Of a stretch of DNA of 64,000 bases, positions 1 to 64,000 are shown piece by piece (the stretch's first letter is position 1; each line of letters begins with the position of its first letter). The stretch comes from Candidatus Marinacidobacterales bacterium. GTDB taxonomy: Bacteria > Acidobacteriota > Vicinamibacteria > Marinacidobacterales > SMYC01. The DNA lies in the NCBI GenBank assembly GCA_965237955.1, contig OZ250169.1:768001-832000 (forward strand), in the 5' to 3' direction. Below the pieces are notes generated by a model. It saw nothing but the letters and a program-made list of their open reading frames with translations, was not told the DNA's origin and did no database searches. The translations under genes were made by a program, and so were the position numbers.

Positions 1-611
1 ACAACCCCACGTCAGCGTGGGTGATTCAACAACTGCGCGAGGCGTTCCCATACGACACGGCACCACGATACTTGGTCTTTGACCGCGACGCGATTTTCAG
101 CCCTGCAGTGGTGGAGTTCATCAGGGCCATGGGCACAAAGCCTGTTCGCATTTCTTATCGCAGCCCTTGGCAAAACGGTACCGCCGAACGCTGGATCGGA
201 AACTGCCGCCGCGAGATGTTAGAGCATGTAGTTGTCCTCAGTGAGCGGCATCTCGTCCGGCTCATGCGCTTGTACATCAGCTACTACCACGAGGACCGTT
301 GCCACTTGGGTCTCGACAAAGACACCCCGAACTCAAGACCCGTCACGCCCCGACCATCACCGACCGCAAAAGTCGTCGCGTTGCCGCGAGTGGGTGGGCT
401 CCACCACCGCTACGAATGGCGCGACGCCGCCTGAGCCAGTTTAGTCGCTGCGCGTCGATTGCTGGGGTCCCTCGCGATTGCGTTGTCCAGCTCCGCGGCC
501 CATTGATCGCGCGATCTCGGCAAGTGCCCGCGCGCGCCGACCCGGGTTTCTTCGTTCGTCGTAGGGCCACCAGCGGTACCATTCCCGCTGGATCAATAAT
601 GATGAAGGACA
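1..611 (+). mobile_element. 3' part of rve/integrase-core DDE transposon (transposase C-terminus to 434, terminus ...AATAATGATGAAGGACA)
   Basis: Near-identical to the inverted copy at 34910-35520; DRD, SPWQNGTAER and GGLHHRY motifs. Confidence 0.85.
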
Positions 612-1149
612 CGTACGACGATCGCCTGCTAGAAGTTGTAGGTAAGGCTCAGATCGAGGAACGTGTCGTTCCGCATCGCGTAGTGGAGATCCGCTTCGTC
701 CACGCTGAGAAGCACAATCGCTTCCGTACGCACGGACCACGCATTGGAGAGGCGCCGGCCGAATTCGAGCGCCAGCGTGCGCGTGGCGCGGGCCACGTCA
801 GTGAGATAACCAGCGGTTATCTCGGTGCTCAGGACATCATTGAAAGCGAGACGCGAGCCGAAGAAAAGGTCGTTCTCGAGCGTGTTAGGCGAACGGCTTG
901 GGGTTGCGTTGCGGCCTCGCCCGTCGTAGTGCGTATTCCGGGGCATCGTGAACGCAGATTCCAGCCGAAGGTGAACATCCATTCCAAAGCATCGTGAACA
1001 CGGATTCCGGGGATCGTGAACATCGATTCCGGGGAAGGTGAACACGGATTCCAGGCAACGTGAACGCCGGTTCCGGCATCGCGAACGCTCATCGATAGCA
1101 CGTTTCAAGGCAACTCTAGGTCGTACCCGGAAGGAGGACGATCTAGGAA

Positions 1150-2706
1150 ATGGCAGCTAAGAGGTTATCGATGAGAAAAATACGAGAGGTTCTAAGGTTA
1201 AAGTACGAGCTGGGTTTTACTCACCGCATGATCGCAAAGGCACTTCGCGTGGCGGTTGGAACGGTGAGTGAGTACCTGGCCAAGGCGAAGAAGGGTGGTC
1301 TGAGCTGGCCGCTCCCGGAGGAGCTGAGCGACGGGGAGCTGGAGGCAGGGCTGTTTCCGCCGCCGGGCTCGTCTGGCGCACGGCCGGGTCTGGACTATGC
1401 CCACATCCACGAGGAGCTGAGGCGTCACCGAGAGCTGACGTTGCTGCAGCTGTGGGTGGAGTACGCGGAGAATAAGCCGGGAGCGTACGGCTACAGCCGT
1501 TATTGCGAGCTGTACGGTCAGTGGAAGAAGAAGCTGAACCCGACGATGCGTCAACGGCATCGAGCAGGCGAGAAGACATTCGTCGATTTTTCGGGGAAGA
1601 AGCCTCACATCGTCGATCCGAAAACGGGAGAGCTCGTCGAAATGGAGCTGTTCGTCGGGACGTTGGGCGCGAGCAGTTACACCTACGTCGAAGCGACACT
1701 GAACCAGTCGCTGGAATCGTGGGCGAAGGCCCATAAGGGGATGTCGGATTACTTCGGTGGCAGTACGGAGATCTGGGTTCCGGACAACTTGAAGAGCGGC
1801 GTGGATTTGGTGGACCGTTACGAGCCAGGGATCAACCGGACGTACGAAGAGATGGCGACGCATTACGGTGCGGTTGTGGTCCCGGCTCGGGTGTTCAAGC
1901 CGAAAGACAAAGCGAAGGTGGAGTCGGCAGTGCAGGTGGCGCAGCGCTGGATCCTGGCGGTGCTTCGTCATCGCACGTTCTTCAGCCTGGCGGAACTGAA
2001 CGAAGCCATCTGGGAGAAGTTAGAGGTCCTGAATGCGCGTCCGATGCAGAAGCTCGGTGTGAGTCGGCGGGAGTTGTACGAAAGGCTAGACCGGCCCGTA
2101 CTGAAACCGCTACCGCAGGAGAGCTACGAGTTATCGACGTGGAAGCGGTGCAGAGTGAACATCGACTACCACGTGGAGGTGGAGAACAACTTGTACAGCG
2201 TTCCCTATCAGCTCATTCACGAGAAAGTCGAGGCACGGGTGACGGCCTCGGTGGTGGAGGTCCTGTTCAAGGGAAAGCGCGTCGCGTCGCATCCCCGCAA
2301 GAAAGGAAAGGGGCACTACTCCACGAACCCGGAGCATATGCCACGTTCGCATCGGGAGCACCTGGAGTGGACGCCGTCGCGGCTGCTCCACTGGGCGGAG
2401 CAGTCAGGTCGCGCCACGGGAAGGCTGGTTGCGGGGATTCTAGAGAGTCGGCCTCACCCGGAGCAGGGATTTCGCTCTTGCCTGGGAGTCATGCGACTAG
2501 GCAGCCGCTGGGGCAGTGAGCGTCTCGAGGCCGCTTGCGCACGAGCGGAAGCTTTGAGCTCTTACAGCTATCGCACGGTGAAAAACATTCTCTCGGCTGG
2601 TCTGGATCGTGTGGTGCTCGAATCGGACGCCGAAGCGAAACCGCGAGAGGAGCACGAGAACATCCGAGGCGCGGATCACTACGAAGGAGGAGAGTCCCGA
2701 TGCTGA
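1150..2706 (+). CDS. istA: IS21 transposase IstA
   Basis: N-terminal HTH; VDFSG, VPDNLKS and KDKAKVE DDE motifs. Confidence 0.95.
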   Translation: MAAKRLSMRKIREVLRLKYELGFTHRMIAKALRVAVGTVSEYLAKAKKGGLSWPLPEELSDGELEAGLFPPPGSSGARPGLDYAHIHEELRRHRELTLLQLWVEYAENKPGAYGYSRYCELYGQWKKKLNPTMRQRHRAGEKTFVDFSGKKPHIVDPKTGELVEMELFVGTLGASSYTYVEATLNQSLESWAKAHKGMSDYFGGSTEIWVPDNLKSGVDLVDRYEPGINRTYEEMATHYGAVVVPARVFKPKDKAKVESAVQVAQRWILAVLRHRTFFSLAELNEAIWEKLEVLNARPMQKLGVSRRELYERLDRPVLKPLPQESYELSTWKRCRVNIDYHVEVENNLYSVPYQLIHEKVEARVTASVVEVLFKGKRVASHPRKKGKGHYSTNPEHMPRSHREHLEWTPSRLLHWAEQSGRATGRLVAGILESRPHPEQGFRSCLGVMRLGSRWGSERLEAACARAEALSSYSYRTVKNILSAGLDRVVLESDAEAKPREEHENIRGADHYEGGESRC

Positions 2707-3458
2707 CACCCGAAACGATAGAAAAGATGAACGCCATGAAGTTGTTCGGCTTGGTGTCCGCGTTCGAAACCCAGTTGAGCTCGAGCGAATACAAGGAGCT
2801 GAGCTTCGAGGAACGTGTGGGACTCCTGGTCGATGCCGAGTGGACCGCCCGCGAACAGCGTAAGCTTTCTCGACGACTGCGAGCGGCAAAGCTCCGCTAT
2901 CCGGCATGTTTGGAGAACGTGAACTTCCAAGCGCCTCGAGGCTTAAACCGCGAACAGATCTTGAGCCTGGGCAACTGCCGCTTTGTCGGTGAGCGCCATA
3001 ACCTGCTCATCACCGGCCCGACGGGGATTGGCAAATCGTTCTTGGCTTGCGCCTTCGTGGAGCGGGCCTGTCGTCGCGGCTTCACCGGATGCTACGTGCG
3101 AGCACCGCGCTTGCTCCACGAGCTCGCGGTCGCTCGTGGTGATGGTTCCTACGCCCGGCTTTTGACGAAACTCGCCAAGCTGGACTTACTGGCTATCGAT
3201 GATTGGCTGCTTCACCCGCTGAAAGAATCGGAGAGACGGGATCTAATGGAGGTCATCGAAGACCGCGCCGAGCGTGGCTCCACACTCATCGCGACCCAGA
3301 TTCCGCTCAAGCAGTGGCACGAAGCGATTGGCGACCCAAACCAGGCAGACGCTATCTGCGATCGCATTCTCCACAGCGCGCACCGCATCACTCTCAAAGG
3401 AGCTTCTCTGAGAAAGACCAAGGCTGCGCCAAAGGCATTTGACAACGCCGATGCATGA
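2700..3458 (+). CDS. istB: IS21 helper ATPase IstB
   Basis: Walker A GPTGIGKS, Walker B LAIDDW; ATG at 2700 overlaps the istA end. Confidence 0.95.
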   Translation: MLTPETIEKMNAMKLFGLVSAFETQLSSSEYKELSFEERVGLLVDAEWTAREQRKLSRRLRAAKLRYPACLENVNFQAPRGLNREQILSLGNCRFVGERHNLLITGPTGIGKSFLACAFVERACRRGFTGCYVRAPRLLHELAVARGDGSYARLLTKLAKLDLLAIDDWLLHPLKESERRDLMEVIEDRAERGSTLIATQIPLKQWHEAIGDPNQADAICDRILHSAHRITLKGASLRKTKAAPKAFDNADA

Positions 3459-4102
3459 GCGAGCGAGGGACCACAGCGTCGATGCGATAAAAACGGGTGA
3501 AACCGCCAAACCCGGGGTACCAGACGATGCGGCGCCAAAACGACGCGCGAGAATGCCTCAGGAAGCGTCTTCTCGAGCCAGGCCATACCCCAGCAACCCC
3601 CCGAAACCAGCCCCACATCGCCCGGGGTTCGGCCGCGGCAGGTCGCTGCCTACGGGAGCGGGAAGGTCGCTTCGCGTCTTTCCTTACGCCCGCTCCCTCC
3701 GGCACCGACCTGCCGCCCCTTGCTACACAACACGCAGGTAAGATAGGTTCACGTTTTCAATCAGTGGAAAGGAGGTCACCCAACACTTCATCGCTTCGAT
3801 GAGCGTTCGGCTTCACCGGATTCGCTGTTCAGCTTGCTCTGGATTCGGCGTTCACGATGGCTGGAATACGCATCGTAGTTCCATTCGCTGATCACGCTGA
3901 GATCGACCACCGATCTAGCCACCGAGTAGAATGTGTACTCGCCGCCGAAAACGGTAGCGAAGTAGTCTCTTCTACTCCCGACAGGTTGCGTGCCCCCGCG
4001 CGCTGAATCGCCTCCGGCTTCAAGAGCCAGGAGCCGGTCGTCATCTGGGCGTCCACCCCGAACTGGCGGATCTGCGCGTAGTCGTCCTGTGCCAAAACTC
4101 GC

Positions 4103-4411
4103 TGTGCCTTCTATTTATTCATCCGGGCGCCCCAAACTTGATTAGTCTCCGGTCTGCCGGCACCATGCCTGCTTGATTTCGTCGTTTGTTCGCGCTCTCA
4201 TCTCCGCCTTCAAGGCTCGTCGCGAGCTGGCTCTCGACAATGTCGCTCTTCGGCAGCAGCTCGCCGTCCTCCGCCGTTCGGTGAAACGGCCGCGGCTCTC
4301 GAACGTCGACCGCGGGTTTTGGGTAACTGTAGAGCCTAAGGGCCCTTGGCCCAGTCGCTAAGCTGCTGATTTATGGTCTATTTCAAAAGGGCTGAGTTTT
4401 GGCACAGGACG
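4103..4411 (+). mobile_element. 309-bp non-autonomous rve-family element (MITE), copy 1
   Basis: Starts TGTGCCTTCTATTTATT, ends TTTTGGCACAGGACG; carries a transposase 5' fragment (ALRQQLAVL); near-identical to 13993-14301 and 22287-22595. Confidence 0.85.
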
Positions 4412-4553
4412 GGATTGGGTACGCATCCCCGAGGCTCCGACTAATCCCGAACGAAGGACCGTTGCGCCCCGATTCATTGGAGCAGGTGACGAAAACCTGC
4501 TACTCTCGTCGTTTCTAGAAACAACGACTTGGACCTGCGGTGGGTCTTACAAT

Positions 4554-5738
4554 ATGGACGCGGACACGGCCAAGAACTCATCTCCAAACAACGGCAAACT
4601 CTGTCCGCCAGCCGAGCCGGGGCGGTGGATTCACGTTTCCTACATAGGCTGTCTAGGCTGTCTCATTTATGTCATCCTTCTACCCATAGGTGGACTGCCT
4701 AACTATTTTCCTCAACAAACCCTCCTAGCCCACGCAGCTCTCGCGATCGTGCTGGTTTCGATAATCTTGGAGCAATACTTTAGTTACGGTACTAGAGTTC
4801 ACAAGCAACGGCTGGAGGACTGTAGCGTCGTGGAGGCTACTATCGTCGAAGCACGAACCGTAGCTCCGCGGCTAACGGAACCCGAAGTGAGACCGCACGA
4901 TTACGATCGGAAGCAAAAAGAACTGCAGGAAGAGGCCACTAGACTGGAAGATATAGGAAGTGAGTGTTGGACGGAGTATCAGATCCTGCCGCTAAGCCAA
5001 ATGCTTGTGGAATTTCTGGCCATTGATGACTTGAAAGAGCAAGCTAGGTCAAGCCTTTCTGATATCGAGGAATACGCGATCGACATTTCGTACCCATTGG
5101 ATATCCGTAGGTACGATCGTTGGGAAGAGCGAATCAACAACAAGATGGGCGAGATTGAGAAAGCGCGTGACCAACCCAAGGGAGTCGATCCTGACATTGC
5201 ACAGGACGACGCCGCCGAACCTTTACGGGCCGCTCTCCGGATGCTTCTCGAGCACGTCGCTGGCTACGAAAAGTACTGGGTTGAGGGAAGCGCATATCTT
5301 CGTAGTCTCATCACGTGTTCAGCGGTAGCGATCCCTGTTTTCGTAGCAATGGGACTGCTACCGCTTTGGCATCCGGGCGGGGACGGCCGGCTCGATTGGT
5401 TGCATTGGGCTCAGTTGGGAATCGCAGGTGCATTGACGGCCGTGTTGCTAGATTATCGGAGATCTGATGTCGTTGAAGTGGGCGTGACGGAGGGCCGAAA
5501 GGAACTGTGGCGTGCCGTCACAGGTTCAGTACTGGGGTCAGTTGCTGGCCTTCTCGTCTACGGCATGTTGCTCGGCGGCCTACTGGAGGGCAACTTGTTC
5601 CCTGAAGTATTGTTCTCTGAAACAGGAAGTGACACGTTGTCGCATGCGGGACGGTCCTTCTTCTGGGCCCTCTCAGCAGGATTCACTTTCGAAAAGGTAT
5701 TCGAACGTGTTCGTGGCGCACTGGGGCCAAATCAATGA
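4554..5738 (+). CDS. Hypothetical multi-pass membrane protein (about 2 N-terminal and 4 C-terminal TM segments around an acidic helical domain)
   Basis: 394-aa ORF with hydrophobic segments; stop overlaps the next ATG (ATGA). Confidence 0.8.
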   Translation: MDADTAKNSSPNNGKLCPPAEPGRWIHVSYIGCLGCLIYVILLPIGGLPNYFPQQTLLAHAALAIVLVSIILEQYFSYGTRVHKQRLEDCSVVEATIVEARTVAPRLTEPEVRPHDYDRKQKELQEEATRLEDIGSECWTEYQILPLSQMLVEFLAIDDLKEQARSSLSDIEEYAIDISYPLDIRRYDRWEERINNKMGEIEKARDQPKGVDPDIAQDDAAEPLRAALRMLLEHVAGYEKYWVEGSAYLRSLITCSAVAIPVFVAMGLLPLWHPGGDGRLDWLHWAQLGIAGALTAVLLDYRRSDVVEVGVTEGRKELWRAVTGSVLGSVAGLLVYGMLLGGLLEGNLFPEVLFSETGSDTLSHAGRSFFWALSAGFTFEKVFERVRGALGPNQ

Positions 5739-6163
5739 AGGATCAACAAGTTCTTCGTTCTATTGACAAGAGTCCTGGCGAGCGGGTCGCGCACGAAGTG
5801 TATGGAGAGGAGCTCATTCTCGATCTGCACGGCTGCCAAACCGAGCGGTTTACACGAGCCGAGATTGCGCGCTTCTGCTCAGAGCTGTGTGAATTGATCG
5901 ACATGGAACGGTGCGATCTGCATTTTTGGGATGATGTAGACGTGCCTGTAGGTGAACGCCAAACGCACCCCAAGACAAAGGGAACGAGCGCTGTGCAGTT
6001 CATCCTCACGAGTACGATCGTCATCCACACGCTGGAGCTGATGGGTTCCGCGTATGTCAACATTTTTTCGTGCAAAGAATTCGATTCAGACGAAGCAGCC
6101 CGTTTTACGGCGAAGTGGTTTGAATCCACTGACTGGACAACCACCGTAGTAACCAGACGCTAA
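5735..6163 (+). CDS. S-adenosylmethionine decarboxylase (SpeD/AdoMetDC)-like proenzyme
   Basis: YGEELILDLHGC, GTSAVQFILTSTIVIHT and VNIFSCK align with the class 1B AdoMetDC pattern; the canonical ESH site reads TST. Confidence 0.75.
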   Translation: MKDQQVLRSIDKSPGERVAHEVYGEELILDLHGCQTERFTRAEIARFCSELCELIDMERCDLHFWDDVDVPVGERQTHPKTKGTSAVQFILTSTIVIHTLELMGSAYVNIFSCKEFDSDEAARFTAKWFESTDWTTTVVTRR

Positions 6164-6186
6164 CGGGCATCAGACTGGAGGTAAGA

Positions 6187-7554
6187 ATGGCTATGTTGTT
6201 GTTCGAGGAGCAATTTGAGGCTTCGGTGAACGTGAGGCATAACGGTCTTCTCGGACACCTCCGCGAATCCAGCGCACGGCAGTTGTCGAAGGACCTCGTA
6301 GCGGTCAGATTCGTGGTCACCTCTAGTACGTCGTCGGGTTATCAATGTGAGCTCGGGGCCATAACCGGCCTTGATGAAACCAGACATCGGTCAATCAGCT
6401 CCATCTTTAGATTCCAACGCCGACTCACCGAGAATGCCCAAGAGTTCAACGTCGTGCTTATGGTTCCCACAGGTGTGGGCTCGGAGATAGGCGGGCACGC
6501 CGGCGATGCCGCCCCAGTTGCCAGAATGCTGGCGGAAGTGTCCGACACGATCCTTCTTCATCCGAACGTGGTGAACGCGTCCGATGTCAACGAAATGCCA
6601 GAGAATGCCCTGTACGTTGAGGGAAGTGTACTGTGCCGCCTATTGATGGGCACAGTTGGGCTGCAACGAGTACGCTCGAATCGTGTTTTGGTCGTAATCG
6701 ATGCACACAGCGACGAACTTTTTGTGAACGCAGCCGTCAATGCTGTCAGTGGCGCTCGAGCCGCCTATGGTCTCTCATGTGCTGAGGTCGTCTGCCTTGA
6801 TCCGCCGGTGAAACTCCTAGCACGCTACGCTGCGTCTGGCAGGGCAGCGGGCCGCGTCGAGGACTTGGAAGGTTTGATCCAGCTACTCGATGATCGTGCT
6901 GGACAGTACGATGCCGTAGCCATCTCATCAGTTATCGACGTACCTGCGGAGTTTCACCAGGGCTACTTTGACGCGGGCGGGAAGATGGTAAATCCGTGGG
7001 GCGGAGTCGAAGCCATGCTAACGCATTCACTGTCAAGCCTTTATAACTTGCCCACAGCTCATTCACCGATGTTCGAGTCTCGAGAGATCGCCAACATGGA
7101 CCCGGGAATTGTCGACCCCCGAATGGCGGCGGAAGCCGTGTCGGCGACTTTCCTACAATGCACCTTGAAGGGTCTTCAAAGAAGCCCTCGCCTCGTTACA
7201 AGTCCACAAGCGATGAACGAGTCAGGGGTGTTCACAGCTTCGGACGTCTCGTGTCTCGTGATCCCAGACGGATGCTTAGGGCTCCCGACGCTCGCGGCGC
7301 TAGAACAGGGTATTCCAGTGATCGCCGTCCGAGAGAACCGCAACAAGATGAAGAATGATCTCTCCTCACTGCCCTGGGCTGCCGGCCAGTTTCATCAGCT
7401 CGAGAACTACTGGGAGGCAGCAGGAGTGATTGCGGCGATGCGCGCCGGGATCGATCCAGTTTCAGTCCGGCGGCCACTCGCCCGAACAACAGTGTCGAAG
7501 TTTGTTGCTTCCGATATGACTCGCGCCGGAAGACGCGGGTCGTATAATCTTTAG
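6187..7554 (+). CDS. DUF3326 family protein with N-terminal extension
   Basis: VPTGVGSEIGGHAGDA, HPNVVN, YVEGS and PRMAAEAV motifs; GGAGG RBS. Confidence 0.8.
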   Translation: MAMLLFEEQFEASVNVRHNGLLGHLRESSARQLSKDLVAVRFVVTSSTSSGYQCELGAITGLDETRHRSISSIFRFQRRLTENAQEFNVVLMVPTGVGSEIGGHAGDAAPVARMLAEVSDTILLHPNVVNASDVNEMPENALYVEGSVLCRLLMGTVGLQRVRSNRVLVVIDAHSDELFVNAAVNAVSGARAAYGLSCAEVVCLDPPVKLLARYAASGRAAGRVEDLEGLIQLLDDRAGQYDAVAISSVIDVPAEFHQGYFDAGGKMVNPWGGVEAMLTHSLSSLYNLPTAHSPMFESREIANMDPGIVDPRMAAEAVSATFLQCTLKGLQRSPRLVTSPQAMNESGVFTASDVSCLVIPDGCLGLPTLAALEQGIPVIAVRENRNKMKNDLSSLPWAAGQFHQLENYWEAAGVIAAMRAGIDPVSVRRPLARTTVSKFVASDMTRAGRRGSYNL

Positions 7555-7965
7555 TGTCCCTTCCGGGGATGGTAGAGACCTGTGCCTTCTATTTATTCAT
7601 CCGCGCGCACCGAATTTGACTAGTCCCTATACAAGCGCGATTGTGAGAAAAAAATAGGCCAGGGAAGAGAGACATCCTTTCGAGGCCTGCTAGCAGGAAA
7701 GCCGCTGCACGGCCTCGTTCGGCTACCCCGTCCTGTGCCAAAACTCCAGCCCTTTCGAAATAGACCACAAATCAGCGGCTTAGACGCCCTTGGAATCCGC
7801 GCAGAATCGAGGGTATTTCGCGCCGCAGGGTTGTCTTCCGACCCCTGGGCTGCGGGTGGCGAGCGAAGGCCCACCGGGGGTGCGCACGGCTGGCTCAAAT
7901 CGGCTGCGGGGCGAGCTACGGGCAGTGAAACTGCGCACCCGGAAGTCGTAAGGTCAAAATACTCA

Positions 7966-9333
7966 GGATCCGTCCCGCTTCCCGTGGAAATAAGAATGGC
8001 GTAACCTCCGGTTAAACAAAACGAAACCGCGCCTGGAAAGGCGAGGAGGAGGATTACGCCATGAAGAAGCCTACCACCATATCGAAGGAGTCTGTAAGCG
8101 AGTATCGGGAGTTCGTCCAACTTCGGCTGCGTAAGCGGGTACTGGAGGCAATCGAGGTCGTGCTCGAGGAAGAAGTCGACCAAGCGCTGGGGTGTGGTAG
8201 CTACGAGCGTGCGGAAGACCGCCGTGGATATCGCAACGGAGCCGAAACCCGTCGCGTGACGACGTCGGTGGGGACTCGGCGAGCTCCGGGTGCCACGAGC
8301 CCGCGTGCGAGACGAGGAAACGGGAGAAACGACAGAGTTCAGGAGCGAGCTGTTGCCCCGGTACGCGCGCCGGACTCGTGAGGTCGACGAGGCGATCTTG
8401 GGGACGTACTTGTCGGGCGCGAATAGCCGCCGGATCCGCAAAGCGCTGAAACCACTGCTCGGTGAGGAGCACCTATCGAAGAGCGCGGTGTCTCGCGTGG
8501 TTAGCCGGCTGAAGGAGCGCTTCGAGGAATGGCAGAACCGTGCTCTCAGCGAGGAGGTCTACGCGATCGTTTACCTGGACGGCTTCCACCTGAAAGTACG
8601 GATGGCGAAACGTGTGATCAGCGTACCCGTACTGGTCGCGCTCGGGGTCGCGCCAGACGGGCACAAACGTCTGTTGTCATTGCGTCTGGCGGTGAGCGAA
8701 GCCTCGACGCATTGGGGCTCCGTGCTGGAGGGACTCCAGGCTCGAGGACTCCGGGCTCCCAAGCTAGTGATCAGCGACGGCCACAAGGGGCTGACGAAAG
8801 CGCTGGAGAAGTGGCCGGGGTGCCGGTTGCAGCGATGTACCGAGCACAAGCGCGCCAACTTGCTCGAACATTGCCCGGCGCACGCACGCCGTGAGCTCCG
8901 GCGTGACTACAACCGGATCGTCTACGCCAAGAACGGGATCGATGCTCGCAAAGCCTATGACGAGCTCGTCGCCAAGTGGACGCCTCTCGCGCCGGCCGTC
9001 GTCCGAAGCCTAGAGGAGGCCGGTAATCAGCTGCTGACCTTCTACGAATTCCCTCGTGCCATGTGGAAATCGATTCGAACGACCAATGCTCTGGAGAATC
9101 TCAACCGCGAGTTTCGACGCCGGACGAAAACCCAAGCGTCGTTCTCCAGCGAGGAGTCCGCGGTCGCTTTGCTGTTTGGGCTTATCGCCTCTGGCCAGAT
9201 TCAACTACGACGCATCGACGGCTACCAACGTCTGAGCGAGGTTCTCGAACACGCGGAGGTTGCCGCCTGATCTGATACTCTGATGACGGAGTGGAGCGTG
9301 CCGTTCTTTTTCCACGGACCTCGGGACACATCC
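7966..9333 (+). mobile_element. IS256-family element
   Basis: Imperfect IRs GGATCCGTCCCG.. / ..CGGGACACATCC; DR AATACTCA (7958-7965, 9335-9342). Confidence 0.9.
8061..9270 (+). pseudogene. IS256 transposase, frameshifted near 8280
   Basis: GYRNG in ORF1, then VPRAR, YLDG and RTTNALENLNREFRRR in ORF2; one extra base in CGG-C-GAG. Confidence 0.85.
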
Positions 9334-9407
9334 GAATACTCATGCGGCTTCCCGATGGTAGAAACGTAGCAACCCGCCAAGCCGTTCACGGGAGCGCACC
9401 ATAGACA

Positions 9408-10692
9408 CTAAGTAGTCTTTTTCATAAGTACAGTGACGTATATTTAAGTTGCTGAAAGAGCGCCTCTCTGGCATGATTCTGCCCATTGGAGCAGATAAAT
9501 GCCTAGAGAATCGCCGTTTGACATTGAGTTGACCGTCGACGAGCACGATATCCTTGAAGAAACAGCCAGAGCATATACGTCACCGTATATCGATGTTGTT
9601 CGTGCAAAGATCATTCTGTATGCCGCCGAAGGCCTGACGAACAAGGAGATTGGAGAGCGCCTCGACACTCCGCGACAGATCGTGAGCAAGTGGCGGAAGC
9701 GTTTTTTCGACCAACGCCTGGCAGGGCTGCAAGAGCAGCCCCGCCGGGGGCGGCCCGGCCAGTTTTCCCCCCTCCGTCGTCGTCGCCGTAAAGGCTCTCG
9801 CGTGTGAGTTGCCGCACCAAACTGGACTGCCGCTCTCACGACTCAGCACCGCGGACCTCCGTCGAGCCGCGATCGACCGTGGGATCGTGGCGAACATCGG
9901 ACAGACGACCATCTGGCGTTGGTTGAGTGAGGACGCCATTAAGCCCTGGACCCATCGTAGCTGGGTGTTCCCGCGCGACCCGGACTTCGAAGCCAAAGCA
10001 GCTCCCATTCTCGACCTCTACCAAGGACGTTGGCGTCGTAAGCCCTTCTCTGGAAACGAGTTCGTCATCAGCGCCGATGAGAAACCCCGTATCCAGTGCC
10101 GGCTTCGCACATACCCGACGACTTCGACGGCTCCAGGGCGGCCGATGCGCATCGAGCATGAGTACTCTCGTGAAGGCACGGTGAACTACCTTGCCGCATG
10201 GGATGTTCACCGCGCGAAAGTCTTCGGTCATTGCGAACCGAAGAGCACGATCGTCTCCTTCGAGCGCTTCGTCGGGCAAGTCATGCGTCGCAAGCCCTAT
10301 CGCACCGCGAAGCGAGTCTTCTGGATCGTCGATAACGCTTCCATTCATCGCGGCAAAGCTTCTGTCGAGCGCTTCCGGCAACAGTGGCCTAATTCCGTAC
10401 TCGTTCATACCCCAACCCATGCCAGCTGGCTCAATCAAGTCGAGATCTTCTTCTCTATCGTTCAAAGAAAGGTCCTCACCCCGAACGACTTCTTGGCACC
10501 CGACGACATCCCTTTCCATCTTTCCAAGTTCGAACGCTACTACGAGGACATCGCTCGACCCTTTCAATGGAAATTCACCCGCAAAGACCTCAAACAGCTG
10601 ATGAAACGCCTTGCCGTATACGAACCTCGTCTTGCTTCCGCCGCTTGACCGTTGAAAAATACGTCACCGAACTTTCGGGATAGCGTACTTAG
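9408..10692 (+). mobile_element. IS630-family element (orfA 9499-9807, orfB 9809-10648; probable programmed frameshift)
   Basis: CTAAGTA...TACTTAG ends; HTH orfA; SADEK, IVDN and WLNQVE motifs; TTTTCCCCCC slippery site near 9763. Confidence 0.9.
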
Positions 10693-10741
10693 CGGCTGAT
10701 TTATGGTCTATTTCAAAAGGGCCGAGTTTTGGCACAGGACG

Positions 10742-11000
10742 GGGTGCATTGGTACAACACGCAACGACTCTTGGAGCCGATCGGAAATGTCGCCCCCGTC
10801 GAGTACGAGATGAACTACTATCGGTCGCAGGAAGGCTCGCTAGAGATGGCGAGACTCAACTAAAACAGTCTCCGGAAAACCAAACGACGTGGGAGCTCAC
10901 ACCGGGCCGCATCATCAACCGATGCTACGAGCACGCCTCGACAGTGTTGACGTCCAACAAGAGCTTCGAAGAATGGGGGGCCGTCATGGGCGATGAGGTC
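10742..11000 (+). pseudogene. Fused remnants of an IS3-family 3' end and an istB fragment
   Basis: WYN..R..APVEYE-like stretch, then YEHASTVLTSNKSFEEWG similar to istB at 40087-40926. Confidence 0.55.
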
Positions 11001-11228
11001 CACCAATCAGCCTCAAACTGGCCCCAATTCCCTGTCCTGGTTTCCAGACAAGATCGCGTAGCTCCTTGTACTGGACGGAGTCATCTGCGTCTCCTCTGTA
11101 AAGCTCCGCTGGATGAATTCGAGATTTGGCCAATTCGAATTCCGCTCAGACCGAGTCTGGACCCGGAAGATCCCCCTTGATAGTCATAGTCCCGCAGCCT
11201 CGCAATGACACACTTGTTAGGTGCTGCA

Positions 11229-13749
11229 TCAAGCGATCTGGGCCTTCAGATAGTTTACGAACGATGTACATGAAAGTAGAAAGTAACGAGCGTCCGCCGC
11301 AGTGAGTGTTGGTTCGTCGAGCATCGCATGACGGATGCCGTCCGCGTCGCTCGTGTATCCGTACAGCTTAATGAAGCCATCCTTCAGCGCCTCCCCTCTG
11401 TGCCAACCTCCTTGAGACACTTCGCCCCTTGAAATTAGTGTAGAGGGCGGAGGAGGATCATGAATGACTACGTTGATTGAGAGAATGACCCCGGCGGGAT
11501 CGGAAGGAGCCCGTAGGGCGACTGCAGATCGCGCCGGCCGCGATGCGGCAGGGGTCCCGGATCCCGAAGTGAGTGAGCAAGCGAAGCGTCGACGCTTTAC
11601 CGCAGAGTACAAGCTGCGGATAGTGCGCGAGGCCGATGCTTGCAAGGGTGACGGGGATGTTGCGGCTCTTCTGCGTCGAGAGGGACTGTACTCGCCGCAT
11701 CTTTCGAGTTGGCGTCGCCAACGTGACAAGATTGCCAAGGCGGGGTTGACATCGAGGAAGCGAGGACGGAAGGCGAAGGCAGAGGATCCACGGGTCAAGG
11801 AGCTCGAGCGCGAGAACGCGCGATTGAAGCATCGCCTGGCTCGGGTGGAGACGATGCTAGAGATCCAAAAAAAAACCTCCGAACTTCTGGGGATCCCCCT
11901 GAATCCACCAGACAGCGACGAGAACGATTGATGGTGGCGGCCGAGGAGCTGGCGGGACGAATTGGACAGACGGCGGAAGCCTGCGAGGCCCTTGGAATAG
12001 CTCGCTCCACGTTGTATCGCAGGCGCCAGACGGTGACGTCCAATGCGAAACGCCGCCCTCGGTCGCACCGAGCCCTCGATGTGACCGAACGTGAGCTGGT
12101 TCTCGGTGCCTTGCACTCCGAGCGGTTCGTCGACAAGGCGCCCGCTCAGGTGTGGGCCACGCTCCTGGACGAGGGAATCTACTACTGCTCGATCCGCACG
12201 ATGTATCGGATTCTGGCGGAGAACGGAGAGGTCCGAGAGCGCCGGAACCAGCTGCGACATCCGAATTATCAAAAGCCGGAGCTGCTGGCCGAAGCGCCGA
12301 ACCAGGTTTGGTCGTGGGATATCACCAAGCTGCGTGGCCCCGTCAAGTGGACCTACTACTACCTCTACGTGATTCTGGACATCTTCTCCCGTTACGTGAC
12401 CGGGTGGATGTTGGCTCGACGAGAAAGCGCTGAGCTCGCTCGTCGTCTCATCAGCGAGAGCTGCCGCAAACAGAACATCGAACCAGACCAGCTCACCATC
12501 CACGCCGACCGTGGCAGCTCGATGCGAAGCAAGTCCGTAGCTATGCTCCTGGCTGACCTCGGCGTTACCAAGACCCACTCCAGACCTTACGTCTCGAACG
12601 ATAACCCCTACTCCGAGTCCCAGTTCAAGACTCTGAAGTATTGCCCTCAGTTTCCGAGCCGTTTTGGTTCCATCGAAGACGGCCGGCTGTTCTGCGGCGG
12701 CTTCCTCGACTACTACAATCACGAACGCCGGCACGCGGGAATCGGCCTCATGACACCGGCCGCCGTTCACGATGGTCTCGCGGAACAGCTCACCACTGCC
12801 CGGCGCCAAATCCTCCTCGAAGCTCATCGGGCTCATCCCGAACGCTTCGTTCGCGGAATGCCACAGCCCCCCGTTTTGCCTCCTCAGGCCTGGATCAACC
12901 CGCCGCCGGAGAAAACGACGCGCCAGGAGGCCGCCGGAGCCACTTTCTCGAGGTGGTCCACACCTGGGGTACCCCCGGATTCAGGCCAACGCGACCAGAT
13001 CTCGCCGCACGCAGACGGTGACCGCCCCGGGCCCACGAGTCTTACTGCATTGATTGAGGCTCACTAAATGCAGTCCGCGGGTGTCTCAAAGTTGTTGACA
13101 CGTTCCGCTCATGCAGCAATCCATTCTTTTCTATCGCCTTGAGAGCGTCACTCAACGTGGCCTTTGGCTTTTCCGAAACAATTCTGGCCATGCTTTCGAC
13201 TGCCAAGATTGACTCTTTGATTGAGTTCCTATAGTCAGGGTTCTCGCGTTTGGCGTACAGGTCCAATGCCTGTTGTATGTGAGCGCCAACGCCAGCGAAC
13301 CGGGAGTCCGCAAGAACCGTTTCCAGCATTTCGCGTTCTTGGGCATTTGTTATGTCTGTGATGTGTCCAGACACAAAGCGGTATCCTGACAACTCCCGCT
13401 CAAGAGTACGGTTGAAGGATTCGAGTTGCAGTTCGGATTTGAAGTACCCAACAACAAATTCGAGAAAGTCGTACACTTCAAACCACTCGCACCCAAAAAA
13501 ATGCTCTCGAATGTGTGCCAGAATTAGGTCGTTATCCTTGGGCCTCGAATCAATTGGTTTCTTGAAGAAGTCAGACCACAATGCTTCGCTGAATAATTCT
13601 ATTAAGCCGTGGTTCAGGGACTGATCCTGGAGCCATAGCTCCACGGTGAGTGTGTTCCAGAGAGAATTCCGTAGTTCGGAATTCATCGAGTCAATCTGGA
13701 TGACTTCCGAGACCGGCTTGAGTCCCTTCCGATGACTGAATGGCTTCAT
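11229..13749 (-). pseudogene. AbiJ N-terminal domain 4 / HEPN-like defence protein interrupted by an IS3-like element
   Basis: MKPFSHRKG..LRNSLWN..WFEVYDFLE..SGYRF; removing the IS restores LLH-E-ALKDGFIKLYGYTSDADGIRHA. Confidence 0.8.
11394..13107 (+). mobile_element. IS3-family-like element (orfA 11464-11931, orfB 11928-13067)
   Basis: WSWDITK, IHADRG and NDNPYSES motifs; A9 frameshift tract near 11867; 20-bp imperfect IR at 11401/13100; 3-bp DR CTC. Confidence 0.9.
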
Positions 13750-13992
13750 TTTCGCAACAGATTCTCTCAGGTCCAGGCGGCGCGCGTTGGCGACGATCTC
13801 GTTGCCATGAAACGCCTCGTGTCGACCACCGCACGCCGTCGTGTCCGAAAATACGAACGGAGCCGGAAAACTCGAATCCTAGAGGCGTTCTCAAAATTCG
13901 CAGAGACCAGCCGACGTGGCACTGGCTCTGTGATAGGCGCTCCCGAGCAGACCTCTTATTCTAGCTCCCATTGCCAACCAAGCCTAGACACC

Positions 13993-14301
13993 TGTGCCTT
14001 CTATTTATTCATCCGGGCGCCCCAAACTTGATTAGTCTCCGGTCTGCCGGCACCATGCCTGCTTGATTTCGTCGTTTGTTCGCGCTCTCATCTCCGCCTT
14101 CAAGGCTCGTCGCGAGCTGGCTCTCGACAATGTCGCTCTTCGGCAGCAGCTCGCCGTCCTCCGCCGTTCGGTGAAACGGCCGCGGCTCGCGAACGTCGAC
14201 CGCGGGTTTTGGGTAACTGTAGAGCCTAAGGGCCCTTGGCCCAGTCGCTAAGCTGCTGATTCATGGTCTATTTCAAAAGGGCTGAGTTTTGGCACAGGAC
14301 G
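13993..14301 (+). mobile_element. 309-bp rve-family MITE, copy 2
   Basis: Near-identical to 4103-4411. Confidence 0.85.
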
Positions 14302-14554
14302 GGGGTGAAGTCAGTCAAAGAGGAATGTCTCTCGAAGCTCATCCTGTTCGGCGAGAAGTCGCTCCGTCATGCGCTTAGGGAGTACGTCGTCTACTATCAC
14401 CACGAGAGGAATCATCAAGGCAAGGAGAATCTACTGCTGTTCCCAGCCAGCGACCAGTTACCTCAGTCCGAGCGCAAGGTGTGCTCCCGTGAACGGCTTG
14501 GCGGGTTGCTACGTTTCTACCATCGGGAAGCCGCATGAGTATTTTGACCTCACG
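14302..14554 (+). pseudogene. rve transposase 3' fragment with terminus ...TATTTTGACCTCACG
   Basis: VKSVKEECL..HERNHQG..RERLGGLLRFYHREAA. Confidence 0.8.
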
Positions 14555-14640
14555 GAGTGATCAGACTTACCGAATTGTCTGGTCGGGTGGCGTCAATCCG
14601 CTGCTCAATTACATCAGCCATGCTTTATCGCACTTTCCCC

Positions 14641-15028
14641 TTAGTGCCGAACTACTACGTTCGCCGTCCAGTTCGCAGAGCCAAACCACTCGGCCGTAAA
14701 CTGAGCCGCTTCATCCGTCGAATTTCTTGCACGAGAAGATATTGATGTAGGCGGACTTCATCAAATCGAGCGTGTGAATCACAATTGTGCTCGTGAGAAT
14801 GAATTGGACGGCGCTGGTTCCCTTCGTCTTGGGATCAGTTTGCTGGTCTTCGTTGGGCACACCGAGATCATCCCAAAAATAGAGATCGCAGCATTCCATG
14901 TCGATTACTTCACAAAGCTCTGAACAACACCGTTCAATATCAGCGCGTGTAAACGTGCTTGAGTCGCAGTCGTGCAAATCTAAAATGAGTTCCAATCCGT
15001 AATGATCTGTTTGTACGGTTGTTGTCAT
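14641..15028 (-). pseudogene. Second SpeD/AdoMetDC-like gene, frameshifted near 14715
   Basis: Clear paralog of 5735-6163; C-terminus DEAAQFTAEWFGSANWTANVVVRH* continues in another frame to TAA at 14641. Confidence 0.75.
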
Positions 15029-15210
15029 CGGCTCCGCACCAAGAAACTGTCTAACAGCCCGTCGCGAAAGTCATCCAGCAGCGAAAAATAGAGGCTGTCA
15101 CCAATTCGCCGCCCCCCCGGTCATAGCCTTAGAAACAAAGTGCTTGGACTGAAGCGAATTGTCTGGCTGTATCCGTTTTTTTTGCGACGTATACTTCCAT
15201 CAGAGGCTTA

Positions 15211-16056
15211 CTAACCCTCTCCGTGTGCAAGATCGAACAGCGGAGTGTATCGCGACAATGACTTCTTGAGGGCAAAGCGTCGAGCCAATGCAAACGTCAA
15301 AGCGCCAGAACGAACCTCCTCCAAGTACTGCCACTTCTTTGGGACATCGGGGCTGTTAGCGCCCAAGCATGTCACGTACATATGTACAGCATTCTCTGTG
15401 TCTTCGATAGCCTTCAACCTGTCTTTGATCAGCGCTTCACGGATATTCAAACCCAAAATGCGAATAAACACCTTGCCTCTTTCTGATTTTTCTCTGAGTA
15501 TTCCCGTCTCATCTATAGAGAGATGTTCAGCCGGTTCATCCACCAGCGGATTTAACAGGAGTGGTTGCTCATTCACCTCACCTCCCGGTTCGGTCGCATG
15601 TTTTCCATCCACCGGGAACCGCGCCCCCTTTCCTACTGGGACGCCTCCGTGCTTCTTCGCGTTGATTCGGTTGCAGTCGATGCACGCATAAAGGAGATTT
15701 GACCACTCGTACGTTAGCCAGTAATAGCCCGGATGAGGAACCTCCTCTCCACCGTTCGAATCTACCATAACGGGACTTTGATCTTCGTGAGTCACCTTGC
15801 CCTTTGGCCGATAGTGCTCAATGTCGCCTGGTTGGGTGCTCTCGATTCGACCCTCGCAGTACGCACACTTGCCAAAAAATGGCGGTCCATCGTGCTTGTA
15901 AACCGCCGTCATGCGGGAATCCTTGTACAGATTAATGAGTTGGGCATCTTCACCGTTCCGGACTCGTTCAATCACAGCATCACGTTCCAACTGGCACTCA
16001 TTACACCACTCTTTCCAATCGTCGGAATCCGGTTCCACTAATTCCAGCTTAATCAC
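15211..16056 (-). CDS. HNH endonuclease, PtuB/retron-effector-like
   Basis: CAYCE..DIEHYRPK..YYWLTYEWSNLLYACIDCN..KGARFP..LLLNP. Confidence 0.85.
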   Translation of the reverse strand: MIKLELVEPDSDDWKEWCNECQLERDAVIERVRNGEDAQLINLYKDSRMTAVYKHDGPPFFGKCAYCEGRIESTQPGDIEHYRPKGKVTHEDQSPVMVDSNGGEEVPHPGYYWLTYEWSNLLYACIDCNRINAKKHGGVPVGKGARFPVDGKHATEPGGEVNEQPLLLNPLVDEPAEHLSIDETGILREKSERGKVFIRILGLNIREALIKDRLKAIEDTENAVHMYVTCLGANSPDVPKKWQYLEEVRSGALTFALARRFALKKSLSRYTPLFDLAHGEG

Positions 16057-17378
16057 GAATCGCCTTCATCAAATATCTCGGTGAGCTGTCTCCTCGCTTC
16101 GAGATCCAAAGCCTCCAGCGTCACGTTGCCACTCGTAATTGCGTCGGCAGCCAGTCTCTCTAATGTCTCTCGTACCGCCTTGCGAACGTACGCCTGAAGG
16201 GTGCTCTCGTTTTGGCTGAATGTGTCCACGAGTCCATCATGCAGCCCTTGAAGTTCTTGTTCTTCCTCTGGTGTGCGCTGGCGCTTGCTTGACAGGTCGG
16301 AATAGCGCCCCACATCTTGTGTGACCTGATCACTGGTCGTGGATACAAGACCGAACAAGTGAGAGGTCAGTACCTGGTCTGCGCGGAGATTGCGAGGGGG
16401 ATACAAGTCCTTCCGCACGGTGAGGTTCGATCCCGACAGCTCCAACAGTATGAGCTGACACAGCTCGTCAGCTAGAGCTGACGAGCCAATAGCCACTAAA
16501 GGTGCGTGTGTTGTCGTGATGAATTGAATGCCAGGAAACTCCTTGGCAAGTCGGCCGATGATTACCCTTTGCCAGTAGGGATGCAGATGTTTTTCAAGTT
16601 CATCTATTAGTACTATTCCTTCAATTCGTGTCGCGAATTTATTTTGCCTGCTAAGAAGTGACCATCCAAGTAGGTCACAGACCCACGCAATTGTGGCGAC
16701 GTATCCGTCACCCAATGCCCCGAGTGGTACGAACTCTCCCCACGGCCCACGAACTTTAAGACCGGAAGAATTTAGAGTTGTCGCTCCGGGAGGCAAGTTC
16801 AAAACACGATCGACGAGCGTGAGCAGTTCGTCTTGTGAGGTCTCCGCGTTACGTAGAATCCGATACAGTGCAGTTTCTGGATTCTGAAGGCGCGAGTCGT
16901 AGTTGAAGAGAGAATAAACAGCGTCGACTACGCGATATTTTTCATATACTTCGTTTCCCACAGATCGGACGGCTGCGCCGTATCCGCAAGCAAACAATTG
17001 TGACCGCGGGATGCCATTGGATTCGGCCTCCTGCTTAACATCTTCATTTCCATCATCGTTTTTTCTGAAAGTCGTTGTAATCGTATAGGCTATGCCTGGG
17101 TCCGTGCTGGAAAAGAGTTTGATCTCAATGATGGCTTCGCTGGAGCCCGTCCGGATGATTTCTCCAGACATTTCCGTTAGGAGGCCGGATGCTCCGGTTT
17201 CGTCGCAAAGCCCCATCGCAATCGCACGGAGAAGGCTCGTCTTACCGGTACCGTTGTCACCGAGAATTAAGGTCCAGCTTGCTTGCTCTTGGTCTTGCGA
17301 CGGAGGGACCAGGTCGATCACCGTTTCCCCTTGGAAACATCGCACATCAACTAGTCGTATGCTGGATATGTAGAGCAT
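16053..17378 (-). CDS. ABC/AAA_21-type ATPase, PtuA-like
   Basis: GDNGTGKT, LGDGY, VLIDELEKHLHP and QFITTTHAP motifs; coupled to the HNH gene. Confidence 0.85.
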   Translation of the reverse strand: MLYISSIRLVDVRCFQGETVIDLVPPSQDQEQASWTLILGDNGTGKTSLLRAIAMGLCDETGASGLLTEMSGEIIRTGSSEAIIEIKLFSSTDPGIAYTITTTFRKNDDGNEDVKQEAESNGIPRSQLFACGYGAAVRSVGNEVYEKYRVVDAVYSLFNYDSRLQNPETALYRILRNAETSQDELLTLVDRVLNLPPGATTLNSSGLKVRGPWGEFVPLGALGDGYVATIAWVCDLLGWSLLSRQNKFATRIEGIVLIDELEKHLHPYWQRVIIGRLAKEFPGIQFITTTHAPLVAIGSSALADELCQLILLELSGSNLTVRKDLYPPRNLRADQVLTSHLFGLVSTTSDQVTQDVGRYSDLSSKRQRTPEEEQELQGLHDGLVDTFSQNESTLQAYVRKAVRETLERLAADAITSGNVTLEALDLEARRQLTEIFDEGDS

Positions 17379-17426
17379 GCTTCGTCTCGCTTTGTTGCTT
17401 AATAGAGTCCGATCCCCTCCTGCAGA

Positions 17427-18140
17427 TTATAGAGCAGAAAACCCAGAGGCCAAAGGCTGTGATCCGCAAAAAGAAACTCGCGTATCGACGTGGGGATTGC
17501 AGTTCGGAGATTTTGTCGAAATCGGGACGATGTCCACGTCGTTTTCCTTCAGGACTTCTCGAAACTCTGTTGTGTATTTCGAATCTCGGTCGGTGATGAG
17601 GTGCGAGTAGCCTCGGAGAAAGCTGTCGTCGAACGCGGCAAGGTCGAGCGCTACTTGTTTCATGAAGACTCGGTCCGGGGTGAACTTCTGGTCGCGGTCC
17701 AAGATGAGCAATCGCTTGCCACGCAGAAAGCGCTCGAGCGGGTCGGTGAGATTCCGACCGACCTGCATCATGAACGCGCCGTCCGGCCTGGGAGTGATTC
17801 CGGCAATGTGCACTTTTCGCGAAGACAGCTCGATGACGACGAGCACATAGTAGGTCACGAGCCTGCGGACCGTGGCGACCTCGACGGTGAAAAAGTCGGT
17901 CGCAGCAATGGTTTCCCAATGGGCGGTGAGAAACGTGCGCCACGGTGTCCGTTCACCTCTCTCCGGCGCAGGCTCGATACCGTGTTCTCGCAGAATATTG
18001 GCGATGGTGCTCCTGGCTACCGTATGGCGGAGATTCGAGAGGGCACCGCGAATGCGTGTATACCTGTCCCTTCCATAAACTCGAGCTTGCATGAGATTGG
18101 CGAACTGCCCGCAACCAGGACGCTTTGGTCGTCTTCATGT
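17427..18140 (-). pseudogene. Degraded rve transposase
   Basis: GIEPAPER, ATDFFTVEV, and duplicated DRD segments in shifting frames. Confidence 0.8.
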
Positions 18141-18579
18141 AGGACGTTTTTAGAGCCGGCGTCGGCTCTACTCAGGGGTAGAGGTGTAAGCTGGTGCGAA
18201 GTCCCACAGCCATTCCGAGCAGGTCGGACTCAAGCAGCGCTTCGAGTGTAATAATGATGGAGACCACCGACCTTTGGAATGGCACTGACTTTGCCCATCG
18301 CCGGTGACTCTACCCCGTCCTGTGCCAAAACTCGGCCCTTTTGAAATAGACTACAAATCAGCAGCTTAGACGCCCTTGGAATCCGCGCAGAATCGAGTGT
18401 ATTTCGCGCCGCAGGGCTGGCTTCCGACCCCTGAGCTGCGGGTGGCGAGCGACAGGCCCACCGGGGGTGCGCACGGCTGGCTCAAATCGGCTGCGGGGCG
18501 AGCTACGGGCAGTGAACTTCGCACCCGGAAGTCCCTCATTAGACTGGACTTTATCGAGCACAAGAGCGAACGTTCGGTG

Positions 18580-19011
18580 ATGCCGCAGGATACAGGGGTT
18601 GGCCGGAACGTCGTTTTGGACGGTTTGGACTTCGCCAGCTTACGGCGGGTCTGGGAGCAGACCTTTGGGGCTGCTCCTCCAAGCTCGCTCTCGCGTGTTT
18701 TCCTGCGCCGCGTTCTCTTGCACGAACGCCAGTGCCGGACCCATGGCGGGCTTTCGGCCGCAACCCGGCGCGCTCTGGCTGCCATGGCGAACGAGACACC
18801 AAGCTCCGGCGCTCCCGCAGGGTCCGTTTCTGCCGGCACCCATCTCGTCCGCGAGTGGAATGGCCGGACCTACCAGGTCGAGGTACTCGACAACGGCTAT
18901 CGGTTCGATGGCAAAACCTATCCGTCCCTCACTACCATCGCAAAGCGAATCACCGGCACCCACTGGTCAGGACCACGCTTTTTCGGTCTCACGCCCAAGC
19001 GCAAGGCCTAA
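18580..19011 (+). CDS. DUF2924 domain protein
   Basis: GTHLVREWNG..YPSLTTIAKRITGTHWSGPRFFGL. Confidence 0.85.
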   Translation: MPQDTGVGRNVVLDGLDFASLRRVWEQTFGAAPPSSLSRVFLRRVLLHERQCRTHGGLSAATRRALAAMANETPSSGAPAGSVSAGTHLVREWNGRTYQVEVLDNGYRFDGKTYPSLTTIAKRITGTHWSGPRFFGLTPKRKA

Positions 19012-19012
19012 C

Positions 19013-20674
19013 ATGAAGAAGATCCGCTGTGCCATCTATACGCGAAAGAGTGCGGAAGAGGGTCTCGAACAGGAGTTCAACTCCCTCGATGCGCAGCGAG
19101 AAGCCTGCGCCGCGTATGTCGCGAGCCAGAAAGCGGAGGGCTGGGTGCTGCTGCCAACCGTCTACGAGGACGCGGGGCTCTCGGGAGGAACCCTGGAGCG
19201 CCCGGGCCTCCAGCGCTTGCTCGCCGACATCGACGCAGGTCTCGTCGACCAGATTGTGGTCTACAAGGTCGACCGGCTGACCCGTTCCCTCTCCGACTTT
19301 GCGAAGCTCGTCGAGCGGCTCGAGGCGGCCGGCGCGGTTTTCGTCTCGGTGACTCAGTCCTTCAACACCGCGACCAGCATGGGACGACTGACGCTGCATA
19401 TGCTGCTGTCCTTCGCACAATTCGAGCGGGAGGTCACGGCCGAGCGGATCCGCGATAAGGTCGCTGCCTCCAAGCGCAAGGGACTATGGATGGGCGGCCG
19501 CGTACCGCTAGGCTATGAGAAGGACGAGCGCACGCTGCGCATCAACGAGGCTGAGGCCGAAACGGTCCGGACGCTCTATGCGCTGTACCGGAAGCACGGA
19601 ACGCTCCGGCAGGTGAAGGCCGACGCGGACCGTCTGAGACTGCGCACCAAGCAACGCTTCGCCGCGGATGGAACCCGGACAGGCGGGCTGCCGTTCCGTC
19701 GCGGACACCTTCACTGCCTACTGACCAATCCTCTCTACGCCGGCCGCATCCGGCACCAGAGGTGTGTCTACGAGGGCCAGCATCCATCGATCATTGCTCC
19801 GGAGCTCTGGGACGCGGTCCAGGCGCAGCTGCAGGCAGGGGCTGCCAAACCAAGGAGACGCACGACGAAGGGCCGTGCAGCCCGTTCCCCACTGGCAGGC
19901 AAGCTCTTCGACGAGACCGGGGACCGGCTGACGCCGAGCCACACCAAAAAGAAAAACGGGCAACGGCTCCGCTACTACGTCTCCCGGCGCCTCATCCAGC
20001 ACAGTGGCCAAAAGGACCTCTCCGGCTGGCGACTGCCCGCCCCGATGCTGGAACAGACCGTCTTGCATCTCATCCGACAGCATGTGGATGCCACGACCTT
20101 CTCGGCCTCGTTGATCCACACTCCGACGATGCAAGAGCTCGCCTCGGTGCGTCGCTTTTTAGACGGGCTGTGTTCCGGTACTAATGATGATAGTGCCTCG
20201 GCAGCCCCCCTGCTCCGTCTTATCCGGCGGGTCGACATCAGCCCCGGCTCTGTGTCCATCCTGCTCGACCGCAATACGTTCGCTGCTTGCCTCTCTATGG
20301 GACCCGAACGCATTCGCGAGGATGCACTCCGCATCCACGCACCGTTCCGCTTGCGTCGACGCGGCGTCGAGACCAAGCTCGTTCTGGGCAACCCCACGAA
20401 ATCCGTCGACCGCACACTCCTGCGCAATATCGCCAACGCCCTCTCCTGGCTCAACCGAATCAAAGCAGGCAAAACCTATGAGCAGATTGCCACCGAAAAC
20501 GCCATCCCAACGGACCGCGTGCGCAAGGCAATCCGTTATGCCTTCCTGGCTCCCGACATCGTCCGCGCCATTGTCGAAGGCCGCCAGCCCGTTGGGCTGA
20601 CCTCGAGCTACCTCTTGAATCATCCGCTTCCCGACGATTGGGAGAAACAGCGAGTGCTCGTCAAAACGCTGTGA
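19013..20674 (+). CDS. Large serine recombinase (resolvase plus recombinase domains)
   Basis: CAIYTRKS catalytic Ser motif, VYKVDRLTRS, FAQFERE, GGRVPLGY. Confidence 0.9.
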   Translation: MKKIRCAIYTRKSAEEGLEQEFNSLDAQREACAAYVASQKAEGWVLLPTVYEDAGLSGGTLERPGLQRLLADIDAGLVDQIVVYKVDRLTRSLSDFAKLVERLEAAGAVFVSVTQSFNTATSMGRLTLHMLLSFAQFEREVTAERIRDKVAASKRKGLWMGGRVPLGYEKDERTLRINEAEAETVRTLYALYRKHGTLRQVKADADRLRLRTKQRFAADGTRTGGLPFRRGHLHCLLTNPLYAGRIRHQRCVYEGQHPSIIAPELWDAVQAQLQAGAAKPRRRTTKGRAARSPLAGKLFDETGDRLTPSHTKKKNGQRLRYYVSRRLIQHSGQKDLSGWRLPAPMLEQTVLHLIRQHVDATTFSASLIHTPTMQELASVRRFLDGLCSGTNDDSASAAPLLRLIRRVDISPGSVSILLDRNTFAACLSMGPERIREDALRIHAPFRLRRRGVETKLVLGNPTKSVDRTLLRNIANALSWLNRIKAGKTYEQIATENAIPTDRVRKAIRYAFLAPDIVRAIVEGRQPVGLTSSYLLNHPLPDDWEKQRVLVKTL

Positions 20675-21505
20675 GCCTGCCAGCGCCCACTTCGTGAATG
20701 GGCTCGGTTAGCAGCAAGCTGCTCTCCGACACTGGCCTCCACCAATCAGACTCAAACTGGCCCAAATTCCCTGTCATGGTTTCCAGACTCGGATAGCTCC
20801 TTGTACTGGACCGTCTGCGGAGTCATCTTCGTTTCCTCCGTAAAACTCCGCTGGATGAATTCGAGGTTTGGCCAATTCGAATTCCGCTATTCGCCCTCTC
20901 CTCAGGCGCGATCTAGGCATTGAGCGTCTTCTCATTGTCTGCGCGATTAAGTGCAAAAAACGACACCATAAGCCCTAAAATCGCACGAAATTGCATGCTA
21001 AGGGCCTCTTTTGCTCTGTTTCTGATCGTTTTCAGCCTAGAACCAGAAGCTCCAGTCGCCCCCACTCGAGCCTGCCGACTGCGATAGCCGGAAAGGTGTC
21101 CCGTCGACGAACATTCGCTGATGAGACGTAAAGCCTTTTATAACAATAAGTAACGGCCGTAGGTGCCTCCGGAGGGTTTACGACACGGCCCTCTTTCAGG
21201 CGTCCAGGAGGTTGAGATTGCCGTATAGAAAATTTAATTGAAGCAAATTCAATTCCGGCTCGAACGACCACCCGTCGATGATGCGTGCGGGGACCAGCAC
21301 GTGACGGAGGCCGTTAAATCGCTGTAGGGGAAGAGGATAGAAGGAAATGGGCACCAAGGTTGAAACCCGAGAGCACGTAAAACAGCCTTCTCCCGAAACC
21401 TGTGTACGCATCAAAAAACTCAAGAAATGCGCGAAACTCGAAACCTCCTGAATCTCCACTGGCTTTTCTGTTTGAGGATTTCCGCCAAAAGCTGGACCAC
21501 TTTTT

Positions 21506-21833
21506 GCCGAGACCGGATAGCTCCAACCTGCACCATCCGCCACCCAGTCTGGCCAATTGTGGCACTGCAGAGACGGATGAGATTTTCCGCGCGGTTGGCG
21601 GGGTTTTGCAAGGGTAGGTGGCACCAGAGACGCGCTAGAAGGGCGGAACGGGCCTCATTTTCGGTATTCGTCTCTAATTCCGATTTTCGAGTGCCACGTT
21701 TGCGCTAAAGGGGAGAACGGGCGCTGACCGGGCCGTGCGGCGGCGGAAAAGAGGCCACCCGAGAAGCCCAGAATCGAGGCCGGGGATACCGCAGCGTAGC
21801 TCGCCTAGCACGTTCTGGTCCAAGGTGCGGCCC
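21506..21833 (+). repeat. About 330-bp non-coding repeat, copy 1 (others at about 42731-43053 and 47840-48170; partial inverted copy near 37116)
   Basis: Shared GAGACCGGATAGCTCCAA..CATCCGCCACCCAGTC..GTGGCACTGCAGAGACGG..GTGCCACGTTTGCGC. Confidence 0.85.
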
Positions 21834-22286
21834 TGGCCTACTGGATTTCCATCTTGCCCCAGGCCCGGATCCAGGGTCTTCGCCCGGGAGCATGGAAGCC
21901 CGGCTCGGAGCACACGGTTCTCCTCTTGCAGGTAGTCGATCACATCCTGCTGCTGGCGGTTGACCCAGCCAGCTAGAACGAGCACTAGGAATTGCACGTG
22001 GTACGTCATCATGGATCTGAAGATAACACCCTCGGGCCAGACGATTGTAAAGCCTACGGCCCTTGGCCCCGGCGCAAACACAGACACTAAGCTGCTGATT
22101 TATGGCCTATTTCAAAAGGGCCGAGTTTTGGCACAGGACGGGGTATCCATATCTATCGCTCAACGTGGGGGTGGCGACTGAGTTGACTCCTTTTAAGTCG
22201 GGCAGTTCACCAGGCGCGCGCTGGAGCGCCTGGCAACTGCTTCAAACCTAGAAGGCGGAAATGGCCCGTTTCCCGTTCATCAAGGG

Positions 22287-22595
22287 TGTGCCTTCTATTT
22301 ATTCATCCGGGCGCCCCAAACTCGATTAGTCTCCGGTCTGCCGGCACCATGCCTGCTTGATTTCGTCGTTTGTTCGCGCTCTCATCTCCGCCTTCAAGGC
22401 TCGTCGCGAGCTGGCTCTCGACAATGTCGCTCTTCGGCAGCAGCTCGCCGTCCTCCGCCGTTCGGTGAAGCGGCCGCGGCTCTCGAACGTCGACCGCGGG
22501 TTTTGGGTAACTGTAGAGCCTAAGGGCCCTTGGCCCAGTCGCTAAGCTGCTGATTTATGGTCTATTTCAAAAGGGCTGAGTTTTGGCACAGGACG
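22287..22595 (+). mobile_element. 309-bp rve-family MITE, copy 3
   Basis: Near-identical to 4103-4411. Confidence 0.85.
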
Positions 22596-22602
22596 GGGAA
22601 CG

Positions 22603-22637
22603 AAAAAAGACCGGGCCGCCTGAGCGACCCGGGCTCT
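22603..22637 (-). terminator. Probable intrinsic terminator of groEL
   Basis: GC-rich imperfect hairpin followed by a T-tract on the minus strand. Confidence 0.55.
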
Positions 22638-22652
22638 CGGAAAGTATGTAGC

Positions 22653-24311
<1,659 letters not shown>

Positions 24312-24327
24312 TTAAACTACCTCCAAG

Positions 24328-24618
24328 CTATTCCACGATGCCGAGTACTTCGTCCTCTTTAAGGATGAGGTACTCAGTTCCGTCCAGTTTCACTTCCGAG
24401 CCCGAGTACTTGCCGATGAGCACTCTGTCGCCCACCTTCACGTCGAGCGCAACCTTCTTTCCGTCCTTCAAGGTCCGGCCCGATCCGATAGCTATGACTT
24501 CGGCCGTCATCGGCTTTTCCTTCGCGGTGTCGGGGATGATGATGGATCCGACTTTCTTCTCATCGCTCTCCTCGAGCCTCTTTACGACGATGTTGTCCCT
24601 GATCGGTGTGATCTTCAT
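24328..24618 (-). CDS. groES: Co-chaperonin GroES
   Basis: [34 protein letters not shown]. Confidence 0.98.
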
Positions 24619-24679
24619 TTCTCGATTACTCCTCCTTGTTTTTCAGGACCTGTCGGCGGGGTCGAGCTCCCGACGGCGG

Positions 24680-25128
24680 TCAACGACTGATGGGAATCTG
24701 ACGGCTTTTCTCGCTCGCCTTCTTCGGTATGGTCACCGTCAGCAGAATGCCCTTCTTGAAATCGGCCTTTACTCTGTCCGTTTCGATGCTCGTCGGGAGC
24801 TCGAACGTACGATGGAACGGGCCGTAGGAACGTTCCATCGTACGAACTGTTTCTCGTTGATGGCTTCGTTGACCGGGCGCTTGCCTTACAGCGTGACTCG
24901 ATCGTCGTCGATGTGAAGCTCGATGTCGTCTTGATCTACTTCGGGGAGCTCGGCCTTGAGAACGAGGCTCTTTTCGGTTTCGTAGAGATCCATGGCGGGG
25001 GACCATGCCCCTGTGGTCGAGAACTTCCCCTCGGAGCGCGTGCGCGACAGCGTCTGATCGATTAGCCGGTTCATCCGTTCTTGGAGCGCAAGAAGCTCAC
25101 GCACGGGGTCCCAATGGGCGAGTGGCAT
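24680..25128 (-). pseudogene. Hsp20/alpha-crystallin small heat-shock protein with a nonsense codon and a frameshift
   Basis: WDPVREL..WSPAMDLYET..LKAELP then TAA; ERSYGPFHRTFELP..GILLTVTIPK in another frame. Confidence 0.85.
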
Positions 25129-25152
25129 GTGTAATCCATCAACGTCGACATA

Positions 25153-25179
25153 TTAGCACTCTACACACCCGAGCGCTAA
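25153..25179. promoter_or_regulatory. CIRCE operator (HrcA site)
   Basis: TTAGCACTC-N9-GAGCGCTAA, one mismatch to consensus, upstream of hsp20-groES-groEL. Confidence 0.92.
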
Positions 25180-25199
25180 TCGTACGAGATAGTAGTTAT

Positions 25200-26583
25200 G
25201 GGTCTACGCGGGTTCGTGTGGGTTGAAAACGGCATTTCTGGGTAATGGCGGAAGGAATGCCGCCACGATCTTCAGCTTGAGATATCCCTCGTCACGATAG
25301 CCGTAGGCGCGTCGTTGCAGAACACGGATTTTGTTGTTGACCCCTTCAACCAGTCCGAGACTGACTTTGTTCTCAGGATGACAGTAGGAGGCGATACCAT
25401 CCCAATGGGACTCAATCATTCCGGCGAACTTCTGGTAGGGATGCAGGCGCTGCCATTTGAGGCTGTCTTTCCAACGTGTGAAAAAGGCGCGAGCCCCGCG
25501 TTCGGTGCGGTAATCCCAGAGTTGCCCGAAGGCCTCCTTCAAAACATAGGCGGTGTTCAGGCGCCGGTTGGCCTGGAGCAACTTCTTGAGTGCGCGGCGA
25601 CCGTCCAGGCTCAGGTTCTCCCGCCGGGAAAGCAACGTGTAACGCTGCCCCTTGATATACGACCGGTCCTCGCCGCTGAGGCGTTTGTACTCACGGCGCC
25701 GGACCTCATCGAGAGCCTTTGACAGGTGACGCATGATATGAAACTTGTCGAAGATGATCCGCGCATTGGGTGCGTTGTTAATCACCGAGTTCCGGAAGGG
25801 CTTCCACATATCCATGGCGGCCAGCTTGATACGGGCGCTTTTCTTCCCGCCCAGCGCCTTGAAGAACAAATCGATGTCGGTTTCTTTGCGACCCTCACCG
25901 CCCACCCAGATGGGACGCGCCCGCTCCAGGTCGCTGACAATGACACGATAGTTATGTCCCTTGCGGATGGAGATCTCATCGATACCGATGGCCCGAGGCG
26001 CCGGCAGCCCCGCCCGCTCGACTTGCTCTTGCATGTAGAGCTTATCCAGGTCCTTCACCGTAGTGTGGTGCAGACGTTCCATCTCGGCCACCGCCTTGTT
26101 CGGCATATCCCGGCACAGCTTGCCCACATGCGTCGCAAAGCGCTGGGTGTAGCGCGGGTTGTTCGCCAGCCAGTCCAAGTGTTCTACATGCACACCACCG
26201 CACCCACGACAGTTGACGCGCCAACGCTCGTATTCCAGATAGATCCGCCAGCCTGCCAACGACAGGTCGCGGACCCGGCACACTTGCTTGTCATAGCGCC
26301 CCCGGCACCGATGCCCACAGTACGAGCACACGGCTGTTTTTTTCGCCTCTTGAGCTGGATGACGCGGGCGTATCGGTCACCGAATACACCGTTCAATCGG
26401 GCGCCAGCCACGAAACCTGGTAGCGCAAAAAGCGAGCGGATCGACTGGGGATTTTTCACTCGGTTAGCCTATCCTAAAAACGGATCACTTCTCAGCACCT
26501 GATGAAGTGCTGAATACCTTTTCCACACAATGAGTTACACTATTTCTCCGTCAGCATTCGCCCACAGATTTCCGCGTAGACCC
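25200..26583 (-). mobile_element. ISL3-family element (transposase split 26184-26459 and 25204-26331 at an A7 tract)
   Basis: IR GGGTCTACGCGG; 8-bp DR GTAGTTAT; GIDEIS, AMDMW, FDKFH and EGVNNKI motifs. Confidence 0.93.
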
Positions 26584-26596
26584 GTAGTTATTTGGT

Positions 26597-26774
26597 TGTG
26601 CCTTCTATTTATTCATCCGCGCGCCCCGAACTTGATCGGTCTCCGGTCTGCCGCGACCATGCCTACATGATTTCGTCGTTTGTTCGCGCTCGGCCCTTGG
26701 CACGGCCGCAAACACAGACACTAAGCTACTGATTTATGCTCTATTTCAAAAGGGCCGAGTTTTGGCACAGGACG
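26597..26774 (+). mobile_element. 178-bp shorter variant of the rve-family MITE
   Basis: Same two termini as the 309-bp copies. Confidence 0.8.
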
Positions 26775-26983
26775 GGCTCGAGCCCAGTATCTTGGGGATC
26801 GATCGACTAGCTTTTCGTCAACTTGACAGCAATGGCACCGCCCGCGTGGGCGGAGGTCATCGGGAAGTGACCGAAATCGTTCGTTCACTCGAAAGTACCT
26901 TCCGAAACGTCCCGGCGCGTGGGTCTTGAGTTCGTTTGTATTTTTGGACAGGACGCGGAGCACGCACCCAGACCAGCAACAGA

Positions 26984-28405
26984 TTACACGGGCTCGATGC
27001 GGACGATGCGAAGCACATTGGTGGCGTCAGGTGTGCCAAAAGGCACCCCGGCAGTGATGACCACCGTATCGCCCGGCCCGGCGACTTCCTCAAGCGCAGC
27101 CGCAGCGACCGCCTTGCGCACCATTTCGTCGAAGTCCCGTACGTCCGCCGTATGCACGCTGTGTACGCCGTAGGTTAGCGTTAGACGCCGTGCGGTTGCA
27201 AGTTCGGACGTGACGCCCAGAATCGGCTGCTCAGGGCGCTCGCGGGCGGCGCGCAACGTCGTCGACCCGGAGGTCGTGTAGGTTACAATGGCGGCGGCGC
27301 CGATGGTGTCGGCCACTTGATGGGCCGCCACCGAGATCGCATCCGCGGAGGTTGCCAGCGGCCGGAGATGGTCCGCGGCCGCAATGTGACGGTGCAGCGG
27401 GTCGCGCTCCACCCGTTTAATCACCCGGTCCATGATCTGGACCGCCGCAGTCGGATAGGCGCCGACTGCGGTTTCCGCCGACAGCATCACCGCATCCGCG
27501 CCGTCGTACACCGCCGTCGCTATGTCCGAGACCTCGGCGCGCGTCGGCACCGGCGCCTGGACCATGGACTCCAGCATCTGCGTTGCCACGATCACCGGTT
27601 TGCCGGCGTCGCGGCAGGTGCGGATGATGGTCTTCTGCGCGATCGGCACTTCCTCCGGAGGCATTTCCACGCCGAGATCGCCACGAGCCACCATCACGGC
27701 ATCGGCGGCGGCGACAATCTCGTCGATACGGTCGAGCGCAGATGGTTTCTCGACTTTGACCAGAACATGGGCGCGGTTGCCGATCAGCCGGCGCGCCTCG
27801 ACCACATCCTCCGGGCACTGCACGAAGGACAGGGCGATCCATTCGCACCCGAGTTCGAGTGCGAATCTCAGATCGACTAGGTCCTTTTCGGTAAGCGGCG
27901 AGATCGGCAGCATCACGCCGGGCAGATTGATGCCCTTGCGGTCGCTGAGCCGGCCGCCGACCAGCACCTGCGTCTCTACTTCTGCATTGGATTTCGAGGT
28001 CACATTCAGCCGGAGCCGCCCGTCGTCAAGCAGCATTTCGTCGCCAGGCTGGACAGCGGCGAAGATCTCCGGATGCGGCACGGAAACCCGAACGGCGGTG
28101 CCGGGCCGGTCCGAACGGTCGAGTATGAAACGCCGTCCCGGCTCAAGCTCGACGCTCCCGCCTTCGAAGACGCCGACGCGAAGCTTGGGTCCCTGCATGT
28201 CGGCCATGATACCTATTGGCCTGAGCGCATCCCGTTCCAACTCGCGCACGATCCGATGGCGCCGGGCGTGGTTCTCGGGTTCGCCATGACTGAAATTGAA
28301 GCGGAAGACATCGACCCCTGCCTCGAACAGTGCTTTGATGGCCGTTGCACTTGAGGTCGCCGGCCCCAGCGTCGCGACGATCTTGGCCCTACGTTTGCGG
28401 CGCAT
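26984..28405 (-). CDS. pyk: Pyruvate kinase
   Basis: AKIVATLGPA, RFNFSHG, MVARGDLGVE, VATQMLESM, AVMLSAET. Confidence 0.98.
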   Translation of the reverse strand: MRRKRRAKIVATLGPATSSATAIKALFEAGVDVFRFNFSHGEPENHARRHRIVRELERDALRPIGIMADMQGPKLRVGVFEGGSVELEPGRRFILDRSDRPGTAVRVSVPHPEIFAAVQPGDEMLLDDGRLRLNVTSKSNAEVETQVLVGGRLSDRKGINLPGVMLPISPLTEKDLVDLRFALELGCEWIALSFVQCPEDVVEARRLIGNRAHVLVKVEKPSALDRIDEIVAAADAVMVARGDLGVEMPPEEVPIAQKTIIRTCRDAGKPVIVATQMLESMVQAPVPTRAEVSDIATAVYDGADAVMLSAETAVGAYPTAAVQIMDRVIKRVERDPLHRHIAAADHLRPLATSADAISVAAHQVADTIGAAAIVTYTTSGSTTLRAARERPEQPILGVTSELATARRLTLTYGVHSVHTADVRDFDEMVRKAVAAAALEEVAGPGDTVVITAGVPFGTPDATNVLRIVRIEPV

Positions 28406-28640
28406 CGTCTCCGGTGCTCCGCAAAAACTCGATCCGTCGTTGATTCCGCAGTTTAGACATACCAGGATTGGCCGTTTCGCGGCGAGTGGTACGTCATTAT
28501 GGATCTGAAGAGGCGTTGTTGCACCGCTCTGGCTGAGAGGGTGCTTCCGCCATCAAGTGATGGAATGGACTCCTCCGCTGACATAGACGGCATCGATGTG
28601 CCAAAGTCAGTCGAATACGCATCGAAAAGGAGGAGTCCGA

Positions 28641-29672
28641 ATGAAAGATACGACGATCGCTGTGGATCTTGCAAAGAACGTCTTCGAGATTGCCATCTCG
28701 GGAGAAGCGGGGAAGGTGTCCAAGCAACTCCGTGTGAGTCGACCCAAGTTGGTGTCGTTTTTTGCCAAACAGAGCGCTGCCACCGTGCTTCTCGAAGCCT
28801 GCGGCTCTGCTCACTTCTGGGCAAGGACGTTCCGAAGGTTGGGACACGACGTCGTCCTGCTCCCACCTCACCTCGTGAGGCCCTATCGACGCGGGAGCAA
28901 GAACGACCGCGCCGACGCCAAAGCGTTGCTCGAGGCCTACAGGAACGAGGAGATTCTTCCCGTGCCCATTAAGTCCGTGCACCAGCACAGCCTCGCCGCG
29001 CTCCATCGCCTGCGCTCAGGATGGCTCTCCACACGGACCGCACGCATCAATGCCGTACGCGGGATCCTGCGCGAACTCGGATTCATCATCCCAAAGGGCG
29101 CTCACTTCGTCGTGCCCGCCCTCTTCGAACTCGTCGAAGACGCTGATTCTGATTTGCCCGACGTGCTCCGTTCGCATCTCCGTGATGCCTGCTCCGAGAT
29201 TCGAGAACTCAAGGACAAGTGCGCTGGCATCGAGCACGAGCTCAAGGCGCTCACCAAGCAGCTTCCTGAAGTCCAACGACTTCTCGCCATTCCCGGCATC
29301 GGACTTCTGACCGCGACCGCCATCGTGGGCTTCGTCGGCGATCTTCGCCGCTTCCCATCGGGGCGCCGCTTCTCGAGCTACCTCGGCCTAGTTCCCAAGG
29401 AAAACTCCAGTGGCGACATTCGCCGCCTCGGACGCATCACCAAGCGTGGCGACTCCTACCTCCGTATGCTCCTCACCCAGGGCGGGCGCGCCGTGCTCCG
29501 CGCGGCGAACGTCAGTAAGAGCCCGCCCGACAAGCTCCGCGCCTGGGCTCGGAAGGTCCACCGCTCGCGGGGACACAACAAGGCCGTGATTGCTGTCGCC
29601 AACAAACTCGCCCGGATCGTCTGGGCCGTCTCCACCCGCGAGAGTGAATTCCAGTCGCCGATGGCCGCTTAG
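28641..29672 (+). CDS. IS110/IS1111 DEDD recombinase
   Basis: AVDLAKNVF, LEACG, KNDRADA, IPGIG and YLGLVPKENSSG motifs; AGGAGG RBS. Confidence 0.95.
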   Translation: MKDTTIAVDLAKNVFEIAISGEAGKVSKQLRVSRPKLVSFFAKQSAATVLLEACGSAHFWARTFRRLGHDVVLLPPHLVRPYRRGSKNDRADAKALLEAYRNEEILPVPIKSVHQHSLAALHRLRSGWLSTRTARINAVRGILRELGFIIPKGAHFVVPALFELVEDADSDLPDVLRSHLRDACSEIRELKDKCAGIEHELKALTKQLPEVQRLLAIPGIGLLTATAIVGFVGDLRRFPSGRRFSSYLGLVPKENSSGDIRRLGRITKRGDSYLRMLLTQGGRAVLRAANVSKSPPDKLRAWARKVHRSRGHNKAVIAVANKLARIVWAVSTRESEFQSPMAA

Positions 29673-29677
29673 ACTTA

Positions 29678-31603
29678 GGGCCGCCGACAAAATAACTGTC
29701 TATTTTTGAGCACACTCTTCCTGTTTCAGGTCGTGATCGCGATGTCGTCTGGCATCACGAGAGCCTGGCAAGCTCCCTAGAAACGGAACATTTGTAGATC
29801 TTCAGCAACCAGCGCGTGTTTGACAAACGGTCCTCATTTTAGGGAGGATTACGCCTATCAAGGAGCACTTCTCCTATTATGAGACCTACGAGCTATCAGT
29901 CTGAAGATCTCGACCGCCTGTTGAGGAAGCACAAAATAGCTACCCTCGATGATTTGAAGGCAGTGTTGGGTACCGATGTGGACTCGACCGTCTTCCGAAA
30001 GCTCAATGAGTTGGCGTATCGGACAAGCTACTCCCACCGTGGTAGCTACTACACGTTGGACGAGATCGCCCAGTTCGATCGAAAAGGTCTTTGGTCGTTG
30101 CGCTCAGTGTGGTTCTCGAAGTACGGGACGTTGCTTGCGACGGTAAAAGCGTTGGTCGCGGCCTGTGAGGCAGGCTACTACGTCGACGAGCTCGAGGACG
30201 TGGTGCAGGTTGACGTCAAGGCTCCTCTGTTGAAACTGGTCCGAGAGAAAAGATTGGCGCGCGAGCAGGTGTTCGGCCGATATCTGTATCTGGCCACCGA
30301 TGTGAGCACGCGCAAGCAACAGCTCTCGGCCCGCCAGGTACATGAGGCGTCACCTTCCACGTTGGGCTGGGTCGGGGGAGTCCGCGTGCTCCCCGTGGAG
30401 TTGAAGGCTGCGATCGTTCTTTTCTACAGCCTGCTCGATGAAAAGCAGCGCCGTCTCTACGCGGGAGTCGAGGCCATGAAGCTCGGTCACGGTGGCGACC
30501 AACAGATTGCCGAACTGCTCGGGATGGATCCGAGCACGGTAGCCAGAGGTCGTAGGGAATTGCTAATGAGAGATGTTGAGCTCGACGGAGTTCGGCGAAA
30601 GGGTGGCGGACGGCGCGCCGTGCAAAAAAAACGCCAGAAGTCATCGCCAAGATCGAAGAACTCATGAAGCACGACACCGCGGGCGATCCGATGACGGGAG
30701 TGAAATGGACGCGGCGGACCACCGACAAGATTGCTTGCGAGCTAAGAAGCCTTGGTGTGAACGTCAGCAGCAAAACCGTCGGTCGACTGCTCAAACAGCT
30801 CGGCTTCTCGTTGCGGGTGAACCACAAGAAGCTGTGCGGTGCCACGTCCGAAGATCGCGATACCCAATTCGCGTGTATCGCCGAACTGCGCGAGCGTTTT
30901 GCCGCAGCTGGTCATCCCATCATCAGCGTAGACACGAAGAAACGGGAGCTGGTGGGATTATTCAAAAACGGCGGGCAGGCCTGGAACCGCGAGCCGACTC
31001 TCGTCAAAGACCATGACTTCCGTTCCGAATCGAACGGCATCGCAATCCCCTACGGCGTCTACGATCTGCTCGCGAACCGCGGGACAGTGTTCATTGGTAC
31101 CTCGTACAACACCCCGGACTTCGCCGTGAATGCCATCGAGAAGTGGTGGCGAACGGAAGGACGGCGACGCTATCCTGCAGCCCGTGACCTCGCGATATTG
31201 GCAGACGCCGGGGGCAGCAATGGCTATCGGTGTCGGGGTTGGAAGCACGGGCTTCAAACGCGGATTTGCAATCGCCACGACATCGCTATCACCATAGCCC
31301 ACTATCCGTCCGGTACATCCAAGTGGAATCCAGTGGAGCACCGTCTGTTCAGCGAGATCAGCAAGAACTGGGCGGGCAGGCCTCTCGACAGCTACGAAAC
31401 CATCCTCAAATACATCCGCACGACCACCACCTCTTCCGGTTTGCGAGTACGCGCACACCTTATCCGGCGTCGTTATCCGAAGGGCGTCAAAATCACTGAC
31501 GAGCGGATGCAGGCGCTTTCCGTTACAAAGGACCAGACTCTACCCAAATGGAACTACACCATCCGACCGTCTTGAAAACGGGAACTTATTTTGTCGCCGG
31601 CCC
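29678..31603 (+). mobile_element. ISAzo13-family element (ORFs 29879-30667 and 30664-31575; A8 frameshift tract)
   Basis: IR GGGCCG.CGACAAAATAA; DR TTA; ISVDTKK, DAGGSNG, SKWNPVEH and WNYTI motifs. Confidence 0.92.
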
Positions 31604-31649
31604 TTAGAGGCTCCACTTTCGTGTTTTCCTTTTTCCCTTCCAAAAGAGG

Positions 31650-31830
31650 CTGCGACGATACCCATCCAACTGATGGCGTACCGGTCGGACCGGCGCGGGG
31701 TCAAGCCGATAGCAACACTGGCCCTAAGAGGTCGTTCAAAGTGATTGGCTCCTCGCGCGCGGATTTTCCATCATGGCCCGGAGCACCCAAGACGCTCCTC
31801 ACTGAGGCCGAAGATACGTTTGCAGTCTGA
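31650..31830 (+). ncRNA. Putative IS1111 bridge/seek RNA
   Basis: Segments complementary or identical to the reconstituted target and donor junctions (see findings); transcript ends are approximate. Confidence 0.75.
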
Positions 31831-32249
31831 CCCACTCGTCACGACGCGATGGATGCGCAGCTTCGATGGAAGATTTATTAAGAAAGGGGCTTGACTAGAG
31901 GAGTCCAGATATGTTGCTACGCCGTATTTGAATGCTAATGTCAGCTGGCCTGCCTGTGTCGGCGAACGCCATTAATAAGGATGTCGGCGTGCACACGAAG
32001 GTGTCCCTGAACGTCAGGCACCGTGTGGCCAGCCCAGCCCGCATCGCCGAAAGAACTGCGTCTCCCGAAATCAGGCTCAAACTCTAGCACACGAGCGGGT
32101 TACGCGGCAGCCACCAACACTTGATTGCGGAAGCACCATGAATTTCCCATTCCTTGTCTTGTCACACGTATGTGTGAAGCCAAGAAAGTCGAAAGACTCG
32201 GGCTTCCCCTCGCCGCGCCGTTTGCGGTTCTCGGCAGCATAGCGGCCGG

Positions 32250-32467
32250 GGGCGCGTCCCAGTTCACAAGCTTGCCGGCGGTGAGCGAGATCCAGACGGT
32301 CAGGCTCCCACGGTTGCGTAGACCCGCCTCATATTCACGCCAATTCCTCACGCGATAGGCCTTCTTCACATACTTCCGCTGAGTGCGTTTGAAAATGCTC
32401 ATGGGGAACCTCGAATCCGTGAGTACAGGACAATTGTGGACCGAGATCGCGAGTTGTGCACCAAGGC
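32250..32467 (-). pseudogene. IS5-family (IS903 group) left end and transposase 5' fragment
   Basis: YRVRNWREYEAGLRNRGSLTVWI. Confidence 0.8.
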
Positions 32468-32580
32468 AGTAGTTTAATGCAGCGTAAAGTGTTAGCGTCA
32501 TCTCACCAACACTTAATGGCGGAAGCGCCCTGTGAGTCCCTAAAAGTAGAAATTCCATTCTCGGATTGTCGGAGGTTTCC

Positions 32581-33252
32581 ATGAAAGTTGCAAAGATGAA
32601 GATGATGTGCGTCCTTTTCCTTGTGGGCGGGCTCGGTTCTTTCGCGTTTGGCCGGACGCAACAGAGCGACGATGCGGCGGCATCCAGCGCCTCGGATGAA
32701 CAGCAAGCGCACGCAAGCGGTGAGATGGCCCCCGCCGCTTCGAGTATCGACTACATGGTGCTCGCGACGAGCAAGACATCGACGATGGATAAGGAGATGA
32801 ACGAGGCCGCCGATGGCGGTTACCGTTTCCAAGGTGTGATGGGCGGGGGGACTTCGTTCGGAGGTTCGGAGGTGGTCGTGTTGATGTCCAGAGCGGCTGA
32901 GGCTCCTGTGGAGAACCGGTACCAATACAGGCTGCTGGCGACATCGAAGACCTCGACGATGCAAAAAGAGCTACAGGAAGCAGCGGATGCCGGCTTCGAC
33001 TATCGGGGCCAGACCGTGTTCAAATCCGCTTTTGGAGGGGCAGAGGTGGTCGTGATCTTGGAGAAGGATCTCGACGAAGAGTCTACTTACTATGCCTACA
33101 AGCTTATCGCGACGAAGAAAACGTCCACGCTGCAAAAGGAGCTGATCGAAGCCGGCATTGAGGGATACGAGTTCGTCGGCTTCACCGTTTCCAAGAGCCG
33201 GTTCGGCGGGGCGGAATTGATCGTCATTCTCCGGCAGGCCCTTCCTCAGTAG
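32581..33252 (+). CDS. Secreted protein with three tandem repeats (DUF4177-like)
   Basis: Signal peptide; three copies of Y..(L/I)AT.KTST..KE..EA...G(Y/F)...G. Confidence 0.75.
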   Translation: MKVAKMKMMCVLFLVGGLGSFAFGRTQQSDDAAASSASDEQQAHASGEMAPAASSIDYMVLATSKTSTMDKEMNEAADGGYRFQGVMGGGTSFGGSEVVVLMSRAAEAPVENRYQYRLLATSKTSTMQKELQEAADAGFDYRGQTVFKSAFGGAEVVVILEKDLDEESTYYAYKLIATKKTSTLQKELIEAGIEGYEFVGFTVSKSRFGGAELIVILRQALPQ

Positions 33253-33256
33253 TGTC

Positions 33257-33991
33257 GTGTCGAAAATACAGGTTGAAGTCAAGACGCTCGTGGGTCTCGC
33301 GGTCGTCGCAGCTTTGTTGTTCCATGTCGTACCGTGCTCAGCCCAGGCTGATGGCGAAGGCAGCCAGCCCTCAGACGCCTACCTTGAGTGGACGGAGAAG
33401 CAAGCCGTTGACACCGGGAAGATAATGAGGAGTAACGGTCGAGTGGGAGGCCGGTTGGACACGCGCATTCTAAGCACGGAGCACTCCTACAACTACAAAC
33501 TGCGCGCTACATGGTTGACGCCGGAGGTGATCCGAGCGACGGCGCGGCTCGCCCAGGTTAGGAACTGGCTGAGTGTGGAAGAGACTCTAGCACTGGTCGC
33601 TGAAGCCGAAGCCGCCGGTGACACTGTGATCTTGGTGGAGATCGACCCGCGTGAAGGCTCGGGTGTCATACCCCGGGATTGGTTGTCTCTGCTTCGACCG
33701 AAAAGGGAGCGGGAGACTTCTGCTCCCTCGTTGAGATCGAGAGGGACGAGCGTCCCCAAGCTGCGCAAGCTGAAGGGGCTCGCAGGCGTCATGCCGCGTG
33801 ACTACGACTACGATGTTTTTTGGGTCGTCTTTTCTCTGGTCTCAGCGTCGGGCGAAGCACTCTTTTTGAGTTCAGCGCGAGAGGCCGAGCTCGTCGTGCG
33901 CATCCGTGATAAGGAGGGCCGGGTTCACTGGCCGATTCCGGAATCGATTAGAAAGCGGTCTCGAGCCATTGCCGCACGCTCGAAGGACTAA
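33257..33991 (+). CDS. Hypothetical secreted protein
   Basis: Signal-peptide-like N-terminus; 4 bp downstream of the previous gene. Confidence 0.7.
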   Translation: MSKIQVEVKTLVGLAVVAALLFHVVPCSAQADGEGSQPSDAYLEWTEKQAVDTGKIMRSNGRVGGRLDTRILSTEHSYNYKLRATWLTPEVIRATARLAQVRNWLSVEETLALVAEAEAAGDTVILVEIDPREGSGVIPRDWLSLLRPKRERETSAPSLRSRGTSVPKLRKLKGLAGVMPRDYDYDVFWVVFSLVSASGEALFLSSAREAELVVRIRDKEGRVHWPIPESIRKRSRAIAARSKD

Positions 33992-34247
33992 GGCTGTGCT
34001 CCGTAAAAAGTCGATCCCGTCCTGTGCCAGAACTCGGCCTTTTTGGAAATAGGCCATAAATCAGCAACTTAGTGTCTGTGTTTGCGACCGGGCCAAGGGC
34101 CGTGGGCTTTACAATCGTCTTGGGTGGGCGGGTCGTCACCATGCAGATGACCACCTAGTCGAGAGCGAATATCGAAGCGTGTTCCTGAAGCTGTTTCCAC
34201 GCTACGCCGGTCGAGCCCACCGAGGGGCTACCGTCGCCGGCGACCAT

Positions 34248-34888
34248 CTACGCGGCACGGCAGTAGTAGTTGAGAATGCCCCCAAGTCGCTCTCGCGACA
34301 CGATGGGGCCAGCGTCATTCGCGCTTGCCGGCAGAGGTGTGAGGAGCTCGTTGCCAAGACCTTGGTGGTTCCGTTCTGTGTGATAGTGCACTACGTATTC
34401 GGTTACCGCTGTGCGCAGGTGTCGCTCACTGAGAGGTACGAAGCGGTCGAGACACTCTCGACGTATGGAGAGAACGAATCTTTCCGCATATGCGTTCAGA
34501 TTCGGACTATTGGCGGGAAGGCGCAGGGGCTTCACGCCTGAATCTCTCAACAGCCCACGTACCGCCTCGGTGAATAGTGGGTCCCGGTCGTGGATGAGGT
34601 ATCGCTTGCCAAGGAGGAAACCATCCCACATGTCAGTGAGGTTTCTTGCCACCTGCTTCATCCACTCCCCGTTTGGGTCCGACGTTATCCCACCGATGCA
34701 CACGCAGCGAGTGGCGATATCGATGACAAACAGGACATGGTAGCGGACGAGCCCGAACGGGTTCACAACCTCGACGGTGAACAGGTCTGTCGCAGCGATG
34801 GCGCCCCAATGAGCCTTGATGAAGGTGCTCCACGACATGCTCCTGCCCCGCTCCGGCGCAGGAACGATACCGTGCTCGGCGAGGATCC
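34248..34888 (-). pseudogene. rve transposase 3' fragment, truncated by an rve end at 34889
   Basis: [31 protein letters not shown]. Confidence 0.85.
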
Positions 34889-34909
34889 CGTCCTGTGCTA
34901 AAACTCGGC

Positions 34910-36255
34910 TGTCCTTCATCATTATTGATCCAGCGGGAATGGTACCGCTGGTGGCCCTACGACGAACGAAGAAACCCGGGTCGGCGCGCGCGGGCACTTG
35001 CCGAGATCACGCGATCAATGGGCCGCGGAGCTGGACAACGCAATCGCGAGGGACCCCAGCAATCGACGCGCAGCGACTAAACTGGGTCAGGCGGCGTCGC
35101 GCCATTCGTAGCGGTGGTGGAGCCCACTCACTCGCGGCAACGCGACGACTTTTGCGGTCGGTGATGGTCGGGGCGTGACGGGTCTTGAGTTCGGGGTGTC
35201 TTTGTCGAGACTCAAGTGGCAACGGTCCTCGTGGTAGTAGCTGATGTACAAGCGCATGAGCCGGACGAGATGCCGCTCACTGAGGACAACTACATGCTCT
35301 AACATCTCGCGGCGGCAGTTTCCGATCCAGCGTTCGGCGGTACCGTTTTGCCAAGGGCTGCGATAAGAAATGCGAACAGGCTTTGTGCCCATGGCCCTGA
35401 TGAACTCCACCACTGCAGGGCTGAAAATCGCGTCGCGGTCAAAGACCAAGTATCGTGGTGCCGTGTCGTATGGGAACGCCTCGCGCAGTTGTTGAATCAC
35501 CCACGCTGACGTGGGGTTGTACGTCGCGTTGAAGTGCAAGATATGGCGACGGCCGTGCTCGATGACGAAGAAGCCGTACAGCAGCCGTAGCGACGCCGTC
35601 GGTACGGCGAACAGATCCATCGCGGCGATGTCGTCCTTGTGGTTCCGCAAGAACGCAATCCATCGCTTCACTTCGTCGGGTTCGGCTCGGCGGCGCGGCA
35701 TGTATCGCGACACCGTCATCTCGCTGACAACGAATCCGAGCTTCGTCAGCTCAGCGTGGATACGAGGTGCACCCCAGCCGTCTTGGGCCATCGTGCGGAC
35801 GAGACGACGAATCTCGGCATCAATCCGAGGTCGACCTGGATAGCGCGGACGGGAGATCCGAGCCCAGTATCGGCGGAACCGATCTCGATTCCACCGGGCG
35901 ACCGTGTCGGCGTTCACGATAACGAGCCGGCTCGCCCACGCTGGCCACGAGCTTCGGAGCGCAACCCAGAATGCTCGGTCCGTGTCCTCGAGCGGTGGCC
36001 GGGGGCGCTCCTTCTTCAACGCCGTAACTTGCTGCCGCAGGGCCAGGTTTTCAATCACGAGGTCGGCTCGGCACCGACACATCGCCCGGATCGCACGGGC
36101 GCCGAGTGAGACGAGGAAGATGAGGACACGGAGCATGGCGGCAGAGTTTGCCGTCTCAAGACCGGGATCTCAAGCGGGAGATGCGCTCGTTGGCCGAGGC
36201 GTGAACGGTGCGTAAGTCCTTGATTTCAGGAGCGGACGGATATTGATGATGCACA
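34910..36255 (-). mobile_element. Apparently complete 1346-bp rve/integrase-core element
   Basis: Termini TGTCCTTCATCATTATT and TGTGCATCATCAATAT flank an intact ORF; no DR seen. Confidence 0.85.
35087..36136 (-). CDS. rve/integrase-core DDE transposase (the only intact copy in the window)
   Basis: AAMDLF, FDRD and NGTAER acidic triad; WGAPRIHAEL HTH. Confidence 0.9.
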   Translation of the reverse strand: MLRVLIFLVSLGARAIRAMCRCRADLVIENLALRQQVTALKKERPRPPLEDTDRAFWVALRSSWPAWASRLVIVNADTVARWNRDRFRRYWARISRPRYPGRPRIDAEIRRLVRTMAQDGWGAPRIHAELTKLGFVVSEMTVSRYMPRRRAEPDEVKRWIAFLRNHKDDIAAMDLFAVPTASLRLLYGFFVIEHGRRHILHFNATYNPTSAWVIQQLREAFPYDTAPRYLVFDRDAIFSPAVVEFIRAMGTKPVRISYRSPWQNGTAERWIGNCRREMLEHVVVLSERHLVRLMRLYISYYHEDRCHLSLDKDTPNSRPVTPRPSPTAKVVALPRVSGLHHRYEWRDAA

Positions 36256-37115
36256 CCTGATGAACTCCACCACTGCAGGGCTGAAAATCGCGTCGCGGTC
36301 AAAGACCAAGTATCGTGGTGCCGTGTCGTATGGGAACGCCTCGCGCAGTTGTTGAATCACCCACGCTGACGTGGGGTTGTACGTCGCGTTGAAGTGCAAG
36401 ATATGGCGACGGCCGTGCTCGATGACGAAGAAGCCGTACAGCAGCCGTAGCGACGCCGTCGGTACGGCGAACAGATCCATCGCGGCGATGTCGTCCTTGT
36501 GGTTCCGCAAGAACGCAATCCATCGCTTCACTTCGTCGGGTTCGGCTCGGCGGCGCGGCATGTATCGCGACACCGTCATCTCGCTGACAACGAATCCGAG
36601 CTTCGTCAGCTCAGCGTGGATACGAGGTGCACCCCAGCCGTCTTGGGCCATCGTGCGGACGAGACGACGAATCTCGGCATCAATCCGAGGTCGACCTGGA
36701 TAGCGCGGACGGGAGATCCGAGCCCAGTATCGGCGGAACCGATCTCGATTCCACCGGGCGACCGTGTCGGCGTTCACGATAACGAGCCGGCTCGCCCACG
36801 CTGGCCACGAGCTTCGGAGCGCAACCCAGAATGCTCGGTCCGTGTCCTCGAGCGGTGGCCGGGGGCGCTCCTTCTTCAACGCCGTAACTTGCTGCCGCAG
36901 GGCCAGGTTTTCAATCACGAGGTCGGCTCGGCACCGACACATCGCCCGGATCGCACGGGCGCCGAGTGAGACGAGGAAGATGAGGACACGGAGCATGGCG
37001 GCAGAGTTTGCCGTCTCAAGACCGGGATCTCAAGCGGGAGATGCGCTCGTTGGCCGAGGCGTGAACGGTGCGTAAGTCCTTGATTTCAGGAGCGGACGGA
37101 TATTGATGATGCACA
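36256..37115 (-). repeat. 860-bp tandem duplicate of 35396-36255 (truncated transposase plus left end)
   Basis: Sequence appears identical by eye at offset 860. Confidence 0.92.
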
Positions 37116-37463
37116 GGCCTCTTTTCCGCCGCCACACGGCCCCCGGTCAGCGGTCAGGCCAGTCGCCGTGCTGTTCGATGGTTTCGTCGATCTCGGCCAT
37201 CAGACGCCGAGTCTCGGAAGGAAAAGGTTCTCTGCGGCGAGGGTGCTGCGCGAGCGGCATAGGTTACGAGCGAACGCGATGGCGTCCAGAACAACAGACC
37301 GGATATTTGGGAAACAGTCGCACGAGCGAACCTCTCCACGTTCCTAAGACGCCGGTGGCGTCGTCGGGTCGACCGGCACTAAGCAGCCGAGCATGACAGG
37401 CCTCAACCGCGCAAACAACGCTGAATCGACTTTTTGCGGAGCACAGGCAGCGATCACGTCGAC

Positions 37464-38504
37464 CTACATGTCTCGTCGGTTGTCTAGCCGCCCTTCAAGC
37501 GACTCTACCGCTTCAACAGACGAAGAAAACACCTCAAGCTCCCTCGTGAGCTTGTTCTTCGATTTATCGAACATCCGCTCCATCGCAGGCAGGCCATTCA
37601 TTACTGCGATCAGGCCAGTGAGCTTGTCCCTTGCCTCTCTCGCATGACTACACAGATCCTGAACATTCACCAACATCTGCTGACGGTTTTCTCGTGAGTT
37701 TGATGGGTGGGCGAACGCCACCTCCAAGGCGTTTGTGGTGTCTACCCACACGTCACTGAACCGGCTGTTTAGTGTATGGAGATCCACGGCCCGTGCGTCG
37801 TAATCCTGGCTCAAAGTTCTCAAAAGATATCTCACCCCCTTTAGATCATGCCGGCCAGAGAGCTTCTCAATCTCGGGCGTCTTCTGCCTGGCTTGGTCCC
37901 CCAGTCCTTGGATATGACCGGCAATCTTGTCGAGGATTTCCTTGCCCTCTTGGAAGCCTTCCTCAATGTCAATCGCGAAATCGATCACTCCAGGCAGGCT
38001 GCCGTCTGGCCCCTCGCCACCATTGGCATCTCCGTCTGGTTCGCTGAGCAGTTCAGCCTTCGTGGGACCAAAGTCTGATACTGGGTTGCCGAACTGGACG
38101 CTTCCATCGGCAACACCGCGGGCCAATGTCGACAGTTGTTTCTTCGCATGCTCAAAGACGTCGAAGCGATCACCGTACTCAAGGATCCTGTAGGACCTGA
38201 GATCGAATGGTGCCGTTCCAACATCCTGGGACAGCAAAACCACCTGTTTTCGTAGCGCATGTGCCAGACCAAGTTCGTAGTAGACGTTCGGATTTGCATC
38301 AGTTAGGTCCGCAACGACTACATCGGATTCAGCGATTGCAGTGACGATATCCTTCAGGATATTCTGCTGGCTGTCGATGTTATCTGAGCGAAGTGTCTCG
38401 AAGCCGGCTGACTCAAACGCTGGCTTGATGAGTTTCTCATATACCCAATCAAGCTTCTCATCAAAAGGCATCAATACGAAAGCGTGCCGCTGCTTGCCTG
38501 GCAT
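37464..38504 (-). CDS. Nucleoside 2-deoxyribosyltransferase (NDT/TIR-like fold) domain fused to a helical C-terminal domain
   Basis: AFVLMPF..ESDVVVADLTDANPNVYYELGLAHA..PFDLRSYR. Confidence 0.8.
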   Translation of the reverse strand: MPGKQRHAFVLMPFDEKLDWVYEKLIKPAFESAGFETLRSDNIDSQQNILKDIVTAIAESDVVVADLTDANPNVYYELGLAHALRKQVVLLSQDVGTAPFDLRSYRILEYGDRFDVFEHAKKQLSTLARGVADGSVQFGNPVSDFGPTKAELLSEPDGDANGGEGPDGSLPGVIDFAIDIEEGFQEGKEILDKIAGHIQGLGDQARQKTPEIEKLSGRHDLKGVRYLLRTLSQDYDARAVDLHTLNSRFSDVWVDTTNALEVAFAHPSNSRENRQQMLVNVQDLCSHAREARDKLTGLIAVMNGLPAMERMFDKSKNKLTRELEVFSSSVEAVESLEGRLDNRRDM

Positions 38505-38791
38505 CTTCAGCTCTCCCCCGCCCAGTCGTCAATTCCACCGCAGCGGTCAGCACCGCGACCCGGTTGTTGGCAAGTCGTTCCTCACCAACAACGTCCAAGA
38601 CCCGCCTGACTCGCTCAATGAGCCTGCTGCGGACCTGCTCCGTCTCTTCCATTCATTCTCTTCTCGCCCAGTTCCGCCGACCAGTGTTACGCTCTTCTTT
38701 GGGAGCTTTCGGCATCTCCCGCTAAGCCCGGATATCACGCACGCGGGCGCTGAGTACACCCGTGCGTGACGCTCCACATAATACCACCGAC

Positions 38792-38911
38792 GGTACTGTC
38801 AAGTTGAGGCATTCAGGGCCGATCCGACCCCAAGATGTTGGTAACGCGGTGCGCTCAAGCCCCATTATCTAGCGGCCCGCTCCGAGCTTGAGACCTCAAC
38901 TTGACAGTACC
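38792..38911. mobile_element. 120-bp IS6-like MITE
   Basis: Perfect 18-bp IR GGTACTGTCAAGTTGAGG; no DR. Confidence 0.75.
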
Positions 38912-39263
38912 CTCCCAGATGCTTATCGGATGTCAACGCGCGCAGGTGCTCCGTGAGCAGCTCGGCGAGATTCTCAGCGGAGTCGACGGGTGCAAACTGG
39001 CCTAGCGAAAGTTGCTCGCGAAGACTCTCATTGACGCGCAATGCAACGTCACGATCGAAGTACTCCCGGCCCACCACGTCAGCAACAGCCTCCACGGTCT
39101 CCCGAACCATATTCTGGTCGAGTTGGGCTCGATCGCTTCGCGCCCGTGTCGCAGCAGAGGCCTCATCTCCTAGAATCGCGAAGGGAAGAGCGAAACAGGC
39201 AACGCCGAGTGTGCGCACGAACTCACCTCGTTTCCAACACGTGCGGACCTGGATAGCTATCAT
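38912..39263 (-). pseudogene. S41 peptidase N-terminal fragment truncated by the MITE
   Basis: Signal peptide; EYFD..LAELLTEHLRALTSDKHL. Confidence 0.6.
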
Positions 39264-39429
39264 AGCTCGTTGCTCTCGGTGCAGCTCAAATCACGTCGGG
39301 ATAACGATACGCATCAGCTGTGGACGCCGACCCTGGGAGCGTAGCATGTATCGGCGTCCGGCGGCTGCACGTGACGTTAGGCAACGCCCGATCATAGATC
39401 CTTCGTCATGTGGTACTGCGTGTGTCCCT

Positions 39430-39718
39430 CTGGGAAATCATCTAGTTGAGCGTATACTCTGTAGCCTCGCTTCGATATATCCGGCGACGATCAGGGCGCT
39501 GAGTCCTTCATGGCGGAGCGGTTGTCACATATCCCACTGGACTCTCGGGAACTCTTCTCTCCAAGGAAGAAGCTTGCCTTGGAAAATGTTGTTCGCCTTG
39601 CCAAGATCGTGCAAGACCGCTCCCGCGAGGACGAGTTTCCGCAGATCGGGTTTGGCTACTTCGGCAGGAAGGAACTCTTCTACTTCGTCGAGGATCGTAC
39701 GGGCTGCGGCCAAGACGG
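39430..39718 (-). pseudogene. Cas3 HD-nuclease domain remnant
   Basis: AVLHDLGKANNIFQ, then after a TGA, QPLRHEGLSALI. Confidence 0.65.
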
Positions 39719-40086
39719 CGTCCTGTGCCAAAACTCGGCCCTTTGAAATAGACCACAAATCAGCAGCTTAGACGCCCTTGGAATCCGCGCAGAATCGAGG
39801 GTGTTTCGCGCCGCCGGGCTGGCTTCCGACCCCGTCCTGTGCCAAAACTCGGCCCTTTTGAAATAGCCCATAAATACATCTGACATCAAGAAATGTAGAA
39901 GCGTGAGCGGTGTCAATTGGCTTTCCACCTCTCCGATCTAAAGAGGTCTGGGCACCGCGAGCCCGGTCAATCTCCGTCGTCATACCCCGTCACCGTGCCG
40001 CATTCTGTTCAACTTGTCAACGCCGGCCGAAAACTGCGCATTCATGGCGGATGAAAATTGCACACCCGAGCCATGGGTGGCGAACC

Positions 40087-40926
40087 CTATGACGCCGTCG
40101 CCTCCGTGTATTTCCTATGAGATTTAGCCGGCGGGTGAGGTTCGTCCGAACCCGCCGGATGGAGCGCTCGCCACAGTTCGGAGTGCTCTCTCATGCGGTA
40201 ACTGTTTCCTCGGATGTTGACGAGGTGGCAGTGGTGCAGAATGCGGTCGATGAGAGCGGCGGCCATGACTTCGTCGCCAAGGATCTCGCCCCATTCCTCG
40301 AAACTTTTGTTAGAGGTGAGCACGGTCGAAGCGCGCTCGTATCGCCTACTTATGAGCTGGAAAAAAAGCACCGCGCCGGTCTGGGTGACGGGTAGGTATC
40401 CGATTTCATCGACAACAAGCAGTGACGGATAACTGAGAACCGCGAGTCGACGAGTGAGGCGGCCCGCGTCACGAGCCTCTTCGAGGGAGGTGATGAGCTC
40501 AGCCAGGGTGCCGTAATAGACGCGCCGTCCATTCTGGGCAGCGGCGATGGCAAGACTAATCGCGAGATGAGTTTTGCCCACACCAGGAGGTCCCAATAAG
40601 ACGACGTTCTCCTTACGTTCAACGAACCCGAGCTCGTGAAGGTTCTCAATCTGCTCGCGTTTGATCGATGGCTGGAACGAAAAATCGAACTCATCGATTG
40701 TTTTGACCGCGGGGAGTCGTGAGGAGCGCATCGCCGCTTGGAGACGACGGTTGTTTCTCAACGTGATCTGCGCTCCAAGAAGGTTCTCGATGGCCTCCGC
40801 CGTTGTGACCGCACCGCCATCGGCATCAGATAGTACGCGGTCGACAGCTTCGAGCGCGCCAGGCATCTTTAGGTCGGCCAGCATCGTACGGATCTGCTCA
40901 CGTCGCGATATTGTGCTCGCCTTCAT
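40087..40926 (-). CDS. istB: IS21 ATPase IstB
   Basis: GPPGVGKT, VVDEIGY, LTSNKSF. Confidence 0.95.
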   Translation of the reverse strand: MKASTISRREQIRTMLADLKMPGALEAVDRVLSDADGGAVTTAEAIENLLGAQITLRNNRRLQAAMRSSRLPAVKTIDEFDFSFQPSIKREQIENLHELGFVERKENVVLLGPPGVGKTHLAISLAIAAAQNGRRVYYGTLAELITSLEEARDAGRLTRRLAVLSYPSLLVVDEIGYLPVTQTGAVLFFQLISRRYERASTVLTSNKSFEEWGEILGDEVMAAALIDRILHHCHLVNIRGNSYRMREHSELWRALHPAGSDEPHPPAKSHRKYTEATAS

Positions 40927-41978
40927 TGTCCACCTCCAACGAGCCGCGTGTAGACTTCGAGGGGACGATGCTCGACATCCATCGAAGGCAGTGTGGTTAA
41001 GCAGGCTTTTGGAGTTCTTCTCGCGGGTTGGTTTGGCAGTACAAGAGAGCGATATGGCCGCTCAACGAGCGGTCTCAGAGTGGCCCTTTCATCGCGCGCG
41101 AATCGTTCTATCGGTCGTTCGTTGGTTGTGCGATGGAGTCGGACGTTGGCGACGTCACTCAGCCAACGCTCGAGCTGAGCATCGAGGTCGTCATCGTTGA
41201 TAAAGTGGCGACCGTAGAAGAAGCTTCCTCTCACATAGCGGATTGGCCTTTCCACTTTGCCCTTGGTCTTCGCCCGATACGGGCGACACGCTCTTGTTCG
41301 AAACTCCCAGTGGTGGGCGAAGCGGACGAACTCTGGGTTCTCAACGAGAGGGCCACCTTCCCGGCGGTGATCCTCGACGATGACCGAACGCATCTGGTCA
41401 AAAAGGAGCTCTTTGGGAACTCCTCCAAAAAATAGGAAGGCCTGCTCAAGCCCCGCGAACAACGTCCGCATGTCCTGTCGCTTGAAAAACCGAAGCCATA
41501 GCAGCCTCGAGTATCCGAGCACCACGAGAAGTGCCCACCGACGACCCCATGGCAAACGAAAGTGTGCAAAATCGACCTGAGCTTGGTGGCCTGGTGGGGT
41601 CTCGAAACGCACCAGCGGCTCCGCCGGTGGCTGTGGGCGAATCTGCCGCACGTACTCCTTGACCTGCGTGTAGCCGCCTTCATAGCCCGCGGCACGGATC
41701 TCATCATGCAGGCGTACTGAACTCAGCTCCGGGAACTCGTGCAGGCGCGAATGAAGGATCTCCCGGTACGGGTCGATCCTGCGCTCGATCCGCGGACGCT
41801 TCTTGTAGCGCACCGTTTCCTCGTCCAACTCTCGGTCCAGTTGACCCGTCTTTATCCAGTGGTGGACCGTTCGGCGGCTGATTCCTAGCTTGTCTGCTAG
41901 CGCCGCCTTCTTGATTCCCTGCTCCAAATACTCTCGTAGTAACACTCGTTTCTCCCTTCCGTACATCGGCGCCTCCAC
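40923..41978 (-). CDS. istA: IS21 transposase IstA
   Basis: RFETPPG..QVDF, LFDQM, TKGKVER. Confidence 0.95.
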   Translation of the reverse strand: MEAPMYGREKRVLLREYLEQGIKKAALADKLGISRRTVHHWIKTGQLDRELDEETVRYKKRPRIERRIDPYREILHSRLHEFPELSSVRLHDEIRAAGYEGGYTQVKEYVRQIRPQPPAEPLVRFETPPGHQAQVDFAHFRLPWGRRWALLVVLGYSRLLWLRFFKRQDMRTLFAGLEQAFLFFGGVPKELLFDQMRSVIVEDHRREGGPLVENPEFVRFAHHWEFRTRACRPYRAKTKGKVERPIRYVRGSFFYGRHFINDDDLDAQLERWLSDVANVRLHRTTNERPIERFARDERATLRPLVERPYRSLVLPNQPARRTPKACLTTLPSMDVEHRPLEVYTRLVGGGQ

Positions 41979-42503
41979 TCCGGAAACGCCATTCTGATTG
42001 AAGGCGCGCCGTCATGTCTGGCACTCCAGACACACGACAACGGCCTCCTTTTACGGATGGCCGAGTGTGCAATTTTCGTCCGCCATAAGTGTGCAATTTA
42101 CGCCCGCCGCTAACACAACTTCGCCGTTGTCCCAAGCCCATCCTGTCACACACGCCTGACAGGCTCGGTCACGCTGTCGCTGGGGACGACTACTGGGCAT
42201 ATGGCACTCAATCGCCTTGCTGGATTTTCGTGAGCGCCTCACTTGCAGCCTCCGCCAAGGAACCAGTGCAGTGCTGCGTGTCCTTCATCATTATTATAGT
42301 CGGCACCCTGGGCATCAGCGGGGGAACTGTCCGGCGCAGCAGGCTTCTGGCCAGGCTCCTTCGTTGTCCCCCCCCGTCGTGATTCGGCCACAGGCACCCC
42401 ACGATCGGCGGAGCGGGGCGTGCGACTGGCTGTCGCGCGAGCTTCATACATCCCGGTAGAACAATTCAGCCTCGTGGGCGGAAACCCTCCGTGTGGTCAA
42501 ATG

Positions 42504-43053
42504 GAACCCGTCACGTGCTGCTCGTGATATTTCCCTGTTCTTCCGGAGCAATTTCCCTGTTCGCCTATTTCAAATTCCCTGTTCGGTCATCTTAAATTCC
42601 CTGTTATTTCAGAACAGGGAATTACCAGCTAACTATTTGAAATATAGAGGGTTACCACGTCAAGAAACGGCCGGATCGGCACAAAAATGGCCAGAATTCC
42701 CTGTTTTTCCCTGTTATTCTATGGTTACCAGCCGAGACCGGATAGCTCCAACCTGCACCATCCGCCACCCAGTCTGGCCAATTGTGGCACTGCAGAGACG
42801 GGTGAGGTTTTCCGCGCGGTTGGCGGGGTTTTCCAGGATTAGGTGGCACCAGAGACGCGCTAGAAGGGCTGAACGGGCCTCATTTTCGGTTTTCGTCTCT
42901 AATCCCGATTTTCGAGTGCCACGTTTGCGCCAAATAGAGGAGCGGGCGCTGACCGGACCATGCGGCAGCGGAAAAGAGACCACCCGAGAGGCCCAGAATC
43001 GAGGCCGGGGCTACCGCGGCGTAAGTGGGCCTAGCAAGTTCTGGTCCAGGTGC
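42504..43053 (+). repeat. TTCCCTG iteron cluster plus the 330-bp repeat, copy 2
   Basis: Six direct TTCCCTG and one inverted CAGGGAA; homologous to 47617-48170. Confidence 0.85.
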
Positions 43054-43206
43054 GAGGCGTTGTCGCCTTCGCCGCCGCCGTCGTCCCATTCGACCGCGAA
43101 CCAGCCCTGATCGTCCGCACTTACGGCCCTTGGCCCGGTCGCAAACACGGACACTAAGCTGCTGAATTATCGTCTATTTTAAAGGGCCGAGTTTTGGCAC
43201 AGGACG

Positions 43207-43550
43207 GGACTTCGAGTCCCGGTCGTGAATGAGATATCGGCTTGAGGACAGAAAGCCGACATCTGCCATGGTCACGTTGCGAGCCACTTGAGTCATCCAC
43301 TGTTCGTTCGGATGCGGCGTGATGCCGGCGACGTGGACTCGACGGGTAGCCAAGTGTATGAAGAACAGAACGTAGTACGTCACCAACCCGCCCCGAGTCC
43401 ACACTTCCGCGGTGAAGAAATCTGTCGCCGTGAGGACATCTGTGTACTTTTTGCGGAGCACAGGCGGCATGTGGTTTCAGGCGGCACCGTGTTCATGGGT
43501 TCGAGCGTCGTGTCATCGACGTTCGGGTATGCCCAGCTTCTGAGGATCGA
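43207..43550 (-). pseudogene. rve transposase fragment
   Basis: ATDFFTAEVWT..YYVLFFIHL..IHDRDSK. Confidence 0.8.
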
Positions 43551-43590
43551 ACGGCCACGCCCCTGAGCTGGCACGCTTGACCAAAGCCGC

Positions 43591-46062
43591 TTACTGCGCC
43601 GAGACTTCATCTTGGACACTCTCAGACGTAAGAAACAAAGCGATCGGCACGGACTCTATGTAGTTCTTTCGCCCAGAAGTGATGAGCAGTCGATGGACGC
43701 CTTTCACGTTAAAGCCCGCGATCGGTACGGAAAACTCGATGCGTCGTCGAAATCGCGCGGGCGGGCCGGTTGTCGTGCTGCAAGTATCCCACTCGATTCC
43801 CGCCTTGATACTGGCGTTCTCCATGCTGGCCGCGAGCTGTTTCGCAATCTCGTCCACATCAGCGTCCTCGCCTTGTGTCAGCACCGTATTCCAAATGCGC
43901 CGGAAGACACGCCTCATGCGGCCTAATTTTCCGGCGTTCCTGATCTCCAAATTGATCAGCGGATTGGCGTCGATTGTAAATATAAGGCTTGCCAATTTCT
44001 CGGCAAGCGGCGCCCACTGGGAACGGTGACCTACATCCGCCGCTGTGCTCGTGTGTTCGTGCAGTTGCCTCCAATCCGACGGTGCGTCGGTATAGATGGC
44101 AGACCCAGTCAAATGGGCGACGAACAAAGCCAACTCAAGACTCATGCCGCGGAATACCTGATATTCCCCGCTGTCTTTGCCAACCAGGACGGGTTGGAGT
44201 AGCGCAAACGGATCGTTCGCCAGCTTCTCCTTCGTATACTCGATTGTGCATTCAAGTAACTCGGCACCGATGTCGGGTTGGCTTTCGCGAACCATCCGCC
44301 TTAACTCGTCCTCCGGCCGCCGCAACCTCCATCGTTCGAAGTCATCTCTGACCAAGGCCATCCCAAGTCGCATGTCTTTCTCGGTCGGCTTCCAGTTCGC
44401 CGTGCGTTTTTCGACCATTGCCCTAATTGCGCGTCGAAAATCGGCGTTGAATTCCATTGGATCGGGCACAAAATGGACGATGCCGGCGTCGATAAACGGT
44501 TGTAGCGTCAACAAGACGCTCACGTTCTTGAGCATCGGTGATTTGTGCTGTGCCGGCGATTGCGTGGGGCTGTATTCGGATTTCATGTACACCGGGTTCG
44601 GGAACGGGTTCAGAATCACGATCTCGTCGAAGTAGGCGAGAGAGCTGATCACACTCACAGCTATCGTTCGCGGATCAATAAACCCCATGTAGACAGCTCG
44701 AAACACCCCCCTGTCCGGGCGAGGGAGCAGATCGGCGATGTTGGTGTCCTTCGGCCACAGCATCTCCAGCATCTTGTGGATGTCCTTCACTTGGTTATTG
44801 CTCAACTCCCGCCGCACGTCCTCCCATGTCTTCCTCTTGTTCAGTCCAAGAATGTCGATGACTGCATTGCAAAACATCAGGTTACGGTCGCGGAGGCTGT
44901 CGACATCCCACGGCGGCCGATCATCAATCGCCATGCCACTGCAGCATTTCTTGTATCTGTGCCCACTGCCGCAGCCGCACGAATCGTTCGGCGAAGGCTC
45001 TGTCGGCGGAGCCTTCTTCTTCAGAAACTCATGACTGATATCGGTCCGGCCGAATGCATCTTGATAATGCGTCAAACCGTCCTTATAGCCGATGTAGATT
45101 TCCCCGCCGAAGTGCCAAAGCATATCGCTGGGCGGCAGAAGAACCCTGCCGATGTCCTCCCACGCAACCAACCCAGTTTTCTCTGGAAACAGCCACTCCT
45201 CGTCGTACGCTGCAAGGTACTGCCGCGACCTCGTCTTCAGCATAGAATTGATCGAAACAACCTCGTCGGGTGTTAGCATCCGCGTCCGAATCATCGCGTC
45301 CGTACGAATCAGGGTCTGGCCGGAGTATCGTGCGTTCTGCCGTCGAGCGAGCAGATCGACGCCAGCGGGATCCTGAGCATACTCAAGGTTGGTCAGGATG
45401 AGACAGTGATCTGCGTCCAGAGGGAACACCGTCTGCGTGCCCTTCAGATCTATCGAAGGATCCTCCGGATACTGACAGGCAGAGGACGTGGGCGCGCTGG
45501 CAGAGTTGTAGGCCGTGACTGGATGGTCAGTCACGACGAATTTCACATCTGACTTCTCCGCCGAAACGATCTCGCGCACGGACTCAAACCACATCGTACA
45601 ATGCATCTGCCGTAGATGCTGCATCTCCAGCATCAGGTCGATCTGTGTCAGACTCGGATACCTGCTTTTGATCCAATCGAGACCCTTCGGCGTCCTCAGC
45701 CTCTGCGCGTTTAGATATTCAAAGAACCGCTGGAAATACTCGTGGATTACTTGCTGGTCATTGCTGGCGAACGCACGTATTACGGTGGCGCCGCTCGCAT
45801 CGATTCCTCCGAATAGAAACTTCTCGATTTCGTCATTCAACGTGCGTCCAAACCGCATCGTATAGAGGTCTTTCTCTCGGAAACATCGCTTTGGTGAACG
45901 GAGTTCAAGCTCCTTTCCGATGATTATGCGGCCATTGGGAAGCTCGGTCTTCGGAGGATCCCGATCCAAGTACTGGAGTGTGCTCCTCGGCCCGAGAATG
46001 AAACCTTTCTGGTACCAAATCGGGACATAGTGGTTCTGACGGGTAATTCGCGCTTGCTTCAT
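43591..46062 (-). CDS. DUF4238 plus SEC-C zinc motif multidomain protein
   Basis: NHYVPIWYQKGF, FVVTDHPV, PNDSCGCGSGHRYKKCC. Confidence 0.8.
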   Translation of the reverse strand: MKQARITRQNHYVPIWYQKGFILGPRSTLQYLDRDPPKTELPNGRIIIGKELELRSPKRCFREKDLYTMRFGRTLNDEIEKFLFGGIDASGATVIRAFASNDQQVIHEYFQRFFEYLNAQRLRTPKGLDWIKSRYPSLTQIDLMLEMQHLRQMHCTMWFESVREIVSAEKSDVKFVVTDHPVTAYNSASAPTSSACQYPEDPSIDLKGTQTVFPLDADHCLILTNLEYAQDPAGVDLLARRQNARYSGQTLIRTDAMIRTRMLTPDEVVSINSMLKTRSRQYLAAYDEEWLFPEKTGLVAWEDIGRVLLPPSDMLWHFGGEIYIGYKDGLTHYQDAFGRTDISHEFLKKKAPPTEPSPNDSCGCGSGHRYKKCCSGMAIDDRPPWDVDSLRDRNLMFCNAVIDILGLNKRKTWEDVRRELSNNQVKDIHKMLEMLWPKDTNIADLLPRPDRGVFRAVYMGFIDPRTIAVSVISSLAYFDEIVILNPFPNPVYMKSEYSPTQSPAQHKSPMLKNVSVLLTLQPFIDAGIVHFVPDPMEFNADFRRAIRAMVEKRTANWKPTEKDMRLGMALVRDDFERWRLRRPEDELRRMVRESQPDIGAELLECTIEYTKEKLANDPFALLQPVLVGKDSGEYQVFRGMSLELALFVAHLTGSAIYTDAPSDWRQLHEHTSTAADVGHRSQWAPLAEKLASLIFTIDANPLINLEIRNAGKLGRMRRVFRRIWNTVLTQGEDADVDEIAKQLAASMENASIKAGIEWDTCSTTTGPPARFRRRIEFSVPIAGFNVKGVHRLLITSGRKNYIESVPIALFLTSESVQDEVSAQ

Positions 46063-46497
46063 CGCGACGCTTGGTTGTCCGGCTGATGATCTGCAAAATA
46101 GAAGATCGGCCAGAAACAGCCGACCATAGCAGGTCTAAAACGCGCAATCAACGCCGGAGCGTTTTTTGCGGAGCACAACTAAGCTGCTGATTTATGGGCT
46201 ATTTCAAAAGGGCCGAGTTTTGGCACAGGACGGGGTCGAGCAACTTCACGAACCCCCTTGGAAGAGGTCGAAAACAAAAACGTGAACAGTCACTCGTCTT
46301 CCCTCATCTTCTTTGCTACGCATCTGGACACGCCACTCCCCAGTCTCTTCGCAAGGCAGGTCACGGAAGAATAGGCGGTGGTCCCTAACCGTACCAGGCA
46401 ACGCGTCCAGTATCTGGGAGAAATTCCTGTTCTTCGAATTGAAAACGATCAGTGACGCCTTAGTCTCAAAAACCATTAACTGGAGCTTCTGAGGCTA

Positions 46498-47304
46498 TCA
46501 GAACACCCTTTTGATAATCTTGTTGACCCCAGAAATCAGTTCATCGACTTGAGTCTTCGTAGGTTCAGAATTCCGAGCATGGTTACAGAGATTCCTCAAG
46601 TCCGCGAGATGCTGAATGAATCGCCATGTTGCGACATCCACTACGTCTGCCCCCTTAAGCACTTCGCTGAAGTCACTGATGGTTGGTTTCTTCTTCCGAA
46701 TCGTTAGCGAACGAACTTCGCAGACTTTGTGCAGATGCTTCTCCAAGACCACTCCCGCGATCGCCCCAGCGGCCCGTGTAAACTTTTTCTTGGCTAGCTC
46801 AGACGCGGCGTCGAGTTCCGAATCGAAGAGGTCTGCCGTAACGAGTGACTGAATGTCGAATAGAGAACTCTCGAATCGTGCCTTGACGGCTTTCAGGATG
46901 TTCAACTGCTGCTGGAAGTGTGGGATCGCAGCCTCTGGACCAACGACCTTCTCCCCATGAAAACGTGTGATAGTCAATCCTTGAAGACGGTCTTCGATTC
47001 GATAGTTTTCGTACGTGATTTTTTTGCGAGATCTTGGCTTTTCATAGTGGCGGACGAAATCATCGAGCCGGTCAGGCAAGAGCTGCTTGATAAGAACTTT
47101 TGCCTCCGAATACCACGCTTGATATTCAGAGCTGAACGACGGCAGGCGGCCGGCCAATTTCTTCAGCTCGTCTTTGTCTTTGTCGATCCTTCTTGATTGG
47201 AGTTCGGCCGAAATCTCTTCAACCTTGCACACGTCCTCCAAGACTTCGCCGCGCTCGACGAGAGTTTCCAGATCCTTATTGTATCGGTCGAGATTCGACG
47301 CCAT
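46498..47304 (-). CDS. HEPN-domain protein (DUF4145-like)
   Basis: AAGAIAGVVLEKHL and RxxxxH motif LRNLCNH. Confidence 0.75.
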   Translation of the reverse strand: MASNLDRYNKDLETLVERGEVLEDVCKVEEISAELQSRRIDKDKDELKKLAGRLPSFSSEYQAWYSEAKVLIKQLLPDRLDDFVRHYEKPRSRKKITYENYRIEDRLQGLTITRFHGEKVVGPEAAIPHFQQQLNILKAVKARFESSLFDIQSLVTADLFDSELDAASELAKKKFTRAAGAIAGVVLEKHLHKVCEVRSLTIRKKKPTISDFSEVLKGADVVDVATWRFIQHLADLRNLCNHARNSEPTKTQVDELISGVNKIIKRVF

Positions 47305-47616
47305 CAGCGATGCTAACTTATTGTGCTCGTCTAAATCGATTACGACTCACTCGAGATTGTATATCATGCAGGTGCTTGCGCTGTTTACTGTTGATAATAT
47401 GTACGTATCCCTTTGAAAAAAGGCGCTTACGCTCCATTTAGCGCGCAGCGAAGGTCACGAGCGCTATTTCGGCTGTAATTTAATGCACCGTAAAGTCTTA
47501 GCGTCATCTCACCAACACTTAATGGCAGAAGCACCGCCACCAACGAAAAATGTGCGGGAATTCGCTTCCGAAACCCACCGGCGTTGCCCAGGTCGGAGAT
47601 GGAACTCTTTTGAATT

Positions 47617-48170
47617 GAACCCCTCACGTGCTGCTCGTGATATTTCCCTGTTCGCTCATCTCAATTCCCTGTTTTCCCAGAGCAATTCGCTGTTCGCCTA
47701 TTTCAAATTCCCTGTTCTTTCGGAACAGGGAATTGCCATCTAACCATTTGAAACATAGAGAGTTATCACGTGAAAAACGGCCGAATCGGCAAAAAATGGC
47801 CCAAATTCCCTGTTAATTCCCTGTTATTGATGGTTTTCAGCCGAGACCGGATAGCTCCAAACTGCCCCATCCGCCACCCAGTCCGGCCGATTGTGGCACT
47901 GCAGAGACGGGTGAGGTTTTCCGCGCAGTTGGCGGGGTTTTGCAGGATCAGGTGGCACCAGAGACGCACTAGAAGGGCTGAACGGGCCTCACTTTCGGTA
48001 TTCGTCTCTAATCTCGATTTTCGAGTGCCACGTTTGCGCCAAAGGGGGGAGCGGGCCGCTGACAGGACCGTGCAGCGCCGGAAAAGAGGCCGCCCGAGGT
48101 ATCCAGAATCAAGGCCAGGGCTACCGCGGCGTAGCCGGCTAGCACGTTCTGGTCCAGGTGCGGCCCGGGC
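47617..48170 (+). repeat. TTCCCTG iteron cluster plus the 330-bp repeat, copy 3
   Basis: Homologous to 42504-43053. Confidence 0.85.
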
Positions 48171-48511
48171 CTAGATCCAGGTCTCCGCCCGGGAGCGTGG
48201 CATCCCGTTGCTGGACGGTGTTTTCCCTGCGCGTACGGGGAACCCGAATCGCCGACATCGCCTCCGACGCGCCCCAAATCTAGGGCTCGCCATGGGTCGA
48301 TGACGATCGAAACGGCCCGGCGCGCGAGTCTTGAGTTCGTTTGTGTTTTTGGACAGGACGGGGTTGTGCCTTCTATATTATTCATCCGCGCGCACCGCCG
48401 CCCAGCCCATCCTCAATGAGCTGGTTCATGAGACAGCATAGATTGCCGGCTAGTCTGCCGGCTAGTTTGCCGGCTTTAGATATTGATTCTATCTGCTATG
48501 ATGCCTCCTCC

Positions 48512-49351
48512 ATGGGCGTAATATCCGATTCGAACTTCGAAGCGGGCATTACTGGACTTGCGGACGGCCAGGCCATGGTCTGGGGTTTCCGCTCGGGCGA
48601 CCGAGGCACCCACACCAGCCGCACGATGATGCTGGCGGAGCTTTCAAATCTCTTGAATGCGGCTCCCGGCGAGGCGACCCGAAAGGACTACGCAGATGCG
48701 GTCATGGAGGACAATTGCCTGAGCAAGAGGACAGCGGCGACTCGAAAACTCTCGCTCCAGCGGCTGACTGAGCTCTACGGTCTCGATGCCCACCTGATTT
48801 TGTTCCGGGTGCTGAGAGACCTTTGGGGCCGGCACGAAACCAGTCGGCCGCTCTTGGGGTTGTTGCTAGCTCTCGCTCGAGATCCCCTGCTAAGGGTAAT
48901 CGCGACAGCCGTCATCCGGACGCCGTTTGGCCACGAGTTCGCCCGCCAAACCATGAAAGACGCCCTCTCCGATGCCGTCGGCGATCGACTCAACGAGGCG
49001 ACGCTCGACAAGGTCGTTCGCAATGCCTCGTCCTCGTGGACACAATCCGGCCACTTACACGGACGGGGGCGGAAAACCAGGCAACGCGTGCAGCCGACCT
49101 GCGCCGCAACAACATACGCATTGCTGTTGGGATTTGCTGCGGGCCGTCGTGGCCGCATGCTGTTCGAGACACCTTGGGCCGCCATCCTGGATGTCGGTCC
49201 TGACGAACTCATCGACCTTGCCGTCGATGCCAAGCGGCTAGGGCTACTCGATCTCAAGCAGTCCGGCACGATCATTGATGTGTCCTTTCCGACCATGTTC
49301 ACTGAGAAGGAACGGGAGTTGATTCATGGACCGCATCGACAGGCTGGCTGA
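48512..49351 (+). CDS. BREX first gene, BrxA-like (positional call)
   Basis: GTHTSRTMML, RLTELYGLD, RNASSSWTQSGHL; overlaps brxB; start codon uncertain. Confidence 0.7.
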   Translation: MGVISDSNFEAGITGLADGQAMVWGFRSGDRGTHTSRTMMLAELSNLLNAAPGEATRKDYADAVMEDNCLSKRTAATRKLSLQRLTELYGLDAHLILFRVLRDLWGRHETSRPLLGLLLALARDPLLRVIATAVIRTPFGHEFARQTMKDALSDAVGDRLNEATLDKVVRNASSSWTQSGHLHGRGRKTRQRVQPTCAATTYALLLGFAAGRRGRMLFETPWAAILDVGPDELIDLAVDAKRLGLLDLKQSGTIIDVSFPTMFTEKERELIHGPHRQAG

Positions 49352-49895
49352 GCGCTACAAGAGCTACATCGCGCTACCGTGGCAGAAAGACCTGGCCGGA
49401 GCGCAACGGACCATGTTCATTGTATACGACAAGGCCGATGAGCGACGGCTGCGCGCACGCAAGGATCTGTTCGCGCTGGCCACTACGGAAGCGGGGCATG
49501 GCTGGATCGAATGTGACCTGACCAAGGTCTTCGCGGAGTGGATGGCGAATACGGAGTATCGCGACAGCTACTTCGAATCTCCGGAAGCCCTCGAACTCAA
49601 GCTGGATGATGACTTTCTGGAGCATGTCGCCGGCCGGGTCAGAGCAGCGTTGATGGTGGTGGAAGCAGATGACAAGGCGGTGGTGGGAATCTTTGGGATT
49701 GCCTCGCTGTTCGGATTCGTCCGCGTATCGGAACTCATGAAGGAGATCGAGCGGGATATCAGAGGTCGCGTGGCGGTGTTTTTCCCTGGGGAGTACGAGA
49801 ACAGCAACTATCGGTTGCTGGACGCACGGGATGGGTGGAACTACCTCGCAGTCCCGATCACCCTGCAAGAAGGTCGAGGAGTGTACGAGGCATGA
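49326..49895 (+). CDS. brxB: BREX protein BrxB (DUF1788)
   Basis: VFFPGEYE..YRLLDARDGWNYLA; lies directly before brxC. Confidence 0.85.
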   Translation: MDRIDRLAERYKSYIALPWQKDLAGAQRTMFIVYDKADERRLRARKDLFALATTEAGHGWIECDLTKVFAEWMANTEYRDSYFESPEALELKLDDDFLEHVAGRVRAALMVVEADDKAVVGIFGIASLFGFVRVSELMKEIERDIRGRVAVFFPGEYENSNYRLLDARDGWNYLAVPITLQEGRGVYEA

Positions 49896-52800
49896 TCAAT
49901 CGAGATATCTACCAGAGAGACCCCAGCCAGATCACTTTATTGAACAACGGCGTCGCGACCATGACGGACGCCTTGACCGATGACGAGCGCCTTACGCTAC
50001 GGTTCGAACTTGAGCACTTCGTCTGCGAAGGGGAATATCAGCGCGGCCTCGTTCGCATTCTCGATTCCTACGTCAGGAATCAGGGCCAACCCGAGCAGCA
50101 AGCCGCCTGGATCAGCGGGTTTTTCGGAAGTGGTAAGTCTCACCTCGCCAAAATGCTGCGCTTCCTCTGGACGGACTACACGTTCCCGGAAGACGGCGCG
50201 ACTGCGCGCGGCCTAGCACGGTTGCCGAACGATGTGCGGGACCTGCTGAAAGAGATTTCGACCCTGGGCAAGCGGGGTCACCGGTTGCATGCTGCAGCAG
50301 GAACTCTTGGCGCTGGAGCCGGAGACAGCGTGCGGCTCGCGCTTCTCGGAATCGTGTTCAAGTCCGCCGAGCTCCCTGAGAGTTATCCCCAGGCGCGCTT
50401 CTGTCTTTGGCTGAAGAAGAACAACATCTACGATCAAGTCTGCGCCGCAGTCGAAGCGGAAGGCAGGGAGTTTCGACGCGAGCTGAACGACCTCTACGTC
50501 AGCCCGCTGATCGCCAAAGCGTTGCTCGCATCCGACTCGAACTTCGCCGCCAACGAGAAGGAAGCCAAGTCCGCATTGCGCGCCCAGTTTCCGAAACCCA
50601 AGGACATCACCACCGATGAGTTCACGAGTGCCTTGCAGGAGGCCCTGGCATTCACCGGCAAAATGCCTTGCACGGTCATCATTCTTGACGAGGTGCAGCA
50701 GTACATTGGTGACGACTCCAGCCGATCCTACATCGTGCAGGAGGTAGTGGAGGCCTGCAGCAAACGATTCGGTGACCGCGTGCTCTTCCTCGGCACGGGC
50801 CAAACGGCCCTGTCCGGGACACCGGCATTGCAACGCCTGCAGGGCCGCTTCACGGTCAACGTGGAACTCTCGGACAACGACGTCGAGACGGTCACCCGGC
50901 GGGTCGTGCTGGCGAAGCGCCCGGACCGTGTGAACAACGTCACATCCACACTGGAATCCAATGCCGGCGAACTCGACCGCCACTTGGTCGGCACCGCAAT
51001 CGGCCCGCGCAGCGAGGACAAGTCTATTCTCGTGGAGGACTATCCGTTACTGCCCGTGCGACGACGTTTCTGGGAGCACACGCTACGCGCGGTTGATCGC
51101 GCGGGCACGGCGGGGCAACTCCGCACGCAGCTGCGGATCGTCTACGACGCAATCCGATGTACAGCTGAAGAACCGCTTGGCACTGTGGTGCCGGCGGATT
51201 TCCTGTTCGAGGAGATCTCCGCCAACTTGCTGCAGTCCGGTGTGCTGCTGCGCGAGGTCAACGAGACTATCATCGCGCAGGACGACGGGACGCCCGAGGG
51301 GCAACTCAAGTCCCGTCTATGTGCCTTGGTCTTTCTGATCCGCAAACTGCCCCGGGACGCTGGCATGAACATCGGCGTTCGCGCCACGACGGAAACCCTT
51401 GCGGATTTGCTGGTGAAGGACTTGGCCAAGGATGGCTCCGCGCTGCGCGGTCAGCTTCCGAAGCTGTTGGACGATCTGGTTGCCACCGGCACGTTGATGA
51501 AGCTGGACGACGAATTCAGCCTGCAGACGCGCGCGAGCAGCGAGTGGGAAGCCGAGTTCCGCAATCGGCAAACCAGGCTTGTCAACGATCCCACCAGAAT
51601 GAGCGACAAGCGTGCTCAGCTATTGGGTGCTGCGGTTCAGGATGCTATCGGGTCCGTAAAGCTGCTGCATGGCGAGTGTAAGGAGCCCAGAAAACTCGCG
51701 TTGCACTTCGGCACCGAACCACCGCCAAGCACCGCGCACGAGATCCCGATGTGGATCCGTGATGGGTGGGGCGCTGATGAGAGGAGCGTGATCGCCGATG
51801 CGCGTGCGGCCGGATCAGACAGCCCGATGATCCATGTGTTTATACCTAAGTCTCGCGCTGATGCGCTCGCCCGTGTCATTGCTTCACAGAGCGCGGCTAA
51901 AGACACGCGAGAATACAAGGGTGTGCCGTCGAGCCCTGAGGGTATCGAGGCGCGTCAAGGCATGGAAACGCGGCTGACTGAAGCGGTCAATAATCTGCGG
52001 GCACTGGTCGCTGAAGTGATCGATGGCACAAAGGTGTTTCAGGGCGGTGGTACCGAGCGGTTGGAGGCCTCCCTGCTGGACAGGGTCAGGAAAGCGGCCG
52101 ACGCGTCTCTTGACCGTCTCTTCTATGACTTCAAGGACGCCGACGATCATCGATGGCCGAAAGTCATCGAACGCGCTCGTAAAGGTGCCGAGCACCCTCT
52201 GGAGGCACTGGACTACAACGGTAAGACCGAAGATCACCCTGTCTGCTCAGCCGTGCTGTCCTTCGTGGGTTCCGGTAAGAAGGGTAAGGACGTGCGCGCT
52301 CACTTCTCGGACCCGCCTTACGGCTGGTCGCGCGATGCGGTCGATGCCGCGCTCATCAGCCTCTTCGGCACCGGGCATCTGCGGGCAACGGCCAACGGTA
52401 CGCCGCTCAAGCCGCGGCAGCTTGACCAGGCGAAGGTGTCGAGCACGGACTTCCGCGTCGAGAGCGCGACCATCGACACCCGTCAACGCCTCAAGGTACG
52501 CAAGCTGTTCCAGACGGTCGGAGTTGCCTGCAAACCGAACGAAGAGGCGGTGGCCGCCGGAGAGTTCCTGACTCGCTTAAGCGAGCTAGCCCGTGGCGCC
52601 GGCGGTGAAGACCCGCTACCCGAGCGCCCTGACACACATCACCTGCTGGACCTTCAATCGCTCGCCGGCAACGAGCAGTTGGTCGGCATCCTTGACCTGC
52701 ACGGTGAGCTCATAAAAAATATCGGAGACTGGGTCAAGGCGTGCGATCTGGCCGAGAAGCGCCTGCCAACCTACACGCGTTTAGTGTCATTGGCTCGGCA

Positions 52801-53335
52801 TGCAGACGAGCTGGAATCTGCGAAAGAAGCGCAACTTCAGATCGAGGCCATCACGACCAACCGCAGCCTGCTCGATGCGACGGATCCAGTGCCCAACCTC
52901 ACTAAGATACTCGCGGATGCACTGCGCTCGACTCTTGTGCAAGCGGAGAAGCACTACTCTGAAATCTACGGTGAGGAGCGGCAGCGCCTAGAGGCCGCCG
53001 AGAGCTGGCAGAAGATCAACCAAGCGGACCGTGATCGGATTCTCAAGGAACTGCATATCGAGAAAATCACGAAAGGCGCGACCGGCACCGAGCAGGAGGT
53101 GCTGGAATCTCTCGAACGGATTTCCTTTGACGCTTGGCGAACGTGCACCGCGGCGCTGCCCCAGATCTTTGCGGACGCCCGCGTTCAGGCCGACAAGCTC
53201 GTCGAGCCGAAGACACATCACGTCAAGCTCGGCAGCGCCACCCTCCGTTCACCAGAAGAGGTAACAGCTTGGGTTGAAAAGACCGAGCAGGACCTGCTCG
53301 AGCACCTCAAGCAAGGCCCTATCGTGGTGTCGTAG
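49892..53335 (+). CDS. brxC: BREX P-loop ATPase BrxC
   Basis: WISGFFGSGKSH, ILDEVQQYI, PPYGW. Confidence 0.92.
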   Translation: MINRDIYQRDPSQITLLNNGVATMTDALTDDERLTLRFELEHFVCEGEYQRGLVRILDSYVRNQGQPEQQAAWISGFFGSGKSHLAKMLRFLWTDYTFPEDGATARGLARLPNDVRDLLKEISTLGKRGHRLHAAAGTLGAGAGDSVRLALLGIVFKSAELPESYPQARFCLWLKKNNIYDQVCAAVEAEGREFRRELNDLYVSPLIAKALLASDSNFAANEKEAKSALRAQFPKPKDITTDEFTSALQEALAFTGKMPCTVIILDEVQQYIGDDSSRSYIVQEVVEACSKRFGDRVLFLGTGQTALSGTPALQRLQGRFTVNVELSDNDVETVTRRVVLAKRPDRVNNVTSTLESNAGELDRHLVGTAIGPRSEDKSILVEDYPLLPVRRRFWEHTLRAVDRAGTAGQLRTQLRIVYDAIRCTAEEPLGTVVPADFLFEEISANLLQSGVLLREVNETIIAQDDGTPEGQLKSRLCALVFLIRKLPRDAGMNIGVRATTETLADLLVKDLAKDGSALRGQLPKLLDDLVATGTLMKLDDEFSLQTRASSEWEAEFRNRQTRLVNDPTRMSDKRAQLLGAAVQDAIGSVKLLHGECKEPRKLALHFGTEPPPSTAHEIPMWIRDGWGADERSVIADARAAGSDSPMIHVFIPKSRADALARVIASQSAAKDTREYKGVPSSPEGIEARQGMETRLTEAVNNLRALVAEVIDGTKVFQGGGTERLEASLLDRVRKAADASLDRLFYDFKDADDHRWPKVIERARKGAEHPLEALDYNGKTEDHPVCSAVLSFVGSGKKGKDVRAHFSDPPYGWSRDAVDAALISLFGTGHLRATANGTPLKPRQLDQAKVSSTDFRVESATIDTRQRLKVRKLFQTVGVACKPNEEAVAAGEFLTRLSELARGAGGEDPLPERPDTHHLLDLQSLAGNEQLVGILDLHGELIKNIGDWVKACDLAEKRLPTYTRLVSLARHADELESAKEAQLQIEAITTNRSLLDATDPVPNLTKILADALRSTLVQAEKHYSEIYGEERQRLEAAESWQKINQADRDRILKELHIEKITKGATGTEQEVLESLERISFDAWRTCTAALPQIFADARVQADKLVEPKTHHVKLGSATLRSPEEVTAWVEKTEQDLLEHLKQGPIVVS

Positions 53336-53343
53336 GAACGGAA

Positions 53344-56300
53344 ATGAAGACACTTTCCACTGAGTTTCGCAGACAGCTTGAGCGCACGGTCATCGAAGCG
53401 AGAGATGTGGCCGAGGGCGGCGCCCGCGTTGCGCTAGAGGCGCTCGCTGTGCACCACTACGAGCCCTACGAGCACATGGCGTCGGGCCAGCGTACGCTGA
53501 GTCGGAGACTGCGCGCACACGCCCGCCAGCTTGGTGACCGTCGCGATACGAGCTCGGGCGGTCATGGGATCGATCATCTCATGCACGAGTGTGCCTATGA
53601 GCACTGGCACGGCATGCTGTTCGCCCGCTTTCTCGCCGAGAACGATCTGCTCATAGAACCGGCGATGGGAGTCGCCATTTCCATGAAGGAGTGCGAAGAA
53701 CTGGCCAGGGAGAAAGGCGTCGACAAGTGGGAGCTCGCCGCGCGCTTCGCCCACCATATGTTGCCTCAAGTGTTCAGACCGGACCATCCGGTATTCGAGG
53801 TTCAGTTTGCGCGGGAACACCGGTTGAAACTGGAGGGCCTAGTCGAGGGACTGCCGTCGGATGTGTTCAAGGCGACCGACTCTCTCGGCTGGGTTTACCA
53901 ATTCTGGCAGTCCAAGAACAAGAACGAGGTCAACCGTTCCGAAGTCAAAATCGGTGCGGCCGAGCTGCCGGCGGTGACCCAGCTCTTCACCGAGCCCTAC
54001 ATGGTGCAGTTCCTGCTGCACAACTCGCTGGGGGCGTGGTGGGTCAGTCGACACCCGGATACGCGGTGTCCACTGGAGTTGACTTACCTGCGCAAGACTG
54101 AAGGCGGTGTGCCCGCCGCGGGCGGATTCGAGGGCTGGCCCGACGATCTCTCAGAACTTCGTCTGCTCGACCCGTGCTGCGGTTCGGGACACTTCCTGGT
54201 CGCGGCGTTCTTAATGTTGGTTCCCTTGCGCATGGTGCTGGAGGATCTCAGTGCCGCCGAGGCGGTGGGCGCCGTGCTTCGCGACAACCTGCACGGGCTG
54301 GAGTTGGACCAGCGTTGCGTGGAGATTGCGGCTTTCTCAATCGCCCTGGCCGCTTGGACCTATCCTGGCGCAGGCGGGTATCGAACTCTGCCGGAGCTGA
54401 ACCTCGCCTGCTCGGGGCTGGCGCCCAACACGGCGAAGGAACAGTGGCTCGCGTTGGCGGAGCTGGCCGCGGCCGCTGGCGGGATGCCGCCGGAGCGGGA
54501 CCTGTTCGGTGTCGACGACTCGCTGCTCTCCGCCCCGCTCCGCAACAGCCTGGACGCGCTCTACGATCTGTTCGCACAGGCGCCGGAACTCGGTTCGCTC
54601 ATCGACCCGAGCACGCTGAAGGGCAACCTCCTCCAGAGCAGCTTCGAGTCGGTGCGGGTATTGCTGGCAAAAGTGCTGGAACGAGAGCGAACGAACGATG
54701 AGCAGACCGAGCGCGCCGTGGCCGCGCAGGGGATGGCGCGCGCAACAGAGTTGCTGGCCGAACGGTACCACTGGGTGATCACCAACGTGCCCTACCTCTT
54801 CCGCGGCAAGCAGGGCGAAAGGCTGCGGGCCTTCTGTGAACAGCGTTACCCCGCCGCAAAGAACGATCTGGCCACCGTGTTCCTGGAGCGCTGCCTGGAG
54901 CTGTGCGCCGAGGGCGGAACTGCCAGTCTCGTGCTGCCTCAGAACTGGCTGTTTCTCAGCAGCTACCGAAAGCTCCGGGAGAAGCTCCTGAAGACAGAGA
55001 CTTGGCATCTGCTCGCCCGGTTGGGACCAAGAGCCTTCGAAACCATCAATGGAGAGGTCGTCAAGGCGATTTTGCTCACCCTGAGCCGCAGTCATCCCAG
55101 CCACCGTCCAGGCGACGTGTTCGGCGAATCAACGGCCGGCAATACGATGTACAGTCTGGACGTCTCCGAATCCCGCACCGCCAGCGAGAAAGCTGCGCGG
55201 TTGTCGGAGGTGGAGACAACAGGGCGCCTGCAGCGGGAATACTTGCGGAATCCGCACCAAGTCATTTCATCCGATAGTCTCCCAAAAGGAGAGTTGCTGG
55301 CTAACTTTGCTGACTATGGCAAGGGCAGCACGACCGGCGACAGTCCAAGATTCTTGGCGTATTTCTGGGAGTTCTCCGCCACTGCGTCGCATCATGTTAA
55401 ATGGCTCAACTCGCCAAGCAAAAAGGGATGGTCCGGGCGGATGCAAGTCTGCAAGGTACCATTGACCGATGCGAATCTGACCGCACAGAGGGGCTGTAGG
55501 ATACACGGCCGTCGGGTCTTTGGGAGGACCGGAGTAGCGGTCAACAAGATGCGACGATTAGAGCCTTTTCTCTACGCAGGAGAAGTTTTTGACGACAATG
55601 TGTGCCCAATCTCGCCGAGGAATGTCGGTCTTAACGCTGCTGTTTGGTCGTATGTTCAATCAGACCAGTATCACGACAATGTGCGAGCCATCGACCAGCA
55701 ACTGAAGGTCACAGCTGCGACTCTGACGAGGATTCCCTTTGACCTCGACCACTGGACCAAAGTCGCCGAAACAAGATATCCGAACGGCCTGCCCGATCCC
55801 TACTCCGACGACCCGACCCAATGGATATTCCACGGTCACCCCGGCGGGTCCGTAGTCTGGGACGAGACGGAGAAGCGAACCGCTCACGGCCCGCTCCGCA
55901 CCGATCCCACAGTGTTGCAGATCGCCATCGCCCGTCTGCTAGGCTACCGCTGGCCAACGGAAAGCGACCCAGGCATGGAGCTGGCCGATGAGCAACGCCA
56001 ATGGGTGCGGCGCTGCGAAGCATTGCTGTACTGCGCGGACGAGGACGGCATCGTCTGCATTCAGTCGGTACGGGGCGAGCCACCCGCCGGGGAGCGGTTG
56101 CTGCAGCTGCTGGACGCCACCTTCGGCGACGACTGGAACGACAGCGTGCTCACCACACTGCTCGCGGAGACTGGCAGCCCGAACCTCGACGACTGGCTGC
56201 GCAATAGCTTTTTCGAACAGCACTGCAAGCTTTTCCATCATCGTCCGTTTGTATGGCATATCTGGGACGGTCGCAAACGCGACGGTTTCCACGCCTTGGT

Positions 56301-56814
56301 CAACTATCACAAGCTGGCAGAGAATGACGGTAAAGGCCGGCGCCTACTGGAGTCTCTGACCTACAGTTACCTTGGCGACTGGATCGCCCGGCAGCAGGAC
56401 GGCGTGAAACACGGTGAGGACGGTGCCGAGGATCGCCTGGCCGCAGCGCTGGAGTTGCAGAAACGGCTCATCGCCATCCTCGAAGGCGAGCCGCCCTTCG
56501 ATATCTTCATCCGCTGGAAACCGGTCGAGGAGCAGCCCATCGGCTGGGAGCCGGACATCAATGACGGTATTCGGCTCAACATCCGCCCCTTCATGGCGCA
56601 GGACCTCCCCCGCGGAAAGGAAGGCGCCGGCATCCTACGGGCCAAGCCGAACACCCATTGGAGGAAAGATCGTGGCAAAGAGCCTTTGCGCGAGCAGGAG
56701 CAGTTCCCCTGGTTTTGGAAGGGCGACAAGTTCACCGGGGAGCGGGTCAACCACGTGCACCTTGCTATCGCCGAGAAACGCGCCACCCGCGACCGTGAAG
56801 GGGGGAAATCATGA
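53344..56814 (+). CDS. pglX: BREX adenine DNA methyltransferase PglX
   Basis: GWVYQFW, PAVTQLFTEPYMV, LDPCCGSGHF, TNVPY, PDINDGIRLNI. Confidence 0.92.
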   Translation: MKTLSTEFRRQLERTVIEARDVAEGGARVALEALAVHHYEPYEHMASGQRTLSRRLRAHARQLGDRRDTSSGGHGIDHLMHECAYEHWHGMLFARFLAENDLLIEPAMGVAISMKECEELAREKGVDKWELAARFAHHMLPQVFRPDHPVFEVQFAREHRLKLEGLVEGLPSDVFKATDSLGWVYQFWQSKNKNEVNRSEVKIGAAELPAVTQLFTEPYMVQFLLHNSLGAWWVSRHPDTRCPLELTYLRKTEGGVPAAGGFEGWPDDLSELRLLDPCCGSGHFLVAAFLMLVPLRMVLEDLSAAEAVGAVLRDNLHGLELDQRCVEIAAFSIALAAWTYPGAGGYRTLPELNLACSGLAPNTAKEQWLALAELAAAAGGMPPERDLFGVDDSLLSAPLRNSLDALYDLFAQAPELGSLIDPSTLKGNLLQSSFESVRVLLAKVLERERTNDEQTERAVAAQGMARATELLAERYHWVITNVPYLFRGKQGERLRAFCEQRYPAAKNDLATVFLERCLELCAEGGTASLVLPQNWLFLSSYRKLREKLLKTETWHLLARLGPRAFETINGEVVKAILLTLSRSHPSHRPGDVFGESTAGNTMYSLDVSESRTASEKAARLSEVETTGRLQREYLRNPHQVISSDSLPKGELLANFADYGKGSTTGDSPRFLAYFWEFSATASHHVKWLNSPSKKGWSGRMQVCKVPLTDANLTAQRGCRIHGRRVFGRTGVAVNKMRRLEPFLYAGEVFDDNVCPISPRNVGLNAAVWSYVQSDQYHDNVRAIDQQLKVTAATLTRIPFDLDHWTKVAETRYPNGLPDPYSDDPTQWIFHGHPGGSVVWDETEKRTAHGPLRTDPTVLQIAIARLLGYRWPTESDPGMELADEQRQWVRRCEALLYCADEDGIVCIQSVRGEPPAGERLLQLLDATFGDDWNDSVLTTLLAETGSPNLDDWLRNSFFEQHCKLFHHRPFVWHIWDGRKRDGFHALVNYHKLAENDGKGRRLLESLTYSYLGDWIARQQDGVKHGEDGAEDRLAAALELQKRLIAILEGEPPFDIFIRWKPVEEQPIGWEPDINDGIRLNIRPFMAQDLPRGKEGAGILRAKPNTHWRKDRGKEPLREQEQFPWFWKGDKFTGERVNHVHLAIAEKRATRDREGGKS

Positions 56815-59465
56815 AGGAACCACACTACACCTATGCTCGGTTCTGGAAATGCGCCCTACAGGTTAATTCGCACGGTTACAGCGCGAACTATCGAGGGCAA
56901 GACCACGGCATGGATGCGAGCGCCTACGCCGAGGTGCTGCGGGACGTCTGTCTGGAAGAGGATATCCAGGTCGTAGGCCTTGCGGACCACGGTAGCGTCG
57001 AGGAGTCAGAGATAGTTCGCAAGGTGCTAGTGCAGCCCGGGATTGTGGTATTCCCCGGCTTCGAGGTGGCTACATCCGAGAAGGTGCACTGGGTATGCCT
57101 CTTCCCGGAGGAAACAACCTACCGTCAGTTGGAAGACTATTTGGTGCACCTAGGAAAACTTCACCGGGATGGTGCCGAGGAGAGGGCGCGCCCAGTAGAC
57201 CTAACCGGACAGCAACTGTTGTTCAAGGTGGCCGAGCTGCAGGGCTTCTGTTATGGGGCGCACGTCACATTGAACAATGGGCTACTCAAGGGGAAATTCA
57301 ACAATCTCTGGCGTGATGCCAAGCTGCGAGCAGCCCAGATCTCTGGAAAGATTACCGATCTTCCTCAAGCATATAAGCCTATCGTGCTGAATCAAAATCC
57401 CGACTACAAGCGCGACCATCCGGTGGCCTTGATCAACGCCAAGGATGTAGCGAAACCCGAAGATCTGCATGATCCGCGTGCATCGAGCTTCATTAAGATG
57501 ACGCGCCCCTGTTTCGCGTCCTTCCTGATGGCCTTCAAAGATTCGGAATCACGGGTGCGATTGGCCGACGACCTGCAGGAGCACTTCTACAGCCAGATCG
57601 AGAGCATTTCTATCGAAGGGGGCTACTTCGATGGCCTGTCGGCTGAGGTCTCTGGCCACTTGAATGCCGTCATCGGGGGACGCGGCACCGGAAAATCCAC
57701 CTTGCTGGAGTGCGTGAGATACGCGCTGGACGTCCCCCACAAGGGTGAGGATGCGATCAAGCAGGGCGACCAGATTGTGAAGGAGAACCTCGGCAAGGCG
57801 GGTGGCCGGGTCATCCTGAAGCTGCGCTCCGCGGCGAGCCACATGAAACCCTACACGGTCATCCGCCGTTACGGAGAGCCGACACGGGTGATCGACGAGC
57901 ACGGCGATGAATCGCGCCTTCATCCCGGCAGGGACCTGCTCCCTGGTGTAGAGATCTACGGGCAGAACGAGATTTATGAGTTGGCGAAGAGTCCTGGCGC
58001 GCTCACGCGCGTGCTGGACCGCTTCTTGCCCGAAAGCGCGGAGCAACAGTCGCGCCTCGACTCGGCATACCACAAGCTCAGGGAAAACAGCGAGCGGCTG
58101 GCCAAGGCACAGGAGCAAAAGGATGAAGTCGAGACGCAGATTGCACAGTTGCCGAAGCTTGAGGAGCAGGTGAGGCAATTCAAAGAGCAGGGACTGGAAG
58201 AGAAACTGAAGCAGGTGCCACTGCTGGAGAAGGAGCGGCAGCTGGGTCCGAGGATCCTTGAGGAGGCGAAGCGCACGCGCGCCGGTCAACGGCAGTTCGA
58301 GGAATCGCTGCCCGATCTGGTGTTCCTGAGCGACACGGTACTGGAAAGCTTGCCGCATGCCGAATTGCTCCAAAGCGGACGACAGCTCCTAGAAAATCTC
58401 GCTGCTACGTTGCGCCAGACACTTGGGGAGACCGACAAGGCCGTCGGTGAAGCCGAAACAGCACTCACCGTTCTTGTTGGGGAGCTTGGAAAGGCGCTGG
58501 AAACCTCCGAGGCGCAACTTGAGAAGGAGTTCGCCAAGCTGCCGGCAGTGGCGGGCAAGGATGGCAAGGAGATTGGGCGTGCCTACCAACGGCTGTTGCG
58601 CAAAATTGAGCAGGTAAGACCGGCACAGACGCGCATGAAGACAGTGGACACCCTCGTTAAGGAGCTGGAGCAGGCGCGTCGCAATCTGTTGGGGGAAATC
58701 TCGGATATCCGTAGCGCTCGCACTGGTGCAAAGCAGAAGGCGGTCAAGGGGCTCAATACGCGTCTTGCGGGCAAGCTGCGGATCACGATTGAGCTGGATG
58801 GCTTGCGTCAGCCGTTACGGGACTTCCTGCAAGGCTTGCCGGGCGTCGGGGACAGCAAGACCAAATGGGTAGATGAGGCACAGGACATGACCGTCATGGG
58901 TCTGGTCGCGGCCATTCGGGAGGGAAAGGATATGCTCCTGAGCAAGGGATGGGCTTTGACGTCCGGCCTTGCCGAGACTCTGAATCGGATGACGCCCGCA
59001 CAGCGCTATGCGTTGGAAGCCATCGACCTTGAAGATCGGGTGAGCCTCGAGCTCAACGTATCCCACACTGGCGCGCAGTATCGGTCCCTGGATCGCCTGT
59101 CTAGCGGGCAACAGTGCACGGCCATCCTGCACGTGTTGCTCCTCGACAACCCGGATCCTCTGATCATGGATCAGCCGGAGGACAACCTCGACAATGCCTT
59201 CATTGCCGAACGCATCGTGCAAGAGTTGCGCACCGCGAAAACGGAGCGGCAGTTCTTGTTCGCGACTCACAACGCCAACATCCCCGTCTTCGGCGATGCG
59301 GAGTGGATCGGAGTGTGCTCTGCCTCCGAGGACCGTGCCGAAATGCCGGTCGAGGCCCAAGGGTCCATCGACATTCCAGCGATTCGCGATCAGGTGGCGA
59401 GCATCTTGGAGGGCGGCAAGGAGGCCTTCATGCAACGCAAAGAGAAATACGGGTTCGACTACTGA
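56811..59465 (+). CDS. PHP phosphoesterase-ABC ATPase fusion (TrlF/Ppl-like)
   Basis: CALQVNS, LADH, FPGFE, IGGRGTGKST, LSSGQ, MDQPED, FATHNAN. Confidence 0.85.
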   Translation: MKEPHYTYARFWKCALQVNSHGYSANYRGQDHGMDASAYAEVLRDVCLEEDIQVVGLADHGSVEESEIVRKVLVQPGIVVFPGFEVATSEKVHWVCLFPEETTYRQLEDYLVHLGKLHRDGAEERARPVDLTGQQLLFKVAELQGFCYGAHVTLNNGLLKGKFNNLWRDAKLRAAQISGKITDLPQAYKPIVLNQNPDYKRDHPVALINAKDVAKPEDLHDPRASSFIKMTRPCFASFLMAFKDSESRVRLADDLQEHFYSQIESISIEGGYFDGLSAEVSGHLNAVIGGRGTGKSTLLECVRYALDVPHKGEDAIKQGDQIVKENLGKAGGRVILKLRSAASHMKPYTVIRRYGEPTRVIDEHGDESRLHPGRDLLPGVEIYGQNEIYELAKSPGALTRVLDRFLPESAEQQSRLDSAYHKLRENSERLAKAQEQKDEVETQIAQLPKLEEQVRQFKEQGLEEKLKQVPLLEKERQLGPRILEEAKRTRAGQRQFEESLPDLVFLSDTVLESLPHAELLQSGRQLLENLAATLRQTLGETDKAVGEAETALTVLVGELGKALETSEAQLEKEFAKLPAVAGKDGKEIGRAYQRLLRKIEQVRPAQTRMKTVDTLVKELEQARRNLLGEISDIRSARTGAKQKAVKGLNTRLAGKLRITIELDGLRQPLRDFLQGLPGVGDSKTKWVDEAQDMTVMGLVAAIREGKDMLLSKGWALTSGLAETLNRMTPAQRYALEAIDLEDRVSLELNVSHTGAQYRSLDRLSSGQQCTAILHVLLLDNPDPLIMDQPEDNLDNAFIAERIVQELRTAKTERQFLFATHNANIPVFGDAEWIGVCSASEDRAEMPVEAQGSIDIPAIRDQVASILEGGKEAFMQRKEKYGFDY

Positions 59466-60721
59466 TGACCAAGTCCGAGTTGCTTGAACTGATTGTCAAT
59501 GGCGAGAACTCTGGGGTCGAGTTCAAGCGTGATGACCTGCGCCCCGAGCCGTTGGCAAAGGAGGTTGTGGCGCTCGCCAATTTCCAGGGCGGCCGCATCC
59601 TGCTCGGGGTCGATGATGACGGAACGATCACAGGGATACAGCGGCCCGATCTCGAACGCTGGGTGATGGACACGGTGTTCGGCCGCACCGTGCACCCTAT
59701 GATTCTCCCGTTCTACGAAGAGATCCAGGTTGACGAGCAGCATCGGGTTGCGGTCATCACGATCAGCCAAGGCGCGACCAAGCCGTATGTTGTGCGCTAT
59801 CACGGCCGAGAGGACATCTATATCCGTATCGGCAGTACCTCGCAGCTTGCCTCACGCGAACAGCAGGCGCGGTTATACGCGGACGGAGGCATGCTTCACG
59901 CGGAGCTGCTTCCCGCATCGGGTAGTAGTCTGCGCGATCTGAGTCTGGAACGGTTGACCGACTATCTTTCAACGATTGTTGGGGACAAGACGCTCCCAGC
60001 ATCCGACGAGGCATGGGGCGAGCGCCTGTGTGGTTTGGGTTTCATGGTTGAGCGCCAAGATGGCCCACCACTATGCACCATCGCAGGGCTGGTTCTTTTT
60101 GGCCACGCGCCGCGTCAGCTTCTGCGCCAGTCCGGCGTCCGCTGGATGGCGTTCGAAAGCGAGAACAAGAGCTACAAGGCACTGGATGACAGGTTGATCG
60201 ATGGGCCACTCGTCGCTCTTCGGAAAGAGTCTGCAGGTGTCGGAAGCGTCATCGCCGAGAATGGATTGGTCGAGAGTCTGGTGGATGCCATGCGGCCATT
60301 CGTCTCGGAGGAGGCCGCCGAGGTGGATGTGTCCATGCGCCGGGCGCGCCGTTGGCTGTATCCTGTGGAGGCGCTACGCGAAGCAATCGTGAATTCTCTC
60401 GCTCACCGTGACTGGACGCGCTACGAGGAGATCGAGGTCGCGCGATATGTCGATCGTCTTGAGGTTCTGAGCCCCGGTGCGCTCCAGAACACGATGACGG
60501 TGGAGAAGATGGTTGCCGGACAGCGTTCCGCGCGCAACCCGTTGATCGTCGAGATCCTGCGCGACTACGGCTACGTGGACGCGAGGGGTATGGGGGTGCG
60601 CAATAAGATCATTCCGCTCTTGTCTGAGCATAACGGAACAGAGCCGGATTTCATTGCGACCGAGGATCATCTCAGGGTCGTCATGCACAGAGGCCCAGCA
60701 CAATCAGTGGGTGAAAGCTGA
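59465..60721 (+). CDS. AlbA_2 (Schlafen-like) plus HATPase_c_4 protein
   Basis: GENSGVEFK, ALANFQGG..LGVDDDG, LREAIVNSLAHRDW, RNPLI. Confidence 0.85.
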   Translation: MTKSELLELIVNGENSGVEFKRDDLRPEPLAKEVVALANFQGGRILLGVDDDGTITGIQRPDLERWVMDTVFGRTVHPMILPFYEEIQVDEQHRVAVITISQGATKPYVVRYHGREDIYIRIGSTSQLASREQQARLYADGGMLHAELLPASGSSLRDLSLERLTDYLSTIVGDKTLPASDEAWGERLCGLGFMVERQDGPPLCTIAGLVLFGHAPRQLLRQSGVRWMAFESENKSYKALDDRLIDGPLVALRKESAGVGSVIAENGLVESLVDAMRPFVSEEAAEVDVSMRRARRWLYPVEALREAIVNSLAHRDWTRYEEIEVARYVDRLEVLSPGALQNTMTVEKMVAGQRSARNPLIVEILRDYGYVDARGMGVRNKIIPLLSEHNGTEPDFIATEDHLRVVMHRGPAQSVGES

Positions 60722-60722
60722 T

Positions 60723-63071
60723 ATGCAGTCGAGTACCCCAGTCACAACGGACAGCACCGTAATCGAGGCTCTCGTCCGTTCCCTGGAGATCGCGGCCAGG
60801 TACAACCCGAACGACGTCGTCCATCCAAATGTCGTGTTGTGGACCGATCACGATTCGCAGTGGCTGCCCATCATTCCCCAGCTCCGCCGTCTGGCACCGC
60901 AGCTGCTGACAATTGGCGACTACGAACCGAAGACCCGAACGGGTCCGGCGATCTGGCTGCGGTGTGTCTTGGACGGTGCGCTTGACGATCCAAAATTCCC
61001 CGAAGAAAAGACCCCGATCGTCTACCTGCCGGGTGTCAGCCGGCAGGAGCTCCGGGCGGTCCATGAGTGCCCTGACAGCCTCAAGCCGCTGGTGGAACTT
61101 CAATACCGCGGGGTCTGCTGGACCCAGAAGAATGGCAAGGACTGGACCGTCGAAGCCTTCCTGGTTGCTGAAAAAGGAGGCCTTGGTCTGGACGTAGCGC
61201 GTGATGCCGCTGCGCGGTGGTCGATGTTGGGCGCTTTGACGGAACTGGCGACTACCTCAGTGGAAAGGCTCAAAGGCAAGCATCTCGAGGCGGAGGACTT
61301 CGACAAGCTGTTCTCCGATGATCCTGCAAAGGACCTGTTGCTTTGGCTGAGCGACCCGGAGTCCGTGAGTTCTAGCTGGGATGGCGGTCGATGGAGCGCG
61401 TTTAAGTCGCGCTCCAAGGCCGAACTTAGGTTCGATCCAGAAAAGGACGGCGCGCTAGTGGCTGCGGAATGGCTCGGCCGGCGCGAAGGCCCGTGGGCAT
61501 CGGTGTGGGAGCGCTTTACCGAGTCGCCGGCGCTGTACCCGGGTGTACCTGAACTCTTACGCAAGGCGATGCCGAACGAATTATTTGTAGAGCCTTCCTC
61601 CTGGCCCCAGAACAATGAAAAGGATGAAACAGCACTACGGCAAGCCCTCCTCGCACTTCAAAACACCACCCCATCTGCGGCGAGGGGCCGGTTGCTCGAG
61701 CTGGAGAAGACCCACGGCGTGAGGCGCGAATGGGTCTGGGCAAAGCTCGCTCAGGCCCCGCTGGCCGGCGCGCTTGAACACTTGGCGGCGCTTGCTGAAC
61801 GCACCAACAGCAATCTCGGCGGGGCATCTGTAGCCGAAATGGCCAAGCTCTATGTAGATGCAGTCTGGGAGGTCGATGCTGCGGCACTTTCCTCCATGGC
61901 GACCGTGAAATCATCCGCGGATTCACAGGCCGTGGGTAAGGCGCTGAACGCCATCTACCGTCCCTGGCTGGAGTCGGCCGCCGAGCACCTGCAGGGACTG
62001 GCCGAGAAGGATCCACTACCTGATCACGATGGCCAGGGGTTGGAGGACCTGCTCGTCGAATTGGGTGGGCTGATCCTCTTTGTCGATGGGCTCCGGTTCG
62101 ATGTGTCGCAGCGCCTGGCAGAGAGCATGCGTGAGAAAAGCTGGTTGGTGACTATGTCGACTCGCTGGGCAGGCCTCCCGACAGTCACGGCAACCGCGAA
62201 ACCAGCGGTGTCACCGGTCACTAAAGAGATCAAAGGTCTGGCTCTCGGGGAAGATTTCCTGCCAGCGACTGCGGATGGAGGCCAACCTCTGACCACGAAC
62301 CGGTTCCGCAAGCTGCTGACCGCGGCCGGCTATCATTACCTCGGTTCGGATGAAACGGGCGACCCCTCTGTTCGCGCCTGGACCGAGAACGGAGAGTTCG
62401 ACAAGCTGGGACACTCACTGCAAGGCAAGCTCGCTGGCCAGGTCGAAGAGCAGGTGGAATTGCTGCTCGAACGCATCGAATCGCTTCTCGATGCCGGGTG
62501 GCGCGAGATCCGCGTTGTCACCGACCACGGCTGGTTGTGGCTCCCGGGCGGACTACCGAAGGTCGAACTTCCCAAGTACCTCACGGCGAGCCGCTGGGCT
62601 CGGTGTGCCGCGATCAAAGGCGGTTCCAAGGTCGAGGTGCCGACCGTGCGATGGCATTGGAATTCGCATGAACGTGTAGCCATTGCCCCCGGTATTGCGT
62701 GTTTCAGCACCGGCAACGAATACGCTCACGGCGGGTTGAGCCTCCAAGAGAGCCTGGTACCGATCATTCGGATTACCGTCGGCGAAGCAGCGAGCAAGAC
62801 GGCGGCGAAGGTGGCGCACGTCTCTTGGGCCGGATTGCGTTGCCGCATACAGATCCAGCCAGCCCAGCCAGGCCTCTCGGTGGATCTACGAACGAAGGCC
62901 AACGATCCAGGATCGAGCGTCAGCACAGTACGAAGGGTGGACGTCAAAGGCGCCGCTAGCCTTCTGGTTGTGGATGACGAGCTGGAGGGTACACTGGCAG
63001 CCGTGGTCGTGCTGGACGCAAGCGGCCATGCGATAGCGAAACAACCCACGATCATCGGGGGTGAGGATTGA
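60723..63071 (+). CDS. pglZ: BREX-1 phosphatase PglZ (type B)
   Basis: FVDGLRFD, LPTVTATAK, DKLGH, VTDHGW, YAHGGLSLQE. Confidence 0.92.
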   Translation: MQSSTPVTTDSTVIEALVRSLEIAARYNPNDVVHPNVVLWTDHDSQWLPIIPQLRRLAPQLLTIGDYEPKTRTGPAIWLRCVLDGALDDPKFPEEKTPIVYLPGVSRQELRAVHECPDSLKPLVELQYRGVCWTQKNGKDWTVEAFLVAEKGGLGLDVARDAAARWSMLGALTELATTSVERLKGKHLEAEDFDKLFSDDPAKDLLLWLSDPESVSSSWDGGRWSAFKSRSKAELRFDPEKDGALVAAEWLGRREGPWASVWERFTESPALYPGVPELLRKAMPNELFVEPSSWPQNNEKDETALRQALLALQNTTPSAARGRLLELEKTHGVRREWVWAKLAQAPLAGALEHLAALAERTNSNLGGASVAEMAKLYVDAVWEVDAAALSSMATVKSSADSQAVGKALNAIYRPWLESAAEHLQGLAEKDPLPDHDGQGLEDLLVELGGLILFVDGLRFDVSQRLAESMREKSWLVTMSTRWAGLPTVTATAKPAVSPVTKEIKGLALGEDFLPATADGGQPLTTNRFRKLLTAAGYHYLGSDETGDPSVRAWTENGEFDKLGHSLQGKLAGQVEEQVELLLERIESLLDAGWREIRVVTDHGWLWLPGGLPKVELPKYLTASRWARCAAIKGGSKVEVPTVRWHWNSHERVAIAPGIACFSTGNEYAHGGLSLQESLVPIIRITVGEAASKTAAKVAHVSWAGLRCRIQIQPAQPGLSVDLRTKANDPGSSVSTVRRVDVKGAASLLVVDDELEGTLAAVVVLDASGHAIAKQPTIIGGED

Positions 63072-63073
63072 AA

Positions 63074-64000
63074 GTGGAACTCGACCAACTCGACCGTCTC
63101 GCCGCGACGGCGTTTGAAGGCTACCTGGTCCGCAAGGATCTGGTACGCAAGTACAGCCGCCAATATCCGGTTCCGACATATGTGGTCGAGTTCTTGCTCG
63201 GGCGTTACTGCGCAAGCACGGACGAGCAGGAGATCGAGGAAGGGTTAACGATCGTCGAACGGCAGTTGGCGGATCGAACGGTAAGGACGGGCGAAGAGGA
63301 ACTTTTCAAAGCGAGGGCCCGTGATCAGGGATCCATCAAACTCATCGATATTGTCAGAGCGAAGCTGGATGCAAAGACTGACTCGTTCGTCGCGGAACTT
63401 CCAAGCCTCGCAATCAAAGATGTCCGCATCGACGACAGCCTCGTCAAGCAGCACGAACGCATGCTCACCGATGGTTTCTACGCCGAGGTCACTTTGAGCT
63501 ACGACGCTGCCATCGCCCAGGAGAAAGGTGGGCGGCCCTTCGCGATAGACAGCCTTCGAGCCATTCAGCTCTCAAAGGCAGATGTACTGGATACGCTCAA
63601 ACACGGACGCCACTATTTCTCCATTGAGGAGTGGAAACGCGTTCTGCTGCGTAGCGTTGGCCTGGAGCCGGCCGCGTTGTCGGAGCGTGCGCAACTGGTC
63701 GCGCTCGTCCGGATGGTGCCCTTCGTAGAGCGCAACTACAACATGGTCGAGTTGGGTCCACGCGGGACCGGCAAGAGCCACCTGTACCAGCAGATCTCCC
63801 CCTATGCACATCTGATCTCCGGTGGTAAGGCCACGGTGGCGAAGATGTTCGTAAACAATGCCAATGGCCAGCGTGGTTTGGTGTGTCAATACGATGTCGT
63901 CTGCTTCGATGAGATCTCCGGCGTGTCCTTTGATCAGAAAGACGGGCTAAACATTCTCAAGGGGTACATGGAATCCTGTGAATTCTCGCGCGGCAAGGAA
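63074..64000 (+). CDS. brxL: BREX Lon-like ATPase BrxL (runs off the window)
   Basis: Read manually from GTG 63074: LVRKDL..YPVPTYVVEFLLGRYC..ELGPRGTGKSH..YDVVCFDE. Confidence 0.9.
   Translation, partial: MELDQLDRLAATAFEGYLVRKDLVRKYSRQYPVPTYVVEFLLGRYCASTDEQEIEEGLTIVERQLADRTVRTGEEELFKARARDQGSIKLIDIVRAKLDAKTDSFVAELPSLAIKDVRIDDSLVKQHERMLTDGFYAEVTLSYDAAIAQEKGGRPFAIDSLRAIQLSKADVLDTLKHGRHYFSIEEWKRVLLRSVGLEPAALSERAQLVALVRMVPFVERNYNMVELGPRGTGKSHLYQQISPYAHLISGGKATVAKMFVNNANGQRGLVCQYDVVCFDEISGVSFDQKDGLNILKGYMESCEFSRGKE

What the first reader, a model, noticed from the sequence alone, without database searches (positions are those of the whole stretch)
611..48400. Cargo array delimited by about 30 rve-transposon termini: candidate integron-like gene accretion platform
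Seen: five related termini, all 5'-YGT followed by an A/T tract. Type A (CGTCCTGT(G)CCAAAA) occurs 17 times: 4083, 4411, 7729, 10741, 14301, 18316, 22140, 22595, 26774, 26955, 34018, 34889, 39719, 39833, 43206, 46232, 48360. Type B (TGTGCCTTCTAT) occurs 6 times, all in one orientation: 4103, 7581, 13993, 22287, 26597, 48365. Type C is at 611, 34910, 42279; type D at 36255, 37115; type E at 7947, 14554. Unrelated cargo blocks lie between them, often cut just past a stop codon: 17 bp (629), 26 bp (7554), 28 bp (pyk), 26 bp (33991), and 57 bp with the terminator kept (groEL). No ends were seen inside the BREX operon. Inference: one integrase-core transposase family builds a modular array of defence, stress and metabolic genes by repeated end-mediated capture and trimming.
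Basis: partly seen in the sequence, partly recalled or inferred. Interest (0 to 1): 0.85.

Follow-up and report, generated by a model that had tools for sequence, protein, structure and literature searches.

The report
Transposon-end mosaic islands trading genes
About 1,100 ends of an unclassified insertion-sequence family pave about 30% of this bacterial chromosome, and gene blocks lying between such ends (chaperonins, pyruvate kinase, an anti-phage system) recur 92-99% identical in other genera, likely because single ends trim and re-join neighbouring DNA, which would be a gene-shuffling route different from integrons.

Summary
The termini are real. They are the inverted-repeat ends of several related single-gene DD(35)E insertion sequences (rve_3; below the IS3 and IS481 cut-offs). 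Type A belongs to a 1,428-bp element, not to the 35087 transposase. The genome has 1,126 ends, 1,079 of them in 2.4 Mb of islands, and ten related genomes carry the same A end in bulk. Cargo lies outside the ends, between short chimeric mini-elements.

Target duplications are at chance level, also in Streptomyces and Bradyrhizobium relatives. A ends are joined one-sidedly (NCC 374, GGN 13), and existing junctions are reused about 7-fold. The groESL, pyk and 33257 blocks recur across genera with nested, progressively shorter borders and different neighbours. An A-anchored DUF2924-serine recombinase module at 95-98% identity occurs in the same ten genomes.

Verdict: probably single-end trimming and re-joining (IS26/MITE-like in outcome), not an integron. 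The mechanism is inferred. No earlier finding of the scan describes it.

The parts
1..611 (+). 3' part of an ISC copy ending in a C-type end at 611
   Evidence: 99% inverted repeat of 34910-35520; rve_3
4083..4411 (.). A end (4083) truncated after 20 bp by a 309-bp B...A chimeric mini-element (4103-4411)
   Evidence: (D1)
4554..7554 (+). cargo: unknown ORF, AdoMet decarboxylase, DUF3326; between outer edges of A (4411) and B (7581)
   Evidence: no near-identical copy in 5 relatives
7581..7970 (+). nested B, A and E ends (7581, 7729, 7947)
10688..10741 (-). A end, terminus at 10741
11229..13749 (-). PDC-S32/AbiJ-like defence gene split by an unclassified multi-copy element of about 1.7 kb (about 11394-13107)
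13837..14554 (.). A2 end (13837), B...A mini-element (13993-14301), E end (14554)
15211..17378 (-). cargo: PtuA/PtuB (Septu-like) pair
17427..18092 (-). broken rve transposase remnant containing an F2 end at 17458
18316..22140 (+).
22287..22595 (.). B...A mini-element; its A end abuts the hairpin downstream of groEL
22596..25199 (-). cargo: hsp20-groES-groEL block; 4 copies in this genome, 92-99% identical in 4 other genomes
26597..26955 (.). B...A mini-element (26597-26774) and A2 end (26955)
26984..28413 (-). cargo: pyruvate kinase trimmed to 7 bp before ATG (degenerate F end at 28413) and 28 bp after the stop
32581..33991 (+). cargo: two genes of unknown function; F end 3 bp after the last stop
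33995..34909 (+). F end (33995), A end (34018) with the 3' part of an ISA transposase gene (34248-34888, minus strand), A end (34889) cut after 21 bp
34910..36255 (-). complete ISC element (1,346 bp, C and D ends, transposase 35087-36136)
36256..37115 (-). exact 860-bp tandem partial copy of ISC: the D end is joined to the interior of a second copy
   Evidence: (D4)
37445..46232 (.). further ends F 37445, A 39719, A 39833, C 42279, A 43206, F 43462, F 46177, A 46232 around cargo (nucleoside deoxyribosyltransferase-like, DUF4238) and an IS21-family element
48308..48400 (.). back-to-back A2 (48360) and B (48365) ends, 4 bp apart
48512..64000 (+). BREX-1 type operon (brxA, brxB, brxC, pglX, TrlF-like ATPase, AlbA_2 protein, pglZ, brxL), free of ends; its first 4 kb are 99% identical in one other genus

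Best explanation
The termini are ends of several subfamilies of one unclassified single-gene DD(35)E insertion-sequence family, and these ends likely act one at a time, each re-joining itself to a new nearby site and so trimming, duplicating and re-connecting the gene blocks that lie between them. Shown: autonomous elements ISA (A...A, 1,428 bp), ISC (D...C, 1,346 bp) and ISA2 (1,348 bp); about ten times more ends than intact elements; chimeric mini-elements; no target duplications; one-sided junction sequences; reuse of existing junctions; nested border series; and sharing of blocks between genera. Inferred steps: (1) the transposase nicks one end and transfers it to a preferred site (AYCC^NGT for A), as in the asymmetric first step of copy-out elements; (2) in cis this deletes the adjacent DNA, and on a sister copy it makes a partial tandem duplication; (3) because an old junction matches the preferred site, new ends replace or land beside old ones, which keeps activity inside islands and lets a block keep its border while changing neighbours; (4) selection stops erosion at useful genes; (5) blocks travel between genomes inside larger pieces bounded by more distant ends or by recombination between repeated mini-elements, with other IS families contributing. 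The carrier between cells is unknown.
For: 3-bp duplications in 0 of 22 ISA, 4 of 16 ISC and 0 of 6 ISA2; 14 of 273 facing pairs against 10.0 by shuffling, p=0.11; 0 of 15 relatives in Streptomyces, Bradyrhizobium and other genomes of the class, and 0 of 7 ISC relatives. A-end flanks are NCC 374, GGN 13, other 124, with the same bias in four relatives; a two-ended insertion would give equal numbers. Uninterrupted alleles give an asymmetric target. No excess of reciprocal half-sites at +3 (27, against 46 at +2 and 49 at +4). The same flank is joined to ends of two families at the same base in 90 cases, against 13 per offset at 1-20 bp. 4 of 24 tandem duplications have their junction at an end. 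Nested borders: groESL at -72, -6, -1, 0, +9; pyk at +22, +29, about +36; 33991 gene at +72, +14, +3. The recombinase module has a fixed A end and a ragged other side. 45 of 170 borders of shared blocks lie at an outer edge (null 1.0%), and neighbours are kept in 6 of 33 cases. Ends fall inside predicted genes in 38 of 856 cases against 44 of 360 for control IS, p=2e-6.
Against: End-to-stop distances are not shorter than for control IS (107 vs 130.5 bp, p=0.71), and only slightly shorter than random motif-matched intergenic sites (147 bp, p=0.011). TGT-type ends are near-symmetric (B 45 NCC:35 GGN, F 35:23, C 14:11), as two-ended insertion followed by scrambling would give. One empty site shows a clean two-ended insertion with a 3-bp duplication. 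105 of 170 shared-block borders are not at catalogued ends, and many are at other IS. Control IS also lose duplications (IS21-like keep them in 18 of 40, IS3-like in 6 of 13), and two control families are island-restricted too (124 of 125; 83 of 94). The +3 junction at 33995 could also be a deletion between two GGC triplets. Junction reuse may be a passive result of sequence preference, and the counts are not independent. No reaction was observed and no raw reads were seen.
Confidence: 0.55

Rival explanations
1. Ordinary IS graveyard: the elements insert two-endedly in tolerant genomic islands, RecA recombination between the many copies and mini-elements scrambles the flanks, and the cargo is simply what selection left; horizontal transfer of island DNA is independent of these ends.
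For: No shortening of end-to-stop distance against control IS. Symmetric flanks of TGT-type ends. One 3-bp-duplication empty site. Other IS families also lose duplications and cluster in the same islands. Most shared-block borders are not at these ends. Recombination and adjacent deletion are the usual causes of missing duplications (PMC11708052, abstract and passages). Two islands begin or end within 0.6-14 kb of tRNA genes.
Against: Recombination cannot turn a 50:50 flank ratio into 374:13. No reciprocal half-sites. Only 44 of 511 A ends sit in intact elements, against 68-83% paired for three control families. Different families end at successive positions of the same cargo border.
Confidence: 0.25
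2. Dedicated integron-like platform: the A-anchored DUF2924-large serine recombinase module excises and integrates end-delimited blocks as circular cassettes, and the transposase only cuts the borders.
For: Recombinase copies at 95-98% identity occur in exactly the ten A-end-rich genomes of 55 searched. All 48 close hits in this genome are in islands and 16 are full length. pyk is trimmed to a cassette-like form with the same upstream junction in 10 of 10 copies.
Against: The module's far side is ragged, with no shared att-like boundary in 50 copies. No polarity. Borders differ between copies of the same block, unlike site-specific recombination. Co-occurrence is expected anyway if the module rides on A ends. 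No promoter consensus was found upstream of pyk in the one copy scanned.
Confidence: 0.12
3. Assembly artefact: repeats joined DNA of co-occurring organisms or replicons into a chimeric metagenome assembly.
For: Metagenome-assembled relatives; estimated contamination 6.2%; 53% of island DNA is repeated; 98% identity between genera; the 36255/36256 tandem junction was not seen in four runs' contigs.
Against: Identical cargo-end junctions recur in separately assembled genomes with different neighbours. Junctions fall exactly on IS termini with a family-specific sequence preference. A contig of run X1 spans 33602-34029 across an F end. The no-duplication signature also holds in plasmids of named Streptomyces and Bradyrhizobium strains.
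Confidence: 0.05

Closest known systems
IS26 (IS6/IS26 family) resistance regions
   Same: Clusters of unrelated genes separated by IS, and a reaction aimed at an existing IS end that makes no target duplication (PMC7885326, Introduction read).
   Different: Unrelated transposase clade. IS26 reacts between like ends of intact, directly oriented copies and makes 8-bp duplications in copy-in mode. Here the ends are mostly solo or in chimeric mini-elements, unpolarised, and swap between subfamilies.
IS3 / IS481 families (copy-out, asymmetric first strand transfer; adjacent deletions)
   Same: rve_3 domain, DD(35)E with Arg at +7, TGT...ACA ends in some subfamilies, single ORF as in IS481. One-end transfer as first step (PMC7780238 passages). 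Sloppy transfer proposed to explain deletions (10.1101/2023.06.07.543989 passages). Adjacent deletions that extend over time (PMC11708052 passages).
   Different: All five proteins tested score far below both NCBIfam cut-offs. CGT...ACG ends in the dominant subfamily, no frameshifted ORF pair, duplications essentially absent, about ten times more ends than elements. No IEE-type primase found.
TIMEs and other MITE-bounded composite transposons
   Same: Short non-autonomous end pairs that flank and can mobilise host segments; one TIME derivative carries a resolvase (PMC4133298, abstract).
   Different: TIMEs have 38-bp Tn3 ends and make 5-6-bp duplications. Here the mini-elements join ends of different subfamilies, leave no duplication and number in the hundreds per chromosome.
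Integrons (IntI, attI, attC cassettes)
   Same: Compact, recurring gene blocks, sometimes trimmed to the ribosome-binding site, found in different orders.
   Different: No integron integrase in the window, no polarity, no single insertion site, variable borders; the separators are IS ends. The definition is recalled from general knowledge.

Membership tests
Integron | Tyrosine recombinase IntI next to the array | tested here: not met
   None of 18 PF00589 hits in the genome lies in or near the window; none among 69 window ORFs.
Integron | Cassettes and sites in one orientation | tested here: not met
   A 267+/244-, B 55+/57-; consecutive same-strand 228 of 510 and 59 of 111.
Integron | Fixed site-specific cassette borders | tested here: not met
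   The same block has several borders.
Integron | attC hairpin sites | not tested
   No attC model was run; the separators are shown to be IS inverted repeats.
IS481 family | NCBIfam NF033577 score above 224 bits | tested here: not met
   80-104 bits for five full-length proteins.
IS481 family | Single ORF with DD(35)E core | tested here: met
   One 339-364-aa ORF; D178, D244, E279, R286 in ISA.
IS481 family | TGT...ACA ends (recalled) | tested here: inconclusive
   Met by B, C, D, F; A, A2, E begin CGT.
IS481 family | Target duplication of 4 bp or more (4 bp in the SBW25 element, PMC11708052) | tested here: not met
   None of 4 bp or more in 44 full elements or 15 distant relatives.
IS3 family | NCBIfam NF033516 score above 160 bits | tested here: not met
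   80-85 bits.
IS3 family | orfA/orfB with programmed frameshift | tested here: not met
   Single continuous ORF in 25 ISA and 16 ISC copies.
IS3 family | Circular intermediate with abutted ends | tested here: inconclusive
   No end-to-end joint in contigs of four runs, but contigs drop rare forms; one 3-bp back-to-back pair among 309 in the genome.
IS26 family | Tnp26-related transposase and 8-bp duplication | tested here: not met
   Pfam gives rve_3/HTH only; no 8-bp duplication.
IS26 family | Targeted conservative reaction at an existing end | not testable with these tools
   Only the sequence footprint is seen: junction reuse 90 vs 13 per offset.
TIME/MITE composite transposons | Repeated non-autonomous end pairs | tested here: met
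   A-B 309 bp, A-A 317 bp, A-E 138 bp, F-F2 about 90 bp and others, 12-15 copies each.
TIME/MITE composite transposons | Composite flanked by a target duplication | tested here: not met
   No cargo-carrying composite with an empty site was found.

The most novel reading that the evidence does not exclude
An undescribed IS family whose normal chemistry is uncoupled single-end exchange aimed at existing end junctions. Together with an A-anchored serine recombinase module it forms a distributed, self-expanding cassette-shuffling system that has built megabase islands and a shared pool of defence, chaperone and metabolic modules across genera of one bacterial order: an integron-like outcome by transposase chemistry.
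Probability: 0.3. Interest if true: 0.85.

Novelty: new variant of a known kind. Interest (0 to 1): 0.66.

Why it matters
IS26 shows that one IS with unusual end chemistry can dominate gene flow in a group of bacteria. Here a common but unclassified transposase family (7,980 of 7,998 scored candidates at E<=1e-30; also on Streptomyces, Leptospira, Rhizobium and Bradyrhizobium plasmids) lacks target duplications wherever checked. In one order it has remodelled about 30% of the chromosome into a gene pool shared between genera. If single-end transfer is its normal pathway, that is a new transposition outcome, testable with a 1.4-kb element in a laboratory strain. It would also explain how environmental bacteria assemble compact defence and stress islands without integrons.

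Tried and rejected
1) A 'CG' dinucleotide duplication or blunt insertion into CC^GG for ISA: rejected, because uninterrupted alleles read NGT after the junction (C 44% at +1, G 66% at +2, T 61% at +3).
2) Empty-site searches: 1 match with 5 bp lost; 32 facing pairs had collinear flanks elsewhere but with other spacings; of 9 candidates, 8 were dropped as self-hits or repeat matches and 1 kept.
3) Trimming-to-stop test: negative against control IS. It rests on my own simple gene caller, which mis-calls some genes.
4) Control-IS duplication counts used a crude rule that also caught terminal palindromes; only the IS21-like and IS3-like counts are used.
5) Island definition uses the ends themselves, so '1,079 of 1,126 inside' is circular. 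The independent figures are variance/mean 10.9 and no A end between 4.68 and 7.39 Mb.
6) IEE primase PF22548 and coupling protein PF02534: not found in this genome.
7) AlphaFold model of ISA transposase from a 5-row alignment: pLDDT 50.9, not used, no fold search run. PDB sequence search gave only Sleeping Beauty at E=0.076.
8) Contigs of public runs: no circle junction and no 36255 tandem joint; contigs show presence only.
9) Promoter for pyk inside the upstream mini-element: no consensus hit on that strand.
10) Solo-end excess outside this order: not seen in 40 kb around one Streptomyces and one Bradyrhizobium copy or with one pattern on the Streptomyces plasmid; weak tests.
11) Telomeric transposons (10.1101/2024.11.13.623437, passages): TnsB/TnsC elements, unrelated.
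12) 882-bp tandem repeats in G018 have no end at their junctions.
13) IR pairs were found in only 15 of 60 loci and ISC pairs in 7 of 68 loci; the rest were dropped.
Full report
OBSERVATION. The window holds seven more ends. It is 768,001-832,000 of a single 8.13-Mb contig. Public records carrying 97-99% identical copies of the 35087 transposase are titled 'Candidatus Marinacidobacterales bacterium' (Vicinamibacteria, Acidobacteriota), so the window probably comes from that order (inference).

WHAT THE TERMINI ARE. tblastn and clustering gave 107 ORFs of one transposase family in the genome. ISA (1,428 bp, 22 complete copies) has an A end on both sides. ISC (1,346 bp, 16 copies; the 35087 gene) runs from D to C. 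ISA2 (1,348 bp, 6 copies) has A2 ends. B- and F-like ends go with rarer subfamilies. The proteins are 29-56% identical to ISA. They are single ORFs with HTH and rve_3 domains and D178-D244-E279-R286 in ISA. They score 80-104 bits against an IS481 cut-off of 224 and 80-85 against an IS3 cut-off of 160. The family is large and mostly unnamed and occurs on 106 of 72,556 plasmids, mainly Streptomyces and Leptospira.

SCALE. Ten seeds give 1,126 ends: A 511, A2 214, B 112, C 37, D 23, E-types 89, F-types 140. 1,079 lie in 2.4 Mb of islands (defined by the ends, so circular). Independently, A ends have variance/mean 10.9 per 50 kb, against 1.8-2.4 for four control IS, and none lies between 4.68 and 7.39 Mb. 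Two control families are island-restricted as well (124 of 125; 83 of 94). Only 44 of 511 A ends are in intact elements, whereas three control families are 68-83% paired. The A 18-mer occurs 31-511 times in 10 of 151 genomes of the class, all in two families of this order. Outside the order the highest count is 6. Incomplete assemblies may hide repeats.

ARCHITECTURE. Neighbouring ends face inward 310 times, outward 309 times and the same way 506 times. 188 inward pairs are under 600 bp, many of them repeated chimeras (A-B, A-E, F-F2), and 49 are whole elements. 212 of 309 outward gaps are 1 kb or more. Cargo therefore sits outside the adjacent ends. The main exception is a DUF2924-large serine recombinase module inside an A end. 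It has 48 pieces, 16 full length, all in islands, a fixed A side and a ragged far side in 50 copies. At 95-98% identity it is present in the same ten genomes of 55 searched; an eleventh genome has mainly 53-61% relatives and one 93% fragment. There is no polarity.

JUNCTION CHEMISTRY. 3-bp duplications: ISA 0 of 22, ISC 4 of 16, ISA2 0 of 6; all facing pairs 14 of 273 against 10.0 shuffled; 0 of 15 in distant hosts and 0 of 7 ISC relatives. A ends are preceded by NCC 374 times and GGN 13 times. TGT-type ends are closer to even. 176 uninterrupted alleles give AYCC^NGT for A. Reciprocal half-sites are not enriched at any offset. The same flank is joined at the same base to two families in 90 cases, against 13 per offset. 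67 remain after dropping near-identical seed pairs, and 29 are CGT/TGT swaps; cases are counted from both sides and are not independent. One empty site shows a mini-element inserted with a 3-bp duplication directly beside an older A end, so two-ended insertion does occur. Four of 24 tandem duplications (4 of 13 in islands) join an end to the interior of a second copy, including 36255/36256.

CARGO. hsp20-groES-groEL occurs 4 times in islands here and at 92-99% in G008, G015, G018 and G033. Island groEL is 94-99.5% identical between these genomes, while the core groEL genes compared are 79-85% identical. Its downstream border is F at -72 in 6 of 13 distinct copies, B at -6 in 1, A at -1 or 0 in 4 and A2 at +9 in 2; two of these ends are degenerate and were read by eye. 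pyk (45% identical to the core paralogue) is in 7 of 55 genomes, all A-rich. It has the same upstream junction 7 bp before ATG in 10 of 10 copies examined, three downstream borders, and mostly under 310 bp of shared context. The 32581-33991 block is in six other A-rich genomes, whole or in part, with borders 72, 14 and 3 bp after the stop (my notebook's 73 is a miscount). The first 4 kb of BREX is 99% identical in 1 of 54 other genomes. The 4554-7554 block had no close copy in 5 genomes. In 1.6 Mb chosen from end-rich parts of four relatives, 190 shared segments were found; 92 remained after removing multi-copy and sub-kb ones (median 1.7 kb, 98.2%, 87 in islands). Of 184 borders, 14 at piece edges were dropped. 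45 of 170 lie at an outer edge (null 1.0%), 11 at an inner edge, 9 at listed other IS and 105 at none. Neighbours are kept in 6 of 33 cases. Many of the unassigned borders are ends of other IS or repeats.

End-to-stop distance has a median of 107 bp (n=160), against 130.5 bp for control IS (n=46), p=0.71; against random motif-matched sites it is 147 bp, p=0.011. End-to-start distance shows no difference. Ends do avoid gene interiors more than control IS (38 of 856 vs 44 of 360). Trimming is thus visible in individual series but is not a precise stop-codon rule; selection sets the limit. No integron integrase is near, and no circles were seen.

MECHANISM. The best-supported reading (inferred, 0.55) is single-end strand transfer, as in the asymmetric first step of copy-out elements (PMC7780238, passages), but aimed at any AYCC^NGT-like site and so often at old junctions. 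This gives adjacent deletions that lengthen stepwise (as seen for IS150 in PMC11708052, abstract and passages), partial tandem copies, chimeric mini-elements and end swaps. Blocks then move inside larger pieces or by recombination between mini-elements, helped by other IS. How they cross between cells is unknown: no coupling protein was found, and two islands lie next to tRNA genes. Rivals: an ordinary graveyard with recombination and survivor bias (0.25), a recombinase-driven cassette platform (0.12), misassembly (0.05).

COMPARISON AND NOVELTY. It works like IS26 regions (PMC7885326, Introduction read) and TIME composites (PMC4133298, abstract) in outcome, and like IS3/IS481 in chemistry (also 10.1101/2023.06.07.543989, passages), but it fails the membership tests for each and for integrons. 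Ten literature searches (listings only, apart from the papers named) found no description of this family, of these islands or of the taxon name (0 papers). The library lacks most subscription papers, no supplements were read, and ISfinder could not be consulted, so a prior name for the family is possible. The scan's own index had nothing matching by sequence or words. Verdict: a new variant of a known kind, unusual in scale and in its one-sided junctions; interest 0.66.

Noticed in passing
window 11394-13107: Multi-copy element (about 12 near-full copies, 95-99%) with a 480-aa ORF that hits nothing in Pfam or NCBIfam; it splits a PDC-S32/AbiJ-like defence gene. Possibly an unclassified IS.
   Followed up: partly
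window 18580-20674: DUF2924 plus large serine recombinase, 16 intact copies in this genome and up to 25 or more in relatives, with a 1.2-1.6-kb mostly non-coding tail; function unknown.
   Followed up: partly
window 42531-42666 and 47644-47777: Tandem TTCCCTGTT repeats next to a repeated 293-bp segment; 85 of 108 genome copies of the 9-mer are in islands.
   Followed up: partly
window 48512-64000: BREX-1 type operon with an inserted TrlF-like PHP/ATPase gene and an AlbA_2 protein between pglX and pglZ; ARAGORN calls a tRNA-Leu at about 61369 inside pglZ, probably spurious.
   Followed up: partly
window 4554-7554 and 14711-15028: Unknown ORF + AdoMet decarboxylase + DUF3326 operon, with a second AdoMet decarboxylase fragment (75%) 8 kb away.
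   Followed up: no
genome-wide, motifs: Two other end types behave oddly: a GTGCTT-type end (IS66-like, label recalled) has 94 copies but only 6 pairs, and a GGCGTTGTTGCAC-ended IS has 124 of 125 ends inside islands.
   Followed up: partly
G018 (joined regions 149653-152312, 210850-212615); G000 C1 3639717-3640610: 882-bp unit in 2-3 tandem copies, resembling an internally deleted group II intron (label recalled).
   Followed up: no
G000 C1 1148475-1161045 vs G018 C1 near 8.58-8.62 Mb: About 12.5 kb shared at 99.8-99.9% between two genera at an island edge next to a tyrosine recombinase gene (1161198): very recent transfer.
   Followed up: no
G000 C1 690997-694267: ISC flanked on both sides by partial tandem copies of itself, each junction at an end.
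   Followed up: partly
L188 19815-20831 and 38234-40312: On a Bradyrhizobium plasmid a relative of this IS sits 20 bp after the last gene of a metabolic operon, and a 692-aa recombinase-family gene lies 18 kb away.
   Followed up: no

Follow-up and report, generated by a model that had tools for sequence, protein, structure and literature searches.

An IS1111-group element in a region dense in mobile DNA

The window, a 64,000-nt stretch of contig OZ250169.1 from a Candidatus Marinacidobacterales bacterium, harbours an IS1111-group element on the plus strand at positions 28558..31911. It is 3354 bp long here and 1425 bp long without the interruption described below, begins with TGATGGA and finishes with CAGATA. 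A preliminary description of the locus had placed an IS1111-type element at about 28540..31920, and both Pfam and NCBIfam models bear out that assignment. The plus-strand gene at 28641..29672 encodes an IS110-family DEDD recombinase of 343 aa, in which the DEDD residues were located near D9, E52 and D89/D92 and the SG motif at S257. The protein matches the Pfam domains PF01548 and PF02371 and scores 308.9 bits against NCBIfam NF033542 (cutoff 140); its best named plasmid match is the ISPa25 family, at 46%. The same genome (G000) contains 14 identical full-length copies of the recombinase, that of the window and 13 others. A further copy is 99.7% identical and another 93%; the element's junctions number 25 on the left and 25 on the right across the genome. 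Near relatives of the element occur in Ca. Marinacidobacterales genomes.

The RuvC-like DEDD domain and the PF02371 domain with its SG motif are those of the IS110/IS1111 superfamily. According to PMC11187229, IS1111 elements are defined by subterminal inverted repeats, a long non-coding region downstream of the transposase and a protein of 330-350 aa. In addition to its 343-aa protein, the window element has a right non-coding end of about 310 bp in intact copies, and subterminal inverted repeats on the plus strand at 28565..28575, 7 nt inward of the left end, and at 31898..31907. The asymmetry of the repeats, with 7 nt outside the left one and 3-4 nt outside the right one, is that of the IS1111 group, and insertion takes place at a specific target without duplicated bases. 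The element is a real and well-supported addition to the IS1111 bridge/seek RNA family, a core system already described, with no new mechanism.

Within the interval of the preliminary description lies a second transposon that had gone unmentioned, an ISAzo13-family element at 29678..31603 (plus strand). It starts directly after the recombinase stop codon and is flanked by a 3-bp TTA duplication (29675-29677 and 31604-31606). It separates the recombinase gene from the RNA region, and its removal gives the 1425-bp form that is present elsewhere; its landing between gene and RNA broke neither. Only the window copy carries it, so nothing points to movement of the composite. About 30 copies of this ISAzo13 element were found, with a CTWAG target preference. 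Its two plus-strand open reading frames (29879-30667 and 30664-31575) overlap around an A run, which suggests a frameshift.

The neighbourhood is rich in other mobile DNA. The high-copy end of another insertion sequence, presumably IS5-like, occupies 28512-28539 and abuts on its left the MITE that hosts the IS1111-group element, and a truncated copy of the same sequence lies to the right of that MITE (32243-32470). An ISL3 transposase and several integrase-core (rve_3) elements, including two near-identical neighbours, are found at 25204-26331 and 34248-36996. This mobile-DNA-dense region sits between groEL/groES, pyruvate kinase and genes of no assigned function.

The target is a terminal repeat of an IS1-like family

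The left arm of the target (28540..28557, plus strand) consists of the outermost 18 bp of a terminal inverted repeat. The repeat belongs to a 244-bp MITE of an IS1-like family, a feature that the preliminary description did not report. The right arm, which starts with TGTTGCTA, continues into the rest of the host MITE up to its other terminal repeat (31912..32137, plus strand). When the two flanks are rejoined, they give a terminal inverted repeat, for which the genome has 196 matches when up to 3 mismatches are allowed. This repeat bounds MITEs, among them the 244-bp host unit, as well as a 1.2-kb element with an IS1-like transposase, and insertions take the repeat variant downstream of that transposase. 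The IS1 family usually makes target duplications of 8-9 bp. As no duplication longer than 4 bp was found across 23 repeat-bounded units of the target family, and as its transposase scores below the cutoff of NF033558 (E 5e-22, 78.8 bits, cutoff 100), we label the family only provisionally as IS1-like. At G000:C1:3086457-3087653 lies an IS1-like element of 1197 bp with a full-length reading frame for a transposase of 355 aa. Its targeted repeat lacks 3 bp on the right side of the cut and carries no insertion.

The empty target CATCAAG-TG-TTGCTA, reconstituted in the preliminary description from the two flanks, does exist. Perfect copies of it were found in four of five sister genomes (78 in G003, 22 in G005, 15 in G006, 51 in G007 and 0 in G004). 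Two of four sequencing runs, one of them possibly the window's own source, contain a joint that leaves out precisely the 1425 bp of the element. These read-level empty sites may be never-filled alleles. G000 itself has no empty perfect site. Of its TCAAG|TGTTGCTA sites, 18 of 19 are filled, versus 0 of 32 TCAAG|TGTTGG sister repeats, and its other 11 empty TTGCTA-type repeats are all mismatched in the last 5 left-arm bases or in the dinucleotide. It is possible that the remaining empty repeats escaped by mutation, a scenario indistinguishable from the plain survival of poor targets.

Further insertions match the predicted target as well. In the five sister genomes, the left junctions that fall within the repeat number 33/33, 16/16, 4/4, 4/4 and, in G004, 4/10, and G000 has no insertion of the window element's guide type outside the repeat. 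Two of the G004 insertions (L043 and L044) are at TCAAG|TGTTGCT without any repeat.

A predicted bridge RNA with four guides

A bridge or long seek RNA of about 180 nt, comprising a target-binding and a donor-binding internal loop, is predicted in the right end of the element (31646..31828, plus strand; both termini are predictions). The four guide segments proposed in the preliminary description could be retraced on the plus strand. The 5' target guide, TAGCAACAC at 31710-31718, is indeed an exact reverse complement; with the following T (31710..31719) it is complementary to the plus strand of (A)G|TGTTGCTA, so that the match reaches 10 nt, TAGCAACACT being the reverse complement of AG|TGTTGCTA. 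The 3' target guide, with TCAAAGTG at 31736-31743, extends over 31736..31745; AAG-TG is its covarying part and is followed by a predicted handshake dinucleotide, AT. The 5' donor guide, TTCCATCAT at 31766..31774, is the exact reverse complement of the element's left end, as had been claimed. As for the 3' donor guide, the segment AGATACG, which matches the right end with one mismatch, is present, and its position is 31812..31818 instead of 31811-31817. The mismatch fits the CG dinucleotide of most relatives, and one sister variant reads AGATATG; the C is likely a relic of an ancestral CG target dinucleotide.

In 3000 approximate dinucleotide shuffles of 31640-31840, a 10-nt target match occurred 5 times, a 9-nt donor match 9 times and both together never. 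The two same-sense matches of the 3' guides are individually not significant (800/3000 and 286/3000 shuffles), and their support therefore comes from covariation. Among 20 non-redundant elements with both flanks, the guide-flank score was 127 for the 5' target guide, versus 73+/-5 in permutations, and 79 for the 3' target guide, versus 35+/-5; none of 20000 permutations scored as high in either case, in a test that kinship among the elements somewhat inflates. Target positions -1, -2 and -3 match in 20/20, 19/20 and 17/20 elements, respectively, and the donor guides follow changes of the element ends in four loci (L129, L130, L133 and L134). The 93%-identical copy in the same genome (G000:5247236) has altered target guides and a correspondingly different target. 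This sister element spans G000:C1:5245800-5247240, and its target is attC-like. A remnant of a third guide variant, whose target loop differs, lies at G000:C1:5560830-5561020.

Non-coding right ends were extracted from 32 of the 33 elements tried, and 29 were aligned and folded. The comparative consensus fold places all four guides within two internal loops, as the preliminary description had anticipated, and 13 of its 28 pairs show compensatory changes. Folding of the sequence by itself gives no significant structure (z -1.65 and -0.80) and partly closes the loops. Target and donor each have guides for both of their strands, placed in internal loops and covarying with the flanks, as expected of a bridge/seek RNA. 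The predicted RNA and the guide assignments proposed initially are upheld. A scan of the window with Rfam returned no family at gathering score.

We consider it very probable that the IS1111-group recombinase, guided by the 180-nt RNA of its right end, inserts at AAG|TGTTGCTA in the IS1-like terminal repeat, and that a circular intermediate, minus-strand transfer, descent from attC-targeting ancestors and one-sided tandem formation complete the picture. What is observed here comprises the ends of the element, its target, the matching guides and the guide-flank covariation, and the rest is our interpretation of these. The RNA would be transcribed and bound by the recombinase, and the element would be copied out as a circle with the predicted donor junction CAGATA|TGATGG. 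A weak candidate -35 box of a circle-junction promoter, TTGACT (31891..31896, plus strand), is 18 nt from TGGAAT across that predicted junction; a promoter scan of the linear form gave nothing above chance at this place. No joint of right end to left end, as in a full circle, is listed among the contigs of 7 distinct runs, contigs being prone to drop rare forms. The natural covariation suggests that the system would be programmable.

Alternatively, DNA structure or protein context, such as the binding of the repeat by the IS1-like transposase, might mainly set the target, with the RNA guides in a secondary role. The guides read about 11-13 bases only, yet nearly all insertions fall in the terminal repeat, and relatives target folded attC sites; both observations would fit such a model. 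The G004 insertions L043 and L044, with the target sequence and no repeat around it, speak against it, as does the avoidance in G000 of the near-identical TTGG sister repeat, and we find this explanation improbable. Selection of the target by the RNA guides is our preferred reading.

Junction dinucleotides and the strand probably transferred

The 'TG core' of the preliminary description fits the window element's own junctions, both of which read TG. It is not a rule of the family: left and right dinucleotides are unlike in 21 of 26 elements for which both junctions are available, with 7 differing at both positions, and the right one is target-derived. In G001, empty attC-like sites read CATC|CC and the filled left junction reads CATC|TG, which indicates that the left dinucleotide belongs to the element and the right one to the target. 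At the tandem junctions described below, the dinucleotide of the partner site is retained in every non-TG case.

In IS621, the top strand is cut 3' of the core (PMC11208158); the other strand is cut too, and repair of mismatches may follow. If the minus strand of the window element is read as the IS621 'top' strand, the cut position, the guide order and the guide lengths would all map onto IS621. We did not find this mapping stated in the text passages searched. The minus strand would be cut just left of TG and then transferred; since the product junctions would follow this cut, donor and target dinucleotides need not match. That products follow the cut of one strand agrees with the top-strand transfer reported in 10.1101/2025.10.25.684509 for CazIS110, with biased repair as an alternative.

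This alternative amounts to the full two-strand route of IS621 with a truly shared TG core, the junction pattern of the relatives resulting from biased mismatch repair of heteroduplex. It draws on the presence of TG in both donor and target of the window lineage, on the cutting of both IS621 strands with perhaps subsequent repair (PMC11208158), and on the empty sites in reads, which could be excision products as well as never-filled alleles. Given the unlike dinucleotides of most elements and the retention of the partner's bases at every non-TG tandem junction, we hold it to be rather unlikely and favour transfer of the minus strand.

In 22 of 25 elements, the AT that follows the 3' target guide is identical to the two bases that come next in the donor; it is nearly invariant, with one covarying case. 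The pattern resembles the handshake described in PMC13626964. Covariation of an equivalent handshake in the donor loop is unsupported: it agrees with the target in just 3 of 25 elements.

Ancestry and probable retargeting

Most relatives insert at attC-like sites. A strict GTTRRRY motif, as in attC sites, occurs in 10 of 26 right flanks. The flank of the nearest sister copy is similar, with TTGTTA. Sites of ISKpn4, ISPst6 and ISPa25 are given as |CG-NN-TTGTTAG in Table 1 of PMC13604230, and several homologs share this form in their flanks. On the basis of the published site form and of the sister copy, the lineage has likely been retargeted from attC to the terminal repeat; its ancestors would have been attC-targeting, with changes confined to the target loop. 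The tree resolves poorly, with 12 of its 24 inner branches left open, and the direction of this change rests on the majority state and on the nearest sister copy. An attC site as the window element's own target was considered and rejected, the target being a transposon terminal repeat. Natural retargeting is already in print for ISEc11/ISXne4. Further IS1111-type right ends with differing flanks were noted in the sister genomes G005 and G007 (L155, L157, L161, L172, L173 and L181). An integron integrase above its family cutoff lies at G000:C1:3346207-3347146; no link to the window locus was made.

The attC-targeting ISPa25, ISKpn4 and ISPst6 resemble the window element in protein (46% for ISPa25) and in their downstream non-coding region. 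They also share the placement of the top-strand match 5' of the bottom-strand match and insertion left of an NG dinucleotide followed by TTG. Unlike them, the window element targets an IS1-like terminal repeat instead of attC, with TG instead of CG as dinucleotide, and its 5' guide lies about one base away from the position it has in the sister copy. Published targeting of another transposon's terminal inverted repeat is that of IS4321 and IS5075, of the IS1111 family, in their case a Tn21-family repeat; the likeness noted here is one of target type.

Tandem duplications at the cut site

Aberrant junctions were found on both sides of the reaction. Donor-side tandem duplications, in which the right end is joined to an internal site, number 6 in G000 and 9 in loci of other genomes, and one further joint of this type was found in an unrelated run. 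Target-side duplications, which end at the left target arm, number 11 in G000, at 2 independent loci. They include a 7-unit array of host DNA upstream of an element copy (G000:C1:2861941-2862400), each unit of 48-62 bp stopping exactly at the left target arm. All tandem duplications end exactly at the cut, and G occupies the second position in 17 of 17 distinct partner sites (16 and the one from the unrelated run), with a background of about 0.28. One non-tandem junction (L164) lacks this G. Copies followed by several partial right-end duplications, with the RNA region multiplied, are present at G000:C1:3051900-3054440 and G004:C9:514550-517320. Among the five sister genomes, none of 6 matches to a target-side pattern was an array, the pattern covering only C or G at the third position. 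Fourteen left-arm junctions to unrelated DNA in G000 were left out as uninterpretable; they include repeat variants and other insertions, as well as one junction that is found again in sister genomes.

We propose that the duplications, with their ends at the cut, likely arise from one-sided, half-match reactions at either insertion junction. Replication slippage, homologous recombination or assembly error could produce tandem arrays without the recombinase, the genome being repeat-rich and the target-side arrays being known from two independent loci of one genome, from assembly instead of spanning reads. Such processes would hardly stop every duplication exactly at the cut site, select a G at the second position of all distinct partner sites or vary the unit length within one array (48, 61 and 62 bp), and we judge this alternative improbable. 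One-sided reactions of the recombinase remain our preferred explanation. Two bioRxiv preprints (10.64898/2026.08.14.744561 and 10.64898/2026.08.31.748434) report on donor-side tandem units and half-match recombination, and PMC12288879 on partial circles; with the IS110 tandem expansion of the two preprints, the duplications share units that end at the donor end and a single matching arm. The host-DNA arrays at the target arm and the link to target exhaustion go beyond that expansion, and neither was found in the portions of the published work searched.

This link stems from the distribution of the donor-side tandems, which are present at 7 of 29 independent loci in the two genomes without empty perfect targets versus 1 of 45 in the four genomes that have them; 2 of the 10 G004 tandem junctions were inferred from position only. 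In G004, 6 of 10 left junctions are outside the repeat, versus none of the window element's guide type in G000, which counts against a simple rule of target exhaustion. With two genomes compared to four, we regard the link as a lead and not as a result.

Implications

Compared with IS621 of the IS110 group, the window element shares a DEDD recombinase with an SG motif (C-terminal match E 2e-08) and a two-loop RNA of similar length, and the guide layouts would correspond if the minus strand is the 'top' strand. Unlike IS621, the window element has its RNA in the right end and long subterminal repeats, and its relatives display no evident invariant shared core. Furthermore, the base kept at off-target sites is equivalent to position 8 of IS621, not 9.

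The locus offers a natural case of RNA retargeting within a known family, and its record is unusually rich: some 20 guide-target pairs can be read, the same genome holds a retargeted sister copy, and both filled and empty sites were seen over six genomes. The dinucleotides of the relatives suggest that the product is determined by the cut of one strand and that the cores of donor and target may differ. Albeit unproven, this bears on the debate between two-strand and single-strand mechanisms and on target range. Aberrant junctions accumulate where the perfect targets have run out, an equally unproven pointer to off-target behaviour. It is conceivable, if doubtful, that once all perfect targets are filled the recombinase turns to one-sided reactions, building host-DNA arrays at the target arm, duplicating its own RNA-bearing end and inserting off target, by single-strand transfer without a shared core. 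If this were true, the six related genomes would represent a natural experiment tying target supply to fidelity, and the clade would be a source of core-independent programmable recombinases.
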